Positions 1 to 64,000 of a stretch of DNA of 64,000 bases are shown here, in pieces (within the stretch, counting starts at the first letter, position 1; every line of letters begins with the position of its first letter). This stretch comes from an uncultured Candidatus Saccharibacteria bacterium (GTDB taxonomy: Bacteria > Patescibacteriota > UBA1384 > XYA2-FULL-43-10 > 1-14-0-10-43-13). Made by a program: the position numbers and the translations under genes. The stretch lies in contig CAZIYE010000001.1 of NCBI GenBank assembly GCA_964543385.1, positions 486,755 to 550,754 on the forward strand, written 5' to 3'. The notes under the pieces are model-generated. The model had not been told where the DNA came from. It did not search any database and saw only the letters and a program-made list of their open reading frames with translations.

Positions 1-623
1 TCATCCTAACATCTGATAGAACACCTAAGGAAATTAAAGGACTGGAAGTAAGATTAAAAACCAGATTTGAAGGTGGTATGGTCACTGATATTGGACATCC
101 AGATCTAGAAACAAGAGAGGCTATACTCAGACAAAAAGCATTAAAAATGAATAAAAGTATCGAGGGAGATGTCCTAACATTTATTGCAGAACGGGTAAAA
201 TCTTCCATCCGAGAATTAGAGGGCTCGTTGAACAAAATTATTGCCACTTGTGAACTCACAGGAGCCACACTAAGCAAAGAGAAGGCTGCGGAGATACTAT
301 CAAGTATTATCGAAGAAAAACAACAGTTTATAACCCCAGAATTAGTCATAAGAGAAGTACATAAATATTATAGAATACCGATAGAAGAATTATTAGGTAA
401 AAAGAGAACCAAGGATTTAGTCATGCCAAGACAAATTACCATGTATCTATTGAGACATGAATGTAGTTTGTCATACCCTGAGATAGGAAGGAAAATGGGG
501 GGCAAAGATCATTCAACTATTATGCATGGATGCGAAAAGATAGAAAAAACCCTTTTTACAGATAATAAAATGAAAGAAAGTTTAGTGATTATTAAAGATC
601 ATATTTTCTCTGTATACAATTAA
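1..623 (+). CDS. dnaA: Chromosomal replication initiator DnaA, 5'-truncated by the window edge (AAA+ C-terminal part plus domain IV HTH)
   Basis: The frame is open from nt 3 upstream of the listed ORF (ILTSDRTPKEIKGLEVRLKTRFEGGMVTDIGHPDLETREAILRQKA...). This matches the conserved DnaA sensor-II/domain IV region (R..L..RF..G....I..PDlEtR.aILrkKa; C-terminal HTH 'MPRQITMYLLR...S.PEIGRKMGGKDHSTIMH'). dnaN and recF follow in the canonical order. Confidence 0.95.
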   Translation, partial: ILTSDRTPKEIKGLEVRLKTRFEGGMVTDIGHPDLETREAILRQKALKMNKSIEGDVLTFIAERVKSSIRELEGSLNKIIATCELTGATLSKEKAAEILSSIIEEKQQFITPELVIREVHKYYRIPIEELLGKKRTKDLVMPRQITMYLLRHECSLSYPEIGRKMGGKDHSTIMHGCEKIEKTLFTDNKMKESLVIIKDHIFSVYN

Positions 624-999
624 ATATTTGCTATATAAATAAATAGTTAATATAGATATTAGTAGTAATAAGGGCTGTGGATAGTGTTGATAAGTAAAAA
701 AAAGATTGCCAGGAGACAATAATTAGTAAAAAGTTATGTGGAAAAACCTGTACACTTGATTGCCTATAACTTGTTGATAACAAAATATAATTACTAAATA
801 CTGGAAAATCTTAAAAATTATAAACAGTTTTATGCAACTTATAAACAAAGAAAAACTTAAAATTACCATTAATCCACAGATAAAAATTGTGTAATAAAAA
901 AGATAGTCTGGCAAATGATTAATTAAAAGGTAAATATTATAATAATCCACAACTTGTAAGAATCCTGTGGAAAAGATCATTAAATTAGAAAGGATAATA
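624..999. promoter_or_regulatory. Predicted oriC, the dnaA-dnaN intergenic region, with clustered DnaA-box-like 9-mers and an AT-rich unwinding element
   Basis: The spacer is 376 bp and >75% AT. DnaA-box-like 9-mers lie at 676-684 (TGTGGATAG), 737-745 (TGTGGAAAA) and 966-974 (TGTGGAAAA), with reverse-orientation boxes at 870-878 and 943-951 (TAATCCACA). Each has at most one mismatch to TTATCCACA/TGTGGATAA. AT-rich tracts such as 'ctatataaataaatagttaatatagatatt' (630-660) resemble a DUE. Confidence 0.6.
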
Positions 1000-2109
1000 A
1001 TGAAGATTACAATCTTACAATCAAATTTCTCAAAAGCGCTGTCACAGATTTCCAGGGTAGTGGGGAATAGAACTACTCTACCTGTTTTGAGTAATGCTCT
1101 TATCGTGGCAGAAAAAGGAGGAATCAAGATTTCCGCGACCGATCTAGAGGTTGGAATTACTACACATACAACGGGCAAAATTGAAGCAGAAGGAAAAATC
1201 ACTCTTCCTGCAAGAATATTGTCTGACTTTATTAATAATAATAAAGATCAATCCATTTCAATCACTACTAGCGGAAACATAGCTACTTTAAAGTCAGAAA
1301 GGTTTGAAGCAGTAATACATGGAATTTCGGCCGAGGAATTTCCTACTGTTCCTGAGTCACAGGATGCCCCCTTCATCTCTATCGAGAAAGAAATATTTTT
1401 AAGCGCCTTAAAAAAAGTTATAATAGCTCCCGCTCTTGATGAAACTAGACCTGTTCTAGCTGGCTTGTTCTTCTCTTTTAGTAATAAGGAATTGATTTTA
1501 GCAGCAACTGATTCTTATCGGCTTGCTGAGAGCAAAATAAAACTTCAGAAACCAATTGAGGTCAAAAAAGTTATTGTTCCAACCAGAACCATGAATGAGG
1601 TAGCTAGAATATTAGGCAATAGCGATACTGCTAAAGAGGTATTGTTATATTTAACAGAGAACCAAATATCATTTAAGATAGGTGATACACAGATAGTCTC
1701 TAGATTAATAGAGGGAGCATTCCCAAATTATACCCAAATTATTCCATCGTCTTCTAAAATAAAAGCTAAAACAGATTTGAGCGAAATGGTCTCGGCAGTA
1801 AAAATGTCAGCTCTTTTTGCTAAAGATTCCGCAAATAATAATATTCGTTTTACTATTAAAGATAAGATTTTTACTGTTTCCTCCACTGCAACACAGGCCG
1901 GTAGCGCAAAATCGACTATCAAGGCTGATATTGTCGGAGACGATCTCGAAATTGCTTTTAACGCTAAATATGTATTGGATGTTCTTGGTATTTTCCCTCA
2001 AGGTTCTATAACAATAGAATTCAATAATAATGCCTCTCCGTGCTTGGTTAAGACCGAAAAAGATGCAAACTTTATATATATCATTATGCCGTTAAAACTT
2101 GAGTCATAA
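1000..2109 (+). CDS. dnaN: DNA polymerase III beta sliding clamp
   Basis: MKITILQSNFSKALSQISRVVGNRTTLPVLSNALIVAEKGGIKISATDLEVGITT... is a classic DnaN N-terminus with the three-domain length (~370 aa). An RBS-like 'aaaggat' lies 6 nt upstream of the ATG at 1000. The upstream ATG at 967 in the ORF track would run into the oriC spacer. Confidence 0.95.
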   Translation: MKITILQSNFSKALSQISRVVGNRTTLPVLSNALIVAEKGGIKISATDLEVGITTHTTGKIEAEGKITLPARILSDFINNNKDQSISITTSGNIATLKSERFEAVIHGISAEEFPTVPESQDAPFISIEKEIFLSALKKVIIAPALDETRPVLAGLFFSFSNKELILAATDSYRLAESKIKLQKPIEVKKVIVPTRTMNEVARILGNSDTAKEVLLYLTENQISFKIGDTQIVSRLIEGAFPNYTQIIPSSSKIKAKTDLSEMVSAVKMSALFAKDSANNNIRFTIKDKIFTVSSTATQAGSAKSTIKADIVGDDLEIAFNAKYVLDVLGIFPQGSITIEFNNNASPCLVKTEKDANFIYIIMPLKLES

Positions 2110-2115
2110 CTCTAA

Positions 2116-3159
2116 ATGTTAAAAAATGTTATTTTAGAAAATTTCCGCAATCATTCTAAATATGAAATTGATTTAGGAAACACAACTATTTTGATAGGTC
2201 CAAATGGCATTGGTAAAAGTAATATATTAGAAGCCATTTCGGTTTTATCTTCTTGCCGTTCTTTTCGAGAGGAAGATAAAAAAAATCTAGTATCAAACGA
2301 AGAGGATTTCTGCCGTATAAGAGGTGATAATCTTGAAGTCTTTATACAAAAGAATCCCACGCTTTTGCTCAGAGCTAAAGAGAACGGAATATTTAAAAAA
2401 AAGTCATTATTCATAGGACTATTAAGAAGTGTTGTCTTTTCTCCCGAGACAATGTTATTGGCGACCGGTAGCCCAAGAACGAGAAGGCGATTTTTAGATT
2501 TGATGATATCTCAAAGAAATCAGGAATATCTTCGTGCCCTGATTTCTTACGAGAAAATTAGAGCACAACGCAACTCTCTTCTTCAGAGAATTAAAGAGAG
2601 GCAGGCTAGTGATAAAGAATTATCATTTTGGGATGATGGTTTAATTGCAGAAGGGACCACCATTATTAGGGAGAGAGAAGGGGCTGTTTCTCTTTTGAAC
2701 AGCCTTATCAGTGATATCTATGGTAATATTTCTGGTGTAAAAGACGACTCCTTATCAATTATATATCAGAAAAGTGAAGGATTTGAATATAACATTAGGG
2801 AATGTCATCAAAAAGAGATTTGGCAAGGCTGCACGCTTTTTGGTCCTCATCGTGATGATTTTATTATTAGTTTAAACGGATTGAACATAGCAAACTTTGC
2901 TTCGAGAGGTGAAATAAGAAGTGCAGTTCTAGCAATCAAAATTGCTGAGTTGGAATTTCTGAAGATAGGAAATAATAGCTCCCCAATTTTGCTTCTAGAT
3001 GATGTATATTCGGAATTTGATGAAGAACGAAGAGAACATCTTAACCAGATAGTAAAAAACTACCAAAGTGTTGTTACTACAACTGATATGAGTCATTTAT
3101 CTAAACAATTATTAGACAATGCTAAGATAGTAGAAATGAGTAAAAGTGGAAAAAATTGA
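2116..3159 (+). CDS. recF: DNA replication and repair protein RecF (SMC-like ATPase)
   Basis: The N-terminus MLKNVILENFRNHSKYEIDLGNTTILIGPNGIGKSNILEAISVL carries the Walker A GPNGIGKS. C-terminal 'LLLDDVYSEFDEERR' is the Walker B/D-loop. Its position after dnaN is canonical. Confidence 0.9.
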   Translation: MLKNVILENFRNHSKYEIDLGNTTILIGPNGIGKSNILEAISVLSSCRSFREEDKKNLVSNEEDFCRIRGDNLEVFIQKNPTLLLRAKENGIFKKKSLFIGLLRSVVFSPETMLLATGSPRTRRRFLDLMISQRNQEYLRALISYEKIRAQRNSLLQRIKERQASDKELSFWDDGLIAEGTTIIREREGAVSLLNSLISDIYGNISGVKDDSLSIIYQKSEGFEYNIRECHQKEIWQGCTLFGPHRDDFIISLNGLNIANFASRGEIRSAVLAIKIAELEFLKIGNNSSPILLLDDVYSEFDEERREHLNQIVKNYQSVVTTTDMSHLSKQLLDNAKIVEMSKSGKN

Positions 3160-3421
3160 TAAAATACTAAGCAGTGTCTTAGCTAAAAAAGGGCTTGCTA
3201 AGGCCGCACAGGGCGCAATGGTGTGTTTTTATGCTAAGGAATGGGGAAAGGGACTATTTGAGCCTATTTCATTCCAAAATGGTACTTTGAAGATCTCCGT
3301 CTGTTCATCTCCTGCTGCTTCAGAAATTCACATAAAAGAAGCTGAGTTAATAGATTTCTTGAATAACAAACTATCAAAAAGATCAGTACGTTTCCTGAGA
3401 ATCGTAGTTAAGAATAGTTAA
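3146..3421 (+). CDS. DUF721/DciA-like small protein
   Basis: The gene is 91 aa, overlaps the recF stop by 14 nt, and sits where DUF721 (yaaA/DciA-family) genes follow recF in many bacteria. Its pattern '...LAKKGL..AAQGAMVCFYAKEWGKGL...ISFQNGTLKISVCSSPAASEI' resembles DUF721 members. The family assignment is from memory, not a search. Confidence 0.55.
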   Translation: MEKIDKILSSVLAKKGLAKAAQGAMVCFYAKEWGKGLFEPISFQNGTLKISVCSSPAASEIHIKEAELIDFLNNKLSKRSVRFLRIVVKNS

Positions 3422-3433
3422 GAGCTATCTGAG

Positions 3434-6400
3434 CTAGAATCCGATATGGGTCCAGGCAACTGTTTGAGGATTTTGCCATATGCCCATGCGGGTATCACTT
3501 TCACATCCGTTACCTTTTTTTGATCCACAAATACCACCGCATGAGATTGAGTCGTTTCCTAATCTGGGCTGGCACATATTCACCGTTATCATCCCTGCTT
3601 GATCAAAATAATCTACATCTTCTTTTCGGCCTGTCATAATCTGGATTGGATATATCGGCTCATTGTCAGTTGTATTATATTTCTCGTAATTTTGGATCCT
3701 CATCATATTTTCTATCAATTTTCTTGCCTTATTCTGAGAAGCCTCAACCATTTTCTTTTTGAGTAGTTCGTTTATGTTGTTATTTTGCTTGATTTGTCCG
3801 CCCCATACTCCCATACCAGTTGTATCATTTATCTTTGGCTGAGGAGCTTCAATCTTTGGATAATATCCATCAGCAGTACAGTAATAGTAAATTTTTTGAC
3901 CCAAAAGATATCCTGCCAAAGCTATAACTACTGCTGCTGTCCACCCCACCGGACCAAGACCAAGCAAAGGCGCGACCACGAGATTATAAACAGCCACAGT
4001 TATCAAAGGAGTCAGGGTGCCAGGGATCATTCCCAAGCTATCTTCTACTCCCGCGATTTGCTTGTCTAAAAGCTTTTCTACTGCAATTGATACAATTTTG
4101 TATACCACTAATGTTTCCGCAGCAGTAAAAGCTTGTTTTGCTGCATCTTTGGCTTCTGCTAAGTCAGAGATCTTATTTAATTCCATAAACTCTTTAGCGT
4201 TGCTCGACAGTTGAGCAATATCTTTCACTCTTGAAATCTCTTCATATATCTTCCAAGACTTATAAAGATCATAACCAAGTTTAAATATTTCAAGAGACTG
4301 TCCAGCTTTAAGGCCCAGTGTTTTATCTGCCCAAGTAAAAAGCTTTGTCGTAATAACAGTAGTTAATACCCCCCCCACAGTTGGCAGAGACATAGTTGAA
4401 CCATCAGCTACAATTGTATTATGTGTTGTGCTATCACCTTTAACAATGTTATCTAGAGTTATTGATTTCAAGCCCCAGTCGCCGGTACCGACACCGACAA
4501 GAAGTCCTTTGGCCAAATCTCCACTTATTGGGAAGCCAAACCATTCCTCGGAATTATCTGAGAGGAAGTTGCTGAAGAAATCAAATCCATTACCACTTGC
4601 AAACGTTGTAAAGGCATCTTTATCTCCGGCCACAAAATCCTTAGCAAATTTTGCTACCTGGATCCATTCGTCGACATTTTTAATTGCCTCAAAATTTTTG
4701 CCTAGTAAATGGCCATTTGTAAGGCCTGTTTTAATATATCTGGCAAGGGCAGCTGCCTTTATCTCAGCATTACCCTGAAGCAGGTCTCTGGCCATGCCTG
4801 GGTAAGAGTTCTCGTCTAATTTCCAAAGAGCAATATCGAGCATCTTGAATTGGAGATTATCCAAAGAAGCTTTTCTTATTGATTTCTGTACCGTTGTTAG
4901 TAATTCTCCATTTTTGGGAGTAAAGTTTGCACCGCTTGGTTGATAATAAGATTCTGGATTAGAAAGTCTGTCCAATCTGCCTTCTGGGTCTCCATTGTTT
5001 TTATTATATTCAGAAACACATTTATTATATTGGTCTCCACTCGCTTGGTTGGTCGATTTCTGGCAGGCCGCTGGAGCGGCTGCATTATTGCTCACAATGC
5101 TTGTATTTAACTCGTCGATCTTACTTTGCAAATTCTCCGGCGAATAATTATATTGTTCATCAACTTGATTAGTTACTGATGTTGAAGTCGATGTTTCAGT
5201 ATAATTTTTCCCCAGAGAATCGATCAAGGCATCACCGAAATTGCCGCTACCTGTTTTTGGGCAATTATCACCATTACATACCTTTCTTGTTTCCGGATTA
5301 CTGTAAATACCATTAACATCAACCCAAGCCGCCCTCTGATATGCTTCGACATCAGGCGCCCCTATTATAGAAGTTTTTATGTCATCATAGGCTATGCGCA
5401 TCTCTTGTGGAATTGCAGTCTTACACTCGTCGTCTCCATTTGCTGAGCAGTGACTTTTCCTTATATTGTCTATAGGAGCCATAACATAATTAACTCCTAG
5501 AGAAATCGCTGCAATTTGGAAATACTTCATATCCCCACTAACTAGATTAGCGATATCTTCCAAAGGCATATCAACGCCGACTCTTATCTCTTTATTATTG
5601 TAATTTGCCTTAACGTTATATATAAAATCGTGAATTTTATCACTCAATACTTCTTTACCCCATGCGACGATGTCCTCTTTAAACGATCCGTCAACATTTC
5701 CCGAAGGATTTTGGGAGATTGCGGCCTTGCAGATATTATATCGATCGTTGATCTCCTTGCTGAGGGTGGTTCTGGCCTGTTGGACTTCAGTGAGCGCAAC
5801 CTTTAAATCTTCCTGCCATTTTTTATATTCGCTAGAGTTAATATAATCATCCGTTTTTTGCCCATTCTTTGAAACAGGCTTCTGTTTTTCAAGTTCGGCA
5901 AGCTTGGCTTCTGCATTATGCAGACTAGTATCAAGCGGCGATACGGTAGGGTCCGAACTTGCTTCATTTAAACAGTCTTTTGTCTGTCCTGTCGGGCCAA
6001 AAGAAACATGAACAACGCGACTATACAATCCCGTAAAAGAAGCAGCTTTTGAAGAATCAAGCCCAAATTGGTAGTCTATTTTCTGCGCACCAATTTCCAT
6101 CAAAATAGTTCCTGAGTTCATTGGATCAGCAATAATTCTTTGGAAGGTTCCCTCAGGCAAGTTTGCTCTTTCATCAAGCTGAAAAGTGAATATCTGATTT
6201 AAATGATCATATAACTTATCCCACTTCCCATACCATTCGTCTGTTGCCGAACCAGTTCGACAAACTTTTTGTCCGTCGGTTTCGATTATTTTCCCCTGGC
6301 ACTTGAAAATATTATTTAAGTTCTTAACAAGAGTAAGAGCTGTCTCTGACTGATTTTGGTCTAAACCAAGGCTTTCTCCTATTTTGCTACCAACAAGTTT

Positions 6401-9400
6401 CAATCCTGTTTGTTCGCCAACTAGTTGATTGTATTTATCTGGAGTCATACTATTCAAGCCAGCCAAGAGGTCATAAGTAGAGTTTGAGCTTATACCAAAC
6501 TGTTTATCTAAATAATTCAACTGCTGATAAAACTCTATATTCCCAGAATTATTTTGTTGACTCTTGCCTGCAACAGCCAGTGCAGATTTCAGTCGATCTT
6601 TGATTTTTTGATCGATATTGTTAATTGCAGTAAGGGCCGGGCCATTTATAACCAACGATCCCCTTAAATGATTTTGAATTTGCCGTGCTTTGTATTCGGC
6701 GCCAGTATTTTTAATTTTCTTGGCATAGCTATCGCCAAAGATATCTACCAGGGATTTCTCATCAAAAATTTCTTCACCATTATCATCAGAGAGGGGAATG
6801 TTGAAAGATAGAGCGATATTGATAGCGCGGGACCTATCAAAGGCTTCACCGAATGTTGCCCCAAAGAATGTTCCTCTTGGAAGATTCAATGATTGCTCAA
6901 CTTTTGATTGTCCGAAGTTCGATACAAAATCACTAATTTTTTCGCCTTTTAGCGGGAAATAATCTAGGCCGATTAAGCTTCCAAGTATAGATCCGCCAAC
7001 TTGATTTAGAGTACAGTTTCTTGATATTTGGTCTTTTGCATTAAATACCGATAGGACGGTCCCGGGCTTTAAATTTAGCTCCTGATCGATATAGTTAGTA
7101 CTTATTCTGTATAACGATGTAAAATCACCGCCAAGGACATTGTAGAGGTCGTCGGGCCCAAATAATGATGGGTCAATGTTTAGGCCTGAAGCATCAAAAA
7201 TTTTATAGTTAATTACTTTTTCTGCAACTGCTCTACCAACTAATAGTTTGTAATTGGGAACTGGTAAATTTGTGCTGTCTTTGATAAACAATTTACTTAG
7301 AATCTTTTTATCAATATTATTTTTATTGCCTATAGCATCGATAAGTTGTTGGGTTTTTTCTTTATTATTTCCAAATGCATATTGTACATTTTTATCAGTG
7401 ATAAAAGACAACAGGTTATTTCTAATATCAGAGATTTGTGACTTATCACTCGCACTGTCTGCTAATCTTTGGGCTAATTCCTCCAATATATTGCCATATC
7501 TTTGGTCTTTGTTAATCAGTGAATATCGCTGGGCTTCTTCGGGGCTTTTGAAACAATGACGACCCTTCTTGTCGTAATAACAGAAGGAGTTATTCTCTAG
7601 GCTGGTTTCATTTATCGAGAATCCATCCTGTTTAGTATAAGAAACAGGGCATTGATTGCTATCAGATGCGGTATCAGCATAAGGGTTTACAAATACATAG
7701 TCTGGGTTTAATACATCGTCGTTATATTGATCAAGCTCGCTAGGTAAGATCTTGCCGCTTACTAATTTTGTATAAATATCAAGAACATTCTTGCTTATCT
7801 TTAGATTGTTCTCGAGCAAATTTTGTTCATCGCTAGACAGATTTACAGAGTAAAGATTCTTGTCCTTAGTAAATAGTGACTTCGTATCACCGTCTTCTAG
7901 GCCAAGAAGATTATCAATAGACAGGGCCTCTGAAAGTGCTTTTTGCCATGCCAAAACACCTCCAGATTTTAGTGCTTCGTAGTTTCCGCTACCAAGCCCT
8001 AATCGCATCATCAAGTCGCTTTCAGCAGATTTTAATGCATCGTTAAATCCTCTATCCTTAATATTTTGAACGATACTATCAGTATTAAAACTGTTTGCAT
8101 TTGTCTTGCTGCCAAATTGTTCAATTATTTTGTCTTGTTTTTGCTTCCAATTGTCTCTTGCTGAGGCAACCAATAAATCGTAATCAGGCCAGTTTTCAGC
8201 CTGCATCTGGCTCAAAACGTTTAATAATTTATTGCTACTATTAATACCCGTTATATCGGTAGGTAATTCCCCCAGCGGCGATTTGGCTTTATTCAATTTA
8301 CTTGCCAGGTAACTGTTTACTGCTTCATCAATCTTAGTTTTGTCTGCATACTTTAATAATTCTGAGGCATTTGTAGCAAAATCAGCCATTGTAGAGACCG
8401 AATTCTTTTCCTGAAAATAGAATGGTGGCATCGAAAAGACTTCCTCAATCTTAGCTTGGCCGATAGACTTGAAGAACGCGTCACTTCCCCCCATTCCTTT
8501 TTTCTCGAAATTCTCAACTAAATATAAGAGAGAGTTACTTGGTAAACCAAGCTTTGATTCTGCCATATTGGCACCAAATGAGATAAAAAGATCAGTCGGC
8601 GATACATTACCTGCCAAGAACCCAAATATTAGAGAGGAGGCCTTAAACGGCGAGATATTATTATTTCCTCCTCCGCTATCATTGCTAGTCAGATCCATAC
8701 TATTTATTTGAGAAAGTTTAAGGGAGTCCGAAGTTGGTATCTCTCGGCCGGATATGATTTCAGAAGATATCCTAAGGAGTTCGTTGGCATTAAAGATAAT
8801 AGAATTCAGTTCATCAATCTTGTTATTTGCCTCTGCCTTGGCGGTGGTGAAGTTCTTAATTGAATCTAGCTGGGTGACTATAGAGTCAATCTGGCTTGTT
8901 GCAGAACTCATTTTCTCCCACGTATTTTGTATTTTTATTGTATTTGCATCACTAGATTCAAAAACATTTTTGAGATTACTAATTAAATCATTAATTTCAG
9001 TATATGTATTCTCGAAACCTGAATCCTTGCTTGCAAAGATTTTCCAATCACCCTTAATATCAGCCAATAATTTTTGTGCCTGATTCAATCTTGATGTATA
9101 AAATGCGATAGTACTGTTGCTAATTCTTAATTCTGGATTCGTGTTTAATAAATCTATTTTGGTTTTGTCTTCTTTGTTGATTAATTTGTTTGCAACACCT
9201 GTATATAAAATTTGTGAACCGATCCTCTTGAAGACGGGGCTATTATTAGCTGTAGAACAACCAAAGATCCTTTGCAGGTCAAGTTTCTCGAGCCCAGCTA
9301 GCATGGACTTTTCTTCTGTCACAATAAAATCATCAGTTCGTGTTTCCACATTTTGGTCAGAGTATACTAGTGAATACTCAACTTTTTGTGTTATTGGAAT

Positions 9401-11854
9401 AGCTGGTAGAGCGTTAGAAATCTTAGAACTGCCTTGAAAAATAATTTGTCCCTCTGGTGTAATTTCATAGTCTAGAGTTTTGTTTAGCTTTGGGGCACTA
9501 CATTCGTTGCTTGATTTTTGAATGTTTCCACGAAGCCACTGTCGGAAAATAAATCTGCCAAATTCATCTGGATTAATATCTTGTGTTACGCCCCCTTCGA
9601 TAACTCGGATTTTTTTATAACTCTGGTCTGAGCTTCCCTTTGGTGCTACGCTATCATCTGCTAGGAGCCGTGCCAGAGTGTAGATGCCGATAGTTGATAG
9701 GCTCTCATGATCACCACTTAGCGCTCCCTCCCAAGTGTCTCTAATATCCGGTTGTTTCTCTGTTGGGCCTGGTAATTGATAAGCACCATTATTCATTGAA
9801 AAATATTTTAAACCATAGAGTGTGTCATCAAGTCTCTTCTTGCCTACCATCGCAGCAAAATCTGCAGAATTGATTCTTTCTAGAATAAAATTATTTGCCG
9901 TGCCTGCACCAAGATTTAGGTCATTATCAATCAATCCAGGATTGTTTTTAATCAAAGTCGACCTCAATGAGCCGATTTTATCCGAGAGGTTGCCGAAGGT
10001 TACTGCTTCTTTCGGCCAAGAGTTGCCTGCTAGATTCAAATCTTTTTCGATAACTTTTGCGCCTACATAGTTAGCGAAAACATCATTTTTTGAAGTAACA
10101 AAGGCATCTAAATCACCAGCGTTCAGATTCATCTCATGTTCTAACTTTCTCTGGCCAATCTTGATGAGAGTTGATGGCAGGTCACTACCTGATAGCGAGC
10201 CAAAAGGTATTCCTAGCTTCTTCTCAATTGCTGATCGGCCGATAGTGTATTTTATTTTCTCAATGTCTGAAAGATTCTGACCAATAAATATTTCTCTTGG
10301 CAACCCTAAATAATCAGCAACATAAGTACTTCCTAGCTTCTTGAGGGTATCTTCTACATTAAATCCGGCAAAGTTCAGACTCTTCGATTCTAAGACATTA
10401 CCTAACAGGGATTTTCCTAATATCTGAATTATATCTTCAAAATTAGCCTTGCTGAGATCTCCTTCATAAGAAGAGATGTCGCTATTCAAGTTGCCCAGCA
10501 AACCATTGACTGATTCGGAGGCAGCCGATTTTAGAAGACTCATCATATCAAATGGATCTCTCTCTCCGGATGCATTCCAGCCGTCGGTAGTTTGCCAAGC
10601 TAATTTAATTGGTTGTATCGGTTGTTTATATTTCTTTGTGCCTCCAGTGTTCTTTTTAACAACCTTCGTACACCTGATATCATCGATCTCTGATATATCT
10701 ATAGCTTGCCCTTCAGCATGAGAGGACAGATTGCGTTCCTCTACAAAAGAGTCCTCCTTTTCGGTAAGGCTAGTTAGGTAGGCCTCATATTGAGCACCAT
10801 TCTTATCTTCAATTTCAAGATCTGGGGTCGTTCCTTTTTGTTTGCCACAGTCAGCGGCAGTCATTTCATCGCTACAACCTTTAGACACAGACTTTTGGCT
10901 ATTAGCCAGAGTTTGTACCACAGAATCAGATTCTGTTGATTTATCCTGCCTTTGCAGAATGCGATTAACTCTTATTCTCCAGTGGCCAGCCCCACCCTGA
11001 TTTTTTGGAGTAATTAGGTAGACCAAGGTTTTAAGAACCCTTACATCAATATTCAGCGAGTCTATAGATTCTTTTAGTTTTTCTGCTAAATATGGCTTAT
11101 CGTGGTTAACATAATTAATAATTCTTTCGCGCCCGATTCCTGTCACACAAACCAAAGTGTCTAAATCAACAGAAGGAACTTTTCCTTTTTTTAAATTATC
11201 TTCTTCATCTGCCCAAATATCTCTTATTTTATTTTCGCCAACATTCTTTCTTGCAGCTTCGGCAAGACGATTAAAAAGTTGCAGATTGTCGAATCTCTCA
11301 GTAGAGGTTAGGTTATCTCTTCCGATCTTCAAATATTTTAAATATTCAATTGGCGTCTTGAAATCTTTGTTAGATTGCAAATTTTTATCTACGATCTCTG
11401 TTTGATCCTTAGGCAAGTTTTTATATAGGGCATCAAAATCTTCATCAAAATTTGGGAGTATATTGGAAAGACAGGAAAGTGATTTCAAGGCCGCTAAATC
11501 ACTTTGTTTCATAATTATTTTCTGTTCTGATGAATTTGTTAACAGATCATCAAAAGTAATAAGGCTATCTTGATCGGAGAACTGAGCCATTGTTTCTAAT
11601 AATTTCTTATATGCCAAAGAGTCGCTCAGTGTTTTTTTTACCTTACACTGCTGGTTATCTTTAGTTGGTATATAAGAATACTTTTTCTGATCAGCAACTT
11701 TTATTAGCAAAGGAATCTCTGGATCATAATCAATCTCTCCATCGTTGTCATCGGCTGCTTTTGCATTCAAGGCAAAAGCATATCCTGTGGATCCAAATGC
11801 GATTGATATTATCAATAAGTAAATAACAGTCTGTTTTAAAATATATTTCAACAT
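3434..11854 (-). CDS. Giant (~2,806 aa) secreted or surface-anchored protein with an N-terminal signal peptide, coiled-coil-rich body, two C-terminal TM helices and a Cys-rich tail
   Basis: It is a single uninterrupted 8.4 kb ORF. The likely start is MLKYILKQTVIYLLIISIAFGSTGYAFALNA (signal peptide), whose ATG overlaps the stop of the upstream M23 gene (TAATG). The C-terminus has hydrophobic segments 'LTPLITVAVYNLVVAPLLGLGPVGWTAAVVIALAGYLLG' and then a Cys-rich tail (CGGICGSKKGNGCESDTRMGIW). It is the last gene of the T4SS-like operon. An alternative start at 11887 extends it by 11 aa. Confidence 0.8.
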   Translation of the reverse strand: MLKYILKQTVIYLLIISIAFGSTGYAFALNAKAADDNDGEIDYDPEIPLLIKVADQKKYSYIPTKDNQQCKVKKTLSDSLAYKKLLETMAQFSDQDSLITFDDLLTNSSEQKIIMKQSDLAALKSLSCLSNILPNFDEDFDALYKNLPKDQTEIVDKNLQSNKDFKTPIEYLKYLKIGRDNLTSTERFDNLQLFNRLAEAARKNVGENKIRDIWADEEDNLKKGKVPSVDLDTLVCVTGIGRERIINYVNHDKPYLAEKLKESIDSLNIDVRVLKTLVYLITPKNQGGAGHWRIRVNRILQRQDKSTESDSVVQTLANSQKSVSKGCSDEMTAADCGKQKGTTPDLEIEDKNGAQYEAYLTSLTEKEDSFVEERNLSSHAEGQAIDISEIDDIRCTKVVKKNTGGTKKYKQPIQPIKLAWQTTDGWNASGERDPFDMMSLLKSAASESVNGLLGNLNSDISSYEGDLSKANFEDIIQILGKSLLGNVLESKSLNFAGFNVEDTLKKLGSTYVADYLGLPREIFIGQNLSDIEKIKYTIGRSAIEKKLGIPFGSLSGSDLPSTLIKIGQRKLEHEMNLNAGDLDAFVTSKNDVFANYVGAKVIEKDLNLAGNSWPKEAVTFGNLSDKIGSLRSTLIKNNPGLIDNDLNLGAGTANNFILERINSADFAAMVGKKRLDDTLYGLKYFSMNNGAYQLPGPTEKQPDIRDTWEGALSGDHESLSTIGIYTLARLLADDSVAPKGSSDQSYKKIRVIEGGVTQDINPDEFGRFIFRQWLRGNIQKSSNECSAPKLNKTLDYEITPEGQIIFQGSSKISNALPAIPITQKVEYSLVYSDQNVETRTDDFIVTEEKSMLAGLEKLDLQRIFGCSTANNSPVFKRIGSQILYTGVANKLINKEDKTKIDLLNTNPELRISNSTIAFYTSRLNQAQKLLADIKGDWKIFASKDSGFENTYTEINDLISNLKNVFESSDANTIKIQNTWEKMSSATSQIDSIVTQLDSIKNFTTAKAEANNKIDELNSIIFNANELLRISSEIISGREIPTSDSLKLSQINSMDLTSNDSGGGNNNISPFKASSLIFGFLAGNVSPTDLFISFGANMAESKLGLPSNSLLYLVENFEKKGMGGSDAFFKSIGQAKIEEVFSMPPFYFQEKNSVSTMADFATNASELLKYADKTKIDEAVNSYLASKLNKAKSPLGELPTDITGINSSNKLLNVLSQMQAENWPDYDLLVASARDNWKQKQDKIIEQFGSKTNANSFNTDSIVQNIKDRGFNDALKSAESDLMMRLGLGSGNYEALKSGGVLAWQKALSEALSIDNLLGLEDGDTKSLFTKDKNLYSVNLSSDEQNLLENNLKISKNVLDIYTKLVSGKILPSELDQYNDDVLNPDYVFVNPYADTASDSNQCPVSYTKQDGFSINETSLENNSFCYYDKKGRHCFKSPEEAQRYSLINKDQRYGNILEELAQRLADSASDKSQISDIRNNLLSFITDKNVQYAFGNNKEKTQQLIDAIGNKNNIDKKILSKLFIKDSTNLPVPNYKLLVGRAVAEKVINYKIFDASGLNIDPSLFGPDDLYNVLGGDFTSLYRISTNYIDQELNLKPGTVLSVFNAKDQISRNCTLNQVGGSILGSLIGLDYFPLKGEKISDFVSNFGQSKVEQSLNLPRGTFFGATFGEAFDRSRAINIALSFNIPLSDDNGEEIFDEKSLVDIFGDSYAKKIKNTGAEYKARQIQNHLRGSLVINGPALTAINNIDQKIKDRLKSALAVAGKSQQNNSGNIEFYQQLNYLDKQFGISSNSTYDLLAGLNSMTPDKYNQLVGEQTGLKLVGSKIGESLGLDQNQSETALTLVKNLNNIFKCQGKIIETDGQKVCRTGSATDEWYGKWDKLYDHLNQIFTFQLDERANLPEGTFQRIIADPMNSGTILMEIGAQKIDYQFGLDSSKAASFTGLYSRVVHVSFGPTGQTKDCLNEASSDPTVSPLDTSLHNAEAKLAELEKQKPVSKNGQKTDDYINSSEYKKWQEDLKVALTEVQQARTTLSKEINDRYNICKAAISQNPSGNVDGSFKEDIVAWGKEVLSDKIHDFIYNVKANYNNKEIRVGVDMPLEDIANLVSGDMKYFQIAAISLGVNYVMAPIDNIRKSHCSANGDDECKTAIPQEMRIAYDDIKTSIIGAPDVEAYQRAAWVDVNGIYSNPETRKVCNGDNCPKTGSGNFGDALIDSLGKNYTETSTSTSVTNQVDEQYNYSPENLQSKIDELNTSIVSNNAAAPAACQKSTNQASGDQYNKCVSEYNKNNGDPEGRLDRLSNPESYYQPSGANFTPKNGELLTTVQKSIRKASLDNLQFKMLDIALWKLDENSYPGMARDLLQGNAEIKAAALARYIKTGLTNGHLLGKNFEAIKNVDEWIQVAKFAKDFVAGDKDAFTTFASGNGFDFFSNFLSDNSEEWFGFPISGDLAKGLLVGVGTGDWGLKSITLDNIVKGDSTTHNTIVADGSTMSLPTVGGVLTTVITTKLFTWADKTLGLKAGQSLEIFKLGYDLYKSWKIYEEISRVKDIAQLSSNAKEFMELNKISDLAEAKDAAKQAFTAAETLVVYKIVSIAVEKLLDKQIAGVEDSLGMIPGTLTPLITVAVYNLVVAPLLGLGPVGWTAAVVIALAGYLLGQKIYYYCTADGYYPKIEAPQPKINDTTGMGVWGGQIKQNNNINELLKKKMVEASQNKARKLIENMMRIQNYEKYNTTDNEPIYPIQIMTGRKEDVDYFDQAGMITVNMCQPRLGNDSISCGGICGSKKGNGCESDTRMGIWQNPQTVAWTHIGF

Positions 11855-13578
11855 TATTGTCCAAGAACTTTCTTCATATTGTTCCACAAATATTCGCCCC
11901 AGGATTTTCCTTCAGTCTGCTCATATTCAATCTTATCGAGAAGTGTTGTGGTGACGGGGACACCACAATAACTAAGCTCGAGATGCAATTGAGAATAGTC
12001 TGATATTGTAGCCACCTTACCTATAGTCTTGTCCCGAGTGACGCCGGTGCCTTCTCCGACATTCTTATCCAAGTCAACATGGGCGTATAGAATTTCATAA
12101 TCACCATTTTTAATAACAATCTTCTTATGACCTGTTCCATCGTCTGAAATATTAGTGACCTGGCCGTCGAACATTGGGTAGACCAAAGTATCCTTATTAG
12201 TATAGAGGTCAACTGCATCAGCTTTACCCTGACCATAGTACATGTATGTACTATGTCCGCTTTCATTGCTAGGCATTTCTTTTCGTAAGGGAGTGCCATA
12301 ATGGAGCTCCCAATTAAACCCAGATATATTTTCTAATGGAAGTCTGGTCTTTGCTTGCATAATAGGAGATTGCTGGTCAGCTGATTCCAAAATAGATTTT
12401 ACTGAAGTTATAATCTCTCGTCCAAGAACAGGGTCGTTATTTACTAAATACTGGTCGATTTTGGATGAAGTATCAGCTATTTTGTTTTTAGTTTCTTGAT
12501 TTGATGATGATACATCTGTTCCGGTGGATGCTTCCAATTGCGATAGTTGCTTTTGAATATCGGAAAATGTTTGGTTATTTAATTTAGCTTTTGCCTCTTT
12601 ATCACCTGATGCCATAATTGTTTTCTGAATCGCAGCGGAATCTGTAACAGGATCCGCAGGCTTATTAAATGTTGATCCTGCTTTTCCAGTCCCAGCATCT
12701 CCTATAATGGCAGACATAATTGCAATGCCCGCTACAATGATGACAATTGCCAAAATAATCCACGGTAAATATGGCAAGATTGCTTTCCATAGGGCAGCTA
12801 GGGCTTCTTTGGAAAACTTTTTCTTTAATTTATCAATTATCTTTTTACGTGCTTCCTTATTTAACCAATCCAGCCAAGAAGACTTCTGCTGGTTTTGTGC
12901 TTGATCATCTTGGGATTTTTTTTGCTCAGCTGCGTCAGAATCAGCTTTCTCTTGGTCTAATCTTTCTTGATCAGGATTATTTCCATCGTTTTCCTCATTA
13001 CCATCACTCTCTTCCGATTGTCGTGCTCCCATAACCTGGATCGTCATGGAGCCAGGAGTACCGCTCTTGCTACCAATGGCAGTAATATATAAAACTCCAT
13101 TCTCACACTCGGGGCTAGTTTTGATAATAAATGACTTACTTGAACCATCCTCAGTCTGGTCACTCACTCCATGGAATACCCCGCTCACCCCACCTTCGGC
13201 TTCCCAGAAATATCCTTCATCCTCGGTAAAATCTATAGTTCCGCCTGACAAAGTAACACTCTGATTCGGGCCGACCGACGATGGACCGTCAATAATAACT
13301 ACTGGTTGGATAGGAGATACAAGGGCTCCTCTCGTTACTGCAGGCGATCCGCTTACGGCTTTTTGGCGCGCCTCACGAAGTTTTGAATTGAAGAGGTTTA
13401 GCAATTCTTGTGCCTTCTTCTTGTTTTTTATTTTTTTTAGCTGCTCACTAAAATAGCGGCTGGCTTGTGCACTATTCCATGCGCCGCTTTTTACTTTATT
13501 TATATAAGAAGGTATTGATCTTTCTACAAACCTAATGAATTTTGCTTCTTTGTCGTCCACAAACCCCTCCATTATCAC
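11854..13578 (-). CDS. Membrane-anchored M23 (LytM-type) peptidoglycan endopeptidase-domain protein
   Basis: A central single TM segment (LPWIILAIVIIVAGIAIMSAIIG) is present. The C-terminal ~130 aa carry M23 motifs: GHSTYMYYGQGKADAVD (HxxxD region), VYPMFDGQVTNIS, KIVIKNGDYEILYAHVD, and IGKVATISDYSQLHLEL (the HLH(F)E-like second His motif). The N-terminal half is acidic and low-complexity. Confidence 0.7.
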   Translation of the reverse strand: MIMEGFVDDKEAKFIRFVERSIPSYINKVKSGAWNSAQASRYFSEQLKKIKNKKKAQELLNLFNSKLREARQKAVSGSPAVTRGALVSPIQPVVIIDGPSSVGPNQSVTLSGGTIDFTEDEGYFWEAEGGVSGVFHGVSDQTEDGSSKSFIIKTSPECENGVLYITAIGSKSGTPGSMTIQVMGARQSEESDGNEENDGNNPDQERLDQEKADSDAAEQKKSQDDQAQNQQKSSWLDWLNKEARKKIIDKLKKKFSKEALAALWKAILPYLPWIILAIVIIVAGIAIMSAIIGDAGTGKAGSTFNKPADPVTDSAAIQKTIMASGDKEAKAKLNNQTFSDIQKQLSQLEASTGTDVSSSNQETKNKIADTSSKIDQYLVNNDPVLGREIITSVKSILESADQQSPIMQAKTRLPLENISGFNWELHYGTPLRKEMPSNESGHSTYMYYGQGKADAVDLYTNKDTLVYPMFDGQVTNISDDGTGHKKIVIKNGDYEILYAHVDLDKNVGEGTGVTRDKTIGKVATISDYSQLHLELSYCGVPVTTTLLDKIEYEQTEGKSWGEYLWNNMKKVLGQ

Positions 13579-13671
13579 ACCTAAACTTTGTCTATACCGC
13601 CAAAAGACCGGTCATCATATGTCTAACTGGGATTCAAGCACTTTCTAAATTATAATAACAGTATTATGCTG

Positions 13672-14934
13672 CTATTCGACATTTAATGCTCTGATCGCCT
13701 CATTATCTTGGTAAATAATGATGTTGTTATCATCGGTCAGCACTAGATTGTGAATAAAAGTATCCCCAAGATTCTTGATAACAAAACCATTCTGCTGTCT
13801 TTTTTTTGTGTCATATTTGAATATTGATTCCTCTTTTGTATCGGGGTCATAAGTAGCCACAATAATATTTTCAGAATCCTTGCTCCAAGTAGTCTTTTTC
13901 AGTTCGGCTCTGATGTCCAGCGATTTTTTATTAGTGCCATCTTTATCCATAATAGAAAGGATTGATTCTACTGGCCCTTCTTGGCTTTTAGAATATGTTG
14001 AATAGAGTATTTTATTGCCATCAGGGGAGAAATTAGCATCAAGCTGGTTTCCTATGTCGGCAATCTCTGATATTTTTCGTGAATAGGAATTAAATAAATA
14101 AATCTTATTCTTTTCGGTATCCTCATTGCGGGGAATTATTAAAAGCCATTCGGAGTCAGGAGACCAACGTAAAAGGGGATTATCAATTCCATAATCATTA
14201 AAATTGAGCACTCGCGTAATTTCTTTATTTGCTGCGCCAGTAAAGATTAATGACTTCTCGCCATCTTCCGGTGCATAGTAGTATGCGATCTTAGAATTGT
14301 CTGGAGCCCAAGCGATGCTACCAATATTATTACCCCACGAATCTTCATTTTGATTGATAAAGTCATATTTTTTCAAATCAAAAAAGGAAATGATTTCAGG
14401 CTTACGTAGCAAAGCTAGATCTTTTGTTGGAGACCAGATAATTTCATCTATGTCTGATATTACAGGATTTGTAACGGCTCTTTCTTCGGCCAACTTTACT
14501 CTTTGTCCGACATCTGTTTTTGTGCGTACCCTATATATTGTTGTCCCATTTTGGTAATAAATATCATTAAAATCATTACCCTTATTTAAAAACTTTCCGC
14601 CGATAGAAATAGTCAGAGGATCGGGGGTTCTATCTAGGCTGATAGTAATTTTCTTAGGCATACCCCTTTTAAAATTCATTTCCTGATTTATGCCGATATA
14701 TCCTCTTGCTTCAATTCTGATCATATGTAGGCCTGGAGAGATAAAACGACGTATTAGACCAGAGTCGGGAACAGCAAAAGGCTTGCCGTCGATTGAAAAT
14801 GAAGAATTAGTGGGCTCTAGCTGAATATTCATAAATGAATGAGTAATAAACCATAGGAGCACAATCAAAGCCAGAGTAATTGCTGATATTACTAGAAATA
14901 TTGAACGTGTTAATTTTTTAATTTCTTTATGCAT
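13672..14934 (-). CDS. Membrane-anchored PEGA-domain plus TolB-like (PD40) beta-propeller protein
   Basis: An N-terminal TM (IFLVISAITLALIVLLWFI) is followed by a PEGA-like segment (FSIDGKPFAVPDSGLIRRFISPGLHMIRIEARGYIGINQEMNFKRG). Repeated PD40 signatures follow: WSPTKDLALL, IAWAPDNSKIAYYY, WSPDSEWLLII, FSPDGNKILYSTY, WSKDSENIIVATY. Confidence 0.65.
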   Translation of the reverse strand: MHKEIKKLTRSIFLVISAITLALIVLLWFITHSFMNIQLEPTNSSFSIDGKPFAVPDSGLIRRFISPGLHMIRIEARGYIGINQEMNFKRGMPKKITISLDRTPDPLTISIGGKFLNKGNDFNDIYYQNGTTIYRVRTKTDVGQRVKLAEERAVTNPVISDIDEIIWSPTKDLALLRKPEIISFFDLKKYDFINQNEDSWGNNIGSIAWAPDNSKIAYYYAPEDGEKSLIFTGAANKEITRVLNFNDYGIDNPLLRWSPDSEWLLIIPRNEDTEKNKIYLFNSYSRKISEIADIGNQLDANFSPDGNKILYSTYSKSQEGPVESILSIMDKDGTNKKSLDIRAELKKTTWSKDSENIIVATYDPDTKEESIFKYDTKKRQQNGFVIKNLGDTFIHNLVLTDDNNIIIYQDNEAIRALNVE

Positions 14935-14974
14935 TTTTATCTATTTTTATTTTATAATAAATTGAATATTTTTG

Positions 14975-16255
14975 TTAGTATTGCTCAATTCTTAAGTGAA
15001 AGTGGGCCTTGTGCTTATCCCATGCTACCATGCGCCCTGGCTTTTTATTTTCTATAGCATAGCTATTTACTGCCGCTATAACCTCTGAGTCTTCGTAACC
15101 AATCCTTGTGGCGCCACAATTGATCAGAAGTTTACCCAGGTCTATCATCATTTGTCTATTTGCAGCATCATAATTATTATTAGCTATAGCTGGTCTCTCC
15201 CTAACATTCATCATGTGGCCAGGTAGTAATATATCAGCGTCGATTCCTTTGGCGTGGGAGGCATGACCGTCAGCCTTTTTGCATTGCCCGCTCAATTCAC
15301 CGATAACAAGTTTTGGTCTGCCGGCTTCAGCCCACTGTTTGCTAACAGATACAAGAATATTAATTAATGACGGCTTGCCCCAATGTTCTTCTTTATCGCC
15401 GCTCTTTGTGTAATACTTTTCAAGTGCTGGAACTTCTACCCAACCGCAGGATGAGCCCTTATAACCAAGGTTAAGGTTTGTTTTGCAAAGAAGAGAATTT
15501 GGAATGAGTTTAGTAGTTACCGATGCAAGTGAGAGACAGCCATTATTAAGTCCTTGAAAATTTTTCCATGTGCGCAATGCATATCCTGGTCCATTTGGGT
15601 TTGGGTAAGGTGCTCCCCAATTCCACCCAGGGTTTTTCGTATTCTCTGGTGCCCTATCTAGAGGAAAACCCATTTTTTTCCACTCCCTTAATCTGGCGGG
15701 GCCTCTGTTATAAAGCATTCCCGCAGCCTTCACAGTTTTTTCGTCAGCCCCGTCTGCTTTCAAACCATTATCTTCGAGATGGTATTTTATATATGCAGCT
15801 GCGGCTAATGCAGAATCAGCGAAATCGTCTGGATTACCTGTGGGCTTATCTGAATATTTTTTATAAATATTACCGGCCCACTTACCGTCAAAATCCTCAA
15901 TCTGAAAAGGTCCCTTTGCATTTCCGCCTCGTGCCCAAATTCCATTAGCACCAGCAGAAGCCTTAATAGAATCACCGTGCTCTGCCATGAATATAGCTCC
16001 AAGCAAGGCAGGTTGTATCCCAACCTTGTTAGCAGCTTCCTCAATGGCCGATTGATACCCGCTAGGAGCTGCATCCCAGGACGTACAGCGTATATTGCCA
16101 AATAAATTAACAGGGTTTACGGTTTCCTTTATTCTTCCGCTCCACAGAGATGTTCCAGCTGCAGTAAAAGCGAGTGAAAGTACTGCGGCCAAACCTAAAA
16201 CAGCCAGTATTATACCGGCCTGAGTAAAACCCTTGCTGTTTCTGTGAAACATCAC
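14975..16255 (-). CDS. Bifunctional cell-wall hydrolase with an N-terminal lytic transglycosylase (SLT) domain and a C-terminal M15/VanY-like peptidase domain, acting as a VirB1/CwlT-like T4SS accessory
   Basis: A signal/TM N-terminus is present. SLT motifs are GIQPALLGAIFMAEHGDS (catalytic Glu context) and GPFQI. C-terminal 'ASHAKGIDADI' (H-x2-G-x-D-x-D) and terminal 'DKHKAHFHLRIE' (HxH) match the LAS/M15 zinc-peptidase pattern. The gene lies directly downstream of virB4. Confidence 0.65.
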   Translation of the reverse strand: MMFHRNSKGFTQAGIILAVLGLAAVLSLAFTAAGTSLWSGRIKETVNPVNLFGNIRCTSWDAAPSGYQSAIEEAANKVGIQPALLGAIFMAEHGDSIKASAGANGIWARGGNAKGPFQIEDFDGKWAGNIYKKYSDKPTGNPDDFADSALAAAAYIKYHLEDNGLKADGADEKTVKAAGMLYNRGPARLREWKKMGFPLDRAPENTKNPGWNWGAPYPNPNGPGYALRTWKNFQGLNNGCLSLASVTTKLIPNSLLCKTNLNLGYKGSSCGWVEVPALEKYYTKSGDKEEHWGKPSLINILVSVSKQWAEAGRPKLVIGELSGQCKKADGHASHAKGIDADILLPGHMMNVRERPAIANNNYDAANRQMMIDLGKLLINCGATRIGYEDSEVIAAVNSYAIENKKPGRMVAWDKHKAHFHLRIEQY

Positions 16256-16256
16256 A

Positions 16257-18110
16257 TTATTGTCCTAATAATTGCTTTGGATCAGTGGTAATTATCTGAT
16301 CTTCTGTATATGAAGCAACAGCCTTGAATGCAACATGATTTAATCCCGCAAAGAACAGTCCTTCCCCGACGTCGGACTCAAGAAGAAGGTATTTCTCTCC
16401 TTCGGTTAAATTAAAAGTTTCAGCTACGATATCTATTGATGCCGTTGATTGTTTCATAAGTATTTGCATTGATGAGTTGGCCACTACTGCTTTACCAAAC
16501 CTACTGCCCAAGAAATCCTCAACATCTTGGCTTATTATTGTAAGGCCAAGATAATATTTTCTGGCTCTTTTTGCCAATCCATGAAGAAATTTTGCAGAAT
16601 CCTCATATTGCATCATCCACCATGCTTCATCTACTATCATCAAGCGCTGCTTCATATTCATGCGGACTTTGGTCCAAATATAATCAAGAACGGTGTAGAT
16701 TGCTATTGGTCTCAGCTGTTCTTCGAGATCCCTAACGGAGAAGACCACAAAGCCGGGGTTTAATTCGAAATTCGTTGGCTGATTGTATAGATTTGCAAAT
16801 GAACCCTCTACATATTTTGATAATCTTGCTCGAAGTGACCCAGTTCCTTCTAGATTAGATAAAATATTATAGAAATCTTGAAGGAGGGGAGGTTCATTTT
16901 TCTGACTTGCTGGATCGACAGTGATGTCTTTTATTGCGTATGTTTCATAAAGAGCTTTGTCTATAATAGAATCTTCTTCAGGGCTGAGTCCGCCCGCCAT
17001 CAAATTAATAAGTCCATGTAGGGAAGAAATATTTGAACGGAGAACATCTTCTCCTGCCTCATTTGGATTGAGGGGTAGATCGAAAGGGTTGATTCTTTTG
17101 TCGGAGTTTAATGATATTTCCAGATAGCTGCCACCCACTGAATCGCAAAGAGTCTTATATTCATTCTCCGGGTCTATTACAATGACATCTGTCCCCAGCA
17201 TCAAATATCGGAGCGCTTCTAGTTTCACAAAGTAAGATTTACCAGAACCAGATTTTGCCAATACTATAGAATTAGCATTTTCCAATGAAAATCGGTCAAA
17301 TATAATTAATGAGTTATTGTGTCGATTTATTCCGTACAATATCCCATCATCCTGAGTCAATTCACTTGATGTAAAAGGAAATGTTGAAGATAGAGAAGCG
17401 GTATCGAGATTTCTAAGAACACTAATCCTATCAGACATGATCGGCAGCGTGGCAGTAAAGCCTTGCTCCATTTGGAATATTGATTGTTTTGTATAGATTA
17501 GCATTCCGCCAAGGGTTGATTCTACTTGGTCAGTTATCGTTTTTAGTTCCTCCTCTGATTTTGCGTACAGTGTGAAGTAGAGTCCAAACTGAAAAAGTCG
17601 AACCTCTCCTCTTTGAAGGACATCTCTTAATGATTCGACGTCGCCTAGCGCAGTTTCAAGCTCTGGATCCCTAGGTGAGCCTTTTTCTGCTTGAATTTGC
17701 ATTGTGGATTCAAGTTTTCCTACCTGAGTTTTGAGCTCAGTCATCACATCTTTAGATTCTAATGGGTGGATGTATAGCCCTATGTCCATTGTGATGTCAT
17801 AGTTTATGATTGGAGATAGCCAGTTTGTTTCTAAAAATCGGGGGTAAGTAAAGACGAATAATGTTTTAGTAAATTGAGTGCCAACTTGGAGACTGTTTGG
17901 GCTCACAATAAATGAGGCTGGTGCAATAATATCTCCAATAGCCACAGTCCCTTTTCGGAACTGTTCTTGGAGTTTTTTGCTCTGATCCCAAAAACCGTTT
18001 TCCTTAAGCTTTTTTGATTCGACTTCCCGTTGCTGTAGGTTGGCCTGAGCCATTGATCTTGGGTCTGGTGTTTGATTTTGTCCTGCTAAAACAGGGTTAT
18101 TATTGTCCAT
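16257..18110 (-). CDS. virB4: VirB4/TrbE/CagE-family T4SS ATPase, central plus C-terminal ATPase portion
   Basis: Walker A is 'SIVLAKSGSGKSYFV' and Walker B is 'RLMIVDEAWWMM'. The VirB4 middle-domain signature 'FTKTLFVFTYPRFLETNWLSPII' is present. The likely start MDNNNP is at 18110. The ORF-track start at 18176 lies inside the upstream ORF. Confidence 0.85.
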   Translation of the reverse strand: MDNNNPVLAGQNQTPDPRSMAQANLQQREVESKKLKENGFWDQSKKLQEQFRKGTVAIGDIIAPASFIVSPNSLQVGTQFTKTLFVFTYPRFLETNWLSPIINYDITMDIGLYIHPLESKDVMTELKTQVGKLESTMQIQAEKGSPRDPELETALGDVESLRDVLQRGEVRLFQFGLYFTLYAKSEEELKTITDQVESTLGGMLIYTKQSIFQMEQGFTATLPIMSDRISVLRNLDTASLSSTFPFTSSELTQDDGILYGINRHNNSLIIFDRFSLENANSIVLAKSGSGKSYFVKLEALRYLMLGTDVIVIDPENEYKTLCDSVGGSYLEISLNSDKRINPFDLPLNPNEAGEDVLRSNISSLHGLINLMAGGLSPEEDSIIDKALYETYAIKDITVDPASQKNEPPLLQDFYNILSNLEGTGSLRARLSKYVEGSFANLYNQPTNFELNPGFVVFSVRDLEEQLRPIAIYTVLDYIWTKVRMNMKQRLMIVDEAWWMMQYEDSAKFLHGLAKRARKYYLGLTIISQDVEDFLGSRFGKAVVANSSMQILMKQSTASIDIVAETFNLTEGEKYLLLESDVGEGLFFAGLNHVAFKAVASYTEDQIITTDPKQLLGQ

Positions 18111-19071
18111 TATTTTGTATGGTTGTATTAATTGGTTGAGCAGGGGCTGATTGTATAGGCATATTATTTGTATCAACAGCCGATGGTATCTGTTGGATTT
18201 GCTGTATCAATTGGTCAGTTGTATTTGATTGTATAGTATTGTTGCCAACGACTGGTTGTGTTCCTTGCGGGGTTTGTGCTGTCTTATCGGCTTCTTGGCG
18301 TCGTCGTGAGGCGATTTGCCTTTGTTGTTCCTCTACCATGTCAGCGTTATCAATTGATTCTTGAGAATCAACTTGTTCTACCGGTTGTTGTGTATTCTCA
18401 GAAATCTCATTCCTCGCAATTATTACTGGCGCTGACAATGTCTCCGCATCGCTAACCCTTTCCTTCGCCGACTCATCAGGATTATATATCTGGTAGAAGA
18501 GCTCTATTATTTGTTCAGTAGAAAGCTGGAAGCAATGTAAGCCCATGCTAGCCAAGCCCGAGGCAACAATACTCGCTCTTTGCCCTAGTTGGTCAGTAGA
18601 TGATTTGAACTCCGTATCAGTAACTTTGATATGGTCAAACGTTTGTGTCTTGGCAAACAGACTATCAAAGACATTTAATTTTTTTATATTAATTGGATCG
18701 TAGGGGACGACTAGATAAAAGGTCTTTTTCATAATATTGGCTATTGAGATCAGTTTTGACACAAAATCAACATAATCACCAATTTGCATTTTTATAAGTT
18801 CATTGATGCTTTTTTCAGAGGCCCTTTTTATTTTTTCAAGATAGGGATTCAAGTCTAATCGTCTCGATCTAATAACAATTTCAACAGGGAAGTGTAGAGA
18901 ATTAAGAAAACTCTGATATTGAAATATAAGTGAGTTTTGTTCTTGTTCACTTTTCAATGCAAAATTTACGGCAGATACTTCTAAAATCATGCGGTAACTA
19001 CCATCTTTCAATATCATTATACCGTCTTTGATACCGGCTATAGGAACAGATTGTTGGGTCGATAATGCCAT
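18100..19071 (-). CDS. VirB4 N-terminal domain (CagE/TrbE/VirB N-terminal-like) encoded as a separate 323-aa ORF ending in a Q/N/P/T-rich linker
   Basis: 'IAGIKDGIMILKDGSYRMILEVSAVNFALKSEQEQNSLIFQYQSFLNSLHFPVEIVIRS' matches the characteristic VirB4 N-terminus. A later segment 'ELFYQIYNPDE' also fits. The tail is low-complexity QQ/PT-rich. Its last 11 nt (ATGGACAATAA) contain the start of the ATPase ORF, and the low-complexity coding continues in both frames. Confidence 0.65.
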   Translation of the reverse strand: MALSTQQSVPIAGIKDGIMILKDGSYRMILEVSAVNFALKSEQEQNSLIFQYQSFLNSLHFPVEIVIRSRRLDLNPYLEKIKRASEKSINELIKMQIGDYVDFVSKLISIANIMKKTFYLVVPYDPINIKKLNVFDSLFAKTQTFDHIKVTDTEFKSSTDQLGQRASIVASGLASMGLHCFQLSTEQIIELFYQIYNPDESAKERVSDAETLSAPVIIARNEISENTQQPVEQVDSQESIDNADMVEEQQRQIASRRRQEADKTAQTPQGTQPVVGNNTIQSNTTDQLIQQIQQIPSAVDTNNMPIQSAPAQPINTTIQNNGQ

Positions 19072-19088
19072 ATATTAACTTTAAATAA

Positions 19089-19511
19089 TTATTTTCTAAT
19101 TAGCGGGCTGTTGTCACCCGAGTCGGATTTTTTAGCCAGGATGTCTATTTGTGATTGACTAATGTTCTTATGTTGGATTTTTTGTTCGTTACTTTTTTCA
19201 ACATGATAAATTTCTATATTTAAATTACTACCTAGGCTTTGATGCCAGAACCTTCTCTTTGGTGTAGCGGCATATTCTATGGCAGAAATAAAGAAATCTA
19301 AAAATGGTCTCTCATTTACTTTGACGAAATCAAGACAAACAACAAAAAGTGCTATAGGGGCAATTAAAAAGTATGACGCCGGACGAGGCAAGCTCATATA
19401 GATGGCATAGCATGTGCCAAATCCAACTACCGCATAAACAAACTGGATCATTGTTAATGGTCCTAAAATGCGATCCTGCATATCTATATTTTGTGGAACT
19501 TTAAATTGCAA
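19089..19511 (-). CDS. PrgI/VirB3-like small T4SS membrane protein
   Basis: The 140-aa product starts 'MQFKVPQNIDMQDRILGPLTMIQFVYAVVGFGTCYAIY' (M.KvP..I...dki.G.LTlrQ motif of PrgI/VirB3 family) and has two predicted TM helices. It lies immediately upstream of virB4, the usual VirB3 position. Confidence 0.55.
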   Translation of the reverse strand: MQFKVPQNIDMQDRILGPLTMIQFVYAVVGFGTCYAIYMSLPRPASYFLIAPIALFVVCLDFVKVNERPFLDFFISAIEYAATPKRRFWHQSLGSNLNIEIYHVEKSNEQKIQHKNISQSQIDILAKKSDSGDNSPLIRK

Positions 19512-19577
19512 TTAACCCCTCCAAAGATATTCTTCAATTCAATTTTACCATTAAGATGAAAGACAATCAATCAAAGG

Positions 19578-20396
19578 TTATTCGGGCAATGGGATAATAT
19601 AATCAGTCTTGTTTTGCATTGCTAAGTCTTCTTCTTCAAACCAATAAGCCGCAATTTGATCTATTAACTGTCCTTTTGACGGGTTATTTTTCGGATTTAT
19701 TTTTCTGCACTTCATAACAGCATTACCAGCCGTAACCATTCTCTCAACGATTGTCATAAGCATACCGGCAGTCTTCGTTTCGAGCATATCTTTTGGGTGT
19801 CCTGCCTTGGTTAGTGCCTCTATTGCCCTTCTCTTGGCATCGTTTGGTACTAGAATTAAGACTTTAAGATCAGCATGAGTATAGACAAGCTCACTGACCT
19901 CTGCTGCTACTTCTTCATATATCATATTCACATATCGACTACAGTATGGCAATATTTCCAGAAATTCCTCCCAATACTCAGTCACCCTCATAATCTTTTT
20001 TGACTTCTCGAGCAGAATGATCCTTCCAATCGATTTGACGGTTTCTTCAAAATTATTTTCATCAACCTTAAAATCGATGTTATTTTTCTCACAAGTTTCG
20101 TTTAGTTTACCAATCACAATTTTCTTATCAGCTTTCTTAAGGACATCAATATTCATTTTTGATGCAAGGTCGATGAATTTTATTCGCTGGTCTCCGATAG
20201 TAATATTTAAAACATCACAGTAAGATCCCTCGGCCAGAGAAGCAGACATCATAATGGGGAACGATTCCTTTCTTATAAGATCTATATATTCGGCCTTTTT
20301 ATTGCGCAGAAAAACCAGACTCTCACTAAAAGAACTGGTGTTAACGGCTGACAGGATAATATCATGTAATATTTTTTTTGCTTCCTCTTCTTGCAT
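19578..20396 (-). CDS. Hypothetical cytoplasmic protein, T4SS-operon-associated
   Basis: The 272-aa product has no TM segments or recognisable motifs. It is tightly packed between the VirB6-like and VirB3-like genes on the same strand. Confidence 0.5.
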   Translation of the reverse strand: MQEEEAKKILHDIILSAVNTSSFSESLVFLRNKKAEYIDLIRKESFPIMMSASLAEGSYCDVLNITIGDQRIKFIDLASKMNIDVLKKADKKIVIGKLNETCEKNNIDFKVDENNFEETVKSIGRIILLEKSKKIMRVTEYWEEFLEILPYCSRYVNMIYEEVAAEVSELVYTHADLKVLILVPNDAKRRAIEALTKAGHPKDMLETKTAGMLMTIVERMVTAGNAVMKCRKINPKNNPSKGQLIDQIAAYWFEEEDLAMQNKTDYIIPLPE

Positions 20397-20413
20397 TTTT
20401 TACCTTTTGAATA

Positions 20414-23038
20414 CTAAGTTGGCGCACCTGGCAATAATTGTGTTTCTACGGCATCGTTTAAATGGCGACGATCGGAATTCTTTGGATAAGTTTTATAATA
20501 ATCCACCATTAGTGTTCTCAGAGTTTCAGTGTCACCATTTGTGACCGCTGTCTGAAATGCATCCCAAAGTGCTGCAGCGGTCTTCGAGTCTGTACGGTGA
20601 TCTTTCTTTAGTTCTTCAACAAGCCATTTTTGACCGATAGATAAGACATCGGATTCCGGCGCTTGGCTAAGAATTGCCTCGGTGGTCTTGGCGCTATCTG
20701 CTTCACTATTCAAGTGGTACCTCATCCCCTCGGCATTAGCATAAATTCTACTCTCCTTATTTGAATCTTCAATTACCTCACCATTTCTTAGTCTTGATGT
20801 TAGCTCTTCGGTTAAGCCATCTTTTAGATCGGAGCCAAAGAAAATACTAACCGTCTCTTCAGCACTTCGCTTGGCATAGTCATTTGCAGCTCGACTATTC
20901 GTTTTGGTCATAGCAATACCTTTGTTTCTGGTATATACAACTCTTTCCATTAGTCTGATATCATCGACTCTGCCATCTTTGTCTAAATGGACCATATCTC
21001 TGAGGTGTGAATCGATATAGCCTTTATCGGGATCATCTAATTGTTTATTTAATTTATCAATCATCCTTTGCCTATTTGTTGTTGCCTTCTGTACTGCATG
21101 CGAAAATCTTTCGCTATCGAGAACTAATTGTTCGCCTTCTTGGAGAATATTCTGTGATGCAAGGATATTGGAGACTCTGCGACTGGTTGACATTACATCG
21201 AGGACGGCTTTCCTTCGTTTCTCGGTCGCTGTAGCTTCCTCTTTTGTCATTTGATCTGTCTTTGTAATCTCTGCAAGGGCTCTGGCATGTTGTCTTTTCT
21301 CATCTGCCGTCAACTGGTCGAGCGCTTTCTTTCTTGACTGCAGGTATTTGATGAGCTCTCTAACTTCTGCCGAGGAAGAATCTGATAATTTCTTGATCTC
21401 GTCTAGCATCATAACAGCCAATTGCCTTTCTTGAAGAGCGCTTCTTTCAAGAGCTGGTTTTACTGAAGCGTCGTTGAGCATTTTTTCCATACCGGCCTTT
21501 GACGATTCTTCGGCAGATCTTGCTCTGCGAAACAATTGCTGGAAAAGTTCTGCTTCTTTTGCGTCAGTACCAAGAAGCGCCAGATTTGATGCTTTTCTTT
21601 TGGCAAACTCTTCTTTGCTTTCATGATCCTTTTGACTTCCGCCGCCACTTAGCCATAAATATTGACCATTTTGTCTTAAGGCGTTATCCATACTTGTAGC
21701 AGCCCCCATCCGACCCGCGGCCATACCAGAGCCGGCTCTCCATTTCTCGTATTGCTTCCACATCGGATTTTCAGGGTCAGTGATACCTAGTTTTTGCAGT
21801 GCTTCAAGTCCATAGGCTTCATATTCGCCGACTTCACCATTACGGTTTTTTATCCACTCAATTTCCATCGTGCGGCTAAGGCCCTTATCGAGGTTATACC
21901 TCCCCTGTATACCCTCGGTAATTCCCTTAGATAATCGCGATACATGTGCTTCGTCTGCTGCTAATTTGTCCCCACCACTTCCAATCCAATTTTTACCAAG
22001 CCATCTGACCCAACCAAACTTGCCCTCTCTTTGCATATTGAGTCCAAACTTCTTATATCTTTCCCAACCAAGACTGGCTGTGGCTTTAACTCGACGACCC
22101 CAATAGTCTTTGGCATTGTTTGCAAGGAATTTAGATCCGGTGTATGTCCAAAATTTATCCATAACTACGCCACCCATCTTGAATGGTATGGCAATGGCGG
22201 CATATAAACAAAGGCCAGCCAATAAGGCACTAACTATAGGTGACGGCAGCCATGAGGTTGCTACGATAGGATTCTCAACGAATATAGTCCCAAGCCATAG
22301 GAAAAAGATTGCTGGCACTGGCATGAATGTCCATTTTAAAAATTCACTCCACCATTTACTAAAATATGGTTTTGTTTGAGGAAGAGCCAGTGTCATGAAA
22401 GCGACGGAAGAAACTATTGTCAAAAGATATATCATCCATGTTCGAACAATAAATATAAAACTGAGTACGAGGGTAAGAGCACTTCCAACAAGCATAAATA
22501 ATATTTTTACAACAACATCAAAGAACATCGAGTAAGTGAACTTTGCGAAATCTATAGATTCGCCCATCAATTTATCTCTAAAAGTATATTTATAAGTATC
22601 TCCCATGCCAGACGCTTGGCCTAGTAGGTTTGGGTCGGTAAATAAGGTGATAGACATATTGGCAAAGTCTATTACCAATTTACATATAAGATAACTAAAT
22701 TGGGCAGCAATGATTGCAAGTAAAAGGGTAGGCAATATCTTTTTAAAACTGTAAGTGTCAATTTTTAAGTGCAGTATCTCAGCGAAAGCTACTACTACTA
22801 CTACTAGGATGATAGGTATATTAATAATATTTAGAAATCCAGTATGTAGATTCTTAATATCATTATTACTTCTTAGTGTTTGTTGTATGGTCTCTGCATG
22901 GGCTTCTGAAGGCATCAAAATAATCACCATTAGAATTGTCAATAGAATAGAGAAGGTGATGTATCTATTTAATTTTAATTTATTGTTAATTAGGTGCATA
23001 TTTAAATTCACATTTTGTTTCTTTAGCACCAATAGCAT
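20414..23038 (-). CDS. VirB6/TrbL-like polytopic membrane protein with a large C-terminal coiled-coil domain
   Basis: An N-terminal signal-like segment (ILLTILMVIILMPSEAHA) precedes at least seven hydrophobic helices across aa ~60-330. The ~500-aa hydrophilic C-terminal domain is rich in coiled-coil/charged residues. Size and topology resemble Gram-positive VirB6 analogs (ConG/TcpH-like). The assignment rests on topology and context, not motifs. Confidence 0.5.
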   Translation of the reverse strand: MLLVLKKQNVNLNMHLINNKLKLNRYITFSILLTILMVIILMPSEAHAETIQQTLRSNNDIKNLHTGFLNIINIPIILVVVVVAFAEILHLKIDTYSFKKILPTLLLAIIAAQFSYLICKLVIDFANMSITLFTDPNLLGQASGMGDTYKYTFRDKLMGESIDFAKFTYSMFFDVVVKILFMLVGSALTLVLSFIFIVRTWMIYLLTIVSSVAFMTLALPQTKPYFSKWWSEFLKWTFMPVPAIFFLWLGTIFVENPIVATSWLPSPIVSALLAGLCLYAAIAIPFKMGGVVMDKFWTYTGSKFLANNAKDYWGRRVKATASLGWERYKKFGLNMQREGKFGWVRWLGKNWIGSGGDKLAADEAHVSRLSKGITEGIQGRYNLDKGLSRTMEIEWIKNRNGEVGEYEAYGLEALQKLGITDPENPMWKQYEKWRAGSGMAAGRMGAATSMDNALRQNGQYLWLSGGGSQKDHESKEEFAKRKASNLALLGTDAKEAELFQQLFRRARSAEESSKAGMEKMLNDASVKPALERSALQERQLAVMMLDEIKKLSDSSSAEVRELIKYLQSRKKALDQLTADEKRQHARALAEITKTDQMTKEEATATEKRRKAVLDVMSTSRRVSNILASQNILQEGEQLVLDSERFSHAVQKATTNRQRMIDKLNKQLDDPDKGYIDSHLRDMVHLDKDGRVDDIRLMERVVYTRNKGIAMTKTNSRAANDYAKRSAEETVSIFFGSDLKDGLTEELTSRLRNGEVIEDSNKESRIYANAEGMRYHLNSEADSAKTTEAILSQAPESDVLSIGQKWLVEELKKDHRTDSKTAAALWDAFQTAVTNGDTETLRTLMVDYYKTYPKNSDRRHLNDAVETQLLPGAPT

Positions 23039-25064
23039 TATTAAAAAGACAGAAAGAGAACTTCCATATTGAAAATGCTAGATCATGGATAAACTTTAAA
23101 ATATTACATAGTGCCCAAGCAAAAGGGTCCAGCCCTTTGCCAGTAATAGATATTTTTGGACATGTTGAATCAAACCATGGGGATGATTTCAGTATGCCCA
23201 AAAATCTTAAAACAGCAATACCGAGTAAACCTGCCCCTACAAGGACTTTTTTGATTGCTCCAGGTATCATCCCTATCCATTTTCCGACTATTTCGGCACC
23301 CTGAAATAGTCCATACAATGCTTTTCCTATCAACCCCTTGAAGCCTGGCTTTGCCATCAGATCAACAATTTTAACTCCGAGTGCTGTCCATAAAAGTTTC
23401 AATTTGTTTCCAGCTCCCGCAAAAAAGGTAATTTTACTTAGCAATCTTCCTATTGGACCAAGTGCTAATTTGCCAATCCAGCCGACTCCTTGCAATAATT
23501 TTCCTGCGGGTATTAATGAAATAGCCATCCATATCGATGCCTTTACGATGTTTCCCGCATTCTTACTCTTTATTGCGTTATAAAGATCAATGCCAGAGAT
23601 TACAATACCTGCCACATACAAGACCGCAACTGCTGCGGCCAATGGGGCGATGGCTTGTGCCCTTTGCGGTCTTAGCCCACCTATTACTGCCCCTTCTTCA
23701 TTTATTCTTAGCTCGTCCATGCTATTAATTTTATCTTCAGGATCTTTGGATAGTTCATTTGCTACTTCATTTCCCATTTCGGGCCAAAAAGGAAGCTCCT
23801 GTAACTCCTCTTTGGTTTGTGGGTCATATGATGCAAGTTTCACTTGGTATTTATCTATTGCTTTAAGAGCTGACATCATCTCTGGTGCCATCAGTATCTC
23901 TTCTGAATATTTTGGCATCTCAAACCCTCTTTGATTGTCAATTTGTTCATCCATGTAGCTTATCAAGTCTGTCATCATGGTGAGATTAAAAAAAGCTTTT
24001 GCCGCTTCTTCTTTATTTTCGATCTTCTGACTATCAAGGTATCGTTTATATGCGACAACGCTATCAGAAAGTTCGGTAGCATCAGCATCATTAAACTTAT
24101 TTGGGTATGAAATCTTATTGCTTTGATCAAGAGTAAAATTACCGTTGGCGGCTGCCTTGGCTAAATGATCCTGAATTTGTTTCCTAGTTTTACAATCATT
24201 TTTGCTGTTGCATTCAAGTTTCTTTAGCCAAAAGTCATTAAGACTACCATTCTCATTGAGATAATTGTTCCAGAAACCATCCTTTTCAATCCCGTTCCAT
24301 GTCTTCTCAACCACCTCAATTTCTCTGGTTATTGGCTCTTTGTACAAAACGAACTTATCATCTTTCTTTTGATAAACCTCTACAATCACTTTGTGTTTGC
24401 TTCCAGATTTATCTGCCACAGATTGAGCCAGAAAAGTGTCCCATGTATAAATAAAGTTAAGTTGTTTCTTATCCTTATAATTGATAAATGAGTCCTTAAA
24501 ACTAGTTCGTCCGTTAGATTCTTGTATTGAAATATTAATTTTATCTATTGTTTCTTCCGAGCTATCTTTAATCCAGAAAGATACAGATATTGGCGTGGTT
24601 GCTCCAAGAGCTACTTTGTCAGCGGTTTGGAGCAAAATTGCAACATCCGGCATCTCTGAATCGTCGGGCACATTCGGAACTACCACTTCAGCGTTACCTA
24701 TATCGCTGTTCTCCGATGAATCATCTGTGGTTGTGGGGGAATCTGATGAATCTGTTTCAGTGTTGTCAGTTTCATCGGCGTCCTCATTTACACTATCTTC
24801 CGTATCTAGTAGATCTTCTTCGGGAGTTAGCATTAGTTCTTCTTCTGCATTGGCTTTATTGATGAGATTTGATAGAGAAGCCTTTTTACTGCTGTTTTTA
24901 AAATTTTCAACCCCATCTGCCAAATATTTTAGGCGGTTGTTGACTCTCGCAATTTCCGCATTGAGATTATTTTGCTCTATTTCCTTGACCTGAATCAAGG
25001 GTTGAAACAGCAAAAAAACTAAGCTAAAAATTAAAGCCCAAGATATTATGCTTCTGAGTTTCAT
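22986..25064 (-). CDS. Secreted protein with a signal peptide, acidic Asp/Ser/Thr-rich stretch and a C-terminal Gly-rich amphipathic hydrophobic domain; T4SS-operon first gene
   Basis: The N-terminus MKLRSIISWALIFSLVFLLFQPLIQV is a signal peptide. The C-terminal ~200 aa are Gly/Ala/Leu/Lys-rich hydrophobic repeats (GKLLQGVGWIGKLALGPIGRLL... glycine-zipper-like). It overlaps the next gene by ~14-52 nt. Confidence 0.55.
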   Translation of the reverse strand: MKLRSIISWALIFSLVFLLFQPLIQVKEIEQNNLNAEIARVNNRLKYLADGVENFKNSSKKASLSNLINKANAEEELMLTPEEDLLDTEDSVNEDADETDNTETDSSDSPTTTDDSSENSDIGNAEVVVPNVPDDSEMPDVAILLQTADKVALGATTPISVSFWIKDSSEETIDKINISIQESNGRTSFKDSFINYKDKKQLNFIYTWDTFLAQSVADKSGSKHKVIVEVYQKKDDKFVLYKEPITREIEVVEKTWNGIEKDGFWNNYLNENGSLNDFWLKKLECNSKNDCKTRKQIQDHLAKAAANGNFTLDQSNKISYPNKFNDADATELSDSVVAYKRYLDSQKIENKEEAAKAFFNLTMMTDLISYMDEQIDNQRGFEMPKYSEEILMAPEMMSALKAIDKYQVKLASYDPQTKEELQELPFWPEMGNEVANELSKDPEDKINSMDELRINEEGAVIGGLRPQRAQAIAPLAAAVAVLYVAGIVISGIDLYNAIKSKNAGNIVKASIWMAISLIPAGKLLQGVGWIGKLALGPIGRLLSKITFFAGAGNKLKLLWTALGVKIVDLMAKPGFKGLIGKALYGLFQGAEIVGKWIGMIPGAIKKVLVGAGLLGIAVLRFLGILKSSPWFDSTCPKISITGKGLDPFAWALCNILKFIHDLAFSIWKFSFCLFNNAIGAKETKCEFKYAPN

Positions 25065-25187
25065 TTCCCTCTCTTTGTTATAGTTGGCCCCACCAATTAC
25101 TGTCTATATAAATTATAAACGATTGAGGGGTAAAAAGTAAATGAAAATTAAATAACAATCTTCAAAATAAAATGACTTAATCTATAC

Positions 25188-25835
25188 TCATTTTATTTTC
25201 TTCAATTCTTCTAAATAATCTTTTGTCGGCTGATATTCAGGGTCGAGACTTTTGGCTTTTGACAATGCTTTTTCAGCTTTTTCTTTGTACAATTTTCTTG
25301 AACTATCAGTTAGCTCAAGCATCTTGATTGCCTTTAGGTTTGCAATCCCTAAATAGAGCCAAGCGTCCCTATATTTGCCATCTATATTTGTGGCTTTTTC
25401 TGCAGCAATGACGGCATATTGGAATTCGCCGTCCTCGATCAGTTCTTTAGATAACTTTACCGCAGCCGTTTCGTCTTCCTGATCAGCTTTTACTTTTCTA
25501 ATCGTCTTTATTTGAGCATCAAGCTTTTGCTCCTCATAAAATTTATCTAACTTCAATATGTTGGCAGAGCTCTCTTCTGCTAATTTTATTCTATCTTGAG
25601 CTTGTTTTGCTTTCCAAAAAAGGAATAATGATTTGTTGTATTCTAAAATAGCACTTTCGAATTTTTTTTGTTCTAAATAGTTGTCACCTTTTTCAAAATA
25701 ATTTTGCGACCATGATTTGCGCAGTGGCTTAGTAATTAGTCCTAGCGACAAGAGTCCGATAATACAAATAATCAGCCATTTTAAAAAATAGAATGAGAAA
25801 TCATAAGTTTTCTTATCTTTAGTGTTAGCCATCAA
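25188..25835 (-). CDS. TPR-repeat protein with an N-terminal TM anchor
   Basis: A TM helix (LKWLIICIIGLLSLGLI) is followed by TPR-like helical repeats (EYNKSLFLFWKAKQ..., AWLYLGIANLKAIK...). A 4-nt overlap (ATGA) with uppP upstream implies co-transcription. Confidence 0.6.
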   Translation of the reverse strand: MMANTKDKKTYDFSFYFLKWLIICIIGLLSLGLITKPLRKSWSQNYFEKGDNYLEQKKFESAILEYNKSLFLFWKAKQAQDRIKLAEESSANILKLDKFYEEQKLDAQIKTIRKVKADQEDETAAVKLSKELIEDGEFQYAVIAAEKATNIDGKYRDAWLYLGIANLKAIKMLELTDSSRKLYKEKAEKALSKAKSLDPEYQPTKDYLEELKKIK

Positions 25836-26611
25836 ATAAAGAACACCATTAATACTATTGCTGCCAAGAGTATTCTATACCAGAGAAAAATCACAAAATT
25901 ACTTTTTCTAAGGTAATTTAACAAGAATTTAATAGCAAAGAATCCAGCGAGTGCTGAGAAGCCTACGCCAAGGAAAAATGGTAGATTGAGATCTGATACT
26001 TCGAGTTTGCGTGCTTGTATCAGAAAAGCTCCCACCATTGCTGGTGTACCAAGAAGGAAGGAAAATCTAGCGGCATCATCACGTTTTAAACCTAATCCAC
26101 GTGAGGCGATCATGGTGATCCCAGAGCGAGAAACCCCAGGAACTAGAGCTAAACATTGGGAAATTCCAACAATGAATGATTGTGTAAATGTGATTTTGCC
26201 GATCATCTGAGTCGATTTCGCGACTTTGTCAGTTGCCCACAGGAGGATACCAAATATTATCAAGTTTATAGCCAAGAGTAGCGGCGAGTGGAAGTATTTC
26301 TCAACATAATTTTCTAATATTAGTCCGGCAATGGCAGATGGGATGCTGGCTAATATAATTTGCCAAAGAAAGTTCCTTGGCAAATCCGCTGATTGACTCT
26401 TTTTTATCCCAAAAATATTGAGCCAGTCCTTGTGAAAATAACACATAATAGCGATGACAGTGCCTAAATGCAAAGCTGTATCAAAGACCAGCCCATTATA
26501 CTGCCAATTGAATAGATAGGGGAGCAGAACAAGGTGGGCTGATGATGAGATGGGCAGAAACTCTGAAATTCCCTGAGTAATACCCAAAGTTATTGATTGA
26601 AGTAATTCCAT
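25832..26611 (-). CDS. uppP: Undecaprenyl-diphosphatase (BacA/UppP)
   Basis: MELLQSITLGITQGISEFLPISSSAHLVLLP... carries the hallmark UppP N-terminal motif. A second conserved motif is 'PGVSRSGITMIASRGLGL'. The product is ~260 aa with 8 TM. Confidence 0.9.
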   Translation of the reverse strand: MELLQSITLGITQGISEFLPISSSAHLVLLPYLFNWQYNGLVFDTALHLGTVIAIMCYFHKDWLNIFGIKKSQSADLPRNFLWQIILASIPSAIAGLILENYVEKYFHSPLLLAINLIIFGILLWATDKVAKSTQMIGKITFTQSFIVGISQCLALVPGVSRSGITMIASRGLGLKRDDAARFSFLLGTPAMVGAFLIQARKLEVSDLNLPFFLGVGFSALAGFFAIKFLLNYLRKSNFVIFLWYRILLAAIVLMVFFI

Positions 26612-26689
26612 AAAAATATTCTACCTTCTGTCATTGTTTGAGGCAAGTTAGCTCTTTATTTTTATTGTTCTCTCTTCTAGAATAAACTT

Positions 26690-27244
26690 ATGGACACAAT
26701 CTTCGACAAAATTAGGCTTTATGATTATCGCATCTATAAATTTTTTCATGGTGCAATTTACGGCCATCTTTGGATAGGCGATTTTTATTTGTTCTTTGCT
26801 AAATATGGAATTGTACTCTTCTTTCTGGCTTATATTTATTTAATTTTAAAACGTAAAATAGAAGCCTTTATTTGTACCTTTGTCGCTATGGCGATTGCCC
26901 TATCAATTGATCTTATCATTGTGCTCGCATGGAAAAGACCGAGACCGTTTATTAGTCATAGTGATGAGATAATGACACCAATAACGGAGGGCCTTCGTGT
27001 TACTAGCATATCTTTTCCTTCCGTCCATACTTATATTGCTTTTGCTATTGCCACCAGTGTCTTTCTATATGGCCATAAGAGGTTGGGGACACTTTTATTC
27101 TTTTTGGCACTGGCTATAGCGATCAGCCGTGTTGGAGCAGGTCTGCATTACCCGTCTGATATTATTGGTGGAGCATTGCTTGGGATAGCTTCTGGAATCT
27201 TTGCTTATATTATTGTAAGCAGTTCAGAAAAAAGATGGGAATAA
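26690..27244 (+). CDS. PAP2-family (type 2 phosphatidic acid or undecaprenyl-PP phosphatase-like) membrane phosphatase
   Basis: The three PAP2 motifs are present: KRPRPF (KxxxxxxRP), PSVH (PSGH-like) and SRVGAGLHYPSDI (SRxxxxxHxxxD). It is divergently transcribed from uppP. Confidence 0.75.
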   Translation: MDTIFDKIRLYDYRIYKFFHGAIYGHLWIGDFYLFFAKYGIVLFFLAYIYLILKRKIEAFICTFVAMAIALSIDLIIVLAWKRPRPFISHSDEIMTPITEGLRVTSISFPSVHTYIAFAIATSVFLYGHKRLGTLLFFLALAIAISRVGAGLHYPSDIIGGALLGIASGIFAYIIVSSSEKRWE

Positions 27245-27301
27245 GTTTAGTGTAGAGTCAAGAGTACATAGTTAAGAGTATAAAATGCAGAGAGAGTAGC
27301 A

Positions 27302-27682
27302 ATGAATAAATATAAGAATCTAAATGCTTGGAAAGCGGCCAAAAATTTGGCAATCCTTGTTTATCAGATTACTGATAGCCATCCAAAAAAAGAAATATAT
27401 ACGCTAACAAGTCAAACAACTAGGGCCGCTGTTTCAATTCCTGCAAACATTGCCGAGGGAGATTCCAGAAAATCTGGTAAAGATTTTTGCCACTTTCTAG
27501 ATATTGCTATTGGTTCACTTTTTGAACTAGAGACTTTGCTTGAAATTGCTTTTAGCAGAAATTATTTTGATATGGTACAAAAAGACCACTTGGATGTTGA
27601 ATTAGAAAACACGGTAAAACTAATTTATGGTCTAAAGCGTAGTATCAACTCTAAACTCTTAGCCCTAAACTCTCAACTATGA
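27302..27682 (+). CDS. Four-helix-bundle protein (23S rRNA intervening-sequence protein family)
   Basis: NAWKAAKNLAILVYQIT...KEIYTLTSQTTRAAVSIPANIAEGDSRKSGKDFCHFLDIAIGSLFELETLL carries the family's conserved SIPANIAEG and SxxELxT motifs. The gene overlaps the xerC start by 4 nt. Confidence 0.8.
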   Translation: MNKYKNLNAWKAAKNLAILVYQITDSHPKKEIYTLTSQTTRAAVSIPANIAEGDSRKSGKDFCHFLDIAIGSLFELETLLEIAFSRNYFDMVQKDHLDVELENTVKLIYGLKRSINSKLLALNSQL

Positions 27683-28656
27683 AGACTTTGTCTGAATTAA
27701 AACGTGAATTCTTGGAGCATTGTGAGCTTGAGAAGGGGCAATCTGCCTTAACGGTTGATAACTATTCAAGGTATATTGATCGATTCTTGGATTTTCTAGC
27801 TGGCGACGATAGGGCTAGTTTGCAATCTTCTGATATTACTCAAGAGATCATCCACAAGTATCGCTTACACGTGAATCGCCTAAAGGATATGCAAGGGCAA
27901 CCACTCAAGAAATCCACAGAAAACTATCACATGCTTGCTGTGCGCGCATTCTTGCGCTATTTAGCTTGGAGAGGGATTACTTCTCTTTCCCCCGAGAAAG
28001 TTCCTGTAGCTAAATCGGAGGATAGGGAAATTACTTTCCTAGAGGGACAAGAGGTTAAAACTATTATTGATACTCCAAACACAGCAAAGATAAGTGGATT
28101 GAGAGACAGGGCGATATTAGAGTTCCTCTTTTCTACGGGACTTAGGGTATCTGAGCTTGCAAGATTGAATACCGATGATATTAATTCCCAAAGAGGCGAA
28201 ATTTCTGTTTTAGGCAAAGGAAAAAAAATCCGTGTTGTATTTTTATCTTCTGATGCCCTAAATACGGTAGATCAATATTTGAAAAACAGGGGATTTATCC
28301 GACCGGAAGCCGGTACATTTAAGAGAGACCAGCAAGAGCCACTTTTTTTATCTAAAAGGCAGGAACGTTTAACGGTCCGATCGATAGAAAGGATTGTCAA
28401 AAAATATGCAGAAAGAGCTGGCATAACAAAAAAAGTGTCTCCGCATACTCTGAGACACTCATTTGCAACAGATCTTTTGATGGCAGGGGCCGATATTCGT
28501 AGCGTTCAATCCATGCTTGGTCACTCGTCTATAACAACTACACAGGTTTACACTCATGTAACAGATCAACACTTACGAGAAGTGCATCAGAAGTTTCATG
28601 GGAAGAGTCTCGAGCAAGAGCAGACGACAGTCGACAGCCAACCGACGATCGAGTGA
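27679..28656 (+). CDS. xerC: Tyrosine site-specific recombinase XerC/XerD family
   Basis: An N-terminal SAM-like core-binding domain is present (LSELKREFLEHCELEKGQSALTVDNYSRYIDRFLDF). Catalytic-domain motifs are 'TGLRVSEL', 'HTLRHSFATDLLMAGADIRSVQSMLGHSSITTTQVYTHV' (R-H-R-H-Y box). The C-terminal ~25 aa are a Ser/Gln/Thr-rich extension. Confidence 0.9.
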   Translation: MKTLSELKREFLEHCELEKGQSALTVDNYSRYIDRFLDFLAGDDRASLQSSDITQEIIHKYRLHVNRLKDMQGQPLKKSTENYHMLAVRAFLRYLAWRGITSLSPEKVPVAKSEDREITFLEGQEVKTIIDTPNTAKISGLRDRAILEFLFSTGLRVSELARLNTDDINSQRGEISVLGKGKKIRVVFLSSDALNTVDQYLKNRGFIRPEAGTFKRDQQEPLFLSKRQERLTVRSIERIVKKYAERAGITKKVSPHTLRHSFATDLLMAGADIRSVQSMLGHSSITTTQVYTHVTDQHLREVHQKFHGKSLEQEQTTVDSQPTIE

Positions 28657-28693
28657 CATCTGTTGTCTTTTGTCGGTAAGCCGTTGTCTGTTT

Positions 28694-28867
28694 TTATTTG
28701 CTGCTCTCCCACATCTCAAGAACTTCGGCTCTATTCAATTCGAGCTCATCAATTGCAAAACAATCCTGTATTTCTTGTTTTATTTCTTCAATTCGGTGTG
28801 TTGGGGAGTTTACACATACATCGATTTGATTATCCTCGATCTTTTTAACCTTGATTTTTGTTTTCAT
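28694..28867 (-). CDS. Small hypothetical protein (57 aa from MKTKIKVKK...)
   Basis: The ORF lies in the xerC/Mur-ligase convergent spacer. Nothing supports it beyond the open frame and a Lys-rich N-terminus. The ORF-track version begins 23 codons further upstream. Confidence 0.25.
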   Translation of the reverse strand: MKTKIKVKKIEDNQIDVCVNSPTHRIEEIKQEIQDCFAIDELELNRAEVLEMWESSK

Positions 28868-29004
28868 GGCCTTGTTTCTATTAATGGGGTATTCTGGAAA
28901 TTGAATAAGTATATCAAAAATAACACAAATTGTCAAGAGGCTAATTTGCCAACTTTATGTCTTAATATCTAAGAGTTCTTATTTCTGCCACTTTATAATT
29001 ATAT

Positions 29005-30333
29005 CTATTCGTGTCCAAAGCGTGCGTAGAGTTCATTACGGACTACTTCTCTATCAGAAAATGGAGTAAAGGTTGAAGCACCCACAGCCATTACTTCCTC
29101 GGCGCCTTTACCGGTAACTACTATCACATCATTTTTTCTAGCTTCTTTTATCGCCTTATGTATGGCTTGTGAACGGTCAATCACTTTCCAATAATTTCTA
29201 TTTAGGTGCCATTGATGCTTTTTCACAGCTCCCCTATGTATGCCTTCGGCGACTTGTTCCATAATTTCATCAGGGTCTTCGTCATAAGGATCTTCATTTG
29301 TAAAAACTACAAGATCGGCATAATGACCGACCAGCGCCCCCATAATTGGGCGTTTTGTTTTATCTCGTCGTCCGGTAGCACCCAGAACAGCTATTAACCT
29401 TCCTCCGGTATTTTTCATCCCATCGCGTACGGTTTCATAAACATTCTTGAGAGAGTCTGGATTGTGAGCATAGTCAACAATGACGGTTATATCCTGTTTC
29501 TTCGAAACTTTTATCGTTTCCATTCTACCAGGCACCAGGATGACTTTCTCAATCCCGGACTTAATTTTTTCAGGACTTATTTCCAAAGCAAGACCTACAC
29601 AATAAGTAGCTAAGGCATTCTGAACATTAAAAATTCCAGGAAGCTTTAAATTAACAATATTCTGTCCATCATCATGAGCAGCAGTAAAGGTAACACCATT
29701 TGGTGAGGTCAGAATCTTCCTGGCGACTGCCCCGTGGTCTATCATCTTTTTAACAGAATAAAGAAATTTTTCACTTCCGGGCAGGGAATGAAATTTATTC
29801 CAGTTCGCATCATCAGCATTGATCACAAACTTAGCTTGAGGGTTATCTTTAAAGACCTTCATCTTTGCAGATAGATAGGCTTCCTTTGTTTTGTGATAAT
29901 CTAGGTGGTCATGGGAGAGATTTGTGTAGACCAATGTGTCAAATTTGATACCATAAACCCTATTTTGATCAATAGCCTGGGAGGTAACTTCCATAATAGC
30001 GTACTTGCATCCTGCTTTGACTGCTTTTTTTAGAAATTTCTGAACCACATCTGCAGGAGGAGTAGTAACCCAGCGAACCTTAGTCTTATGAGGTGTGACA
30101 GCGTCACCAATTTTTGTATTGATGGTTGTCTCCATGGCATTCTTGAGGCCAGCTTCATCTAATATTGAAGCGATCATATTGCAGACAGTGGTTTTACCTT
30201 TTGTCCCAGTCACCCCTATTACCTTAATTTTTTTAGCTGGATAACCGTTTCTAAAACAGGCTACCTTTGCTTCGAGCTTATGTAATTTATTCTTAGTTTG
30301 CTGATTGAGCATTTTTGATATTAGTTTTTTCAT
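29005..30333 (-). CDS. Mur ligase family protein (MurE/MurF-like peptidoglycan peptide ligase; central plus C-terminal domains)
   Basis: The P-loop is 'KVIGVTGTKGKTTVCNMI'. The Mur ligase C-terminal domain is 'IDRSQAIHKAIKEARKNDVIVVTGKGAEE' (DRxxAI...GKGxE). No MurE/MurF-type N-terminal domain is present, so the specific substrate is not assignable. Confidence 0.75.
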   Translation of the reverse strand: MKKLISKMLNQQTKNKLHKLEAKVACFRNGYPAKKIKVIGVTGTKGKTTVCNMIASILDEAGLKNAMETTINTKIGDAVTPHKTKVRWVTTPPADVVQKFLKKAVKAGCKYAIMEVTSQAIDQNRVYGIKFDTLVYTNLSHDHLDYHKTKEAYLSAKMKVFKDNPQAKFVINADDANWNKFHSLPGSEKFLYSVKKMIDHGAVARKILTSPNGVTFTAAHDDGQNIVNLKLPGIFNVQNALATYCVGLALEISPEKIKSGIEKVILVPGRMETIKVSKKQDITVIVDYAHNPDSLKNVYETVRDGMKNTGGRLIAVLGATGRRDKTKRPIMGALVGHYADLVVFTNEDPYDEDPDEIMEQVAEGIHRGAVKKHQWHLNRNYWKVIDRSQAIHKAIKEARKNDVIVVTGKGAEEVMAVGASTFTPFSDREVVRNELYARFGHE

Positions 30334-30340
30334 GTGGTTA

Positions 30341-31279
30341 TTAATTTCTCCTTATCTTCTCTAATACCTTAAATAACTGATATGAAGTTGGCTTTAATAT
30401 CCGATCATAACAGCCATGAATATCCACTTGGTATCCGCCAAACTGTTTCTTGAAGCTTGTGATCCCCGACCATGGATGTTTCGGGTCGTCGTTGGGTGCA
30501 ATGCCATAAAAATCAAAGGCATCGCAGCCTTTTTCTTTAGCGTCTTGAATCATTTGCCAAACTAGTAAGTTTGGCGCTTTTAAATTGCGGTATTCATTAC
30601 TTGATGCGCCGAACATATATATAGCCTTCTTGCCCGAATAGACAACAATGCCCGATGACAAAACTTTGCATTGGCCATCAGACTTGAGCGTGGAGCTATA
30701 AATCCGAGCATAGCCGCCTTTGCTTAAAATATCAAGTAAACCTTGGAAGTAACCTATGCTTCTATATGTAATGCCATGCCTCTTTCCGGTAATAGAATAT
30801 AGCGAATAAAAGTCATGCAACATCTCGTCGCTATATTCAGTTGATGTAATCTCGACGCCGCTTTTTGCAGCGAGTCGTATATTATATCTACATCTCACAG
30901 ACATCTCGGCTAATAATTCATCCTGATCCTTTGTTATATCTAGGATCCAAGTATTTTCTGGTTGCATGTGCTCAAAAGATTTGGTTAAGCTAGAGTCTTG
31001 AATATTAGTGGTTAGGGATACAGAAATAGGAATATCAAACTCTACTCTGTAAAAAATAGATTTATTTTCTTTTGCGATCTCTTGGATTTTATTCCAGAAA
31101 TTGCTCTTGACTCTTGACTCTTGACTCTTGACTACCATAGGCGAATAAAGCATCGAATAACCAAGAGGAAGATTTTTTTGCAAAACCAAAACACCATCTA
31201 CCCAATAACTTTTCTGGTAGCCTGTTTTGAGTTTAAATTTCTCCCATTCCTCTGATTGAAAGATTGATTGCATAAACAA
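30341..31279 (-). CDS. FemAB-family (peptidoglycan interpeptide-bridge aminoacyltransferase-like, GNAT fold) protein, short form
   Basis: The 312-aa product fits a FemX-like C-terminal GNAT domain ('KAIYMFGASSNEYRNLKAPNLLVWQMIQDAKEKGCDAFDFYGI'). It forms a short operon with the Mur ligase gene and contains a 7-nt x4 repeat near its 5' end. Confidence 0.5.
   Translation of the reverse strand: MFMQSIFQSEEWEKFKLKTGYQKSYWVDGVLVLQKNLPLGYSMLYSPMVVKSQESRVKSNFWNKIQEIAKENKSIFYRVEFDIPISVSLTTNIQDSSLTKSFEHMQPENTWILDITKDQDELLAEMSVRCRYNIRLAAKSGVEITSTEYSDEMLHDFYSLYSITGKRHGITYRSIGYFQGLLDILSKGGYARIYSSTLKSDGQCKVLSSGIVVYSGKKAIYMFGASSNEYRNLKAPNLLVWQMIQDAKEKGCDAFDFYGIAPNDDPKHPWSGITSFKKQFGGYQVDIHGCYDRILKPTSYQLFKVLEKIRRN
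31104..31131. repeat. Perfect tandem heptanucleotide repeat (CTCTTGA)x4 inside the FemAB-like coding sequence
   Basis: 'ctcttgactcttgactcttgactcttga' is seen directly. On the coding (minus) strand it is (TCAAGAG)4, encoding SQESRVKS. A unit of 7 nt is not divisible by 3, so a copy-number change would frameshift. Confidence 0.9.
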
Positions 31280-31386
31280 ATGTTAGCATTAAATAATATT
31301 TTTTTCGAGTGGTCCCTCGCCCAATATATCCACTGACGGTTCGAACTGTTTTCATTGCCAATAGTCTCAAAAAATGTTAAAACAAG

Positions 31387-32610
31387 ATGATGAAAAACAA
31401 AGCAATCAAAATATTGGCTATAGAGACTAGCTGTGACGAGACGGCAGCAGCGGTGATAAGAGAGAATGAGGGGGAGCCAGTTATTTTATCGAACGTGGTC
31501 TCTTCGCAGATTGATCTTCATGCTAAAACTGGTGGTGTTGTCCCAGAGGTTGCAAGCCGAGCCCATATGGAAGCGATAATGCCTGTGATTGCCGAAGCAT
31601 TCATTTCTGCTAATTCTTCCGAAAAGAGTTCCAACGGTGCTATTCCAACCCTCAACTCTAAGCTCTCAACTCTAAACTATAAGGAAACAATCGGATTGTT
31701 TCCTGATATTACTCACATAGCTGTTACTTCTGGTCCCGGTCTTATTGGTTCTCTCTTGGTCGGATTTAATGCTGCAAAGTCTCTATCCTATTCAAGAGAC
31801 TTGCCAGTTATACCTGTCAACCATATAGAGGGTCATATATACTCAGTTTTTGGTCAATTACAAAATGGTCAAGCATTCCCAATATTGGCTCTTACTGTTT
31901 CTGGTGGCCATACGTCTCTTAATTTGATGAAGGGTCATGGTGAATATGAATCTATAGGAGATACTTTAGATGATGCGGTCGGCGAAGCTTACGATAAAGT
32001 AGGAAAGCTTTTAGGACTAGGCTATCCAGGAGGGCCGGCGATTTCTAAACTCGCTCAAGAGTTTAGAAACAGATTTAGCAATTTAGCAATTGGTTCATTT
32101 AATAATTTAATGAATAAATATCCAAATGGACAAATAGCCAAATCACGATCTTTGATCGTGTTTCCTCGTCCAATCATAAATGATGGGACATTTAATTTCT
32201 CCTTTTCGGGTTTAAAGACAGCAGTTCTATCGGAAGTAAAGAAAAATATTACAAAATATAATGTTGAAAATTCAGAAAACATTCCCGAAAATGTCAAAGA
32301 AGAAATAGCTTTTGCTTTTGAAGAAGCAGTTGCTGACGTGCTAGCAGCAAAAACAGTCAAGGCAGTCCTTAAATTTAACCCAAAGACAGTGATTTTTGCT
32401 GGCGGTGTCTCCGCGAATATTTATTTGCAAGATAAAATCAGAAATGCGGTTGTGGGTTGTCAGCTATCTATTGATTTTCTAACCCCGCCTAGAGCATTAA
32501 CTGGGGATAACGCTGCGATGATTGGTATTGCCGCCTTTTATCATATTAAAAGAGGTAACATCAAAAGTTGGGATAAAATTACGGTTGATTCAAATTGGGA
32601 GTTGAATTAA
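31387..32610 (+). CDS. tsaD: tRNA N6-adenosine threonylcarbamoyltransferase TsaD (Kae1/YgjD family) with internal insertions
   Basis: 'ILAIETSCDETAAAVI' is followed by conserved His-His metal-binding 'VNHIEGHIYS' and 'GGVSAN' near the C-terminus. At 407 aa it is ~60 aa longer than typical. The low-complexity insertion 'SNGAIPTLNSKLSTLNYKE' contains an imperfect DNA repeat. Confidence 0.9.
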   Translation: MMKNKAIKILAIETSCDETAAAVIRENEGEPVILSNVVSSQIDLHAKTGGVVPEVASRAHMEAIMPVIAEAFISANSSEKSSNGAIPTLNSKLSTLNYKETIGLFPDITHIAVTSGPGLIGSLLVGFNAAKSLSYSRDLPVIPVNHIEGHIYSVFGQLQNGQAFPILALTVSGGHTSLNLMKGHGEYESIGDTLDDAVGEAYDKVGKLLGLGYPGGPAISKLAQEFRNRFSNLAIGSFNNLMNKYPNGQIAKSRSLIVFPRPIINDGTFNFSFSGLKTAVLSEVKKNITKYNVENSENIPENVKEEIAFAFEEAVADVLAAKTVKAVLKFNPKTVIFAGGVSANIYLQDKIRNAVVGCQLSIDFLTPPRALTGDNAAMIGIAAFYHIKRGNIKSWDKITVDSNWELN

Positions 32611-32705
32611 AGATGGTTTTGGAATTATTACCTTACTTTATATAATATTTCATATCCGGTAAAATTATAAATTAATAATTCTATAACATTAAATTAAAAG
32701 GTATT

Positions 32706-33335
32706 ATGGTCACCACTATCATTGATTTTTTAGCAAATGTTGTTGTTTCGACAATCGATTTTACAGGCTATTTTGGAGTTTTCTTTCTGATGCTTGTAGA
32801 AAGTTGCGGCATCCCGATGCCCTCGGAGGTGATCATGCCATTTTCGGGTTTTTTGGTGGCTGATGGGCGAATGTCTTTTTGGTTAATCGTGTTGGCTGGT
32901 ACTTTTGGTAATCTCGTTGGCTCGTGGCTAGGCTATTGGATAGGAGCAAAGGGAGGGAGACCTCTTATCGAAAAATATGGCAAATATATCCTTATCTCTA
33001 AGCATGATCTAGATTTAGCTGATAAGTGGTTCTCTAAATATGGAGAGTGGACGGTTTTCTTTGGCCGTCTATTGCCTGTGATTCGTACTTATATCTCTTT
33101 CCCAGCGGGGATCGCCAAGATGAATTTTAAGACTTTTTCTGTTTATACCTTCTGGGGAGCATTACCTTGGACAGCACTTTTCGCTTGGCTTGGTGTGAAG
33201 ATGGGTGCAAACTGGGAGATGATCCGCCAAAAGCTCCATACGTTTGATATGTCGATTGCCGTGCTAGTGGTCGTTTGCTTAGTACTATATATTTGGAGAC
33301 ATATCAGAATAATCCAAAAAGAGAAGTCTCAATAA
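32706..33335 (+). CDS. DedA/SNARE-associated family membrane protein
   Basis: 'YFGVFFLMLVESCGIPMPSEVIMPFSGFLV' is the typical DedA N-terminal motif (E..G.P.PsE). The 209-aa product has 4-5 predicted TM. Confidence 0.85.
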   Translation: MVTTIIDFLANVVVSTIDFTGYFGVFFLMLVESCGIPMPSEVIMPFSGFLVADGRMSFWLIVLAGTFGNLVGSWLGYWIGAKGGRPLIEKYGKYILISKHDLDLADKWFSKYGEWTVFFGRLLPVIRTYISFPAGIAKMNFKTFSVYTFWGALPWTALFAWLGVKMGANWEMIRQKLHTFDMSIAVLVVVCLVLYIWRHIRIIQKEKSQ

Positions 33336-33397
33336 TGATCATAAATATGTGAGAGATAATAAAAATAACCCTTGATCTATCAAGGGTTATTTTTATG

Positions 33398-34135
33398 TTA
33401 GAGCTGGGTTGTTGTGGGTGGGATAGGAGATTGGACGGGAGCAGCTGGATTTACCGGAGGATTTGTTGTGGTTATAGATGGTACAGGCTGGCTATCGATT
33501 TGTGCCGGGGGTGTGACCACTGTTGGTTCTACACCGGTAGTAGGAGCTAAGGGATTAGTATCAATAACAGGGGCAGGAGACATAGCAGGAGTTGGGGAAA
33601 ACGATGGTGCTATTGTCTGCTCAGCGATTGGGGTTTCTGGTGCGAAGAGATCGTCAAGACCATCATCGACTATTGGACTTGTCTTAATTTCTGGTACAGA
33701 TAAATCCTCCTGTGGCGGTTGGATCGTTGTTACTATTGGAGTCTCTGGCATAGTAGCATTATTTGTACTTGTTTCTATGTCGGCATGGGGCGTCAAGAGT
33801 GTAGTATCGTTGGTCGATGTATCTGAAATAGTTGTGTTTGATGTGTCGGTAGTAACACTTGATGAGCTTGTGGACACATCCAGTGGATTGCTATCTTTAT
33901 TAACTATTGGATCATCATTTTTAACATCATCCTCAACATCTTCGGGGATAATCATTTTATGGTCTATGCCAGTAAGCTTCTCGAGATGGTGCACCCCTAC
34001 AATTATTGCAGCCGGTTTACCATTCTTTGTTATTACATAAAGATCCTCACTGTCGGTGACAGCATCTATTATTTTATTTAAAGAATCTCTTACTTCCGTA
34101 ATAGGCAATATTTTTTCGACATCCACGTCCAACAT
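33398..34135 (-). CDS. Phd/YefM-type antitoxin-like N-terminal domain fused to a long Thr/Pro/Ser-rich low-complexity C-terminal region
   Basis: The N-terminus 'ILPITEVRDSLNKIIDAVTDSEDLYVITKNGKPAAIIVGVHHLEKL' matches the YefM/Phd fold signature (tEaR..L..ll..v..ge.v.It..GkpvAvlv). The following ~170 aa are rich in T, P, S, D and I. No partner toxin gene is adjacent. Confidence 0.55.
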   Translation of the reverse strand: MLDVDVEKILPITEVRDSLNKIIDAVTDSEDLYVITKNGKPAAIIVGVHHLEKLTGIDHKMIIPEDVEDDVKNDDPIVNKDSNPLDVSTSSSSVTTDTSNTTISDTSTNDTTLLTPHADIETSTNNATMPETPIVTTIQPPQEDLSVPEIKTSPIVDDGLDDLFAPETPIAEQTIAPSFSPTPAMSPAPVIDTNPLAPTTGVEPTVVTPPAQIDSQPVPSITTTNPPVNPAAPVQSPIPPTTTQL

Positions 34136-34252
34136 AGAACCTCCAAGAGTTATTTATTTATCAATTGATCATTAAACCATTTTTCATTAATTTGTCATTT
34201 ATAATTTTACATTTATTTTAAAAATTAATAAATCCCTGATACAATTAAAGAA

Positions 34253-34612
34253 ATGAGCAGAGAACAAGAATTTGAAGATCGTCTGATAAATTTTTCACAA
34301 AGTACTCTCCTTTTATGTAGAAAAATACCCGAGACAACCATAACCAGGCCAATCATTACTCAATTGGTGAGATCAGCAACAAGTATAGGTGCAAATTATT
34401 GTGAAGCTAATAATGCCAGCTCCAAAAGAGACTTTAAGAATAAGATTTTTATTTGCAAGAAAGAATCACAAGAAACTAAATATTGGCTCAAACTAGTATT
34501 ATCATCTTCAAGTGAAGGAAAGGATGAAATAAATAAACTTATTCAAGAATGTCATGAGTTTTGCCTGATATTTCAAAAAATTGTCGCCACTATAGAAAAT
34601 AATGGTAAATGA
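34253..34612 (+). CDS. Four-helix-bundle protein (23S rRNA intervening-sequence protein family), second copy
   Basis: 'ITQLVRSATSIGANYCEANNASSKRDFKNKIFICKKESQETKYWLKL' carries the family-typical SIGAN..EA and KESxET motifs. The 119-aa product is divergent from the copy at 27302. Confidence 0.75.
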   Translation: MSREQEFEDRLINFSQSTLLLCRKIPETTITRPIITQLVRSATSIGANYCEANNASSKRDFKNKIFICKKESQETKYWLKLVLSSSSEGKDEINKLIQECHEFCLIFQKIVATIENNGK

Positions 34613-34644
34613 ATAAAATATTTAAAATTAATGGGTAATGAAAA

Positions 34645-35091
34645 ATGAAAAATCAAAAATCAAAAGAGTCTCTGCTTCAATTTATAAAATTCGGCATTGT
34701 CGGAGTTGCGAATACTTGTGTTGACTGGATAGTTTTCTACATATTAGTTAACACAATCTTGGGTGAGCAAAGAACGATTGCCAAGGCTATTGCATTTATA
34801 GTTGCGGTATTAAATTCCTATATATTTAATACGATTTGGACCTTCAAAAAGGAGTATGCAAGTGCTGCTGGCAAATCCGGAGACTCTTCAGCTAAATCGG
34901 CGATTTTTGGCAAATTTATAATAGTTAGTTTGATTGGGTGGGCTGTAAATGTCTTTGTATTTAGTCAAGCTGCAAATCGTGTAGATATGGCTCTTTTTAA
35001 TAAACCGGACTTATTACCTTTAATCTTTGCTTCCGGCGCTGCAATACTTTGGAACTTCTTCGCGAATAAACTCTGGACTTACAAGAAGTAA
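34645..35091 (+). CDS. GtrA-family membrane protein (polysaccharide synthesis/translocation associated)
   Basis: 'LLQFIKFGIVGVANTCVDWIVFYILVN' is the GtrA signature. The 148-aa product has 4 TM and a C-terminal 'WNFFANKLWTYK' motif. Confidence 0.8.
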   Translation: MKNQKSKESLLQFIKFGIVGVANTCVDWIVFYILVNTILGEQRTIAKAIAFIVAVLNSYIFNTIWTFKKEYASAAGKSGDSSAKSAIFGKFIIVSLIGWAVNVFVFSQAANRVDMALFNKPDLLPLIFASGAAILWNFFANKLWTYKK

Positions 35092-35244
35092 TTGCTTAAA
35101 TTATCTTGTCCAGTAAGGACAAATTTATATTGACAAGTGTGGCATCTTTGCAGGATTTAACAATTTAAATTATAATTTAAACCAAGGCCAAAGGCCATAT
35201 TCTATTTTACTTATAAACATAAAAAATATAATTTGGAGGAGGAC

Positions 35245-36969
35245 ATGAACTCAAAGAAGATACTCGCCGGTGTTCTGGCGGTGGCTGTCCTGGCTACAAG
35301 TGGTGGTATATACTACTACAAAGCCAAGACCAAGGCAGACACAGCCGAGACTCTCGCTGGTACTAGACTGCAGATGGTGGACACAGCCGGTGCAGTTGTA
35401 AAGCAAAATGTGCCATTGGAGCTTAGTTTCAAGGCTACTGTTCGGGTCTGTAAAGTGACAAGAGTAATTTTTAAGATCTCCACTTGTAAGTGGGAAGACA
35501 GAAATTTTAAAAGGGTTGCTCTTACTAGTAACGAAGGTACCTATAGTGTTGGGACAGAATCTTATCGTCCTCTAACTCCTGCTGAGGCAAAAATTGTTGT
35601 TCAAAACTTAGCCGCAGAAAAAGCAGGTAGAGCATTATTACCAGATGAAGCAGCTAGACTTGACCGTGTTACATTAGCTGCCGCAGGGATTGCCAATCCA
35701 ACCAATGCACAAGTAGAGGGCATGGTTAGCGAGGCTTTTAAAGACTATACCCCTCCTGCAACTGACGAAGAGGCAACTATCTCTTCCAGTCGTCCGTTTG
35801 GTAATTTGGTTAGTACTGCCCTCACTCTAGGAGCATCAGTTGCTGCTGTCAGTGCTGCAACTATATATGGTGCCAATCTCACTGGTGATTTTGGTGCAAA
35901 CGGTGCTAAAGGTAGTCTTAAAACTGCTCTTTCACCGAGCACATCTGTCACTGCTGCTGGTGAATTTGCTGCCAAAGGTGTTAGTGGTCTTGCCGGACAA
36001 GCTGCAAATGTTGCTGGTCAAACATTAAATACCCTAACACATGGTGCTAAATGGTTGTTTACTACCCCTACGGGCTGGGCTGTTTTGGCTGGAGTAATCT
36101 TGCTTTCATCCATCTCAACAAAGACAACTGAGAAATGGTTTACCTTGCTATCTGTTGATGTAAAAACTGCCGGTGATTTCTACACAGGAGGTCCTTTGAC
36201 TCTTTATTATCAAACCGACAAGGATACTACTAGCAATCAGTATAAGAAGAGTGAAAACTTTGCGATAGATCTAAATGATTTTGACCAGGCTTTCTATGGT
36301 CAAGCTGCTGATCAGCTGTATAACAAATTCATAACTTCAAATACAGCGCTTACAGATGCAAGCAAGGAAAATTATAAGAATTTGCTCGCTGCTAATATAA
36401 AATACATGCTTTATGCACGGTTGCATGGGTATTCGGAAGCAAATAATGACAAGACAATTAGCGAGTTGATTGCCAAGTTAACGAATCAACAAGTAGCTAC
36501 CGATACTAATTATGCTGATGCTACAAATCTACTAACCAATGGTGGCTTTGAGAATGGTATCGATGGTTGGCAGACAAGAAATGATAAGGGCGGCGCTGAG
36601 ACAGTAACCGCATCAAACTCGGTAGTCACATGTCCTGCTGGTGCAAAATGTCTAAAAATGACTAACTCTGGCAAGGGTTGGCAAGCCGCTCAACAGAAAC
36701 TTACCTTGGAAAAAGGTGTTTATAGAATTTCCGTTAAGTTCAAAACTGGTGAGGGCAAGGCACGTGGTATCGTAAACCTTCACGATCATACTACTGAAGT
36801 AGCAAACCAAGTAATGTCTGAGGGATCATCCACAGAGTGGAAGACAGTGGGTTCTGAGATTGAGATAACCGATCCTAGTCACAACTACTGGCTCTATATC
36901 TACAATGATCCGGGTAATATTACAGATACTATCTACTATGATACTATCTCTCTGCAGAAGATCAGATAG
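35245..36969 (+). CDS. Secreted or surface protein with a C-terminal CBM4/9-like carbohydrate-binding module
   Basis: A GGAGGA RBS lies 6 nt before the ATG at 35245, followed by signal/TM 'KKILAGVLAVAVLATSGGIYYY'. The C-terminal 'LLTNGGFENGIDGWQTRND...VTASNSVVTCPAGAKCLKMTNSGKGWQAAQQKLTLEKGVYRISVKFKTGEG' matches the CBM_4_9 GGFE...W pattern. The ORF-track start at 35233 adds 4 aa upstream of the RBS-supported start. Confidence 0.6.
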   Translation: MNSKKILAGVLAVAVLATSGGIYYYKAKTKADTAETLAGTRLQMVDTAGAVVKQNVPLELSFKATVRVCKVTRVIFKISTCKWEDRNFKRVALTSNEGTYSVGTESYRPLTPAEAKIVVQNLAAEKAGRALLPDEAARLDRVTLAAAGIANPTNAQVEGMVSEAFKDYTPPATDEEATISSSRPFGNLVSTALTLGASVAAVSAATIYGANLTGDFGANGAKGSLKTALSPSTSVTAAGEFAAKGVSGLAGQAANVAGQTLNTLTHGAKWLFTTPTGWAVLAGVILLSSISTKTTEKWFTLLSVDVKTAGDFYTGGPLTLYYQTDKDTTSNQYKKSENFAIDLNDFDQAFYGQAADQLYNKFITSNTALTDASKENYKNLLAANIKYMLYARLHGYSEANNDKTISELIAKLTNQQVATDTNYADATNLLTNGGFENGIDGWQTRNDKGGAETVTASNSVVTCPAGAKCLKMTNSGKGWQAAQQKLTLEKGVYRISVKFKTGEGKARGIVNLHDHTTEVANQVMSEGSSTEWKTVGSEIEITDPSHNYWLYIYNDPGNITDTIYYDTISLQKIR

Positions 36970-36992
36970 TCCTAGATAGGGCTCTAAATAAT

Positions 36993-37030
36993 AAAATGCA
37001 CCCTAAGTACTCGGGGTGCATTTTATTATT
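36993..37030 (+). terminator. Rho-independent terminator: 11-bp perfect stem (AAAATGCACCC/GGGTGCATTTT), 10-nt loop, T-rich tail
   Basis: 'aaaatgcaccctaagtactcggggtgcattttattatt' lies 24 nt after the stop of the CBM-protein gene. A second weaker hairpin (aagcta...tagctt) follows at ~37035-37053. Confidence 0.8.
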
Positions 37031-37113
37031 ACCTAAGCTATTCCTCTTAGCTTGAGTTTTGGAGGTATTTGTCTTATTATAAGAAATAGAAATATTAAAT
37101 ATGTAGCAATTTT

Positions 37114-37950
37114 ATGGCAACTGCTGATAAATTCTCTTATGAAATAACACCACCAAAAAAGCTGGTAAATATAAATTTACCAGAGATTTGGCGTTTTCGT
37201 GACCTGCTTTATATATTCGTCTGGCGCGATGTAAAGGTACGCTACAAACAAACTGCCATCGGTGTTGTATGGGCGATATTTCAGCCACTTTTCACTATGC
37301 TGATATTTACTGTATTTTTTGGCAAATTGGCGAAGATGCCCTCTGATGGAGTGCCATATCCAATATTTGTCTATGCCGGTCTTCTTCTGTGGAATTATTT
37401 CTCAAGTGCGCTAACCAATGCTAGCGATTCGCTGGTGGCGAATGAGAGTATAGTCAAAAAAGTTTATTTCCCGAGATTAATTCTGCCTCTTTCAACTACT
37501 GTCACTCCAGTTCTTGATTTCCTCTTGGCCCTAGTAGTACTTTTTGGATTAATGGCTTTTTACCATTTCACGCCAAGTATTTTAGGTATAATTCTATTAC
37601 CTTTTCTCCTGCTTATCTCTTTATTAAGCGCTTGGGGTCTAGGCATATTCCTTGCTTCAGTAAATGTAAAATATCGAGATGTGAGACATGCATTACCTTT
37701 TTTCATCCAGCTAATGCTTTTCTTAACACCAGTGATATATCCAGTTAGTTTGATACCGTCAGGCTATCAGTGGATAGTCTACTTAAATCCAATGTCTGGT
37801 GTAATCCAAACGGCAAGATCTTCACTTCTTGGGAGTAGTCCTGTTGATTGGAACATACTATTAATATCATTAGCTATCAGCTTAATATTTGTCTATGGCG
37901 GCATATATTATTTTAGAAAAACAGAACGCTTTTTTGCGGACATATTATAA
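37114..37950 (+). CDS. ABC-2 type polysaccharide/teichoic-acid exporter permease (Wzm/TagG-like)
   Basis: 'WRFRDLLYIFVWRDVKVRYKQTAIGVVWAIFQPL' is the ABC-2 permease signature. It has 6 TM and is followed directly by the cognate ATPase. Confidence 0.85.
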   Translation: MATADKFSYEITPPKKLVNINLPEIWRFRDLLYIFVWRDVKVRYKQTAIGVVWAIFQPLFTMLIFTVFFGKLAKMPSDGVPYPIFVYAGLLLWNYFSSALTNASDSLVANESIVKKVYFPRLILPLSTTVTPVLDFLLALVVLFGLMAFYHFTPSILGIILLPFLLLISLLSAWGLGIFLASVNVKYRDVRHALPFFIQLMLFLTPVIYPVSLIPSGYQWIVYLNPMSGVIQTARSSLLGSSPVDWNILLISLAISLIFVYGGIYYFRKTERFFADIL

Positions 37951-37958
37951 ACAACACA

Positions 37959-39191
37959 ATGACACAACCAATTATAAAAATTGAAAATATCAGCAAGAAA
38001 TATAGTATCGGACATAAAGAACCATACTATTCTCTCCGTGACCAAATATCAGGACTTTTCTCTGGAAAAAAAGAGAAGAAAAACGAAGAATTTTGGGCAC
38101 TTCGAGATATTGATTTTGAAATTGAACAGGGCGATACCATAGGTATAGTAGGTAGAAATGGCGCCGGTAAAAGTACACTCTTGAAGATTCTTTCACAAAT
38201 TACTCCTCCTACTACTGGAAAAATTACAATGGGTGGCAGGGTGGCCTCTCTGCTTGAAGTTGGGACAGGTTTTAATCCTGAGCTTACCGGACGTGAGAAC
38301 ATATTTCTAAATGGCGCTATCCTCGGGATGACCAGAAGTGAAATCAAACGAAAATTTGATGAAATTGTTGCATTCTCTGAGATTGAAAAGTTTTTAGATA
38401 CACCAGTAAAGAGGTATTCAAGCGGAATGTATGTGAGGCTTGCCTTCGCAGTTGCAGCCCATCTGGAGCCAGAAATATTGATAGTTGATGAAGTGTTGGC
38501 TGTAGGCGATGCTCAATTTCAAAAGAAGTGTCTTGGTAAAATGTCAGAGGTTGGCAAGAGCGGCAGAACAGTTATATTTGTCAGTCATAACATGGCAGCA
38601 GTTAATGAATTGTGCTCAAAATCGGTCTTGTTGCATAAAGGAAAAATGGTTAATTTTGGCGATACATCAAGCATCATTTCGGAATATTTAAAATCGCAAA
38701 ATGTTACTTCCGAGGGATTGATAGAACTAACCGATAACAAACTTAGAAGAAATTCACTCGATGACAGCAATTTTAAATTTACAAAAATTGAGATCGTTAA
38801 TTCAAAAGGTGAACATACCTCATCAATTGGCCTGAAAGAACCATTTAAGTTAGTTGTTCATGGGTTTATCGATAGAGAATTAAATGATTTAAGAATAGGC
38901 TTTAGCGTTGATTCATCTCTAGGTTTCCCGATTTTTAACTCACATATGACTAAAGAAGAGTTGAATATTTCCGGCAAAGGAGAGGTTAAAATTGTTATAA
39001 GCTTTGGACAAAATCTGCTTGGGCCCGGTCAATATACTATAGGACTTGGTGCAAATGGTGAAAATGTAGTGGATTGGATCCCTGAGGCGGCCAATCTAAA
39101 TATAGAGCAAATATCTTTGAACGGGGAGAGCGTCAAAAGTAATTTTGATGGGATTATTCTATACCCGTGCGATTGGTCTCTCGAGAAATAA
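37959..39191 (+). CDS. ABC exporter ATP-binding protein (Wzt/TagH-like) with a C-terminal substrate-binding extension
   Basis: Walker A is 'GIVGRNGAGKSTLLKIL', the signature is 'YSSGMYVRLAFAVA' and Walker B is 'ILIVDEVLAVGD'. The C-terminal extension runs ~170 aa beyond the NBD, as in Wzt O-antigen-recognising ATPases. Confidence 0.9.
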   Translation: MTQPIIKIENISKKYSIGHKEPYYSLRDQISGLFSGKKEKKNEEFWALRDIDFEIEQGDTIGIVGRNGAGKSTLLKILSQITPPTTGKITMGGRVASLLEVGTGFNPELTGRENIFLNGAILGMTRSEIKRKFDEIVAFSEIEKFLDTPVKRYSSGMYVRLAFAVAAHLEPEILIVDEVLAVGDAQFQKKCLGKMSEVGKSGRTVIFVSHNMAAVNELCSKSVLLHKGKMVNFGDTSSIISEYLKSQNVTSEGLIELTDNKLRRNSLDDSNFKFTKIEIVNSKGEHTSSIGLKEPFKLVVHGFIDRELNDLRIGFSVDSSLGFPIFNSHMTKEELNISGKGEVKIVISFGQNLLGPGQYTIGLGANGENVVDWIPEAANLNIEQISLNGESVKSNFDGIILYPCDWSLEK

Positions 39192-39218
39192 TTTTTTAAA
39201 TTAATATTTAAACTATCA

Positions 39219-41936
39219 ATGAAGACTAAAAAATATTCTATAGTATGTATTTGTCAGATCTACAATGAGATCGAAAAAGGGAATCTGGAAAGGTTCTATA
39301 AGTATATAAAGCCACTTGTTGATGAAATAGTCATTTATGATGATGGCAGCACCGACGGAAGCTATGAATATTCGCTTGGGCAGACTCCTCATGTAATACG
39401 TGGTGGAAAAAATGATTTTAAAAATGAAATCAGTCATCGTCAGTTAATGCTAGAGAAAGCTTTGAAGCTGTCTCCTGATTTTATTTTATGGCTTGATGCC
39501 GATGAGGTTCTCTCTGGTCAATCAAATGAGAACTTGCAAGAAGTTTGTAATGAATGTATCAAGAATGAATTTGACGGAGTTTCTATAAAAGAGCTAAATA
39601 TATGGCGAAGTTGCACTTGGCGTAGATTAGACAGCCTTTATGATATAGGCTGGTTTACTAGACTGTGGAAAGTCGTGCCAGATCTAGCTTTTGAAGATAC
39701 AAAAGAAGGTCTTCATCAAGATCTTTTCCCTCCAACGATTAAAAAAGTGATGAAAACTGATAAAACATCAGTTCTTCACTACGGCTTTTCCGATGAAACC
39801 AATCTTTCTTACAAATACCTCACTTACCGTAGTCATGGCCAAAGTGGTTACGAAATGTTAGATAGACTAATAAGCGAGGAGAAGATTGAACTGGAGAGAG
39901 TGCCAAAAAACCTTTTTCCAGATGGTCTATGGGTTGAAAAAGAGAAAGAGCCTGAGAAGCTGACCTTTTCTGAGTCGTTGTCTTATGTTGATAAACTATC
40001 GGATAAAGTTTTTAGGCCTAAATATTCGATAGCTTGCCTTATTTATAAAAGCGTAGACTGGCTTAAATTTGCTTACGAACAAGTATTAAAAAATACTGAT
40101 ATGGGTGGTAAAGAATTTTATTTTGTAGCAAATGATGCCGATGAAAATGTACTGGAATATTTGAGAAATAATTATATTCCTCATTATGTGCTAAATAATA
40201 CTCCCGACCAACGCAAAGAGTGGTATATAAATAATGTTTATAGAGGCTATAACTATGCTGCAAAGGTGGCTAAAGGCGATTTTGTTGTTTTTATAAACTC
40301 CGATATGGCGTTTACTCCAAATTGGCTAGATAATTTAATTGATTCCTACGACGGCTCAAATTGTATTGCATCGAGATTGGTAGAATCCGGCAAGCTTGAA
40401 GTAGGCAAGAATGGTATAGAGAAGGACTTCGGCCGTACAATATCAGAGTTTAAAGAAGATGATTTCCAGCGCTATGCACAAATGGTCTCTGATAATGAAG
40501 TAATTAATAGTGGTCTGTATATGCCACTCCTTGTTAGGAAAGATAAGTTTGAACAAATCGGCGGGTATCCGGAGGGCAATATCAAGATTAGCTCTAAAGA
40601 CATTTTCCATCCGGAGATTGCAAAACAGGGAGAAGAGTTAATTTCTGGCGATAGAATCTTAATCGAGAAGCTAAAATCGATTGGAGTTCGCCACCAGACT
40701 TCCTACGGCTCTATAGTGTATCACTTTCAGTGTGGAGAGAAGGATGAAACTGGCACAGACAGAAATCAAGCAGATAAAACTGAAGTTGCTATATGTAACG
40801 ATTTAGCGACAGGGACTATGGGCGAAAAGGTCCTTTGGGACTATTTGATTGAGAATTTACCTGGTGCCTACGGGGTAGATCATAGGACGGTAGGCGATAC
40901 CAACTTTGCAGAAAAAGCAAAAAGATATATTCACCAAAAACATCCTAATACTAAAGTAATTATCCAAAATGCTTCGTTTATAGATTCGGTTGATAAAGAT
41001 ATCTATACGGTCGCTTTCTTGCAGGATGATCTTCGTTCTATGGGTAGACAATTATGCCAACAGGAAATGAATTTGAAGTTAGCTCATAAAGTTGTTACAA
41101 ATTCATACCAAACTGCCGCTGTCTACAAGGACTATCCTTGTGAAATAATTCCTGTCGGATTGGACTCTGATCTATTTAGTCCCCAAAACAAATCTTCTCT
41201 TCGTAAGAAACATGGATTTTTGGAAAAAAAGACAGGTATTTTTGTGGGTAATTTCTCCGAGGTTAAGGGTTGGTCAAAAATAAAAAATTGTATTGACAAA
41301 TATCCTGAGATCCAATGGATTCTAGTTACCAAGAAAGATGAAGATTGCAAACATCCAAATGTAAGGGTATATAAACGAATTGATCAGCAATTACTGTCAC
41401 AATTGCTCAATTGTGCTGATTTTTTCATTATAGGATCGCCGGTTGAAACTCAGTGCCTTGCTGCTATAGAGGCTTGTCTTTGTGACATTCCTGTTGTGAT
41501 GCCCAACGTTGGTTTATTCAAAGATTTAAGCGAAGAAGAAAAAAGAAATGTGGGGATTATCGGTGATGATCTAGAGTATGGAGTAGAGAATATTGTAAAA
41601 GGCAAATATTCTCCCAGAAAAGTAATAATAGATCGAAGTCTTACTATTAAAGATTCAATGTCTAAATGGAAAAAGCTCGTAGAAAATTCTGTCCTAATTG
41701 CAAACATAAATGGTAATAACAAGCTAGAATGGAACAATGATTTTTCTGGCCTATGGTTTGAGATAGAGTTCTTTTATAGAAAAAAAATTCTTAAAAAAAT
41801 CTTTGGCAAGGAAGATCTCCAGATAAGAAAACATTTATCCAAGGAATCAATACTTGTATTTGGCGGATCAATTCTAAGAAAAGTAGGACTATTAGAGATT
41901 GTTAAGAAAATTATTGGTTTCAAGTCAGAAAAGTGA
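39219..41936 (+). CDS. Multidomain glycosyltransferase (two GT-A/GT2-like domains plus a C-terminal GT-B/GT4-like domain), 905 aa
   Basis: The N-terminus 'YSIVCICQIYNEIEKGNLERFYKYIKPLVDEIVIYDDGSTDGS' is GT2-like with 'WLDADEVL' (DxD). A second GT-A-like module starts near aa 270 ('YSIACLIYKSVDWLKFAYEQVLKNTD...'). The C-terminal 'IIGSPVETQCLAAIEACLCDIPVVMPNVG' is a GT-B (GT4-like) motif. Confidence 0.7.
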   Translation: MKTKKYSIVCICQIYNEIEKGNLERFYKYIKPLVDEIVIYDDGSTDGSYEYSLGQTPHVIRGGKNDFKNEISHRQLMLEKALKLSPDFILWLDADEVLSGQSNENLQEVCNECIKNEFDGVSIKELNIWRSCTWRRLDSLYDIGWFTRLWKVVPDLAFEDTKEGLHQDLFPPTIKKVMKTDKTSVLHYGFSDETNLSYKYLTYRSHGQSGYEMLDRLISEEKIELERVPKNLFPDGLWVEKEKEPEKLTFSESLSYVDKLSDKVFRPKYSIACLIYKSVDWLKFAYEQVLKNTDMGGKEFYFVANDADENVLEYLRNNYIPHYVLNNTPDQRKEWYINNVYRGYNYAAKVAKGDFVVFINSDMAFTPNWLDNLIDSYDGSNCIASRLVESGKLEVGKNGIEKDFGRTISEFKEDDFQRYAQMVSDNEVINSGLYMPLLVRKDKFEQIGGYPEGNIKISSKDIFHPEIAKQGEELISGDRILIEKLKSIGVRHQTSYGSIVYHFQCGEKDETGTDRNQADKTEVAICNDLATGTMGEKVLWDYLIENLPGAYGVDHRTVGDTNFAEKAKRYIHQKHPNTKVIIQNASFIDSVDKDIYTVAFLQDDLRSMGRQLCQQEMNLKLAHKVVTNSYQTAAVYKDYPCEIIPVGLDSDLFSPQNKSSLRKKHGFLEKKTGIFVGNFSEVKGWSKIKNCIDKYPEIQWILVTKKDEDCKHPNVRVYKRIDQQLLSQLLNCADFFIIGSPVETQCLAAIEACLCDIPVVMPNVGLFKDLSEEEKRNVGIIGDDLEYGVENIVKGKYSPRKVIIDRSLTIKDSMSKWKKLVENSVLIANINGNNKLEWNNDFSGLWFEIEFFYRKKILKKIFGKEDLQIRKHLSKESILVFGGSILRKVGLLEIVKKIIGFKSEK

Positions 41937-43174
41937 AAACCATGAAGTCACCTATGAAAATATTGATTATAGCGATGACTGATAGTATCCATACATCAAG
42001 ATGGGTCTCTCAGATAATTGATCAAGGATGGGATGTCCATATTTTCCCGAGTATATTGGGCGGAATTGCGCATGACAAACTAAGAGGAGTCAAAATCCAT
42101 GATAGTTTTCTCTCGTTTAATGGCAAAGTTGGCATAAAATTTTCTTCACTACCCAGTCTTTTTGCTGCAATACCAGATCTTATAATGACAAGATTTAATA
42201 CCAAGCGATTCCACCAAAGGAGATTGTCTAAATTAATAGATAGGCTCAAGCCAGATATTGTTCATACTCTTGAATTCCAGACTTCAGCCTATTTAATGTT
42301 GGAAGCAAAAATGAATCTTAAAGAAGTTTCTTTTAAATGGATTGCGACCAATTGGGGTAGCGATATTTATTACTTCGGACGTTTTCCTGAGCACGAAAAA
42401 AAGATTAGAGAAGTTTTATCCCAGTGTGATTATTATTCCTGCGAATGTGAGCGCGATGTGGCCCTAGCAAGACAATTTGGCTTTAAAGGGGAAACATTAC
42501 CAGTCTTTCCAAATGCCGGTGGCTTTGATCTATCAGAAATCAGTTCTTTGCGTCAGGATAACGCTGAGGATAGAAAAATAATAATGTTGAAAGGTTACCA
42601 AGGATGGTCTGGTCGTGCCCTGTCTGGCCTAGATGCTCTTAAGAAGTGCAAGGACCTCCTATCTGGATACGAGATTGTTTTATACTCGGTTGACCCAAAT
42701 TCAGAGGTTCCAAACGCTGTAGATACTTTTAGGCAGGAAACAGGAATATCTGTAAAAATTCTTCCTGCAAAAACTCCTCACGATGCAATACTCAAATTTC
42801 ATGGCCAGGCGCGTATATCCATAGGTCTAAGTATCAGTGATGCTATTAGCACATCACTACTTGAAGCTTTGGTCATGGGATCATTTCCTATACAATCGTC
42901 TACCGCATGTACAGATGAGTGGATTAATGATGGCAAGACAGGGATTAAAGTGCCGCCCGAAGATCCTGTAAAAATTGCCGAAGCTGTCAAAAAAGCCCTT
43001 TTGGATGACGACCTTATTAACAGCGCAAGGAAACATAATTATAAACTTACAGAAGAAAGGCTCGATTCCACAATCATCAAGAATAAATCTATTGATTTCT
43101 ACAAAAGTGTTTATAGCGACAAAAAAGAGTCTGCTAAAGTCACTCTTCTTGATAAAACGGGCAAAAAAGGATAA
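41933..43174 (+). CDS. Glycosyltransferase family 4-like (GT-B)
   Basis: The C-terminal 'SISDAISTSLLEALVMGSFPIQSSTACTDEWINDGKTGIKVPPEDP' matches the GT4 E..G.P...s......e.i.dg.tG motif. It overlaps the previous gene by 4 nt. Confidence 0.7.
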   Translation: MKTMKSPMKILIIAMTDSIHTSRWVSQIIDQGWDVHIFPSILGGIAHDKLRGVKIHDSFLSFNGKVGIKFSSLPSLFAAIPDLIMTRFNTKRFHQRRLSKLIDRLKPDIVHTLEFQTSAYLMLEAKMNLKEVSFKWIATNWGSDIYYFGRFPEHEKKIREVLSQCDYYSCECERDVALARQFGFKGETLPVFPNAGGFDLSEISSLRQDNAEDRKIIMLKGYQGWSGRALSGLDALKKCKDLLSGYEIVLYSVDPNSEVPNAVDTFRQETGISVKILPAKTPHDAILKFHGQARISIGLSISDAISTSLLEALVMGSFPIQSSTACTDEWINDGKTGIKVPPEDPVKIAEAVKKALLDDDLINSARKHNYKLTEERLDSTIIKNKSIDFYKSVYSDKKESAKVTLLDKTGKKG

Positions 43175-43203
43175 ATTAAACTAAAGAAAAGAAGGTATAT
43201 ATT

Positions 43204-44091
43204 ATGAATAGACAAAAGATCCTTGTTCTTGGCGCAACTGGCATGCTTGGCAACGCCATTTTTACTGAATTATCTAAGGCTGATTTTGATGTTTATGGCA
43301 CAGCCAGAAAAATAAGCCCAGAGTTTTTTTCTAAGGAGCTAACACAAAAAATCATTACAGGCATTGATATTGAAGATATGGCTTCACTTACAGCAAGTAT
43401 TAATGATCTGAAGCCTGATATTGTGATAAACTGCGTTGGTTTAATTAAGCAGGCACCCAGTGCATCAAACACGGCTTTGGCAATATATATGAATGCCCTA
43501 TTTCCTCATAAATTAGCCGCAATTTGTGAGCAGTCTGGATCACGCATGATCCATTTCAGCACAGATTGTGTATTTAGCGGCAAGAAGGGCAATTATAAAG
43601 AAAGCGATTTTGCTGATGCTGACGATGTATATGGCAGAACCAAATATCTTGGCGAAGTTCCCTATGATCATTGTTTCACGATGAGGACATCAATTATCGG
43701 CCATGGTATGGAAGCGAATGCATCTCTTATTGACTGGTTCTTGTCTCAAAAAGGCGAGAAAGTAAATGGTTATGATAAGGTGGTTTACTCCGGTTTTCCT
43801 ACAGTTGAAATCGCTAGAATTGTTAAAGAATATGTTATCCCAAATCCCGAACTAAAAGGCCTCTATCATGTCTCTGCAGAGCCAATTTCTAAATATGATC
43901 TACTCAAACTTGTCGCCAGAATTTATGGCAAAAAAGTAGAATTAGTACCTTCGGACAATGAAATCTCTAATAAATCTTTAAATTCAGATATTTTTAGAGA
44001 GGCGACTGGCTATAATCCACCAAGTTGGGAAGAATTGGTCACTAAAATGCACGACTATTATAAGTCAAACGATAGTTTTGTTAAATTCTAA
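43204..44091 (+). CDS. RmlD-like NAD(P)-dependent 4-keto-6-deoxy sugar reductase (dTDP-4-dehydrorhamnose reductase family; WbvR-like)
   Basis: The Rossmann N-terminus 'KILVLGATGMLGNAIFTEL' is present in a ~295-aa product typical of RmlD. It lies immediately before the CapE/FnlA-like dehydratase and a UDP-GlcNAc 2-epimerase. Confidence 0.65.
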   Translation: MNRQKILVLGATGMLGNAIFTELSKADFDVYGTARKISPEFFSKELTQKIITGIDIEDMASLTASINDLKPDIVINCVGLIKQAPSASNTALAIYMNALFPHKLAAICEQSGSRMIHFSTDCVFSGKKGNYKESDFADADDVYGRTKYLGEVPYDHCFTMRTSIIGHGMEANASLIDWFLSQKGEKVNGYDKVVYSGFPTVEIARIVKEYVIPNPELKGLYHVSAEPISKYDLLKLVARIYGKKVELVPSDNEISNKSLNSDIFREATGYNPPSWEELVTKMHDYYKSNDSFVKF

Positions 44092-44109
44092 ATATAAATA
44101 GAAGGTTAT

Positions 44110-45165
44110 ATGGAAAAACAAATCAGAAAAAAGATAGAGGGCAAAACAATCTTAGTTACTGGAGGTACTGGTTCTTTCGGAGGGATTGTATCAAGAAGAC
44201 TTTTGACTATGAACCCCAAGAAAATTATTATTTTCAGCAGGGATGAGAAAAAACAATTTGACATGAGAAATGAGTTCAATAATCCATTGATTGATTTTAT
44301 TATTGGAGATGTCAGAGACAGGGAGAGTGTTGATAGGGCTATGCGCGAGGGAGTGGATTACGTTTTTCATGCTGCTGCCTTAAAACAAGTACCATCTTGC
44401 GAATTCTTTCCTATTGAAGCGGTCAAGACAAATATATTAGGAGCAAATAATGTTTTACAATCGGCAGTTGCTCATGGTGTAGAAAGAGTTGTTGTTTTAA
44501 GTACTGATAAGGCAGTTTATCCAATCAATGCCATGGGCATATCTAAGGCTATGATGGAAAAACTAATGGTTGGAACATCAAAAACATTATCAAATTCAAA
44601 GACAAGCACCTGCGGCACAAGATACGGCAATGTTATGTATTCGAGAGGATCGGTGCTTCCATTCTTTGTTAGTTTGATGGAAAAGGGTAAGAAACTAACG
44701 GTAACAGATGGCAAAATGACCAGATTTCTATTGCCCCTTTCATATGCGGTCGACCTTGTTCTATTTGGTCTGACTCACGGTGGTAATGGCCATACATATA
44801 TCAAAAAGGCGCCAGCTGCTGATATGGAAACTGTGGCCAAAGCAATGTGTGAACTCTTTGATTATGAGCCTGGTTACACCGAGGTTGGCATAAGAAATGG
44901 CGAGAAGATGCATGAAACTCTTGTTTCTCAAGAGGAAATGATGAGAGCGGTTGATCTCGGCGACTATTATGATATACCGCCAGAGAGCCAGGATTTAAAT
45001 TACAAGAAATATTTTACTTCCGGGCAGAAAATTGATCCTGAAAAAATTGAGCCTTACACATCAGGTAATGCCACTCAGCTCAATGTAGAGGAAACAAAAG
45101 AACTATTGCTTAAATTACCGGAAATTCAGCAGGATTTAGAAAGGCTAAAAAATGTCAGAAAGTAA
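44110..45165 (+). CDS. UDP-N-acetylglucosamine 4,6-dehydratase/5-epimerase (CapE/FnlA/WbjB/WbvB family)
   Basis: 'KTILVTGGTGSFGGIVSRRLL' and 'GDVRDRESVDRAMREGVDYVFHAAALKQVPSCEFFPIEAVKTNILGANNVLQSAVAHGVERVVVLSTDKAV' closely follow the CapE/FnlA pattern (SDR with the atypical M/K catalytic context). Confidence 0.8.
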   Translation: MEKQIRKKIEGKTILVTGGTGSFGGIVSRRLLTMNPKKIIIFSRDEKKQFDMRNEFNNPLIDFIIGDVRDRESVDRAMREGVDYVFHAAALKQVPSCEFFPIEAVKTNILGANNVLQSAVAHGVERVVVLSTDKAVYPINAMGISKAMMEKLMVGTSKTLSNSKTSTCGTRYGNVMYSRGSVLPFFVSLMEKGKKLTVTDGKMTRFLLPLSYAVDLVLFGLTHGGNGHTYIKKAPAADMETVAKAMCELFDYEPGYTEVGIRNGEKMHETLVSQEEMMRAVDLGDYYDIPPESQDLNYKKYFTSGQKIDPEKIEPYTSGNATQLNVEETKELLLKLPEIQQDLERLKNVRK

Positions 45166-46252
45166 GAAACCAAAAGTCATCACAGTTCTGGGAACTCGTC
45201 CTGAAATCATCCGACTAAGCCGAGTTATGGCTACACTGGATAAATTCTGTGATCACAAAGTTCTTCACACCGGCCAAAACTTTGACAAGACATTGAACGA
45301 TATATTCTTTGACGAACTTAAGGTCAGGAAGCCTGACTGTATCTTGGACTCAAAATCATCAGGACCTATGGGGCAAATAGGCATAATACTAGAGGGCTGT
45401 GAAAAGTATTTTCAGGAAGAAAAACCTGATGCCGTTCTTATCTTGGGCGATACAAATAGCGCTCTGTCAGCTATAGCGGCCAAGAGAATGGGTATACCAG
45501 TATTTCACATGGAGGCAGGAAACCGTTGTTATGACGATAGGGTTCCGGAGGAAGTAAACCGTCGCATAGTTGACCATTCAAGCGAAATATTATTGCCATA
45601 CACGGAACGAAGTAGAGCAAACCTTCTGAAAGAAGGTATTCTGGGCCAAAAAGTGTATGTTACAGGGAATCCTATTCTTGAAGTTTTGGATTTTTATAAA
45701 GAGCAGATTGACAGCAGCGATATCATTGAGAAATTAGGTCTTGAGGCAGGTAAATATTTTCTCGTTACTTTACATAGAGCGGAAAACGTAGATGTAGAAG
45801 AGAGACTCTCTGATTTTATAGAAGCTTTTAAAAAGACATACGAAAAATACAAAATGCCTATTGTTCTAAGTGTACATCCACGGACGAGATCTCAGCTAGA
45901 GAAGCAAAATAAATCCTTAAATGGCGATGGCATGATTGCACTAGAGCCAATGGGTCTATTCGATTTTGTAAATCTAGAAAAAAATGCTTTTTGTGCCCTT
46001 AGCGACAGTGGCACTGTTCAGGAAGAGTGTGCCATATTTGGCGTCCCAAATGTAACTTTGAGAGATGTGACAGAGAGGCCCGAAACAATCGAAGCTGGCA
46101 GTAATTTTATTGCCGGATGCAAACCAGAATCGATTCTTTTAGGAATTGAAGTTGCAACCAGCTCTAAGCTTAATTGGGAACCACCAAAAGAATATCTTGT
46201 TAGAAACGTTAGTGATATTGTTGCAAGAATCGTCTTGAGCTATTGGAAGTAA
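45152..46252 (+). CDS. UDP-N-acetylglucosamine 2-epimerase, non-hydrolysing family (WecB/FnlC/CapG/WbvD-like)
   Basis: 'KVITVLGTRPEIIRLSRVMATLDK...HTGQNFD' is the classic N-terminus. 'HMEAGNRCYDDRVPEEVNRRIVDHSSEILLPYTE' is the conserved catalytic region. Confidence 0.85.
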   Translation: MSESKKPKVITVLGTRPEIIRLSRVMATLDKFCDHKVLHTGQNFDKTLNDIFFDELKVRKPDCILDSKSSGPMGQIGIILEGCEKYFQEEKPDAVLILGDTNSALSAIAAKRMGIPVFHMEAGNRCYDDRVPEEVNRRIVDHSSEILLPYTERSRANLLKEGILGQKVYVTGNPILEVLDFYKEQIDSSDIIEKLGLEAGKYFLVTLHRAENVDVEERLSDFIEAFKKTYEKYKMPIVLSVHPRTRSQLEKQNKSLNGDGMIALEPMGLFDFVNLEKNAFCALSDSGTVQEECAIFGVPNVTLRDVTERPETIEAGSNFIAGCKPESILLGIEVATSSKLNWEPPKEYLVRNVSDIVARIVLSYWK

Positions 46253-46253
46253 A

Positions 46254-48272
46254 ATGATATTCCACCCAAAAGTATCCATCATAATTCCTGTCTATAACGG
46301 AAAGAACTATTTGCGTGAAGCTATTGATAGTGCACTTGCCCAGACGTACGATAATTTTGAGGTAGTAGTAGTAAATGACGGCTCTATCGACGACGGGGCA
46401 ACCGAGAAGATAGCTTTATCGTACGGAAGTAAAATACGCTATTTTAGTAAGCCAAATGGCGGAGTTTCCTCTGCGCTCAACCTTGGGATAAAGAATATGG
46501 AAGGGGAGTATTTTTCATGGCTAAGCCATGATGATGCTTATTTCAATGACAAAATTGAATCTCAAGTAGAATTTCTCTCCAAAGAAAAGAACAAGGAAGC
46601 GGTCATTTTTAGTGACTATGACCTGATGAACGAACATTCCAAAACTTTTGCAAGCGTTAAAGTAAAGGAATTTCCGGTTAATAAATTGAAACTAGAGCTG
46701 ATTCAGGCAAGTCCAATACACGGTTGTACTCTTTTGATAGCCAAATCATTATTTGCAAAAGCAGGTCTCTTTGATGAAAAACTACGTACATCACAGGATT
46801 ATGACTTATGGTTTAAAATGGCAGATTATACTGATTTTGTGCACTTAAAGAAAAAGTTAGTGAAGTCGAGAATCCATAGTGAGCAAGGTACCCAATCTCT
46901 TTCAGACGTTATGATAAGAGAATCAGAGTCTATGTACCAAAGAGAGGTAAAAAGATTATTCGTCGGTAACAAAGATTATTCTTCGCTTGAATTAATAAAA
47001 TGTGCTGATGGATTGATCAAAAAGTATTGTTTCAAATCCGCTGCCCTTGTAGTAAGTTATGTTCCCCTTAAGAGAATAAATCTCTTAGTCGCCAAAAAAT
47101 TACTTTCTTACGGTTTTGATTTATTGTTTTATAAAGCAATAGCCGTAAAACAAAAACTATTTCCAGTAAAGAAGAAACAAAAAACTATATTAATAATTAC
47201 TCCAGGATTTTATCCTTTACCTGGCGGACTTGCCGAGCAAAGCTATCTTCTTGGAAAAGAATTTGTCAGAAGAGGCTATAAGGTTGATATTCTGACTGAA
47301 AGACTCAAGAGCAATCTCGAAAAAAGGGAGATTATAGATGGTATGGATGTCTATAGAATGAGTCATATCAAAAAAAGAAATATTTTTGGCTTGTTAAAGT
47401 TATTTTTTGAGACCACTTTCTTTGTCATAAAAAACCGATCGAAATATTCATTTTGCATTATCAGAACCATCAGTCTGTATGCAGTAATAATTGGTTTCTT
47501 GAAATATATCAGAGTGGTTACATGTAAAACTTATATATCTGCTGAAACTGGCGGGGAGAATGATGAAATTAAAGAAATAGGAGATAGGCCCTTCTATAGA
47601 ATAATAGTTTTCTTTCTCAACAAAAATGATTATATCAATAGCAACAATAATGATAATACTAATCATTATCTCCAGATAGGGATTATCAAAGACAAGATAA
47701 CACTTATTTATAATGGCATAGATGTTGCCGGCTACAAAGAGTCTAGCTATCCCAAGGAAATAAATAATTTTGTTTTTCTGGCAGAACTCAACGTTGGCAA
47801 GGGGATAAAAGAGCTTCTCGAAGCCTTCAAAAAGCTGTTAGAGAGGTTTTCTGGCAAAAAACTATACATTGGTGGGTATGGTCAGATGGAGAACTATATA
47901 AAGGATTTCGTTAAGGAGAATAAATTAGAGAAAAATATTTTCTTCAAAGGATATATCAAGAAAGAAAATAAAAAATCATTTTTTGAAAAAGGCGATTGTT
48001 TCGTTTTTCCATCTTATTCGGAGGGTTTTGGTATAGTGACGGCTGAAGCCATAAAGTATAAAAGAGCCCTAATCACTACGAAGGTTGCGGATCTTGAGAA
48101 AATATATGGAAATCACGTTCTATATTGCGATATCAAAAATGTTGATATCTTGCTAGATATTATGACAAAGGCTATTACCGATTATGATCTTAATAAGATG
48201 AATTATGATAAGATAATCTCTAAGATTGATATTAGAACCACTACAGCAAAGATCGAAAAGCTATTTGTATAA
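46254..48272 (+). CDS. Bifunctional glycosyltransferase (N-terminal GT2 plus C-terminal GT4-like)
   Basis: The N-terminus 'VSIIIPVYNGKNYLREAIDSALAQTYDNFEVVVVNDGSIDDG' is canonical GT2. The C-terminal 'FVFPSYSEGFGIVTAEAIKYKRALITTKV' is the GT4 EX7E-type motif. Confidence 0.75.
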   Translation: MIFHPKVSIIIPVYNGKNYLREAIDSALAQTYDNFEVVVVNDGSIDDGATEKIALSYGSKIRYFSKPNGGVSSALNLGIKNMEGEYFSWLSHDDAYFNDKIESQVEFLSKEKNKEAVIFSDYDLMNEHSKTFASVKVKEFPVNKLKLELIQASPIHGCTLLIAKSLFAKAGLFDEKLRTSQDYDLWFKMADYTDFVHLKKKLVKSRIHSEQGTQSLSDVMIRESESMYQREVKRLFVGNKDYSSLELIKCADGLIKKYCFKSAALVVSYVPLKRINLLVAKKLLSYGFDLLFYKAIAVKQKLFPVKKKQKTILIITPGFYPLPGGLAEQSYLLGKEFVRRGYKVDILTERLKSNLEKREIIDGMDVYRMSHIKKRNIFGLLKLFFETTFFVIKNRSKYSFCIIRTISLYAVIIGFLKYIRVVTCKTYISAETGGENDEIKEIGDRPFYRIIVFFLNKNDYINSNNNDNTNHYLQIGIIKDKITLIYNGIDVAGYKESSYPKEINNFVFLAELNVGKGIKELLEAFKKLLERFSGKKLYIGGYGQMENYIKDFVKENKLEKNIFFKGYIKKENKKSFFEKGDCFVFPSYSEGFGIVTAEAIKYKRALITTKVADLEKIYGNHVLYCDIKNVDILLDIMTKAITDYDLNKMNYDKIISKIDIRTTTAKIEKLFV

Positions 48273-50228
48273 ACCCTTTTCAAAGATCTCTATATTATTA
48301 TCCTCCCAATATGGTTTGTAGGTGCTAAACTCTGAGGTCTTTTTAATTTTTTGAACCTCTTCAGTGTGTCTTTCTTTTGCTTCGGTTTGCTCTTGTGTAA
48401 AGGCGCGGAAGTTTTTATCAATAGCAGACGCTTGCTGTGAGAGGACGGGGTCAACCGTCATTAAATGTTTTTCTAGCACCACGAAACATATATCCTTTTT
48501 GCATGTCTCTTGCATCGCGCTCTCTGCAAGAATTTTTATTGTAATTTTGTCCGAGAGAACGCTTAAACGCTTGTCAGAGGCTATTATATTTACAGACGAT
48601 TCGGGCGATTTTTGGATGACATCTTTAATAATTTTATATGGTTCGGTGTAATACGGCCGGTAATAAATTGGTGGTTTGATAATGCCTACAATACCCATAA
48701 CGGCTATTATGGGCAGAATGATTTTCTTACCATCGATTCTTTTAGAGATAAGATAATCGATAATGAAGGCAAGACCGATTGAGGTTAAAAGCATCAAGTA
48801 CCAGCCGCTTCTGCCCCTATATGTGCTAATTTCTAAAACCCCCAATTGGGTCGATATACCAAAGACAAAGCTAAATACCGATATGGTAAAAAGAATCATA
48901 TTATTCTTTTTTATAGATAATGGTATGAGAATCAAAGATAGCGCAATCCATAAATAGGCACCGAGGGAGAATATATCGTTTGGTGGTCGAACATTTTTTA
49001 TCATGAACGCATTCCATGCGATATTAGACATTGGGGTTATGTATTGTATAAATATATCCTTTTGTTTGAGGTTTTTAATAAAATCATCTATTTTTGTTCT
49101 TGCAGAGTGATTTTGAGAAGTATTATTAGATGAAGAATCCACACCTTGATTATTGGAAGAAATAGCAGATGCCTGATAATTGTCTGTCTTGATTATTTCA
49201 CCGTTATCGAGATAGGTTAGCTCCATCGCCGGAAAGCTGGTTGCTCTTTTAAGCACTTTCGTTTGAAGATATACATGGCCAAACGCGATGGCAAATCCAA
49301 TGATGGAAATTATCATTATTGTTAGTAAATGGTTGACATAATTATTTTTTAAATACTTTTTGAAAAGCAGAGCAATTAGAAATAATACAACCAATGCCGG
49401 TAAATATTGAATGTATAGATAAGGCAATGTTAAAGATAAAGCAGCGGTGATAGTAGCAAAAACAACAAACAATTTTATTTGGGACACAATTTTTGAATTA
49501 TTGGCAATAATAAAAATTAGAGCAGGTAGAAATATAAAGGATAGTGAAGTCGAGAAAAATCCAATTTCTTGTAGAAAAAGCTGGTTGAATATTGGCAAGC
49601 AGAGAATCAGCAGGAGAATATATCGTGAATAGCGACTTATAAATGTTTCTTTTAATAATAAAAATAAAGAAATGGAGGTAATAACTCCTATCACTGGTCC
49701 TGCGAACCGGTATATCTCAGAGGTATTTGCAAAAAATGTTAATGGGAAAACAAAAAGATGAAATCCTGGGGCATATTGAGGAAAACTTAAGACCCCGTCC
49801 TTTATTAGATCTTTTAAAAATACCAGATGGTTATAAGTGTCAATTTCGCCCGGAGCAACAGTGGTAAACGAATCAGAGAATCGATTATAAATAATCACAC
49901 AGAAAAGGATAATCGGAACAATGCAAGCTATGATACTTTGCTTTTTGAATATGCTCCCTGATGAGCCCTTTGACTTTAAACGCCAAAACGACCAAATATT
50001 CGCTCCTAGTACTATTAGGATATAAACTAATGGATAATATTTAGTAAGCCCCAAACAATAAAATATGTAGCCAAATATTATTTGAAAAGATATTGAAACC
50101 GGAATAACAAATTTTGGCGCTAGTTTATTGCCTATTAATATATTCAGAGGAAGAAATAAGGCAAAACTACTAATTGTAAGAATAAATGCAATTCTGAAAA
50201 TTGCATTTAGGTCTGACCAGTCGATCAT
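48261..50228 (-). CDS. Large polytopic membrane protein (>=12 TM plus C-terminal soluble domain), possibly a GT-C-type glycosyltransferase or polymerase
   Basis: The N-terminal ~470 aa are hydrophobic helices throughout, followed by a ~180-aa hydrophilic C-terminus. It sits inside the glycan locus and shares a stop/start overlap with the downstream GT4. No diagnostic motif was identified. Confidence 0.45.
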   Translation of the reverse strand: MIDWSDLNAIFRIAFILTISSFALFLPLNILIGNKLAPKFVIPVSISFQIIFGYIFYCLGLTKYYPLVYILIVLGANIWSFWRLKSKGSSGSIFKKQSIIACIVPIILFCVIIYNRFSDSFTTVAPGEIDTYNHLVFLKDLIKDGVLSFPQYAPGFHLFVFPLTFFANTSEIYRFAGPVIGVITSISLFLLLKETFISRYSRYILLLILCLPIFNQLFLQEIGFFSTSLSFIFLPALIFIIANNSKIVSQIKLFVVFATITAALSLTLPYLYIQYLPALVVLFLIALLFKKYLKNNYVNHLLTIMIISIIGFAIAFGHVYLQTKVLKRATSFPAMELTYLDNGEIIKTDNYQASAISSNNQGVDSSSNNTSQNHSARTKIDDFIKNLKQKDIFIQYITPMSNIAWNAFMIKNVRPPNDIFSLGAYLWIALSLILIPLSIKKNNMILFTISVFSFVFGISTQLGVLEISTYRGRSGWYLMLLTSIGLAFIIDYLISKRIDGKKIILPIIAVMGIVGIIKPPIYYRPYYTEPYKIIKDVIQKSPESSVNIIASDKRLSVLSDKITIKILAESAMQETCKKDICFVVLEKHLMTVDPVLSQQASAIDKNFRAFTQEQTEAKERHTEEVQKIKKTSEFSTYKPYWEDNNIEIFEKGLYK

Positions 50229-51379
50229 CAGATAATCCCTTTGTAAATATTTATTATTGATTTAGTAATCACTGGCAATTCAAATAAGGACAGTATGCCA
50301 GAGCAGTTCTCAGATAATTTATATCTCATTTTGTATGTTAATTCTAGACTTAACGCACACTTTGCTGAGCTTTCCGTATCTTCCATGATAATTCCACAGC
50401 CGGCATTTTTTACTTGATCTGCTATGCCGATATTTTTAGATAAACAGCATGGCAGGCCGTGTTGTAATGCCTCCAATGTGGCGACTGAGAACGATTCATA
50501 ATCAGAAAAAAGTGCAAAGATGTCAGACCGGCCAAAAATTTCTTCCTTCTGTCTATCACTTACCATACCTGTGAATTCTATCTTATCGCTAATCTTTAAT
50601 TCTGCTGCCAACCCAACTAGTTTTACAAGGTTTCCATTTTCGTCAGGACCAGCTATCACGAGTCTATAAGAATCATCCCTTTTTAGGAGTTCGCCGAAGG
50701 CTTTGATTAGCTTATCGATTGCTTTGATAAAGCTAAGTCTTCCAAGATATAGGATAACTTTTTCATTCTTTTCTTTGATAATGTTTTTAGATTTTGTTTC
50801 ATAATGCTCAATCGGATTTGGCACCACTTCTATCTTTTTGCTTATATCGGGCAAGTATTGGCTCAATATATCTTTTTCTCGAGTGGAAACAACAATGATT
50901 TTTGCTGCATCCCTGAGAATATTTTTCCCAAAGAAAAAATTAAACATGACCTTAATTATTCTCTTCCCAAGTAGTGGGTGCGGTACTGGCATCTCATGAA
51001 GATGAATTATATAAGGGATTTTCTTGGTTTTACACAATCGGCGGATTACAATATTTTGGTATGTGAAAAAAGAATGGCAGTGGACCAAGTCATAATTAAC
51101 AATTTCCTTTTTTGCATAACCATAAAAGCCCAATGGAGTAAACACGTTATATCCATGCGTAAGGCTAGGAAGCAAATTCCTGAAACGTTTGACGGATATA
51201 TTGTCTAAGACTTCACACAATCTTGTGATCGGTTTATTCTGATCGGCAGCATCTGTGGTCCAGACCGTCACCTGATTACCTTCATTTATCAACTCTTTTG
51301 ATATCTGATAACAAACTTTTACAGGCCCACCAAAGCTCCAAGAGGGTGCAAAGTAAGGTATTACTTGTAGTATTTTCAT
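50228..51379 (-). CDS. Glycosyltransferase family 4 (GT-B)
   Basis: The likely start is 'MKILQVIPYFAPSWSFGGPVKVCYQISKELINEGNQVTVWTTD', the typical GT4 N-terminus. The C-terminus has 'FSVATLEALQHGLPCC'. The ORF-track start at 51436 adds 19 aa. Confidence 0.75.
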   Translation of the reverse strand: MKILQVIPYFAPSWSFGGPVKVCYQISKELINEGNQVTVWTTDAADQNKPITRLCEVLDNISVKRFRNLLPSLTHGYNVFTPLGFYGYAKKEIVNYDLVHCHSFFTYQNIVIRRLCKTKKIPYIIHLHEMPVPHPLLGKRIIKVMFNFFFGKNILRDAAKIIVVSTREKDILSQYLPDISKKIEVVPNPIEHYETKSKNIIKEKNEKVILYLGRLSFIKAIDKLIKAFGELLKRDDSYRLVIAGPDENGNLVKLVGLAAELKISDKIEFTGMVSDRQKEEIFGRSDIFALFSDYESFSVATLEALQHGLPCCLSKNIGIADQVKNAGCGIIMEDTESSAKCALSLELTYKMRYKLSENCSGILSLFELPVITKSIINIYKGII

Positions 51380-51448
51380 TCGACTGTGTATAATATTAAT
51401 ACTAATGAACCTATAATACATCAAATTTAATTTCACGAGTAGACCACA

Positions 51449-52633
51449 ATGAATATTTTATTTATCCACGAGACTGAATACATAAAGAAAGTTGTGTTTG
51501 AATTTCAGATAATTCCTGAAATTCTTGCATCAAGGGGGCACAATGTTTATATGGTTGATTACCCAATGTGCTGGGATAAAAAAGGACCTTTTGATATTGG
51601 ATCTTTCAAAACTCAATATTTGACTGACGTCAGAAAGGCAGGCAAGAAAAAAGGCATCACTCTCATCCGGCCAGGGATTATAAAAATTCCGATTATTAGC
51701 CGACTTATAGCCTTCGTTTCTTACTTTTTCGTTATCAGAGACGCTATTGTGAAATATAAAATTGATAAAATAGTCCTTTATTCTGCACCAACAAATGGGA
51801 TCCAAACAATTTTTTGGGCAAAAAGATACAAGATACCAGTGCATTTTCGTCTCTTGGACGTTTTGCATCAACTTGTTCCATCGAAACTCCTCTCATTGCC
51901 AACATATTTAATAGAAAGATATGTATACAAGAGAGTCTCTGAAATTACCGCCATCACCCCTATGCTAACAAAATATGCGATTGAGATGGGAGGGGATCCA
52001 AAAACAACAAGTTATCTTCCCTCGGGCTCAGATCTTGACCTTTTTTATCCTGAGGAAAAAGATATAGAACTTTTGAAAAAGTATGAGATAAAAACGACAG
52101 ACCAAGTCATCCTATTCGCAGGCACATTGTTTGATTTCTCTGGCCTGGATGTAATCATTAGATATATGGCTGAAAATAAGAATATAGCTGAAGATATAAA
52201 ATTTTTGATAGTGGGACATGGGCAGCAATCGGGATTATTGAAGAAACTGATAAAAGAAAATAATCTTGAGCAGAGAATAATTTTGACTGGATTTATAGAC
52301 TATGCGAAATTAGCGAAGTATATAAATTTAGCAGACGTCTGCATCAATCCTTTTCAGATTAATAAAATTACCAACATAATATTTCCAGGAAAGATTTATC
52401 AATATATGGCTTGTGAAAAGCCCGTAATAGCAACCAGACTAGCAGGGGTCATCGATATATTTCCAGATAATGCCGGCAAAAATAATATTTTTTACTTTGA
52501 CCTAAATAATCCAAAAGAATTTTTTGATATTGCTAAGAAAATAGGCAAAACAAAAATAAAGGATGTAAACCCTTCCCTGCAGGAGATTTCAAATATTCTT
52601 TATGAGAAACTTGAGAAACTAAAGCTATCTTAA
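51449..52633 (+). CDS. Glycosyltransferase family 4 (GT-B)
   Basis: The N-terminus is 'MNILFIHETEYIKKVVFEFQIIPEILASRGHNVYMV'. The C-terminal 'CINPFQINKITNIIFPGKIYQYMACEKPVIATRLAGV' is GT4-like. Confidence 0.8.
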   Translation: MNILFIHETEYIKKVVFEFQIIPEILASRGHNVYMVDYPMCWDKKGPFDIGSFKTQYLTDVRKAGKKKGITLIRPGIIKIPIISRLIAFVSYFFVIRDAIVKYKIDKIVLYSAPTNGIQTIFWAKRYKIPVHFRLLDVLHQLVPSKLLSLPTYLIERYVYKRVSEITAITPMLTKYAIEMGGDPKTTSYLPSGSDLDLFYPEEKDIELLKKYEIKTTDQVILFAGTLFDFSGLDVIIRYMAENKNIAEDIKFLIVGHGQQSGLLKKLIKENNLEQRIILTGFIDYAKLAKYINLADVCINPFQINKITNIIFPGKIYQYMACEKPVIATRLAGVIDIFPDNAGKNNIFYFDLNNPKEFFDIAKKIGKTKIKDVNPSLQEISNILYEKLEKLKLS

Positions 52634-52636
52634 TCT

Positions 52637-52969
52637 TTACTCTATATCTCTTAGGCCTAGCTTCATGACTAACTGATGGAGCTGTTGTTCTATTCTATTG
52701 GCCTTTGTATAAACTCGATATGTAATAAAAAGTAAAAAGACAAACGCTGCTCCAATAAAGGTATTTACTCCGTTGCCTTGCGATCCTACGAGCTGATTGA
52801 ATTTTTCGATCAGGGTTGGGAAGACTGAAAGTGTGATAACAGATCCCCATGTTATCAGCCAGAAAACAAACATTGTCAGACTCTCTTTTTCTTTGCGAAA
52901 ATCCAAAAAAGTTTTTGATATTACGATTAAGCCCAATGCAATTGATAGAACTTTAGCTAAAATTATCAT
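52637..52969 (-). CDS. DUF2304-like small membrane protein (typically paired with polyprenol-phosphate GT2)
   Basis: The 110-aa product has 3 TM. It overlaps the upstream GT2 by 4 nt (translational coupling), the arrangement typical of DUF2304. The family assignment is from memory. Confidence 0.55.
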   Translation of the reverse strand: MIILAKVLSIALGLIVISKTFLDFRKEKESLTMFVFWLITWGSVITLSVFPTLIEKFNQLVGSQGNGVNTFIGAAFVFLLFITYRVYTKANRIEQQLHQLVMKLGLRDIE

Positions 52970-53655
52970 TTTTTGCCTGTTATTTTAATGCTGATGATTT
53001 TTGTTAAAATGTTAACTGCATTTAACCAATTTTGACCGGTTGCCCTTGAGTAATCAGTATATATAACTTTAATCGGAACCTCAATCATTTTTAGGTTATT
53101 CCTTTTTATCTCGCCGATCATCTCGGAGCATATTTCATAGCCAATAGAATGAAAACACATTTTTCTGATAGCTTTTTTATCAAAAGCTCTCATTCCTGAT
53201 TGTGAGTCGGATGACCATTTATGAAAAACTATTACGGTAATAAAATTCATTACCCAGTTCCCGAATATCTTTATGAAGGGCATTCCCTTAGGACTTCTCA
53301 TTCTGGTTCCTATAACAACGTCTGCTCTTTTCTCTAGGATTGGGGATATAATCTTTTCAATGTCGTTGGGGCTGTGTTGGCCATCAGCATCGACTGTTAT
53401 GATAATATCGGCAGCCAATTTTTTGGCAGCTCCAAACCCTGTTTGTATTGCTGCACCTACACCTAAATTGATGATGTGATGCAATACGTGCTTAGTATTA
53501 CTTTTGGCTACATCATAAGTTTTGTCAGTAGAGCCATCATCAACGACTAAAGTGACTATCTCGTCGATACCTTTAATTTTTTTTGGTAGTCCTCTTAAGA
53601 CCTCACCAATCACTTTTTCCTCGTTATAAGCGGGGATTATTATCGCTAGTCTCAT
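52966..53655 (-). CDS. Polyprenol-phosphate glycosyltransferase (GT2; DPM1/ArnC/GtrB-like)
   Basis: 'MRLAIIIPAYNEEKVIGEVLRGLPKK...IVTLVVDDGSTDKT' and 'DADGQHSPNDIEKII' (DxD..Q) match the DPM1-like family. The 229-aa product lacks C-terminal TM, the soluble-type form often paired with DUF2304. Confidence 0.85.
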   Translation of the reverse strand: MRLAIIIPAYNEEKVIGEVLRGLPKKIKGIDEIVTLVVDDGSTDKTYDVAKSNTKHVLHHIINLGVGAAIQTGFGAAKKLAADIIITVDADGQHSPNDIEKIISPILEKRADVVIGTRMRSPKGMPFIKIFGNWVMNFITVIVFHKWSSDSQSGMRAFDKKAIRKMCFHSIGYEICSEMIGEIKRNNLKMIEVPIKVIYTDYSRATGQNWLNAVNILTKIISIKITGKK

Positions 53656-53785
53656 ATAGTTATATTTTCAGTTAAGTTTCAATATAAGGACAAGGTTCAT
53701 CCAAGAACCGATTGTCGCCGCAATCGTATCAAAAACAGTCATAATCAGCAAGGCGAAATTCTATTTTTGGCCTCTTTTTGATATT

Positions 53786-55204
53786 ATGTTCTTGATGGAA
53801 TTAAAAGTCAAAAATTTGTTTACTTCAAAAATAGGTCAGGTATGTCTATATCTGTTGGCGATAATTATATTGGGAGTTATCTGTTTTCAGTATGCAGGAG
53901 TCGCCCATTTTCCAACCGGTGATGATCCGGCAGTGCATATACGCTATGCCAAAACTCTTTCTATCAGAGAAATATATTCAACTCTTCCTTATCCAATCCC
54001 TCTTAGCATTTTTAAATCAATACACGAACTAACCTCCATAGAATATCCCCGTCTATTTACTCTCACTATCTCTACTTTTCTGCTATTTTCGTCTATCTGC
54101 ATATTCATCTTAACTAGAAAAATATCCAAGTCGGGATTCATGGCCTTCATTGCGGCTGCGATCTTTGCAACTGGGGGTTGGGTGACTGACGGGCTTCGCA
54201 TGGGTCTTCTCGCTGAGTCATTTGGTTGGGGCATGCTTGCTCTGACTCTTTATTTCCTTGCGAGTCAAAACATTGTTTTCACTCTAGTATTTAGTGGACT
54301 ACTAGCATTATCACATCCGTTTTCCTTCTCGGTATTTATTTTTGTGGCCATATTATATGTGCTTACAACTATATTTAGCAAAGACAAAAAAGAGCACAAT
54401 TTTTCAATAACCATATCGTTGATTTATTTACTTTTCGCAATATTAATATGGTTATTTGATAAAGAATTGATTCTTAAATTTGTTGACTTTATAAATCCCG
54501 AGAGAGCAGGTTGGGGCGAAAGAAAACTTTGGGAGATTGTCACAACTTATGACCCAAAGAGGATCGTAATTGGATTTATGGCTCTGATTGGGGTAATGTC
54601 CAATATCAAAAGCTGGGGAAAGCCAGCCATTAAAGTTATATACATCCTTCTCTTTGTTGGGTTGTTTATGTCTATGAACCAAATCTTTGGTATTAGATTC
54701 CTTGTTTTTCGTTTCTTCCCATATTTAGAGATGGCGATTGCTGTTTTTGCGGCGCTTGGTCTTGTCGCCTTCGTGGAGAGACTACAAATTGTTAAATACA
54801 AGAATATAGCAATAATATTATTGGCTATCTTGGCTCTGACGCCCCATTACATTAATAACGGAAAGGCTGTCCAAAATCAGGTTACAGATATTAGTCTAAA
54901 CGATAGTATGACGGCAGGGGACCAAATAGCAATCAAATGGATTGATCAAAATGTATCGAAAGATGCTTCTATTGTAGCTACGCGCAAAAGATTACTTTGG
55001 ATCAGCGCTCTAACTGGAAACAAAAACACCCAAGAAGATATCACGCCTTTCGATTTAGCTGCTACAAAGAAACTGTATGATTCGGGAAACGGTTTCGCCT
55101 ATGACTATTTCTATTATTCAGAGGTTGATACTATTCCTGATGAGATAAAAAATAATTTCGACCTCATTTACAACAAAATGGGGGTTAGGTTATATAAAAG
55201 ATGA
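53786..55204 (+). CDS. Polytopic membrane protein, GT-C-like candidate (paralog of 55498-57111)
   Basis: It has ~11 TM. The first extracytoplasmic loop carries 'YAGVAHFPTGDDPAVHIRYAKTL', and the paralog has 'QYAVPAGDDPMNHYWMARPF'. A GDDP acidic motif in loop 1 is typical of GT-C enzymes that use polyprenol-P-sugar donors. Confidence 0.45.
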   Translation: MFLMELKVKNLFTSKIGQVCLYLLAIIILGVICFQYAGVAHFPTGDDPAVHIRYAKTLSIREIYSTLPYPIPLSIFKSIHELTSIEYPRLFTLTISTFLLFSSICIFILTRKISKSGFMAFIAAAIFATGGWVTDGLRMGLLAESFGWGMLALTLYFLASQNIVFTLVFSGLLALSHPFSFSVFIFVAILYVLTTIFSKDKKEHNFSITISLIYLLFAILIWLFDKELILKFVDFINPERAGWGERKLWEIVTTYDPKRIVIGFMALIGVMSNIKSWGKPAIKVIYILLFVGLFMSMNQIFGIRFLVFRFFPYLEMAIAVFAALGLVAFVERLQIVKYKNIAIILLAILALTPHYINNGKAVQNQVTDISLNDSMTAGDQIAIKWIDQNVSKDASIVATRKRLLWISALTGNKNTQEDITPFDLAATKKLYDSGNGFAYDYFYYSEVDTIPDEIKNNFDLIYNKMGVRLYKR

Positions 55205-55554
55205 AACAATTTGGAAATAAAATTTGGTGGTTGATCTTAATATATCTAGCTGTCGGGTACCTTTTCCCTGTGATTCTAAGGCAGAGATTTATGATTGTGG
55301 TTCTATTCGTATCTACTATGCTGATTCTCAGTGGATTGTCTTTAAAGGAAAAAAGCCGTTTTACTGCAGTGGTTGCAATTGCGGCTGCGTTTTTTCTAAA
55401 GATCATCCCTTCGCCTTACCCAGTCTTGGCAGACACGGGATTGCCAATGGCCATTAACTTATTTCTGACAATGTTGGTAGTATTCCTTAGCTGTATTTTA
55501 GCTGCCAGAATATCCGACATAGTCTTGTTGAGAATTCAAAGGACAGAAAAATAA
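55201..55554 (+). CDS. Small membrane protein (117 aa, 3-4 TM), translationally coupled to the upstream gene
   Basis: An ATGA start/stop overlap with 53786-55204 suggests coupling. The product is hydrophobic throughout. Its 3' end overlaps the convergent 55498-57111 gene by 57 nt, so it is uncertain. Confidence 0.35.
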   Translation: MKQFGNKIWWLILIYLAVGYLFPVILRQRFMIVVLFVSTMLILSGLSLKEKSRFTAVVAIAAAFFLKIIPSPYPVLADTGLPMAINLFLTMLVVFLSCILAARISDIVLLRIQRTEK

Positions 55555-57111
55555 TTCGTGATGAACTTTGAATAGATAAACCTCATTTATTTGGCTTTTT
55601 GAATTTAGAACTGTCGTCAAAAAGCGTTTTTTCTGATATTTATCAGCCATGCCAAGAGTTACCTCTGATGGCAGCCAGCCGGTCTTTGATTCCAAAAGGT
55701 ATATATAGTCGAACTGGTAGATTGACCCATCTGCTTCGGGAACCCAGTAGTTATATTTAATTTTCCATTTTGGCAGGAGCGCATGTGAATAGAAATTATA
55801 TGTCACAAGCAAAACTTTGCCTGGCTTTTGCTTATTTAAATAGTTAATAACATCCATATCGGCGTTTGTTACGCGTATCATTGGTTCATATGAAACAGCA
55901 CTGTCTAGCCTTAATTTAAATGGCAAAAAAAGAGAGACAGCCATGACAATCATGCCAAGTATACACAGGATTTTATTGGTTTTAATTCTTTCTAATAAAT
56001 AATAAACTCCACCTCCAGCCAGGATAGCTAAAGGCACGATCATATCACGAGCTGGTCGTTCTGGGTTGCTCAGGAATGGCAATCGCGATGCGACGAATAA
56101 AATAACTATCCAAACCATCAATATAATTAATGGGGCAGATATCTTCCTTTGTTTTAGATAAATAAAGGGCATCGATATTAGTCCAAGAAGTGCATACAAA
56201 CTAAAATACCGTCCGGGATTGCTGATATATCCTCTTAGAGACCACATTGCTTCTGGGTTTGACCCGCCCAATATCTTAAAGAACGGAAAGGTGGAATTTA
56301 TTTGGATCATTGTGCTAGACAGTGCTTTAGCGGATGCAAAAATTCCCGTCTTAGTAAAAGCATAAAAAAATGCCAGATACACTAAAAGATTTAATCCTAG
56401 AAGCAGAACTCCTTTTTTGACATTCCATTTATTTCTAATCCAATAAATTATAATAAATGTTGGCAAAGACACCAATATAATAGCAATAAGATAAAAAGTG
56501 GTAGTGTGATGGGTAATTGGTATCAAAAGGGTAAAAATAATTGATAGTATAATAAATTTATTTCTGACCTTATGATTAATAGCTTTTATGGCACAAACAA
56601 TAAAAGTCAAAATAAGCGGAAGTATAATTTGGGCAGCAATTATATTCGGATATCCTCCATCATTGAGCAGTTGGATTGGTGTTTTAGCAATAAAAGCGTA
56701 GAGAATAAAGGATACCAAGCCTGCCTCGACACCAAAAACAACGTAACCGAGAACAAATATTGCGACACCAGATAGGACAAGTATTGCGGGCGCACTCCAC
56801 TTAATTGCCTCCAGGAGATCTACATTAAATAAGATGGCGCTCTTTGCTACTAGATAATGGTAGGCCGGAGGATAACCGCCACTTTTCAAAACCTCAAAAA
56901 AATTACCTGTTCCATCATAAAATGGTCTGGCCATCCAATAGTGGTTCATCGGATCGTCACCAGCAGGAACAGCATATTGATACAGGACTAAGCCGTAATA
57001 TTGGATAAAGGCTAGGACAACCAGGCCAAGCGATAAAAGATACCAATATATTCTCTTGCTCTGTATTAACTTTTTAATGAAGTCGATCATTTGTTTTATT
57101 ATATCAGCCAT
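55498..57111 (-). CDS. Polytopic membrane protein, GT-C-like candidate (paralog of 53786-55204)
   Basis: The 537-aa product has >=12 TM. The N-terminal loop motif 'AGDDPMNHYWMARPFYDG' parallels the paralog. Confidence 0.45.
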   Translation of the reverse strand: MADIIKQMIDFIKKLIQSKRIYWYLLSLGLVVLAFIQYYGLVLYQYAVPAGDDPMNHYWMARPFYDGTGNFFEVLKSGGYPPAYHYLVAKSAILFNVDLLEAIKWSAPAILVLSGVAIFVLGYVVFGVEAGLVSFILYAFIAKTPIQLLNDGGYPNIIAAQIILPLILTFIVCAIKAINHKVRNKFIILSIIFTLLIPITHHTTTFYLIAIILVSLPTFIIIYWIRNKWNVKKGVLLLGLNLLVYLAFFYAFTKTGIFASAKALSSTMIQINSTFPFFKILGGSNPEAMWSLRGYISNPGRYFSLYALLGLISMPFIYLKQRKISAPLIILMVWIVILFVASRLPFLSNPERPARDMIVPLAILAGGGVYYLLERIKTNKILCILGMIVMAVSLFLPFKLRLDSAVSYEPMIRVTNADMDVINYLNKQKPGKVLLVTYNFYSHALLPKWKIKYNYWVPEADGSIYQFDYIYLLESKTGWLPSEVTLGMADKYQKKRFLTTVLNSKSQINEVYLFKVHHELFFCPLNSQQDYVGYSGS

Positions 57112-57146
57112 TGGGCCTAAACCAAAGATATTTGTGTGTTGCTACA

Positions 57147-57175
57147 TTGACTTATAATCAATATTATGCTATAAT
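57147..57175 (+). promoter_or_regulatory. Perfect sigma70 consensus promoter: TTGACT (57147-57152), 17-nt spacer, TATAAT (57170-57175)
   Basis: This is read directly from the sequence 'cattgacttataatcaatattatgctataatatag'. The predicted TSS at ~57182 gives a ~64-nt leader with two small hairpins (ttgctt-gcaa-aagcaa at 57184-57199; gcgag-atacc-ctcgc at 57203-57217) before the high-GC ORF. Confidence 0.6.
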
Positions 57176-57245
57176 ATAGAAGTTGCTTGCAAAAGCAACA
57201 ATGCGAGATACCCTCGCAAATTTTCAGGTGAATGAGGTAATTATA

Positions 57246-57842
57246 ATGAATGGGAAGCGTCATTGGAGTGTCACTGGACCGTCGAACGGTTGGTTGCAGG
57301 ATGGCACCGGATTAGTCAGCCCATGGGGGCAGATAATCTTCGTCACCGATGGCAAGGTGACGGAACCGCGCATCATCGATGCGGGCGGGGCGATTGTGAT
57401 CGCTGCGAATTCCCACGGCGAGATCGCCATGGTATATCGCGAGCGGTCCGTATTACCTGCATGGAGCAAGAAAGAGTCGCTCCCCATCGTGGACATGCCG
57501 GCATTCCTGGCTCGGCTCGAGGAGAATCCTCCTGAGCTCGAACTGATCCGGGCCTATACGGCTCCGGATCTCACCATTGATCAGGCTGCCATGGTAGTGG
57601 CGGCAAGATACGGCATACCCGAGGCACATGCCAGTGGTACCGAGCTTATCGGAGAAGTATTCCTGTTCGGCCATACGCCGCAGCCGAACCCTATCATCTT
57701 GCTTGGTGTGATAGGTCGCCCCGAGCTTTCCGACGGGGCGTTCTGGATGCCGGCCGCGGAAGTGAAGAAGGCCCTCGCTTCGGGAAAAATCCGCGATGCC
57801 TCCACTGGGACCGCGTTGGGCATTCATTTCGCCCAAATGTAA
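57246..57842 (+). CDS. Hypothetical protein encoded in a high-GC (>60%) island; function unknown
   Basis: A GAGGT SD lies 7 nt upstream of the ATG at 57246. The frame shows strong G/C enrichment at third codon positions (gcc, ggc, ccg, atc, gag codons dominate), unlike every other gene in the window. The product is Ala/Gly/Pro-rich (MNGKRHWSVTGPSNGWLQDGTG...GKIRDASTGTALGIHFAQM). The other six overlapping ORFs in this patch look like stop-codon-poor high-GC artefacts. Alternative in-frame starts are 57201 (ATG) and 57183 (TTG). Confidence 0.6.
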   Translation: MNGKRHWSVTGPSNGWLQDGTGLVSPWGQIIFVTDGKVTEPRIIDAGGAIVIAANSHGEIAMVYRERSVLPAWSKKESLPIVDMPAFLARLEENPPELELIRAYTAPDLTIDQAAMVVAARYGIPEAHASGTELIGEVFLFGHTPQPNPIILLGVIGRPELSDGAFWMPAAEVKKALASGKIRDASTGTALGIHFAQM

Positions 57843-57932
57843 TAGTGCGTTGGCTTGGGAGATCGCTTGTTTGCATCTCCCACCACCCCTCTTTGCTCAA
57901 ATCTTGAGCTCGAAGGCAGTGGTAATAATATT

Positions 57933-57961
57933 TTGACAATTTTGTGCGAATAGGTTATTGT
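57933..57961 (+). promoter_or_regulatory. Candidate promoter for the riboswitch-metK transcript (TTGACA, 17 nt, TATTGT)
   Basis: 'ttttgacaattttgtgcgaataggttattgt' has the -35 at 57933-57938 and the -10 at 57956-57961. It lies ~20 nt upstream of the riboswitch P1. Confidence 0.4.
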
Positions 57962-57977
57962 AACAGTACAACTTAAT

Positions 57978-58080
57978 ATATTTATCAAGAGTGGCGCGAG
58001 AGTTTTGGCTCTATGACCGCCCAGCAACCTCAAGGAAACTTGAACGGTGCTAATTCCAAGCCTCACGGCGAGATAAAACA
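57978..58080 (+). ncRNA. SAM-I (S-box) riboswitch aptamer upstream of metK
   Basis: Core elements in order are UUAUCAAGAG (P1 5' strand) and GGCG..AGAG-UUUUGG-CUCU (P3 hairpin), then AUGA..CCGCC..GCAACC and GGUGCUAAUUCC, closing with P1 3' GAUAA at 58072-58076. Spacing agrees with the Rfam SAM-I consensus as remembered. A T-run (58107-58113) follows, but no convincing terminator stem was found. Confidence 0.75.
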
Positions 58081-58136
58081 GTAAAATATCTTGCTTAACG
58101 GCAGGATTTTTTTAAAACTAAACAAAGGATAGACAA

Positions 58137-59321
58137 ATGGAAGAGCCAAAAAATAAAAAAGTAAATAATTATCTTTTTACCTCAGAATCAGTGACCGAGG
58201 GCCATCCAGATAAAATGGCTGATCAAATCTCAGATGCTATTTTAGACGAATTACTCAAAAAAGATCCACTTTCGAGGGCAGCTGTCGAAACTATGCTGAC
58301 AAACGGAGTTTGCATTATTGCTGGCGAAGTCACAACTGACGCTTATGTTGATATTGCAAAGATAGCTCGATCTGTCATCGAAGACATAGGTTATGACGGT
58401 TGTGGCTTTCACCATGCTTCCAGCGGCGTTATGACAGCAATCAAGGAACAATCATCGGATATTGCCCGTGGCGTTGATAGCTTCGAAAGAGTTGACGGCA
58501 AAATAGTAAAGGAAGATTTAGAACAATTGGGTGCCGGCGACCAAGGCTTGATGTTTGGCTATGCATGCACAGAGACCAAAGAACTTATGCCCTTGCCGAT
58601 AACTTTAGCTCATGCTCTCTGTGAGCGTTTGTCAAAAGTAAGAAAAGCAGGGATCATAATGGGCTTATATCCTGATGGAAAATCTCAAATAACCATTAAG
58701 TATAAAGATAATAAGCCGGTAAGGGTACATACAATTTTGATTGCTGCTCAGCATGAAGAGGAAAAAGATCAAAAAATCTTGCAAAAAGAGATTATTGATT
58801 TTGTTATTAAGCCGGTTCTTGCAATTTATGATCTTGGTATTGATAACGAGACTAATATTTACATCAATACTACCGGAAAGTTTGTCATAGGGGGCCCACA
58901 AGGGGATACAGGACTTACTGGCAGAAAGATAATAGTTGATACTTATGGCGGCTACTCTCGTCATGGCGGCGGTGCTTTTTCTGGCAAGGATCCTTCAAAG
59001 GTTGATAGATCTGGATCGTACATGGCTAGATGGGTAGCTAAAAGTGTGGTTGGCTCAGGTCTGGCAGAGAGATGTGAAATACAAATATCATACGCTATAG
59101 GCAAGCCAGAGCCATTATCAGTTTATGTAGATACTTTTGGAACTGGTGTCATCCCAGACTCCGAGATCAAACAGAAGATACTTGATAACTTTGATTTTAG
59201 GCCAGGTATGATAATCAAAGAACTGGATTTGCGAAGGCCTATTTATCGACAATTAGCAGCTTACGGTCATTTCGGCCGCCCGGATCTTGATCTGCCTTGG
59301 GAAAAGATTAGAAAAATATAA
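58137..59321 (+). CDS. metK: S-adenosylmethionine synthetase
   Basis: '[52 protein letters not shown]' and '[29 protein letters not shown]' are diagnostic MetK motifs. An RBS 'aaaggat' lies 6 nt upstream. Confidence 0.95.
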
Positions 59322-59444
59322 GTTCTTCATGTGAAATATTTTCCTCATGTCATTGCGGACTTGATCTGGAATCTTGAGCTCTCAGATCCTAAGTAGACGA
59401 CTTCGTTGGTTTAGGATGACAACTTTTAATTCAAATTCATAGGA

Positions 59445-60878
59445 CTATTTTGTATCAGCTTTTATAAGCGATCTAACCGATTGTAAGCTGATAATATCGA
59501 AGAGATATGCGAGAACAAAAAAGAAAGCAGCTGAAATTATCATACTCGGAATAAAATGAAGTGCTAAAATTTTTAGAATTAGAGCAAAAGCCAAAGTTAC
59601 TATTGCTATAAAAACAGTTTTTACAACATTGATGAGGTCAATTTTGAACGGTATGATTCTTCTTGTGTTATAGAGGAAAATAAAGAATAAAACAATCTCC
59701 GATATCAATGTACCGTAAGCGGCTGCCATATATGAATATTGGGGTATAAATACCAGATTGAAGATAAAATTAAAGAGTAAAATAAATGCAGAAATCTTTA
59801 ATAGCAATTTTCTCTCGTCTTTTGCTATTAAAATTTCTCCAAGCAGGATATCAAAATACAGAAAAGGCAGTGCAAGAGAAAGTATTATCAACGCCGATCC
59901 TCCGATACTATAGCTTTCGTTACTCAAGAAGGCGATTATTTCTTTTGAATAGGCGCAGGATATAGCTGCTATTGGTAGAGAAATAAGCATCATCGCTGTA
60001 AATGATTTTTCAATCAGGCTTTTTAACTGGGATGCATTATCTATACCGCGAGAGATAATCGGTTTGAGTGAATTTGCAAAATATGAACCGAAGAAGACAG
60101 TTACCTCTAAAATTTTGTAGGCTACAGAGTAAATACTAACTGCCACTGCTCCCTTGATTGCAAACAGCATAATAGTATCAAGTCTGAAGAATAGGTTATT
60201 GGCAATAAATATTATGCCCATCGGCCAAGCCAGATCAAATATCCATTTGGTAATTTTTTTCTCATAACCAATTTTGATAGGTGTAAACTTGCTGGCGAAG
60301 TACCATTTGAAGACAAAAATTAGAATGCCAGACAATGCTACCACCGAGAAGACAATCCAGAGGAAGTTGCCTTTCAGAGTCACAACTACAATTAGCGCAG
60401 CTAAGGAAATAAGCTTGCTCAAAAATTCTGCGACAGCTGAAAATTGCATCTTCAGTCGGTGTTGCAAAATCATATCCCCAATACTACCCATTAGGTTGAA
60501 GAATAGAAAACCACAAGCAATCATTATCCCAAAAACAAGATTATGGTCATTGCGATATGGTGTTAGATATATAATGGCAATTGCTGCAAGACAGGCGAGC
60601 AAAGATGAGACTAAACGTATAAAGAAAACATTCGAGATGATTCTTTTCTCGCTGGAGGGATCTTTTGAAATCTCTCTGACGGTTACGGAAAATAGACCAA
60701 GATCAGCAATGACGAGAAAATAATTTACATAAGCTGTGATTGTATTGAGATTCCCATAATCAGTGTTTGAGAGATAGTTTGTTAGGATCTTTATAGAGAT
60801 AAGGGTAAACACCAAAGTAACGATTCGTACAAGAATCTGGGAGGCCGTATTTATAAATATAGCTCTACGTTCTTTCAT
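59445..60878 (-). CDS. Wzx-like polysaccharide flippase (MOP superfamily)
   Basis: The 477-aa product has ~12-14 TM. The N-terminus 'INTASQILVRIVTLVFTLISIKILTNYLSNTDYGNLNTITAYVNYFLVIADLGL' is typical of PST/Wzx proteins. Confidence 0.8.
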   Translation of the reverse strand: MKERRAIFINTASQILVRIVTLVFTLISIKILTNYLSNTDYGNLNTITAYVNYFLVIADLGLFSVTVREISKDPSSEKRIISNVFFIRLVSSLLACLAAIAIIYLTPYRNDHNLVFGIMIACGFLFFNLMGSIGDMILQHRLKMQFSAVAEFLSKLISLAALIVVVTLKGNFLWIVFSVVALSGILIFVFKWYFASKFTPIKIGYEKKITKWIFDLAWPMGIIFIANNLFFRLDTIMLFAIKGAVAVSIYSVAYKILEVTVFFGSYFANSLKPIISRGIDNASQLKSLIEKSFTAMMLISLPIAAISCAYSKEIIAFLSNESYSIGGSALIILSLALPFLYFDILLGEILIAKDERKLLLKISAFILLFNFIFNLVFIPQYSYMAAAYGTLISEIVLFFIFLYNTRRIIPFKIDLINVVKTVFIAIVTLAFALILKILALHFIPSMIISAAFFFVLAYLFDIISLQSVRSLIKADTK

Positions 60879-62161
60879 TATTTTAGATCCAGAGTTTTTA
60901 CCATTTTACGGAGATGATTATTTTTTCTTCCACTTATTATTATAGTAGTTAGAGCGACAAGAAGTATCAAAATAACGCTGGTTAATATGATTGAGGCTAT
61001 ACGGAAATCGATTTTGTCATACCACTTTTTGACTTGTTCTTTTGCTTGTACAACAATAGGCTCTTTTGCATCATCAGCAGTTAATACGTTTATTACCCCA
61101 CCCTTTTTCTGTGAAATTTCAAAATAAGTAGGATCACTTTCTGGAGTCAATATTTTTTCATTTTGACCCTGAACTGTGAGTTTGTAACGGCCGGCTTTGA
61201 TAGGGAAGTCAATCAGTAGCGCAAATTTACCAGTTTCATCAGACTTTACTGACAGGGTTTTACCTTCAGGTAAGGTAATCGCTGGGTCAAGTTTGAGATT
61301 AGCAGTAAAATTCGGCTCGGTGATCCCTACTATTTTAAAGCCTGAGAAAGTACCATCTTCAATATTATTGATATAATCATCAGTCTTTGTAAATTCGATC
61401 CGACTAGGTTTCGCTAGCCCTTCTTGTATTTTTGGATCTGGTTCCTTGATTGTAACTTTAAAATGAGTTACAGGGCTCCAGCCATCGCTATTTTTGGCTT
61501 TAATATGGAAATAATAAGCTCCGATTGCTTTGCCATCATAAGTGACAGTGGTATTGGCATCGATTACTGTCGATGGAGGAGTGGTATCAGCAACTTGATC
61601 AAGTAAATATGCAAACCCAGTTACATTGCTGGCTTTTGTCCAATTTAGAGTAATCGAGGTACCATCATAGGCAACGGCCTGATCGGGGTGGGTTGTGGAG
61701 GTAACTGCGGTAGCCCCAGGTAGTTCGAGTGCGCGCTGGATAGGGAAGGAGGCGCTGCCTCCGGATGTACCGAGAGTAGCTGACCCATTTTTAAGAACTA
61801 CGTTAGAAACTGAGACTGACCCAGTACCAACCCCTGTGGCTTTTAATTTGATAGTAGCTACAGTAAATGATGTTACCTTCTGACCAAGTAGGGCTCCGGA
61901 AAATGAGCCGTTGGCAGACGGTTGAGTTATCCAATTGGCGCTACCTGCTGAGAAAGAAACAACTGAAAGCGGTCCGGATACAGCAATCTTGCCTTGGAAG
62001 GCGTTGAATTCTCCGCCGCTCGCTACAATATTAGCAGTAAAAGTTTGCCCGACAGTCTTGCTTCCACCTCCACTGACTGATATTCCGGCAGCAAAGACAT
62101 GACTTGGTAGGATAAGAGCCAACAAAGTAATAAATGCTAAAGTTGATATTATTTTTTTCAT
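60878..62161 (-). CDS. Surface protein with a signal peptide, cohesin-like N-terminal beta-sandwich domain, Ig/FN3-like middle domains and a C-terminal TM anchor
   Basis: The signal peptide is MKKIISTLAFITLLALILPSHVFA. 'ISVSGGGSKTVGQTFTANIVASGGEFNAFQGKIAVSGPLSVVSFSAGS' resembles the cohesin pattern (G.tV.V.V.....V.a.Q..I.yd...L.vvsv). The C-terminus 'IASIILTSVILILLVALTTIIISGRK' is a TM anchor. ATGA overlap with the flippase gene implies co-transcription. Confidence 0.55.
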   Translation of the reverse strand: MKKIISTLAFITLLALILPSHVFAAGISVSGGGSKTVGQTFTANIVASGGEFNAFQGKIAVSGPLSVVSFSAGSANWITQPSANGSFSGALLGQKVTSFTVATIKLKATGVGTGSVSVSNVVLKNGSATLGTSGGSASFPIQRALELPGATAVTSTTHPDQAVAYDGTSITLNWTKASNVTGFAYLLDQVADTTPPSTVIDANTTVTYDGKAIGAYYFHIKAKNSDGWSPVTHFKVTIKEPDPKIQEGLAKPSRIEFTKTDDYINNIEDGTFSGFKIVGITEPNFTANLKLDPAITLPEGKTLSVKSDETGKFALLIDFPIKAGRYKLTVQGQNEKILTPESDPTYFEISQKKGGVINVLTADDAKEPIVVQAKEQVKKWYDKIDFRIASIILTSVILILLVALTTIIISGRKNNHLRKMVKTLDLK

Positions 62162-62214
62162 ATTAGATCCCTTCTTTTATGTGTATTTTTGTTTTTATTT
62201 TATTACTGTAGACG

Positions 62215-63444
62215 CTATTTTCCCCAATTCTCTGCAAAGATAGCGAGATCTGTGATATCCACAACATTATTTCCATCTATATCAGTCATTGGCTCTGTAG
62301 GACCTTCTTTTCCCCAATTTTCTGCAAAGATAGCGAGATCTGTGATATCAACTACACCATCGTTGTTTATATCAGCAGTTTTGTGTCTTACTACGGTAAT
62401 AGGTTTGATACCAACTTCAGCCCCAGCTTCATTCTTAAAAATAATAGCGGCGTTTGTGGTCCCAATTCCTGGCTCAAATGTTAGAGACCATGAAGTAGTA
62501 TTTAAGTCTGCCAAAACAGCGTCTCCGTAGTAAGCTCTGGAAGTTAATGTTTTCTCTCCTGTATAAGTAACTACTGCGCGGTAAGTACGTCCGTTGACAG
62601 GGACAATATCGTTAGAAAGAGGCGGCGGCGGAGGAGGTTCACCAGCTGCAGGATCGCCGAAATAACTGGAGAAAATATTATAAAAGCTTGTTTGGATATG
62701 TGGAGTGTAGAGATAAAGTATTCTACTGCCGGCAGTTTGGCACACAACCGATTGACCATCGATAGTTGTAGGATCATAGTACTGTTGCCAATATCCGCCG
62801 GTACAATTTGATCCAGTGCCACCGATACAACGCCCACCATTTTTGTATGAATTATATTTGCTCCCAAACCAGCCAATTGAGTATCCGAGCTGGCGCCCCA
62901 TGCCACCAAAATCAAGCGAAATTTGGCGATATGCCGAATCGTTGCAATTTACTCCGCTATTTAAACAACCTGCCATTGTCTCGTCATACATATAGAACAT
63001 CGGCCATGTAGCTACTGTTGAACTTCTAAAAACATCTCCGGTGATAGCAGAACTTTCTTTTTGCAGTGTTGCTAGGACTACTCTAGGATTAATATTATGC
63101 TCAACAGCTTCATCATAAATCAACTGTGCTACAGTCTTGCCATAGAAGGCATTACCATTTATATCGTTTATCTGTCTGGAGGTCACAGTGCCAAATCCAC
63201 CAGCGGCAAGAGGATACGGAACATCGATATATTCAGGAATAACGTAATTAGCCAGCTTGCTGCCTTTAGAGACCAGGAAATCATTTATCGCCGTTGCTGT
63301 CATAGGGTTACTATTATTGGAAAAGTTATAATCGCTAATAATGTTGGCATTATCAAGAGTTGCCGATACTGAGCCGGGATTTAATCCAATAGCAAACACT
63401 ATTGCCGATGTAAGAAATATTAATTTTGAAATCTTTGACTTCAT
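62215..63444 (-). CDS. Secreted protein with an N-terminal putative cell-wall-hydrolase-like domain and two C-terminal dockerin-type repeats
   Basis: The signal peptide is MKSKISKLIFLTSAIVFAIGLNPGSVSA. The C-terminus has two tandem 'DINNDGVVDITDLAIFAENWGK' segments matching the dockerin type I Ca-binding repeat (D.N.DG.V..tDl..l). A poly-Pro linker 'EPPPPPPLS' is present. N-terminal 'INPRVVLATLQKESSAITGD' is weakly glucosaminidase-like, at low confidence. Confidence 0.6.
   Translation of the reverse strand: MKSKISKLIFLTSAIVFAIGLNPGSVSATLDNANIISDYNFSNNSNPMTATAINDFLVSKGSKLANYVIPEYIDVPYPLAAGGFGTVTSRQINDINGNAFYGKTVAQLIYDEAVEHNINPRVVLATLQKESSAITGDVFRSSTVATWPMFYMYDETMAGCLNSGVNCNDSAYRQISLDFGGMGRQLGYSIGWFGSKYNSYKNGGRCIGGTGSNCTGGYWQQYYDPTTIDGQSVVCQTAGSRILYLYTPHIQTSFYNIFSSYFGDPAAGEPPPPPPLSNDIVPVNGRTYRAVVTYTGEKTLTSRAYYGDAVLADLNTTSWSLTFEPGIGTTNAAIIFKNEAGAEVGIKPITVVRHKTADINNDGVVDITDLAIFAENWGKEGPTEPMTDIDGNNVVDITDLAIFAENWGK
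62217..62378. repeat. Direct DNA repeat (two ~72-nt units with 90-nt period) encoding the two dockerin repeats
   Basis: Units at 62217-62288 and 62307-62378 share a 40-nt core 'ttccccaatt(c/t)tctgcaaagatagcgagatctgtgatatc' with 1 mismatch. Confidence 0.9.
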
Positions 63445-63456
63445 TTCCCTCTGCTT

Positions 63457-63990
63457 TTATTGTGGTTGGCTGCCTATATAATCTTTTTGTAAGACATCCA
63501 ACCTTGATTTTAAGAGATCACTCTCAGGATTAGCGGCAAGGCCGGCTTCCAACGTGCTTATAGCCTGATCTTTTTGTCCTAAATTGTATTGAGCCTGAGA
63601 CTTGCGGTTGTAATAATCCGGGACCTTATTATCAATATTAATCGCTTGACTAAAGTTTTCTACGGCTTTGTCCCAACTCTTTTCGGTCATCAAGGTTTGT
63701 CCCTCACTGAAGTAATCATTTGCACTTTTTGTTTCTGGTATGGCATCGATCTTTCCAGTATCTTGATTTGTTGATGGTACGTTATCGATAGCAGTTATAG
63801 TGCCAGGACTATTATCAATATTTGCCAAATCCTGTGTTTTTTGATCATTCCTTTTATGGAGATACAAAAAGATTGCCAATACAATGAGTGAAATTACCAG
63901 AATAATAGTCAGAATAAGGATCAACCTTTTGGGACGACCTTTAAAAAAGTGACCGCTGGCATTTTTTATATCTGCTTGCTCTTTCATCAC
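63457..63990 (-). CDS. Membrane-anchored TPR-like repeat protein
   Basis: An N-terminal TM 'LILILTIILVISLIVLAIFLYL' is followed by TPR-like helices in the C-terminus (WDKAVENFSQAINIDNKVPDYYNRKSQAQYNLGQKDQAISTLEAGLAANP). Confidence 0.5.
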   Translation of the reverse strand: MMKEQADIKNASGHFFKGRPKRLILILTIILVISLIVLAIFLYLHKRNDQKTQDLANIDNSPGTITAIDNVPSTNQDTGKIDAIPETKSANDYFSEGQTLMTEKSWDKAVENFSQAINIDNKVPDYYNRKSQAQYNLGQKDQAISTLEAGLAANPESDLLKSRLDVLQKDYIGSQPQ

Positions 63991-64000
63991 ACCTATATTT

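Follow-up and report, generated by a model that had tools for sequence, protein, structure and literature searches.

An origin-proximal type IV secretion system gene cluster of the Patescibacteria type in a Berkelbacteria-like genome

The minus-strand gene cluster at positions 3434-25064 of the window (the whole stretch of 64,000 nucleotides that was analysed) is assigned with high confidence to the chromosomal, origin-proximal, non-conjugative type IV secretion systems (T4SSs) typical of Patescibacteria, and its derivation from the monoderm MPF_FATA (Gram-positive/archaeal-type) lineage is held with equally high confidence. The original prediction of a T4SS-related, monoderm-type (MPF_FATA-like) apparatus in a CPR/Patescibacteria genome is supported, as is its view that ordinary conjugation is unlikely, no relaxase or coupling protein (T4CP) being encoded nearby. 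A Patescibacteria T4SS with a proposed mechanism of host contact is probably the best overall explanation of the region.

Table 1. Features of the T4SS gene cluster and its upstream flank (positions in the window)
Feature	Position	Strand	Description and evidence
Giant protein, 2,806 aa counted from M12	3434..11854	minus	Signal peptide/N-terminal TM, C-terminal TM
Bitopic M23 protein, 568-574 aa	11854..13578	minus	TM 259-298; C-terminal degenerate LytM/M23 domain
TM-anchored propeller protein, 420 aa	13672..14934	minus	PEGA + TolB-like (PD40) beta-propeller; NCBIfam, Pfam
TM-anchored bifunctional wall hydrolase	14975..16255	minus	SLT-like lytic transglycosylase + MepA-like (M74/LAS) metallopeptidase domains
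VirB4 ATPase, 617 aa	16257..18110	minus	NCBIfam CD1110, 4AG5 profile match, Walker motifs
TrsD-like protein, 323 aa	18100..19071	minus	NCBIfam VirB4/TrsD matches; precomputed PF26593 TraC-like
PrgI/VirB3-like small membrane protein, 140 aa	19089..19511	minus	Two TM segments; Pfam PrgI
p272, soluble orphan, 272 aa	19578..20396	minus	No TM; occupies the variable virB6-prgI slot
Extended VirB6-family protein, 874 aa	20414..23038	minus	Homologue family matches TrbL/VirB6
p692	22986..25064	minus	First T4SS gene; fast-evolving, signal peptide, two TM segments
Promoter-like site TTTACT-18-TATAAT	25112..25141	minus	Consensus scan, 10/12 matches; consensus match alone
TM-anchored TPR protein, 215 aa	25188..25835	minus	Weak Pfam TPR_2 match + N-terminal TM
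BacA/UppP	25832-26611	minus	Upstream of T4SS cluster
Tyrosine recombinase	27679-28656		Phage_integrase 2.9e-48

Layout, genomic setting and inheritance

Ten minus-strand ORFs fill the cluster in the order first described, and most of the earlier domain calls (PrgI/VirB3, VirB4, VirB6-family, PEGA/TolB-like propeller, M23 and the 2,806-aa signal-peptide protein) were upheld. The spacing of 0-50 nt given for the genes does not apply between p272 and prgI (66 nt) and between the propeller and M23 genes (93 nt, the largest gap inside the cluster). The minus-strand run also begins further upstream than had been noted, at BacA and the TPR protein (25188-26611), whose genes overlap by 4 nt at the end of the BacA/UppP gene. 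In the related loci L002, L003, L005, L006, L008, and L022 as well, a TPR protein follows BacA and precedes the first T4SS gene, and in the window the TPR gene may belong to the same transcription unit as the cluster. That the cluster itself would be co-transcribed is suggested solely by gene spacing; promoter and terminator scans yielded chance-level results, and the promoter-like site of Table 1 falls within the 123 nt that precede the first T4SS gene.

The cluster adjoins the replication origin, where rnpA-yidD-yidC are followed by dnaA-dnaN-recF-DciA and the dnaA-dnaN spacer holds seven DnaA-box-like sites. In the loci L001-L009 and others, the same order is kept, namely BacA, TPR, p692 slot, VirB6, variable slot, PrgI, TrsD, VirB4, hydrolase, PEGA-propeller, M23 slot, giant protein, and recF-dnaN-dnaA. 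Since the synteny from BacA/TPR to recF is conserved in Berkelbacteria-like MAGs, the cluster is, as judged from gene order, vertically inherited chromosome and not a mobile element. The statement that the 64 kb contain no integrase has to be corrected, as a Phage_integrase-family tyrosine recombinase is present; because L003 and L005 show it in synteny with PAP2 and BacA, it is probably Xer.

Among the window's ORFs of 100 aa or more, none matched a T4CP, relaxase, or VirB11 family, which confirms for these ORFs the reported lack of a VirD4/TraG-like ATPase, a relaxase, and VirB11. A VirD4 or relaxase immediately outside the window, which would have indicated an ordinary conjugative element, was sought on public contigs of the same genome; neither these nor VirB11 occur in ~3.8 kb beyond the left and ~6.6 kb beyond the right edge, the search for relaxase and T4CP covering ~74 kb of the 671-kb contig, along the rest of which a T4CP or a pilin array may be encoded. 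A VirB2-like pilin gene is found neither anywhere in the window nor adjacent to the cluster in the closest relatives; a VirB8-like component was not found within the window, and the cluster proteins contain no recognized DNA-/RNA-binding or nuclease domain.

Membrane core and accessory proteins

By homology, VirB4, TrsD, PrgI/VirB3, and the extended VirB6 make up the membrane core. The PrgI/VirB3 assignment holds, with a Pfam PrgI match (2.2e-10, 41.4 bits) above the curated cutoff of 27, and prgI lies next to trsD in most of the best 80 related loci. VirB4 is likewise secure: it matches the NCBIfam CD1110-type family over profile positions 181-735 (8.8e-111, 371 bits versus a cutoff of 325), Pfam P-loop_TraG (6.8e-29), and, in profile comparison, the solved structure 4AG5 (4e-64) and TrwK (2.4e-9), and its translation carries Walker A (AKSGSGKS) and Walker B (IVDEAW) motifs. 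A public assembly also calls this gene as 617 aa. Among the at least 600 pattern matches listed, 568 are relatives of VirB4; the best 80 of these at least 568 relatives are almost all from Patescibacteria MAGs, and the closest labelled ones among the matches listed are Berkelbacteria, the label on which the description of the genome as Berkelbacteria-like is based.

VirB4 had been described as encoded in two ORFs. Two ORFs are indeed present, overlapping by 11 nt, but they represent a conserved TrsD/VirB4 gene pair and not a frameshift: in 66 of the 80 best related loci virB4 is directly preceded by trsD as an ORF of its own. TrsD matches NCBIfam VirB4_plasma (positions 104-282, 9.2e-11), CD1110 VirB4 (positions 2-92, 1.3e-6), and the TrsD family (3.2e-6), and from these matches it is the N-terminal segment of VirB4 encoded as a gene of its own. 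The VirB6 protein would start at M14 (22999), giving a signal peptide that ends in AHA; about six hydrophobic segments are predicted, and a polytopic N-terminal portion of ~300 aa is followed by a hydrophilic, helical C-terminal region of ~570 aa. The window protein itself has no Pfam match. Its assignment proves correct by way of its homologues, 29 of them encoded on the upstream side of prgI in related loci: Pfam TrbL/VirB6 is matched by 11 of the 30 members of the family (best 8.6e-8).

The hydrolase, the degenerate-LytM protein, the propeller protein, the giant protein, and p692 are classed as accessory genes on the grounds of homology and conserved synteny. For the hydrolase, originally read as SLT plus M15, the SLT part stands with a match just below the cutoff (5.7e-4) that is strong in relatives (best 8.7e-26), while the second domain is better described as MepA-like (Peptidase_M74, 4e-11; LAS superfamily) than as M15. 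Aligned to MepA (1TZP), its zinc-binding and catalytic residues are intact, with the H-x6-D and HxH motifs kept; an M74 domain occurs in this genome alone among the loci examined. An SLT plus MepA-like enzyme would fill the role of VirB1. In relatives the same slot is occupied by SLT, CHAP, M23, M15_4, Amidase_3, NlpC/P60, or 3D domains, and mixed hydrolase chemistries, judging from this domain content, are the rule at this position.

The PEGA/PD40 reading of the propeller protein is borne out by a TolB propeller match (NCBIfam, 7.4e-10) and a Pfam PD40 match in the window protein; of its homologues, 17 of 27 contain PEGA and most contain propeller families, and among the 31 loci with the gene nearly all have it downstream of virB4. 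The TM-anchored M23 protein has its M23 domain (Pfam, 1.8e-8) and its TM segment as proposed, but not an intact peptidase site: two of five catalytic or zinc-binding residues, both histidines, are lost (HxxxD to AxxxD, HxH to QxH). Losses are similar in L001 and L002, and the canonical residues are kept in L005, L008, and L009.

The giant protein has an N-terminal hydrophobic segment and a C-terminal TM, and public assemblies also call it as 2,806 aa. It has no Pfam match; a conserved core at ~251-460 (ORF numbering) is accompanied by long helical regions, a TM segment at ~2624-2662, and a Cys-rich tail. An exhaustive search assigned 134 clusters to its family, nearly all of 1,400-3,200 aa with a similarly placed core; a hydrophobic segment is N-terminal in 93 and C-terminal in 91 of the 116 long members. 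The gene is syntenic at the operon end, adjoining recF.

The first gene product, p692, is without a Pfam or NCBIfam match. The protein carries a signal peptide, a low-complexity acidic stretch, a beta-sandwich at ~135-252, and a helical region, then TM segments at 469-498 and at 600-627 and, C-terminally, a Cys-loop/helix module; AF2 models it poorly (pLDDT 41). Homologues comprise an identical copy (P0135), two proteins at 60-62% identity, and that of L010 (59% by BLAST, 61% in the MAFFT alignment), and the p692-slot proteins of L002, L003, L005, L006, L008, and L009 share only the C-x12-18-C and helix module. A fast-evolving first gene product with a conserved Cys-helix module is among the lineage-specific traits of the cluster. 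For p272, no family match was obtained in Pfam or NCBIfam and the sole homologue found is in L010; in relatives the virB6-prgI slot holds other soluble proteins with no detectable relation to p272.

Relation to described systems

The architecture had been thought undescribed. This view is abandoned because an equivalent cluster is known from Southlakia epibionticum ML1 (SEML1_0004-0019; Wang et al. 2023, PMC10633639) and a phylum-wide survey (PMC12102498) already reports that relaxase and T4CP are missing and that dnaA lies close by, besides the TrsD and VirB4 pair, PrgI, and VirB6. The S. epibionticum cluster directly follows dnaA-dnaN-recF and encodes a PEGA exported protein, a lysozyme/CHAP protein, VirB4, a TrsD-like protein, PrgI, two VirB6-like proteins, and a 1,113-aa protein with a Hedgehog/DD-peptidase domain; nearly all of its genes are essential by Tn-seq (PMC10633639). 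As in the window, Saccharibacteria T4SSs (PMC10633639; TM7x region, McLean et al. 2020, PMC7427843) are located directly after dnaA-dnaN-recF and transcribed towards them, in the order VirB6-like, PrgI, TrsD-like, VirB4, and wall hydrolases, then the PEGA exported protein; a large protein with a DD-peptidase-type domain is also encoded, and the cluster contains no relaxase or T4CP. S. epibionticum differs by an essential array of six VirB2-like pilins beside the cluster, absent from the window and its closest relatives, and by two VirB6-like proteins and an NTF2-like (VirB8-like) protein in place of one VirB6, p692, and a soluble orphan; in the window, PEGA is fused to the TolB-like propeller, SLT plus MepA-like domains stand against lysozyme/CHAP, and the 2,806-aa protein ends the operon.

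The survey of Quinonero-Coronel et al. 2025 (PMC12102498) agrees with the window in the MPF_FATA-related VirB4, TrsD and PrgI beside virB4, a VirB6 mostly detected by weak profiles, a mostly undetectable VirB8, the absent relaxase, and dnaA, dnaN, and rnpA nearby. PEGA, PD40/TolB, and giant proteins near virB4, all present in the window, go unmentioned in its text; pilins lie near virB4 in 1,135 of 1,948 assemblies, but not in the window, and class UBA1384 (Berkelbacteria) has few entries in the accessible part of its genome list.

With the conjugative monoderm MPF_FATA systems, for which pGO1 Trs (TrsC-TrsD-TrsE, TrsG), CTn2 CD1110, ICEBs1 Con/CwlT, and pCF10 Prg (PrgI, PrgJ, PrgH, PrgK, PrgL) were compared, the window shares VirB3, (TrsD), VirB4, VirB6, and a bifunctional wall hydrolase; pGO1 has the same TrsD/VirB4 split, and the CTn2 CD1110 type is the best VirB4 family match. 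In contrast to these systems, the window lacks relaxase, oriT, T4CP, and a recognisable VirB8-like protein, its cluster is chromosomal, adjoining oriC, and vertically conserved, and propeller, dLytM, and giant proteins are added. Bordetella Ptl, Brucella VirB, and H. pylori ComB also operate without a coupling protein, but they belong to the diderm MPF_T type, in which VirB7/9/10 form an outer-membrane core, and show no sequence relationship to the window beyond VirB3/4/6. Bordetella Ptl moves substrates first exported by Sec, and H. pylori ComB imports DNA.

Possible function

Assembly of a host-contact structure or conduit is tentatively favoured as the main role. The hydrolases would open the cell wall locally; the surrounding peptidoglycan would be bound or arranged by the propeller and by the LytM domain, which is inactive. 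Without a coupling protein, the VirB4/TrsD/VirB3/VirB6 module would assemble or extrude surface components, namely the Sec-exported, membrane-anchored p692 and giant protein, into a structure that, by analogy with the homologous cluster essential for epibiotic growth of S. epibionticum, may be needed to exploit the host cell. The episymbiont-host role suggested at the outset agrees with literature proposals.

Import of host nucleic acid or other macromolecules, by a machine like H. pylori ComB or Sulfolobales Ced that would supply nucleotides to a non-synthesising organism, is a less likely main role. T4CP and relaxase are absent as in ComB, and VirB4 weakly matches CedB (5.6e-14); in S. epibionticum ComEC is dispensable and the T4SS essential, and the literature proposes the latter as nucleotide source; a 2026 preprint describes host RNA uptake and tubular host-interface structures in a cultivated phylum member. 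The CedB score, however, lies far below those of the conjugative VirB4 families, the cluster is without the nucleic-acid-binding or nuclease domains that were looked for, and transport direction has not been demonstrated for any patescibacterial T4SS. Export of effector proteins appears slightly more doubtful still.

It is also rather improbable that the T4SS extends only from p692 through VirB4 and the hydrolase, with propeller, dLytM, and giant proteins forming an independent envelope or adhesion module before oriC. These three resemble no known T4SS component, the largest intracluster gap precedes the M23 gene, and in L036 the propeller homologue lies on the other strand, upstream of virB4; but just 40 nt separate the hydrolase gene from the propeller gene downstream of it, the M23 stop codon is overlapped by the giant gene, all three genes follow virB4 in many loci, and the PEGA and large peptidase-domain proteins that occupy the corresponding places in S. 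epibionticum share the essentiality of the T4SS core. A decayed or atypical integrative conjugative element with relaxase, T4CP, and integrase elsewhere, which the otherwise conjugative VirB4 family (CD1110/CTn2-type) and a tyrosine recombinase 2.6 kb away might suggest, is highly improbable in view of a gene order and oriC position kept across relatives at 57-83% VirB4 identity and also in Saccharibacteria, the Xer-like, housekeeping appearance of the recombinase, the ~74 kb free of relaxase and T4CP, and a GC content that is uniform across the window.

Within the Patescibacteria T4SS, and with the assembly of a host-contact structure as its favoured role, what is specific to the present Berkelbacteria-like lineage is a cluster free of adjacent pilin genes that carries a PEGA-fused propeller and a giant-protein family of its own.

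Genomic setting of the cluster

The T4SS-related cluster is a head-to-tail run of ten minus-strand ORFs, as obtained by ORF calling, extending from position 25064 of the window down to 3434. Its junctions are mostly overlaps or gaps of less than 50 nt; the original prediction, which had set all gaps at 0-50 nt, is accurate for most junctions but not for the 66 nt before prgI and the 93 nt before the M23 gene. Upstream of p692, the run of minus-strand genes already includes a TM-anchored TPR protein (25188-25835) and, as its first member, BacA (25832-26611); the 123-nt gap before p692 contains a promoter-like site identified by consensus match. Since promoter and terminator scans across the whole operon gave results no better than chance, it is from spacing alone that the operon genes are predicted to be co-transcribed.

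ORFs of the T4SS-related cluster in order of transcription (window positions; p692, p874, and p272 are named by their length in amino acids)
ORF	Position	Strand	Length (aa)	Order
p692	22986-25064	-	692	first
p874 (VirB6 family)	20414-23038	-	874	second
p272	19578-20396	-	272	third
PrgI-like	19089-19511	-	140	fourth
TrsD-like	18100-19071	-	323	fifth
VirB4	16257-18110	-	617	sixth
Hydrolase	14975-16255	-	426	seventh
PEGA/propeller	13672-14934	-	420	eighth
M23 protein	11854-13578	-	574	ninth
Giant protein	3434-11854	-	2,806 (counted from M12)	tenth

The window begins inside dnaA, which is followed by dnaN, recF, and a DciA-like gene (dnaA-dnaN-recF-DciA at 78-3421), while yidC-yidD-rnpA are located to the left of dnaA on the public contig of the same genome. 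DnaA-box-like sites (TTATCCACA, at most one mismatch) number 17 in the 15-kb locus versus 4.4 expected, and seven such sites are found in the dnaA-dnaN spacer (window 623-975), which is the probable oriC. The cluster begins approximately 2.5 kb from this site, and its transcription runs towards it. The operon of about 21.6 kb (3434-25064) is oriented head-on to replication, and the same convergent arrangement is found in Southlakia epibionticum as well as in the related loci L022, L035, L037, L041, and L042.

These related loci, ranked and designated L001 onwards, come from a scan of one genome per species, which yielded at least 600 pattern matches, at least 568 of them encoding a VirB4 relative. 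The best 80 of the at least 568 VirB4 loci show 53-95% identity and originate almost all from Patescibacteria MAGs; the closest labelled relatives among the matches listed are Berkelbacteria. Taken as a proxy, this distribution suggests that the window VirB4 may fall within the monophyletic Patescibacteria clade of the VirB4 tree. In the closer relatives the gene order is kept, starting with BacA, the TPR protein, a secreted protein of 350-650 aa, VirB6, and one to three soluble proteins, continuing with PrgI, TrsD, VirB4, the hydrolase(s), the PEGA-propeller, and an M23-type protein of about 500 aa, and ending with the giant protein, after which recF-dnaN-dnaA follow. The VirB4 encoded on the contigs of L044, L065, and L066, labelled Oceanicoccus, Gammaproteobacteria, and Bdellovibrionales, is also of the Patescibacteria type (identity of 55-57%), and two of these contigs additionally encode TrsD and PrgI; most likely, this results from contamination during binning.

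The other flank of the cluster comprises BacA, PAP2, a 23S-rRNA-IVP protein, a tyrosine recombinase, a Mur ligase, FemAB, and TsaD, followed by a long polysaccharide biosynthesis region. The recombinase (27679-28656; Phage_integrase 2.9e-48) disproves the earlier statement that the window contains no integrase; given that L003 and L005 show it in synteny with PAP2 and BacA, it is probably a housekeeping Xer (XerC/D). None of the window ORFs with 100 aa or more matches a coupling protein (T4CP), relaxase, or VirB11 family, and the roughly 10 kb of flank inspected outside the window revealed no such family either, confirming the absence claimed originally. The GC content is even across the region, the cluster holds the same site in distant relatives, and with the sole recombinase being syntenic in relatives, boundaries of a mobile element are not recognizable. 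An ICE or a prophage was rejected in view of the synteny and because mobility genes are missing from the window and the flanks inspected; the locus is a vertically inherited part of the chromosome instead of a mobile element.

The window has two small genes of the 23S_rRNA_IVP family (27302-27682 and 34253-34612), and further ones are found in L005 (9557-9943), L006 (1217-1639 and 7693-8076), and L008 (1753-2133), where they occupy varying places within the T4SS cluster, such as the trsD-virB4 junction of L005. They resemble small genes that are mobile or were inserted independently. The N-terminus of a 245-aa ORF (33398-34135) matches the Phd/YefM antitoxin domain (1.3e-10); for an antitoxin, this ORF would be unusually long. 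The cell-surface polysaccharide region (35233-63444) encodes a Wzm/Wzt ABC-2 exporter, many GT2/GT4 glycosyltransferases, RmlD-like and epimerase proteins, a Wzx-like flippase, and GtrA, besides large ORFs without family match (578, 655, 472, and 427 aa). The S-adenosylmethionine synthetase gene (58137-59321) is immediately preceded by a SAM riboswitch (RF00162, 59.6 bits; 57979-58079), and a 409-aa protein (62215-63444) gives a weak dockerin match; in S. epibionticum, one of the essential surface proteins contains a dockerin domain.

Membrane module and cell wall-directed proteins

As shown by homology, the center of the cluster encodes a membrane module of VirB4, TrsD, VirB3, and VirB6. The VirB4 ORF, containing both Walker A and Walker B motifs, exceeds the cutoff of the NCBIfam CD1110-type VirB4 family (8.8e-111; profile positions 181-735 covered) and matches Pfam P-loop_TraG (6.8e-29). 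A profile of 25 orthologues searched against solved structures retrieved the VirB4 C-terminal domain 4AG5 (4e-64) and TrwK (2.4e-9), and the predicted ATPase is of the monoderm, MPF_FATA-related type. The preceding ORF matches the NCBIfam family TrsD (3.2e-6) and aligns with positions 2-92 of CD1110 and 104-282 of VirB4_plasma, that is, with the N-terminal segment of full-length VirB4. A relationship of TrsD to the VirB4 N-terminus is supported by NCBIfam, which matches it to the segment that is absent from the VirB4 ORF; an hhalign comparison of the TrsD and VirB4 alignments gave no significant match (probability 0.15%). In 66 of the 80 related loci (the best 80 of at least 568), trsD likewise precedes virB4 as an ORF of its own; a frameshifted virB4 pseudogene is therefore rejected, and the earlier wording "VirB4 in two ORFs" is valid as a description but not as that of a broken gene. 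The two ORFs are the TrsD/VirB4 pair known from pGO1, which is reported to be the most abundant T4SS component in Patescibacteria (PMC12102498).

Adjoining virB4 is a gene for a PrgI/VirB3 homologue, scoring above the curated Pfam cutoff for PrgI (2.2e-10). The window protein p874 has no Pfam match of its own; related loci encode 29 homologues of it at the equivalent position, and Pfam TrbL/VirB6 is found in 11 of the 30 family members (best 8.6e-8). The p874 profile retrieved no VirB6 from the solved structures, only coiled-coil noise. Combining a polytopic N-terminal third with a long hydrophilic tail, p874 may be described, by transitive evidence only, as an "extended VirB6". An hhalign comparison of p692 with VirB6 was negative. 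No ORF showed the layout of a VirB8-like bitopic NTF2-fold protein, namely, an N-terminal TM segment followed by a domain of about 200 aa, and p272, which has no TM segment, is therefore not a canonical bitopic VirB8.

The hydrolase consists of an N-terminal TM segment, an SLT-like domain, for which the match is weak in the window protein and strong in relatives, and a MepA-like LAS metallopeptidase domain in the C-terminal half (Pfam M74, 4e-11). Its H-x6-D motif GHASHAKGIDAD aligns with GHASHQTGLDVD of MepA (1TZP), and its HxH motif HKAHFH with HRAHMH of the same protein, so that homology predicts an intact enzyme cleaving both glycan and peptide. Across relatives, the hydrolase slot is filled with SLT, CHAP, M23, M15_4, Amidase_3, NlpC/P60, 3D, and Amidase_2 domains, and the MepA-like domain occurs in this genome only, among the loci examined; hydrolase domains at this position appear to be swapped frequently. 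The M74-SLT fusion is without counterpart in the 80 related loci, where SLT is joined to other domains in proteins of about 700 aa.

The M23 domain of the ninth ORF is recognizable (Pfam M23, 1.8e-8). Compared with the lysostaphin reference, its HxxxD motif reads A-D-A-V-D and its HxH motif Q-L-H; similar losses are present in L001 and L002, and canonical residues in L005, L008, and L009. Most likely, this is a degenerate, noncatalytic LytM domain. The propeller protein matches a TolB-like NCBIfam family (7.4e-10), and PEGA is found in 17 of 27 members of its family.

Variable components

Standard protein homologue search was almost blind to the families treated here (1, 0, and 3 matches), and an exhaustive representative search was used. 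The p692 gene is a very rapidly evolving one. No homologue below about 59% identity was detected, a metagenome scan gave no match, and the AF2 model is unusable except for one beta-sandwich. The proteins in the p692 slot of seven relatives have in common a short C-terminal module, in which C-x12-18-C is followed by an amphipathic helix; this Cys-helix module could be the part by which a variable surface domain docks. Between virB6 and prgI, unrelated soluble proteins are encoded in different relatives; p272 shows no homology to those in the same slot, its only detectable relative being in L010.

The giant protein belongs to a family of 134 clusters, nearly all of 1,400-3,200 aa, that was collected by exhaustive search with the conserved core. 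This core has the same N-proximal position across the family, and the topology, an N-terminal signal or TM segment plus a C-terminal TM segment, is kept. The core signature is DxR..L.YLVTP...GGAGH..I.V ... SxHxxGQAxDI ... WQT, of which SxHxxGxAxDI resembles the LAS motif of MepA, with WQT occupying the place of HxH. Pfam on 21 homologues and two profile searches against solved structures gave no support for a LAS domain, the AF2 model of the core is poor (pLDDT 55), and Foldseek returned no match. The likeness to LAS/M15 is confined to this motif, and a LAS domain in the core is at most a tentative candidate. Within residues ~547-1663, the motif L-[GN]-[LI]-[PN]-x-G-[ST]-[LF] after a helix is present in six copies versus 0.8 expected from shuffles; it is kept in the family consensus (LGLPxGSL) and matches no known repeat family.

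VirB2-like pilins were sought with an HMM built from relatives. It detected none in the window, where the best E value is 0.19, and none in L001-L012. L013, L020, L028, L029, L032, L036, L042, and others have either one pilin gene or a tandem array, and all eight pilins tested are PF18895. In more distant relatives, the HMM also picks up larger proteins, of 350-650 aa (L077 13091-14593, L057 16225-17886, L054 19414-20550, L052 17771-18802, and others), and such ORFs of at least L057 and L077 (15846-17381) are found by the SLT-hydrolase profile, too, which suggests fusions of pilin domains to larger proteins.

Relation to known systems and possible function

In S. epibionticum, the cluster SEML1_0004-0019 directly follows dnaA-dnaN-recF on the opposite strand and encodes a PEGA exported protein, a lysozyme/CHAP protein, a 1,113-aa protein with Hedgehog/DD-peptidase domain, VirB4, a 293-aa protein at the TrsD position, PrgI, two VirB6-like proteins, an NTF2-like protein, and six VirB2-like pilins; nearly all of these genes are essential in co-culture, and this is the sole species in which the T4SS has been tested and found essential for epibiotic growth (PMC10633639). 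In a 2025 survey, VirB4 was found in 2,417 of 3,035 Patescibacteria genomes, forming a clade nested in MPF_FATA; TrsD, PrgI, and VirB6 are encoded nearby, VirB8 is mostly undetectable, relaxases are almost absent, and dnaA/dnaN/rnpA are frequent virB4 neighbours (PMC12102498). A 2025 review counts them among the recent additions to the T4SS superfamily.

In the window cluster, a monoderm-type VirB4, TrsD, PrgI, a VirB6-family protein, the near-origin position, and the lack of relaxase and T4CP agree with the systems of the Patescibacteria clade. Of the conjugative MPF_FATA systems on plasmids or ICEs, the relaxase, the coupling protein (VirD4/TcpA type), and the mobile boundaries were not found in the window or its inspected flanks. 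This fit to published systems upholds the core of the original prediction, a nonconjugative CPR T4SS. Its claim of an undescribed architecture has to be abandoned, as the S. epibionticum cluster and the 2025 survey (PMC12102498) already describe this kind. The cluster is a lineage-specific variant of a published system, characterized by the lack of adjacent pilin genes, the PEGA-propeller fusion, the degenerate LytM protein, and the giant-protein family. Nearby VirB2-like pilins are frequent in the Patescibacteria clade but not universal, and it is in this respect that the window cluster differs from S. epibionticum with its essential pilin array.

Concerning function, the preferred reading is that the hydrolase would open the cell wall, a step for which monoderm conjugation systems use PrgK, CwlT, and TcpG, and that the propeller/PEGA protein together with the inactive LytM domain would bind or organize peptidoglycan. 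Lacking a coupling protein, the motor would act on Sec-exported, membrane-anchored components and not on cytoplasmic substrates, with parallels in the action of VirB4 in pilus assembly and in the two-step Ptl pathway. The outcome, by analogy with S. epibionticum, would be a host-contact structure required for epibiotic growth. Import of host nucleic acids and export of effectors are both live alternatives. A further, rather unlikely scenario is that, in the Berkelbacteria-related sub-clade, the extracellular part of the T4SS would not be a VirB2-type pilus but would consist of lineage-specific, Sec-exported, membrane-anchored proteins, erected for host contact by the VirB4/TrsD motor without coupling protein through a wall opening cut by the hydrolase. 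Candidates for the surface part are the ~2,800-aa giant family, all members of which share the N-terminal core, along with the PEGA/TolB-like propeller and the hypervariable protein encoded by the first gene, which carries the conserved Cys-helix module. If this scenario is correct, such an assembly would represent a T4SS-dependent surface organelle of a new kind.

Summarizing, the locus brings no new kind of system but separates fixed parts from those exchangeable between lineages. VirB6, PrgI, TrsD, VirB4, a wall hydrolase, and a PEGA-containing protein, all beside oriC, are fixed; the hydrolase domains, the pilin array, the giant protein, the first secreted protein, and the soluble proteins of the variable slot are exchangeable. 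As a clade that has retained the motor and has no pilin genes beside it, this lineage lends itself as a natural comparison to studies of what the machine assembles or transports.

Follow-up and report, generated by a model that had tools for sequence, protein, structure and literature searches.

A family of giant proteins encoded at the end of a conserved chromosomal type IV secretion operon in Patescibacteria

Chromosomal type IV secretion systems (T4SSs) of an MPF-FATA-like type have been described in Patescibacteria (PMC12102498, PMC10633639). Their published core consists of PrgI/VirB3, TrsD/TraC-like and VirB4 proteins, VirB6-like genes and wall hydrolases, adjoins dnaA/dnaN and comes without a relaxase. 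In Southlakia epibionticum the entire T4SS is essential, and the gene directly after virB4 encodes SEML1_0007, an essential protein of 1,113 aa with a Hedgehog/DD-peptidase domain (PMC10633639). A survey of the patescibacterial systems reported that 'no adhesins ... were detected' (PMC12102498). Membrane-tethered, extracellular, wall-directed proteins that are encoded in T4SS operons and needed for channel assembly are represented by PrgK (pCF10), TraG (pIP501) and CwlT (ICEBs1). Such hydrolases are ~300-900 aa long and have an N-terminal anchor and canonical SLT, CHAP or NlpC/P60 domains. The enterococcal PrgB is a large Sec-exported surface protein encoded alongside a monoderm T4SS; it is LPXTG-anchored, beta-rich and ~1,300 aa long.

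We analyzed a 64,000-nucleotide stretch of DNA (hereafter the window, to which all positions refer) from an uncultured Candidatus Saccharibacteria bacterium (GCA_964543385.1 CAZIYE010000001.1:486755-550754). The published T4SS core was present in the window and, as in the published systems, the cluster lacked a relaxase. Compared to these systems, the cluster in this lineage has additional co-conserved members: a giant protein, a beta-propeller and a ~550-aa membrane protein. The giant protein is not mentioned by Quinonero-Coronel et al. 2025 (PMC12102498) or Wang et al. 2023 (PMC10633639), and we found no description of it in the literature, although the T4SS itself is published. The locus is organized as follows:

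967 to 3421, plus strand: dnaN, recF and a DciA-like gene (origin-of-replication region), convergent neighbours
3434 to 11854, minus strand: giant coding sequence (8.4-kb gene, 2,806 aa; ATG at 11854, stop at 3434-3436)
11854 to 13578, minus strand: 574-aa co-conserved partner with a C-terminal M23-type domain, its stop overlapping the giant start
13672 to 14934, minus strand: 420-aa beta-propeller (TolB/Tricorn-like), co-conserved partner (domain matches, relatives' loci)
14975 to 16255, minus strand: SLT + M74 (MepA-like) wall hydrolase in a variable 'VirB1-like' slot (domain matches)
16257 to 18176, minus strand: VirB4 P-loop part, T4SS core (domain matches)
18100 to 19071, minus strand: TraC/TrsD-like N part, T4SS core (domain matches)
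19089 to 19511, minus strand: PrgI/VirB3-like protein, T4SS core (domain matches)
19578 to 25064, minus strand: upstream operon genes encoding proteins of 272, 874 and 692 aa

The mechanical open reading frame of the giant gene (3434 to 11887, minus strand) spans 2,817 codons counted from the first GTG at 11887 and contains zero internal stops. The true start is likely the ATG at 11854 rather than this GTG, which gives the product of ~2,800 aa described in the initial annotation its exact length. This ATG has one base in common with the TAA of the upstream gene (TAATG; ...ACAATAATGTTG...), whose product matches Peptidase_M23 (E 1.8e-8), and translational coupling of the two genes, as previously suggested, is probable. 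The upstream product also contains a central hydrophobic segment and is predicted to be bitopic. Contigs from three separate sequencing runs each yielded an identical giant protein, and comparison with a 71%-identical relative gave a pN of 0.17 and a pS of 0.85, the latter saturated. Thus, the giant gene is intact and under strong purifying selection, and it is neither a pseudogene nor an artefact of assembly.

The run of same-strand genes ends with the giant gene, and the convergent DciA-like gene (3146 to 3421) lies only 12 nt away. In every locus with enough flanking sequence among 29 species representatives, the order was PrgI, TraC-like, VirB4, hydrolase, beta-propeller, ~550-aa membrane protein and, last and on the same strand, the giant. 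The same order was found in five distant members (P0024, P0039, P0050, P0105 and the 1,436-aa P0119), so that the operon position is kept across ~30 species, to ~25% identity. The operon genes are closely packed or overlapping, each locus has one giant copy at a fixed position, and this copy usually adjoins dciA-recF-dnaN-dnaA. That the giant terminates a T4SS-like operon had been proposed from the single sequence; because the arrangement recurs in ~30 species, the link is far stronger than could then be known. Furthermore, since the giant always ends a chromosomal T4SS operon in these ultra-small bacteria, it looks like an undescribed machine part and not an ordinary adhesin. We favor, at roughly even odds (about 0.5), that it is a structural subunit of the T4SS that lies outside the cell, anchored in the membrane, and carries a head that recognises peptidoglycan and is probably non-canonical. 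A VirB2-like pilin array also lies nearby in the same genome.

The family of the giant comprises no fewer than 190 cluster representatives, nearly all of 1,400-3,300 aa, and 194 carry the head domain described below near the N-terminus; shorter representatives are probably contig-end fragments. The members are unnamed and lack Pfam domains. The giant protein itself matched no family in Pfam, NCBIfam or PHROG, hence none of VirB1-11 or Prg/Trs/Tcp (in Pfam, the whole protein gave 0 matches at E<=1), and it had no relative among 72,556 plasmids. Its 62 relatives at 26-77% identity are mostly full-length, and the closer ones align end to end. Adhesins or fibres had been suggested earlier; this full-length similarity, together with homologous helical modules, does not support a generic, fast-evolving protein of that kind, and no Ig-like, beta-helix, lectin or adhesin domain was matched in Pfam and further family searches. 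A free-standing adhesin or fibre on the surface, attaching to the host cell without being part of the machine and placed beside the T4SS so that both are expressed together near the origin, would account for the signal peptide, the membrane anchor and the large extracellular mass, and a wall-binding head would fit adhesion. Moreover, Gram-positive T4SSs depend on adhesins at the cell surface, and none of the PrgB type was detected in Patescibacteria (PMC12102498). However, end-to-end alignment and a highly conserved C-terminus are unlike typical host-range adhesins, and an operon slot and two partner genes fixed across deep divergence also argue against this explanation, which we consider unlikely. 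It overlaps with the T4SS-subunit reading, since such a subunit might serve adhesion among other tasks. In contrast to PrgB, the giant has no LPXTG motif or adhesin domain, and the modelled segment of its body consists of helical repeats.

Within the giant protein we distinguished these parts, all on the minus strand:

11768 to 11854 (aa 1-29): predicted Sec-type signal peptide or N-terminal anchor (MLKYILK, hydrophobic core, AFA/AKA)
11150 to 11767 (aa 30-235): N-terminal region, moderately conserved in the conservation profile
10520 to 11107 (aa 250-445): candidate LAS (Hedgehog/DD-peptidase)-like head, the best-conserved domain
10697 to 10726 (aa 377-386): SSHAEGQAID, an SxHxxGxAxD / H-x(6)-D zinc-ligand motif
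9545 to 10447 (aa 470-770): helical repeat module R1 (AF2 pLDDT 84-97, hhalign self-matches, unit HMM)
7775 to 8602 (aa 1085-1360): helical repeat module R2, homologous to R1 (hhalign probability 95%)
6389 to 7339 (aa 1506-1822): helical repeat module R3, homologous to R1 (hhalign probability 97-98%)
3902 to 4018 (aa 2613-2651): two hydrophobic segments split by GLGPVG, a putative transmembrane hairpin
3437 to 3901 (aa 2652-2806): C-terminal tail, conserved in the profile of relatives
3494 to 3541 (aa 2772-2787): Cys cluster CGGICGSKKGNGCESD, the string quoted in the initial annotation

LAS enzymes are defined by an H-x(6)-D motif, mostly embedded in SxHxxGxAxD, and a second motif, HxH or ExxH/DxxH (PMC6027127). 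The first of these is the most conserved feature across the whole giant family: S377, H379, G382 and D386 were invariant in 41 sequences that included distant members. D270 and Q421 of the head are also invariant. A low-complexity insertion at ~aa 300-370 is lineage-specific and absent from compact 135-aa versions. The giant shares SxHxxGxAxDI and the H-x(6)-D spacing with M15 enzymes (VanX/VanY/LdcB), M74 MepA and the Sonic hedgehog N-domain. In contrast to these, no conserved His, ExxH or DxxH that could form the second motif (third zinc ligand and catalytic residue) was found past D386, nor a conserved SGYR-type Arg; the conserved positions there are D391, W420 and Q421, with the invariant Gln close to where the last His would be. 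True M15_4 and M74 neighbour proteins do carry the second motif (DPMH and HFH). Thus, the earlier remark that no catalytic motif was seen no longer holds, yet the second half of the canonical LAS active site is absent. Recognisable enzymatic domains pointing to a different role were to count against the initial reading, and this is half the case: with a LAS-type motif present and the canonical active site incomplete, the proposed role moves from an adhesin towards a part of the secretion machine that is directed at the cell wall.

Beyond this motif, similarity of the head to LAS proteins was not significant. Matches of individual members to Pfam (E 0.007-0.14) stayed below significance; among the 29 weak ones listed, no fewer than 8 were to families of the Peptidase_MD clan such as VanY, M15_2/3/4 and Extensin-like_C. 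Weak PDB profile matches over the motif were to Sonic or Indian hedgehog N-domains in 19 of 21 cases (E 0.38-2.2, not significant), and hhalign of the head against a bona fide M15_4 neighbour protein gave a probability of 6% over 20 columns at the motif. A first AF2 model of the head was poor (pLDDT 60.6); a better one (pLDDT 75) showed one helix and five strands, with the SxH stretch below pLDDT 50; this predicted arrangement may be compatible with the central antiparallel sheet of LAS proteins, which is five-stranded and flanked by helices. The putative LAS assignment rests on a motif of ~20 residues, and the weak similarities point in one direction.

SEML1_0007 can be likened to the giant by slot and annotation only: both are large hypothetical proteins in an equivalent operon slot next to dnaA-dnaN-recF. 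The DD-peptidase domain of SEML1_0007 is C-terminal (aa 951-1105; ECOD e6n7gC1, probability 0.993), whereas that of the giant is N-terminal and apparently degenerate, with ~2,400 residues after it. We also considered that the giant is an active, non-canonical hydrolase of peptidoglycan, acting like VirB1 or as a predatory lysin, that would cut peptide stems with H379/D386 and a further ligand such as D391 or Q421 and in which the rest of the protein is a spacer. The strict conservation of H-x(6)-D, and likewise of D391 and Q421, is consistent with this, as are the many wall hydrolases of the operon and the essential peptidase and lysozyme genes after virB4 in Southlakia. However, there is no conserved His/Glu at the HxH/ExxH place, H291 is replaced by Arg, Phe or Leu in distant members, and a lysin role leaves ~2,400 further conserved residues unexplained. 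Moreover, canonical hydrolases already occupy the neighbouring slot, where M74+SLT, SLT+Amidase_2, M15_4, VanY and C39_2, all canonical, are exchanged between lineages while the head of the giant stays constant. A hydrolase of this kind is thus rather improbable.

A Kyte-Doolittle scan identified an N-terminal signal segment and a C-terminal hydrophobic hairpin, and no other segment of the giant above the hydropathy threshold. The N-terminus, MLKYILKQTVIYLLIISIAFGSTGYAFALNAKA, combines a basic n-region with a hydrophobic core at aa 2-29 and with AxA sites, in agreement with the signal peptide predicted earlier, and would be cleaved; the adjoining region (aa 30-235) is missing in short (~1,400-aa) family members, judged by domain positions in distant members. 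The double hydrophobic anchor noted earlier was recovered 155-193 aa before the C-terminus, and its two-segment pattern is kept in 22 relatives. Following it, the C-terminal 155 aa rank among the best-conserved parts of the protein, are conserved in short members too, and contain the motifs C2659-x-ADGYYP, AAQYKAxRL, PxQIMTGRxEDV and WxNPQTxxTHIGF-COOH. The Cys cluster quoted for this tail is present, but of its three Cys only C2776 is kept among relatives; C2659 and C2761 are the other conserved Cys of the tail. Compared to PrgK, TraG and CwlT, to which it can be likened, the giant is 3-9 times larger, appears anchored C-terminally and lacks a canonical catalytic domain.

These ends also bear on whether the giant is a T4SS substrate, that is, an effector or toxin passed to the host cell. 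Effector delivery has been proposed for the patescibacterial T4SS, whose function is unknown (PMC11665869), and would suit a system without a relaxase. However, the Sec signal and the conserved hairpin argue for retention in the membrane, and the C-terminus is the most conserved part rather than a variable toxin module. No toxin family was matched, there is no adjacent immunity-like gene (the downstream gene is the convergent DciA-like replication gene), and the giant is a single copy at a fixed position. We regard a role as substrate as most improbable.

The body of the giant showed a repeat architecture. In R1, helices of ~16 aa are spaced every ~30 aa and joined by 'LxLPxGS(L/F)' loops, and within a modelled 290-aa stretch AF2 returned aa 470-730 as high-confidence helix-loop repeats. 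An HMM of the repeat unit found 7 significant units in the giant compared to 0 in 50 shuffles, including one in R2 (aa 1086-1111) and two in R3 (aa 1580-1600 and 1641-1665). Together, the model and profile comparisons show a predicted body with three homologous modules of ~30-aa helix-loop units, for which Foldseek returned no structural relative in PDB or BFVD. The long coiled coils suggested by the initial annotation were not borne out: a heptad scan (home-made, not a standard predictor) reached a maximum of 0.52 compared to 0.49 +/- 0.06 in shuffles. Its Asn-Ser-Lys-rich segments amount to a mild enrichment, at 7.9% N, 8.7% S and 8.4% K.

A long, helical and modular body, and a family length that varies through gain or loss of modules, would also suit a tape-measure-like scaffold that sets the length of a T4SS-assembled pilus or 'lance'; the pilin array lies nearby, and cryo-ET revealed a lance/tube structure in another Patescibacterium (PMC11880426). 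However, protein length is linked to no measured structure, tape-measure matches in BFVD were noise (E > 0.8), and phage tape measures differ from the giant, which has a membrane anchor and a Sec signal. We consider such a function very unlikely.

As a T4SS subunit, the giant would be exported via Sec and tethered to the cytoplasmic membrane by the C-terminal hairpin and the conserved 155-aa tail, and with this end it would presumably contact the VirB6/VirB3/VirB4 channel. Some 2,500 residues would reach outward as an elongated stalk with repeated helical modules, and the far N-terminal tip would be a derivative of the Hedgehog/DD-peptidase (LAS) fold that kept H-x(6)-D and lost the HxH/ExxH half. 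Because this half is lost, the most likely task of the head would be to recognise the peptide stems of peptidoglycan, or to cleave them in a non-canonical way. The analysis shows an intact gene under purifying selection, a conserved family, an invariant operon position, the motif, the hydrophobic anchor and, as a prediction, the repeat architecture. We infer that the protein is exported, its topology and its elongated shape, that it binds peptidoglycan and that it associates physically with the T4SS, for which a shared operon is no proof. Together with the beta-propeller, the bitopic M23-type protein and the exchangeable canonical hydrolase, the giant would open and hold a passage for the T4SS through the wall of the epibiont itself, of the host, or both. 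More speculatively, and somewhat doubtfully, the family may be an unrecognised class of T4SS subunits: an envelope-spanning or host-reaching stalk with a new ~30-aa repeat and a degenerate, peptidoglycan-docking Hedgehog/DD-peptidase tip, perhaps the 'lance/tube' seen by cryo-ET in Patescibacteria. If so, the stalk would belong to the essential epibiont T4SS.

Giant T4SS-encoded proteins with large hydrophilic extensions have a precedent in the extended VirB6 proteins of Rickettsiales (Anaplasma VirB6-4, 4,322 aa). VirB6 proteins have at least five transmembrane helices, whereas the giant has a signal peptide and one hydrophobic hairpin; hydropathy does not support a VirB6 or extended VirB6, and the putative VirB6-like (TrbL_3) counterpart is a separate upstream gene. 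This gene's 874-aa product is the positional counterpart of a TrbL_3-matching protein in relatives, with homology shown for L004 only.

The giant gene, the last of the T4SS operon, is a single, stop-free ORF on the minus strand of the window (3434..11887), and its first in-frame ATG lies at 11854, within ACAATAATG, giving a product of 2,806 aa. The initial annotation had placed the start of this gene over the stop of the gene upstream, and indeed one base is common to the ATG at 11854 and the TAA of the ORF at 11854..13578. The same start was also picked by gene callers in three independent assemblies, all of which encode an identical protein. Compared with a relative of 71% identity, the gene shows 0.17 non-synonymous differences per site, and its synonymous sites are saturated at 0.85; it is therefore under purifying selection. 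Thus, given the identical protein in three independent assemblies and this selection, we rejected the possibility that the gene is a pseudogene or a misassembly. It takes up about 1.3% of the ~0.67-Mb contig. In the closest species-representative relative (L007:4904-10071, on a 10-kb MAG contig; 82% identity in the N-terminal head domain), the giant gene consists of two overlapping ORFs, probably through a frameshift in the assembly and not because it is a pseudogene.

Both membrane-directed features recognized at the outset were recovered. The predicted signal peptide consists of MLKYILK, a 20-residue hydrophobic core and then AFA/AKA, and resembles a Sec signal. Besides the N-terminus, the sole region picked out by hydropathy is at aa 2613-2651, where GLGPVG divides it into two segments; in 22 relatives these two segments are kept, with a short Gly/Pro/Ala-rich turn between them. 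In the same relatives an invariant Cys, within CxADGYYP, comes next, then the motifs AAQYKAxRL and PxQIMTGRxEDV and, at the extreme C-terminus, WxNPQTxxTHIGF; short family members retain these tail motifs. The Cys-rich string reported for the tail, CGGICGSKKGNGCESD, was located at aa 2772-2787. If the N-terminus is exported, the tail would lie outside should aa 2613-2651 form a true hairpin, and inside should they form one long span. A search with an alignment of the C-terminal tail found no stand-alone tail protein and gave only contig-end fragments of the giant's family. An extended VirB6 was rejected on hydropathy, with its one hydrophobic region beyond the N-terminus, and a polymorphic toxin was rejected because the C-terminus is conserved. 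That the protein is a secreted effector is highly improbable given its Sec-like signal and the conserved hydrophobic segments near its C-terminus, which together point to retention in the membrane.

The genes upstream of the giant lie on the same strand and are tightly spaced or overlapping.

Genes around the giant gene, in the window
Upstream, minus strand: 692-, 874- and 272-aa proteins
Upstream, minus strand: PrgI (VirB3-like)
Upstream, minus strand: TraC/TrsD-like protein
Upstream, minus strand: VirB4 P-loop protein
Upstream, minus strand: SLT+M74 hydrolase
Upstream, minus strand: beta-propeller
11854..13578, minus strand, directly upstream: 574-aa M23-type protein
3434..11854, minus strand: giant protein
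Downstream, convergent, 12 nt away: DciA-like gene, recF, dnaN; dnaA next in longer contigs

The giant stop and the convergent DciA-like stop are separated by only these 12 nt (3422-3433), too few for a conventional intrinsic terminator to fit between the two genes.

We found no usable match for the whole giant in Pfam or NCBIfam, none meaningful in PHROGs, and no relatives on plasmids by tblastn. A word-indexed search returned 62 relatives with 26-77% identity, almost all of 2,400-3,160 aa and most with a query coverage of 60-100%; all are annotated as hypothetical, and wherever a source is named it is a Berkelbacteria or Patescibacteria MAG. Conservation spans the whole length and peaks at aa 250-550, 1100-1150 and 2700-2806. 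When an HMM of the most conserved domain was searched exhaustively, 194 cluster representatives were recovered; nearly all measure 1,400-3,300 aa and carry this domain close to the N-terminus, and the shorter entries are probably contig-end fragments. By these searches, the giant is without detectable relatives outside its own family.

The genomic context of the family was surveyed in 29 species-representative loci, found with a head-domain alignment and scored with the window's proteins. The order PrgI, TraC-like, VirB4, optional hydrolase, beta-propeller, ~550-aa protein, giant was present in every sufficiently flanked locus, with DciA-recF-dnaN after the giant in about 20 loci. The same order was seen in distant members checked one by one, among them a short form of 1,436 aa and another of 2,435 aa (about 25-28% identity). 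The canonical hydrolase encoded between VirB4 and the propeller differs by lineage (M74+SLT, SLT+Amidase_2, M15_4, VanY or C39_2), and the ~550-aa partner likewise varies in its C-terminal domain, which is M23 in the window (11854-13578) and carries a LAS-type SQHMTGDAMD motif without a Pfam match in a comparison locus (L009:7594-9240). By eye, the M23 domain of the 574-aa partner (aa ~454-542) has ADAVD in place of HxxxD and QLHLE in place of HLHFE; two of the usual His seem to be missing and the domain seems degenerate, perhaps a LytM-type domain without catalytic activity, as in EnvC/NlpD. A bitopic topology is suggested for this partner, which lacks an N-terminal signal and carries the hydrophobic segment WIILAIVIIVAGIAIMSAII at its centre.

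The strongest conservation in the family lies in the head at aa ~250-445 (IDxRVLKTLxYLVTPKxQGGAGH...SAHxxGQAVDISEIDDIRCT...PIKLAWQT), which measures only about 135 aa in compact relatives, the window's aa ~300-370 being a lineage-specific insertion. Among 41 sequences including distant members, D270, S377, H379, G382, D386 and Q421 are invariant and H291 is not conserved. LAS / Hedgehog-DD-peptidase enzymes have S-x-H-x-x-G-x-A-x-D, with the spacing H-x(6)-D, as their first zinc-ligand motif (PMC6027127); the head shows this pattern, and the window's SSHAEGQAIDI compares with SSHAFGLAIDI in a true M15_4 protein of a related operon. In Pfam, several members individually gave weak, non-significant matches to VanY, M15_2/3/4 or Extensin-like_C (E 0.007-0.14). 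With a 34-sequence head alignment a PDB profile search gave only noise; with a deeper profile, 19 of 21 weak matches were Sonic or Indian hedgehog N-domains, again non-significant (E 0.38-2.2). An hhalign comparison of the head profile with the M15_4 protein as a single sequence, a weak one, aligned only 20 columns at 6% probability; we found no homologues of the M15_4 domain and no PDB match to it by phmmer. The weak matches of the head thus all appear to lead toward the LAS / Hedgehog-DD-peptidase group, none significantly. No counterpart of the second LAS motif (HxH or ExxH) was found in the head; the neighbouring true enzymes carry DPMH and HFH. We therefore regard the head as LAS-derived at the level of the motif and as a possible member of the LAS fold. 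It is unlikely to catalyse in the canonical way, and its most economical role would be to bind peptide stems in a metal-dependent manner. That the protein is an active, non-canonical hydrolase would accord with the invariant first motif and less well with the missing second one, and we consider it distinctly unlikely.

A first AF2 model (aa 236-450, 34 sequences) was set aside for its low pLDDT of 60.6. The accepted model (aa 236-760, 61 sequences) had a mean pLDDT of 75 and a pTM of 0.59; its head core is a helix plus five strands, with the SxH loop at low confidence. Residues 470-730, at pLDDT 84-97, form ~16-residue helices at intervals of ~28-34 residues, joined by loops bearing LxLPxGS(L/F). 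Foldseek searches of PDB and BFVD with the model found no structural relative (best E 1.1 and 0.26, respectively). In a profile self-comparison the helical module recurred at aa 1085-1331 (95% probability) and 1558-1822 (98%), and an iterated HMM of the unit found 7 significant copies in the window's giant, against none in 50 shuffles; in 118 relatives the median was 5 copies. The family's length span of 1,400-3,300 aa is compatible with gain and loss of modules. A tape-measure-like scaffold could draw on this repetitive body, but the membrane anchor and Sec-like signal set the giant apart from phage tape measures, and we judge it very improbable. Long coiled-coil segments had been proposed for the body; a crude heptad scan gave no signal above shuffles, and a canonical coiled coil was rejected. 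The described richness in Asn, Ser and Lys held as an enrichment, but only a mild one. Between the second and third modules lies a conserved three-Cys stretch (C1402, C1425 and C1434; CPVSYTK...SFCYYDKKGRHCF; ~7553-7651, minus strand), which may be a small insert stabilised by a disulfide or a metal.

Together, the fixed operon slot, the two co-conserved partners, the whole-length conservation among closer relatives, and an unchanging, half-degenerate, wall-directed head amid exchangeable canonical hydrolases are better explained by a dedicated structural subunit of the T4SS than by a simple lysin, a toxin or a generic adhesin. An independent adhesin, which large size and predicted export would allow, is rather unlikely beside this constancy of context. 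As a T4SS subunit, the giant would be exported and anchored in the membrane, its body would project outward as a helical stalk, its distal head would engage peptidoglycan, and the protein would help to open the passage that the T4SS uses and to keep it open, a mechanism most of which we infer.

The cluster belongs to the chromosomal, relaxase-less, MPF-FATA-like T4SS of Patescibacteria, whose nearness to dnaA has been noted and for which adhesins were reported as undetected (PMC12102498). This T4SS is essential in Southlakia epibionticum (PMC10633639). Few other machines have been shown to be indispensable to Patescibacteria living as epibionts, and the function of this one has been termed "completely unknown" (PMC11665869). 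Published inventories are limited to proteins that have recognisable T4SS homologues and report no adhesin and no envelope-spanning component, and the accounts that we examined for the giant do not mention it; the T4SS is already published, and we found no description of this component. The giant's family is large (1,400-3,300 aa), predicted to be exported and fixed in its place in the operon beside oriC in many lineages, which makes it an obvious choice when looking for the missing extracellular part of this essential, functionally unexplained machine, and a concrete, testable candidate. Southlakia SEML1_0007 (1,113 aa, essential, directly after virB4, with a C-terminal Hedgehog/DD-peptidase domain) may be a functional parallel, likened here by description only.

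Three further features were observed. The VirB4 region (16257-19071, minus strand) comprises two overlapping ORFs, a 323-aa TraC/TrsD-like N part and the P-loop part, the arrangement described for Patescibacteria; both parts are fused in a distant locus (L036, 892 aa). Beyond the window's left end in the same genome, past dnaA-rnpA-yidC and a T2SSE ATPase, five tandem small genes match PF18895 T4SS_pilin (VirB2-like; L001:26494-28361), so that this array and the T4SS operon lie on opposite sides of the replication origin. Finally, a SAM riboswitch (RF00162, 57979-58079, plus strand, 59.6 bits, E 2.9e-11) is situated immediately upstream of the ORF at 58137-59321.

Follow-up and report, generated by a model that had tools for sequence, protein, structure and literature searches.

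The two overlapping ORFs of the window (the whole 64,000-nt stretch of DNA analysed) form a normal two-gene VirB4, made up of a small TrsD-like N-terminal piece (ORF1) and an ATPase body (ORF2). The finding is real and ordinary, having already been described as the TrsD and VirB4 pair of Patescibacteria chromosomal T4SS (Quinonero-Coronel et al. 2025, Microb Genom, PMC12102498). Taken as a whole it is very probably best explained by an ancient fission within the VirB4 N-terminal domain, giving a TrsD-like ORF1 and a shortened ATPase ORF2 that would rebuild VirB4 together. The basis for this reading is the homology of the two halves, their complementary profile coverage, the conserved split and gene order, purifying selection and the existence of a single-chain relative. 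The present work makes two minor additions, namely a clade-specific IDN helix with a hypervariable tail on ORF1, and a natural re-fusion of the two parts.

The virB4 locus and its neighbours

The initial annotation had called two overlapping ORFs here, with the start codon of the second lying in the last 11 nt of the first, and both the coordinates, on the minus strand, and the overlap were confirmed. The features of the locus are as follows.

14975..16255, minus strand: cell-wall hydrolase with SLT lytic transglycosylase and M74 endopeptidase domains (PF03411, E 4e-11; PF01464, E 6e-4)
16257..18110, minus strand: ORF2, 617-aa VirB4 ATPase body (ATG at 18110, stop codon ending at 16257), in which the latter half of the N-terminal domain is followed by a RecA-like C-terminal domain
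18100..18110, minus strand: stop/start overlap of 11 nt, ATGGACAATAA, with the ORF2 ATG within the last ORF1 codons
18100..19071, minus strand: ORF1, TrsD-like protein, the VirB4 N-terminal subdomain as its own gene, 323 aa, starting MALSTQQSVPIAGIKDG
18103..18273, minus strand: hypervariable disordered Q/N/P/T-rich C-terminal tail of ORF1, aa 267-323, pLDDT below 50
18283..18357, minus strand: conserved 'IDN' motif and helix of ORF1, aa 239-263, SIDNADMVEEQQRQIASRRRQEADK
18427..19071, minus strand: folded N-domain of ORF1, aa 1-215, strongly conserved in the ORF1 alignment (A1), pLDDT mostly 70-93
19089..19511, minus strand: PrgI-family (VirB3-like) membrane protein (PF12666 PrgI, E 2e-10), immediately upstream of ORF1
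19578..20396, minus strand: operon gene for a conserved protein of 272 aa with unknown function (ORF call)
20414..23038, minus strand: polytopic membrane protein, 874 aa, VirB6/TrbL-like by synteny

Read along the minus strand the operon runs from the PrgI/VirB3-like gene through ORF1 and ORF2 to the cell-wall hydrolase, which lies directly downstream of ORF2 and may have a VirB1-like role. The whole operon is intact and syntenic with orthologous loci, in which the PrgI gene keeps its position upstream of ORF1. The 874-aa membrane protein has no direct Pfam match, and its syntenic orthologues (879-936 aa) bear TrbL_3/TrbL matches. Searches of Pfam and NCBIfam returned no family for the 272-aa protein, which has a syntenic counterpart of 262-272 aa in three orthologous loci (L001, L003 and L084). 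The VirB4 pair is in this way accompanied by VirB3-like, VirB6-like and cell-wall hydrolase genes. It lies on the chromosome, adjoined by dnaN (967-2109) and recF (2116-3159); no relaxase or T4CP domains were found among the proteins scanned in the first 42 kb of the window. A cluster of VirB4, TrsD, PrgI/VirB3 and VirB6, often close to dnaA/dnaN and with no relaxase within it, is the arrangement of the Patescibacteria chromosomal T4SS. GC content is uniform at about 38%.

ORF1 and ORF2 cover complementary parts of VirB4

ORF2 had been read as the Walker A/B ATPase part of VirB4, and both motifs are present, as AKSGSGKS (ORF2 aa 285-292, window 17235-17258) and MIVDEAW (aa 491-497, window 16620-16640). 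It scores 371.4 bits against NF045971 conju_CD1110, above the cut-off of 325, over profile positions 181-735, and its residues 42-603 correspond to positions 278-889 of the NCBIfam profile VirB4_plasma. ORF2 falls under the cut-offs of TIGR00929 and VirB4_plasma, both of which are models expecting a full-length protein. Its Pfam matches are PF19044 (E 6e-29), AAA_10 and DUF87, and residues 248-608 match the VirB4 C-terminal domain structure 4AG5 (E 3e-47).

The assignment of ORF1 to the VirB4 N-terminal domain agrees with its match to VirB4_plasma, where ORF1 aa 5-203 align with profile positions 104-282 (E 9e-11). Further matches cover positions 8-147 of TIGR00929 (E 9e-5) and 2-92 of the CD1110 profile. 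A precomputed match to PF26593 (TraC-like) exists for the identical 323-aa product in another record (L090) and for 120 listed ORF1 homologues; this family is absent from the Pfam copy used for the window, which gave ORF1 a sub-threshold TraC_F_IV match only. Against the TrsD/TraD family NF041427, ORF1 reaches 27.1 bits (E 3e-6) and pSK41 TrsD 227.6 bits. Because the ORF1 score lies so far under the curated cut-off of 200 bits, ORF1 is by sequence comparison a remote homologue of staphylococcal TrsD that stands outside this narrow NCBIfam family. The 'TraD' of pELF-type plasmids was set aside as irrelevant, being a VirD4-like protein.

When the AF2 model of ORF1 was compared with the PDB using Foldseek, the top 14 matches were all TrwK/VirB4 (probability 0.94-1.0). 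A profile built from the ORF1 alignment and searched against PDB sequences returned no VirB4, its sole match being a spurious, low-complexity one to a ribosomal protein, and so the suggested link between ORF1 and TrwK comes from the comparison of predicted folds only.

Together the two ORFs tile full-length VirB4_plasma without a gap (104-282 and 278-889), placing the junction at contiguous profile positions, with the N-terminal and ATPase domains divided between two ORFs instead of residing on one polypeptide.

A natural single-chain relative

The same two parts occur as one protein in P0209, an 898-aa single-chain relative found in three samples (loci L086-L088). Its identity is 39% to the ORF1 N-domain and 58% to ORF2; a P/A-rich linker of about 100 aa joins the parts in one frame, and the protein lies in the same operon synteny behind the same upstream PrgI gene. 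Residues 3-882 match VirB4 profile positions 92-893 continuously. Its predicted model (alignment A4) is poor, with a pTM of 0.35 and pLDDT values below 50 in the ATPase domain; searched with Foldseek, this model gave only TrwK/VirB4 matches, colinear over up to 832 columns at a TM of about 0.14. Among the best 150 representatives of ORF1 clusters at 50% identity, 149 are not full-length (97-443 aa) and P0209 is the sole full-length protein, for which reason a rare secondary re-fusion is the simplest reading of it. P0209 shows that both VirB4 parts can work as one chain.

A helix and a variable tail extend ORF1 in one clade

Beyond the N-domain, ORF1 carries two further segments. Residues I240, D241 and N242 show little or no variation in the ORF1 alignment and are followed by a predicted helix (aa 243-266, pLDDT about 89). 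This IDN motif occurs in 43/43 loci within the clade with at least 50% identity, as against 1/36 in a more distant clade, and the helix is absent from P0209. The tail (aa 267-323) consists to 65% of Q/N/P/T/S, compared with 28% in the folded part, and varies in both length and sequence in the alignment; its dN/dS is 0.17-0.41, with in-frame indels.

We regard it as possible, though rather doubtful, that in the Berkelbacteria-like clade to which the window belongs the TrsD-like half gained the IDN helix (aa 239-266) and a Q/N/P/T-rich tail of 70-140 residues as a functional module and not as a leftover linker, with fission and fusion then being reversible. The helix might dock the two VirB4 halves, replacing the lost covalent link, or recruit another partner, and the tail might act as a flexible spacer beside it.

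The same segments raise the alternative that ORF1 has turned into a separate accessory factor, such as an adaptor or regulator acting through its helix and tail, and that ORF2 works alone as an N-terminally shortened VirB4. Both segments are missing from single-chain VirB4 and from P0209, and the survey of Patescibacteria T4SS assigns no function to TrsD and reports Gracilibacteria homologues that are not beside virB4, so that adjacency of trsD and virB4 is not obligatory (PMC12102498). This alternative is nevertheless improbable, since conservation in ORF1 is highest in the N-domain, the ORF1 homologue immediately precedes the ATPase gene in nearly all orthologous loci, and P0209 puts the N-domain exactly at the VirB4 N-terminus in one continuous profile match.

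The split is conserved and the junction is not

Reading the pair as a two-gene VirB4 is borne out by homologue lengths and by orthologous loci. The best 120 of 527 ORF1 homologues are all 284-370 aa long and the best 120 ORF2 homologues all 582-698 aa. Orthologous loci were examined for the same split in a set of 79 Patescibacteria loci from many species (the window itself and a few duplicate records are counted among them), and the two genes are separate in 79/79. Their junctions range from overlaps of 1 to 32 nt up to a gap of 451 nt. Close relatives from independent samples (84-92% identity) keep the two ORFs and a conserved MDNNxP start, with overlaps of 11 nt (L004, L083), 14 nt (L082) or 1 nt (TAATG; L084, L085), and in one further locus (L001) the genes are 59 nt apart. 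A genuinely split VirB4 with overlapping stop and start codons, which the initial annotation had offered as one of its possibilities, is supported by this conserved arrangement.

The annotation had also described Q/N/P-rich coding in both frames across the junction. This holds for the ORF1 tail; the second-frame extension MIQIICLYNQPLLNQLIQPYKI, which would begin at TTG 18176, is not coding sequence shared with relatives, two close ones (L082, L084) having a stop 6-7 codons before the ATG in that frame. At the start of ORF2 itself the pattern MDNN(N/T)P...GQNQ..DPR is conserved in close relatives and evolves under purifying selection (dN/dS about 0.11), and given this selected N-terminus and the non-conserved extension upstream of it, ORF2 starts at ATG 18110. 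There is no clear Shine-Dalgarno sequence before ORF2, although most genes of the operon likewise lack one, and translational coupling of ORF1 and ORF2 is for this reason something we infer. An alternative genetic code across the junction was dismissed; the ORF1 stop is TAA, which is not known to be reassigned in any bacterial code.

In the window both frames are open over about 104 nt (18103-18206), which would permit programmed ribosomal frameshifting (+1/-2) or reinitiation to add a fused full-length VirB4 beside the two separate products, in line with the use of a single-chain protein by some T4SS lineages. We consider this very improbable. The relative frame of ORF1 and ORF2 is not conserved, being spread 47/19/13 over the three frames in the 79 loci; in 28/79 the ORF2 frame is closed until past the ORF1 stop, precluding any single shift, many gaps measure 50-450 nt, and close relatives share no recognisable slippery or stimulatory element at the junction. 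The conserved frame relation and shift site of prfB/dnaX-type programmed frameshifts are thus not found here.

The same open frames would let one indel fuse the ORFs, low-complexity DNA is error-prone and a fused relative exists in P0209, all of which would suit a single virB4 of about 940 aa that only looks broken owing to an indel introduced in sequencing or assembly. We give this reading almost no credence. The same split recurs in 79 loci from varied species, assemblers, samples and junction geometries, and in the 28 loci with closed frames no single indel could fuse the genes. Over 4,854 nt that take in the junction, the Logan assembly of SRR12261223 does not differ from the window, and the identical 617-aa ORF2 product is found on 6 contigs. 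The junction stretch is neither a homopolymer nor a simple repeat, and the N-terminus of ORF2 from ATG 18110 is conserved and under selection.

As dS is saturated in most comparisons, dN/dS is given for some segments only. For the folded regions of ORF1 and ORF2, dN lies at 0.014-0.09 and dS is saturated, the ORF1 N-domain giving 0.05-0.09 against relatives, and by these substitution patterns both genes are under purifying selection. A decaying pseudogene in a non-functional T4SS, for which nothing speaks beyond the appearance of a 'broken' gene, can be dismissed in view of this low dN, the intact Walker A and B motifs, the intact and syntenic operon and the reported essentiality of the homologous TrsD and T4SS genes in S. 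epibionticum. The single gene interrupted by frameshift, error or decay that the initial annotation had considered is accordingly contradicted by the split loci, the homologue lengths, the identical assembly and the evidence of selection.

Comparison with known systems

The closest counterpart is the T4SS of Patescibacteria, which like the window is chromosomal and has VirB6-like, PrgI/VirB3, TrsD and VirB4 genes followed by cell-wall hydrolases; nothing essential differs, and the window is a further instance. According to the 2025 survey, TrsD is remotely homologous to the VirB4 N-terminus and adjoins virB4 in 1,664 cases, the pairing being the most widespread feature of Patescibacteria T4SS, and the proteins are filed as TrsD homologues by CONJScan-type profiles (PMC12102498). 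The passages cited here neither present TrsD and a shortened VirB4 as complementary halves that meet at a defined break point nor mention fused variants. The homologous T4SS and TrsD are reported to be essential in S. epibionticum ML1, the one organism tested, where the system is needed for epibiotic life (Wang et al. 2023, PMC10633639; PMC12102498).

The staphylococcal plasmids pSK41/pGO1 (MPF_FATA, pGO1 subclass) show a similar order, with trsC (a small membrane protein), trsD (227 aa) and trsE (a 672-aa VirB4), and in pSK41 a CHAP hydrolase two genes downstream of trsE, behind a membrane-protein gene. TrsE and ORF2 begin at the same VirB4 position (183 and 181 of CD1110, 265 and 278 of VirB4_plasma) and cover 183-730 and 181-735 of CD1110, respectively. 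The proteins themselves are distant, ORF1 and pSK41 TrsD sharing a 56-residue BLASTP match at 34% identity and ORF2 being 24% identical to TrsE. Unlike the operon in the window, the plasmid pSK41 is conjugative and encodes a relaxase and a coupling protein; the long disordered tail of ORF1 has no counterpart in pSK41 TrsD.

Single-chain VirB4 proteins (TrwK of R388, CD1110/Orf16 of Tn916-like elements and the Mbov_0397 family of mycoplasma ICEs) have the same domain content and order. The ATPase domain is homologous to theirs and the predicted ORF1 fold matches TrwK. They are one polypeptide of about 750-900 aa, whereas the chain in the window is cut at about residue 180-280 of those profiles, within the N-terminal domain.

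A model for the two-gene VirB4 and its implications

Under the proposed fission inside the VirB4 N-terminal domain, ORF1 would represent the first ~200 residues of VirB4, extended by the conserved helix and the disordered Q/N/P-rich tail, and ORF2 a shortened VirB4 retaining the remainder of that domain together with the Walker A/B ATPase domain. The two would be transcribed in one operon, and the overlap of the ORF1 stop with the ORF2 start may couple their translation so that similar amounts are made. The polypeptides would then associate non-covalently into a complete VirB4 protomer, with ORF1 supplying the part of the N-terminal domain that contacts VirB3 and the membrane complex, by analogy with single-chain TrwK of R388, and ORF2 presumably forming the ATPase ring.

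For annotation, such a locus is not to be flagged as frameshifted or as a pseudogene and the T4SS of the genome is to be scored as intact, the genes being named TrsD-like (VirB4 N-terminal subdomain protein) and VirB4. Modelling can make use of halves that fit the VirB4 profile end to end, a break point common to pSK41 TrsD/TrsE and a single-chain relative. With regard to biology, the result adds little beyond the documented TrsD-VirB4 pairing; if the helix and tail of ORF1 do form a functional module, the re-fusion in P0209 would show that fission and fusion are reversible at the VirB4 split site.

ORF1 and ORF2 lie in a chromosomal T4SS operon

The long minus-strand operon containing the TrsD-like ORF1 and the VirB4 ATPase gene ORF2 is the published chromosomal Patescibacteria T4SS, and the region has a uniform GC content of ~38%. 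Its genes are listed below in operon order, together with the two genes lying directly past it.

Genes of the T4SS operon and its distal flank
Gene 1, minus strand: 692-aa protein
Gene 2, minus strand: 874-aa membrane protein whose orthologues have TrbL/VirB6 matches
Gene 3, minus strand: conserved 272-aa protein
Gene 4, minus strand: PrgI (VirB3-like)
Gene 5, 19071 to 18100, minus strand: ORF1, 323 aa
Gene 6, ATG 18110 to stop 16257, minus strand: ORF2, 617 aa
Gene 7, 14975-16255, minus strand: SLT+M74 cell-wall hydrolase
Gene 8, minus strand: PD40 beta-propeller protein
Gene 9, minus strand: M23 peptidase
Gene 10 (distal end), 3434-11887, minus strand: 2,817-aa protein
967-2109, plus strand: dnaN
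2116-3159, plus strand: recF

Pfam gave no match at E <= 1e-3 for the 2,817-aa ORF, which is possibly a surface or secreted protein of the T4SS. The proteins scanned (1-42 kb of the window) showed no domain of a relaxase or coupling protein; the S. epibionticum T4SS, which is essential, is likewise described as lacking coupling proteins and relaxases that can be recognised (Wang et al. 2023, PMC10633639).

The hydrolase just downstream of virB4 combines SLT with an M74 peptidase in the window (14975-16255), is an Amidase_3 in L001, the Berkelbacteria MAG CG10_43_13 (9057-11084), and an SLT + Amidase_2 protein in another orthologous locus (L003:8892-10337), and these differing domain combinations suggest that a VirB1-like function is modularly exchanged between lineages. 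In the CG10_43_13 MAG two inserted genes (L001:4313-4903, 5574-5945), an IS200-type Y1 transposase and a '23S rRNA intervening sequence protein', flank prgI within the operon directly upstream of the TrsD-like gene; in L003 the latter gene lies downstream of the hydrolase. Elsewhere in the window, the cumulative GC-skew minimum falls at ~31.3 kb, in contrast to the position of dnaN/recF beside the T4SS operon at 967-3159, and genes switch there from the minus to the plus strand (between 30341-31279 and 31387-32610), so that these landmarks disagree on where the replication origin lies with respect to the operon. At 245 aa, the product of a minus-strand ORF (33398-34135) is longer than antitoxins usually are, and its PhdYeFM antitoxin domain is confined to the first ~58 residues; a 208-aa ORF (33414-34040) overlaps it on the opposite strand.

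The two products are complementary halves of VirB4

The initial annotation described two overlapping ORFs, the second carrying the Walker motifs, and ORF and motif positions bear this out: the ORF2 start codon lies inside the final 11 nt of ORF1 (ATGGACAATAA), with Walker A (AKSGSGKS) at aa 285-292 and Walker B (MIVDEAW) at aa 491-497 of ORF2. Its further description of low-complexity coding in both frames across the junction holds for the ORF1 tail (aa 267-323), which is 65% Q/N/P/T/S, and fails for the second frame, where an extension from TTG 18176 was rejected as unconserved, the frame upstream of the ORF2 ATG being closed 6-7 codons before it in the relatives L082 and L084. The ORF2 N-terminal peptide MDNN(N/T)P...GQNQ..DPR is kept among relatives (dN/dS ~0.11), and ATG 18110 is the true ORF2 start.

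ORF1 and ORF2 are complementary halves of VirB4. When aligned to the full-length NCBIfam model VirB4_plasma the junction is contiguous, with ORF1 aa 5-203 corresponding to positions 104-282 and ORF2 aa 42-603 to positions 278-889, while on the NCBIfam CD1110 model ORF1 covers 2-92 and ORF2 covers 181-735, the latter at 371 bits and above the curated cut-off of 325 bits. ORF2 aa 248-608 match the C-terminal domain of VirB4 as solved in 4AG5 (E 3e-47), and also residues 445-735 of TrwK, the single-chain VirB4 of R388. The AlphaFold2 model of ORF1 is confident for the N-domain (aa 8-211) and a helix at 243-266, with a disordered tail, and each of its 14 top PDB hits is a TrwK/VirB4 chain from the R388 T4SS (probability 0.94-1.0, E from 1e-3). 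ORF1 also matches the NCBIfam TrsD/TraD model at E 3e-6, with a score far under the cut-off.

An (I/V)DN motif at the head of this confidently predicted helix is invariant in 43/43 ORF1s of the clade with at least 50% identity and is followed by a hypervariable tail of 68-143 aa; in a more distant clade, most of it labelled Saccharimonadia, tails are ~19 aa long and the motif occurs in 1/36.

The split is conserved

The arrangement had been read either as a single gene broken by a frameshift, through error, programmed frameshifting or pseudogenisation, or as a genuinely split VirB4. We compared 78 loci taken from genomes of different species, with the labels Berkelbacteria, Saccharimonadia, Paceibacterota and Parcubacteria, together with loci of close relatives; both parts could be evaluated in 79 loci, a set in which the window itself and a small number of duplicate records are counted. 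In all 79 the two-gene form was found, ORF1 being ended by its own stop and followed by the ATPase gene. The commonest junction is a 1-nt overlap (TAATG/TGATG; 26 loci), the others being overlaps of 4-32 nt or gaps of 0-451 nt, including a 59-nt spacer in CG10_43_13, and independently sampled relatives of 84-92% identity have overlaps of 14, 11, 11 and 1 nt. Relative to ORF1, ORF2 is in frame +2 in 47 loci, +1 in 19 and 0 in 13, and in 28/79 its frame is open only past the ORF1 stop, so that one indel would not suffice to join the two genes there.

Across 4,854 nt that include the junction, the Logan assembly of SRR12261223 does not differ from the window, and six contigs carry the identical 617-aa product. 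In the folded parts of both genes dN is 0.014-0.09 and dS is saturated; the ORF1 tail evolves faster (dN 0.39-0.67, dN/dS 0.17-0.41) with its frame kept. With the split thus conserved, an independent assembly identical across the junction and both genes under purifying selection, we reject error, pseudogene and programmed frameshift alike and accept a genuinely split VirB4.

A search using the ORF1 N-domain gave 527 proteins; the top 120 (56-92% identity) all measure 284-370 aa and have the Pfam PF26593 'TraC-like' domain, and for ORF2 the top 120 homologues (72-100% identity) all fall within 582-698 aa. When representatives of 50%-identity clusters were searched exhaustively, 2,692 relatives were obtained; among the best 150, 149 are not full-length (97-443 aa) and the sole full-length protein is P0209, a natural single-chain VirB4 of 898 aa from a related Patescibacteria lineage (L086:5001-7697; also L087 and L088), found with the same synteny in three independent SRA assemblies. 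It shares 39% identity with the ORF1 N-domain and 58% with ORF2, its halves being joined by a ~100-aa P/A-rich linker at the gene boundary of other lineages; its structure model is poor and the interface of the two parts is not readable from it.

Two loci among the 78 seem damaged, possibly as genuine pseudogenes or possibly through errors of assembly in the records concerned: in L025 (1706-2650; contig coverage 2.8x) the ORF1 frame is broken after 78 aa, and in L078 (5108-6027; complete genome CP064960.1) no in-frame sequence was found for the first ~130 residues of the ATPase. Some stand-alone TrsD-like proteins (P0217, P0218, P0242, P0249 and P0250) have N-terminal extensions of 100-150 aa, which in P0217 is Q/P/S-rich and low-complexity and in P0249 is hydrophobic with possibly transmembrane segments; P0249 could be a VirB3-like/TrsD fusion.

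A proposed two-chain VirB4 and its relation to known systems

The order VirB3-like, N-piece, ATPase is constant, and both proteins are homologous to consecutive VirB4 parts and under selection. The R388 structure (7O41/8RTB) has a single-chain VirB4 whose N-terminal domain contacts VirB3 and the inner-membrane complex. We propose that the overlap of the ORF1 stop and ORF2 start would couple translation and that the two polypeptides would join non-covalently to make up a whole VirB4 protomer, with ORF1 supplying the N-terminal subdomain, a part of that contacting domain, and ORF2 forming the ATPase ring.

The staphylococcal conjugative plasmid pSK41 has the gene order trsC-trsD-trsE, and its TrsE enters the CD1110 model at position 183 and VirB4_plasma at 265, sharing the break point of ORF2 (181 and 278). 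The Patescibacteria T4SS survey of Quinonero-Coronel et al. (2025, PMC12102498) reports 2,272 TrsD homologues, 1,664 of them adjoining virB4, TrsD as confined within MPF_FATA to the pGO1 subclass and essential in S. epibionticum ML1, and a T4SS close to dnaA/dnaN, as dnaN/recF likewise lie beside the operon here. As the TrsD-virB4 pairing has been described, the split arrangement is already known and the window is one further instance.

The observation of the initial annotation is confirmed. Mildly new are the explicit complementary fit with a break point common to pSK41, the rare fused form P0209, and the (I/V)DN helix with its hypervariable tail in the clade of at least 50% identity, none of which alters the verdict that the arrangement is already known. 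For annotation, the value of the result is that this locus should not be named a pseudogene.
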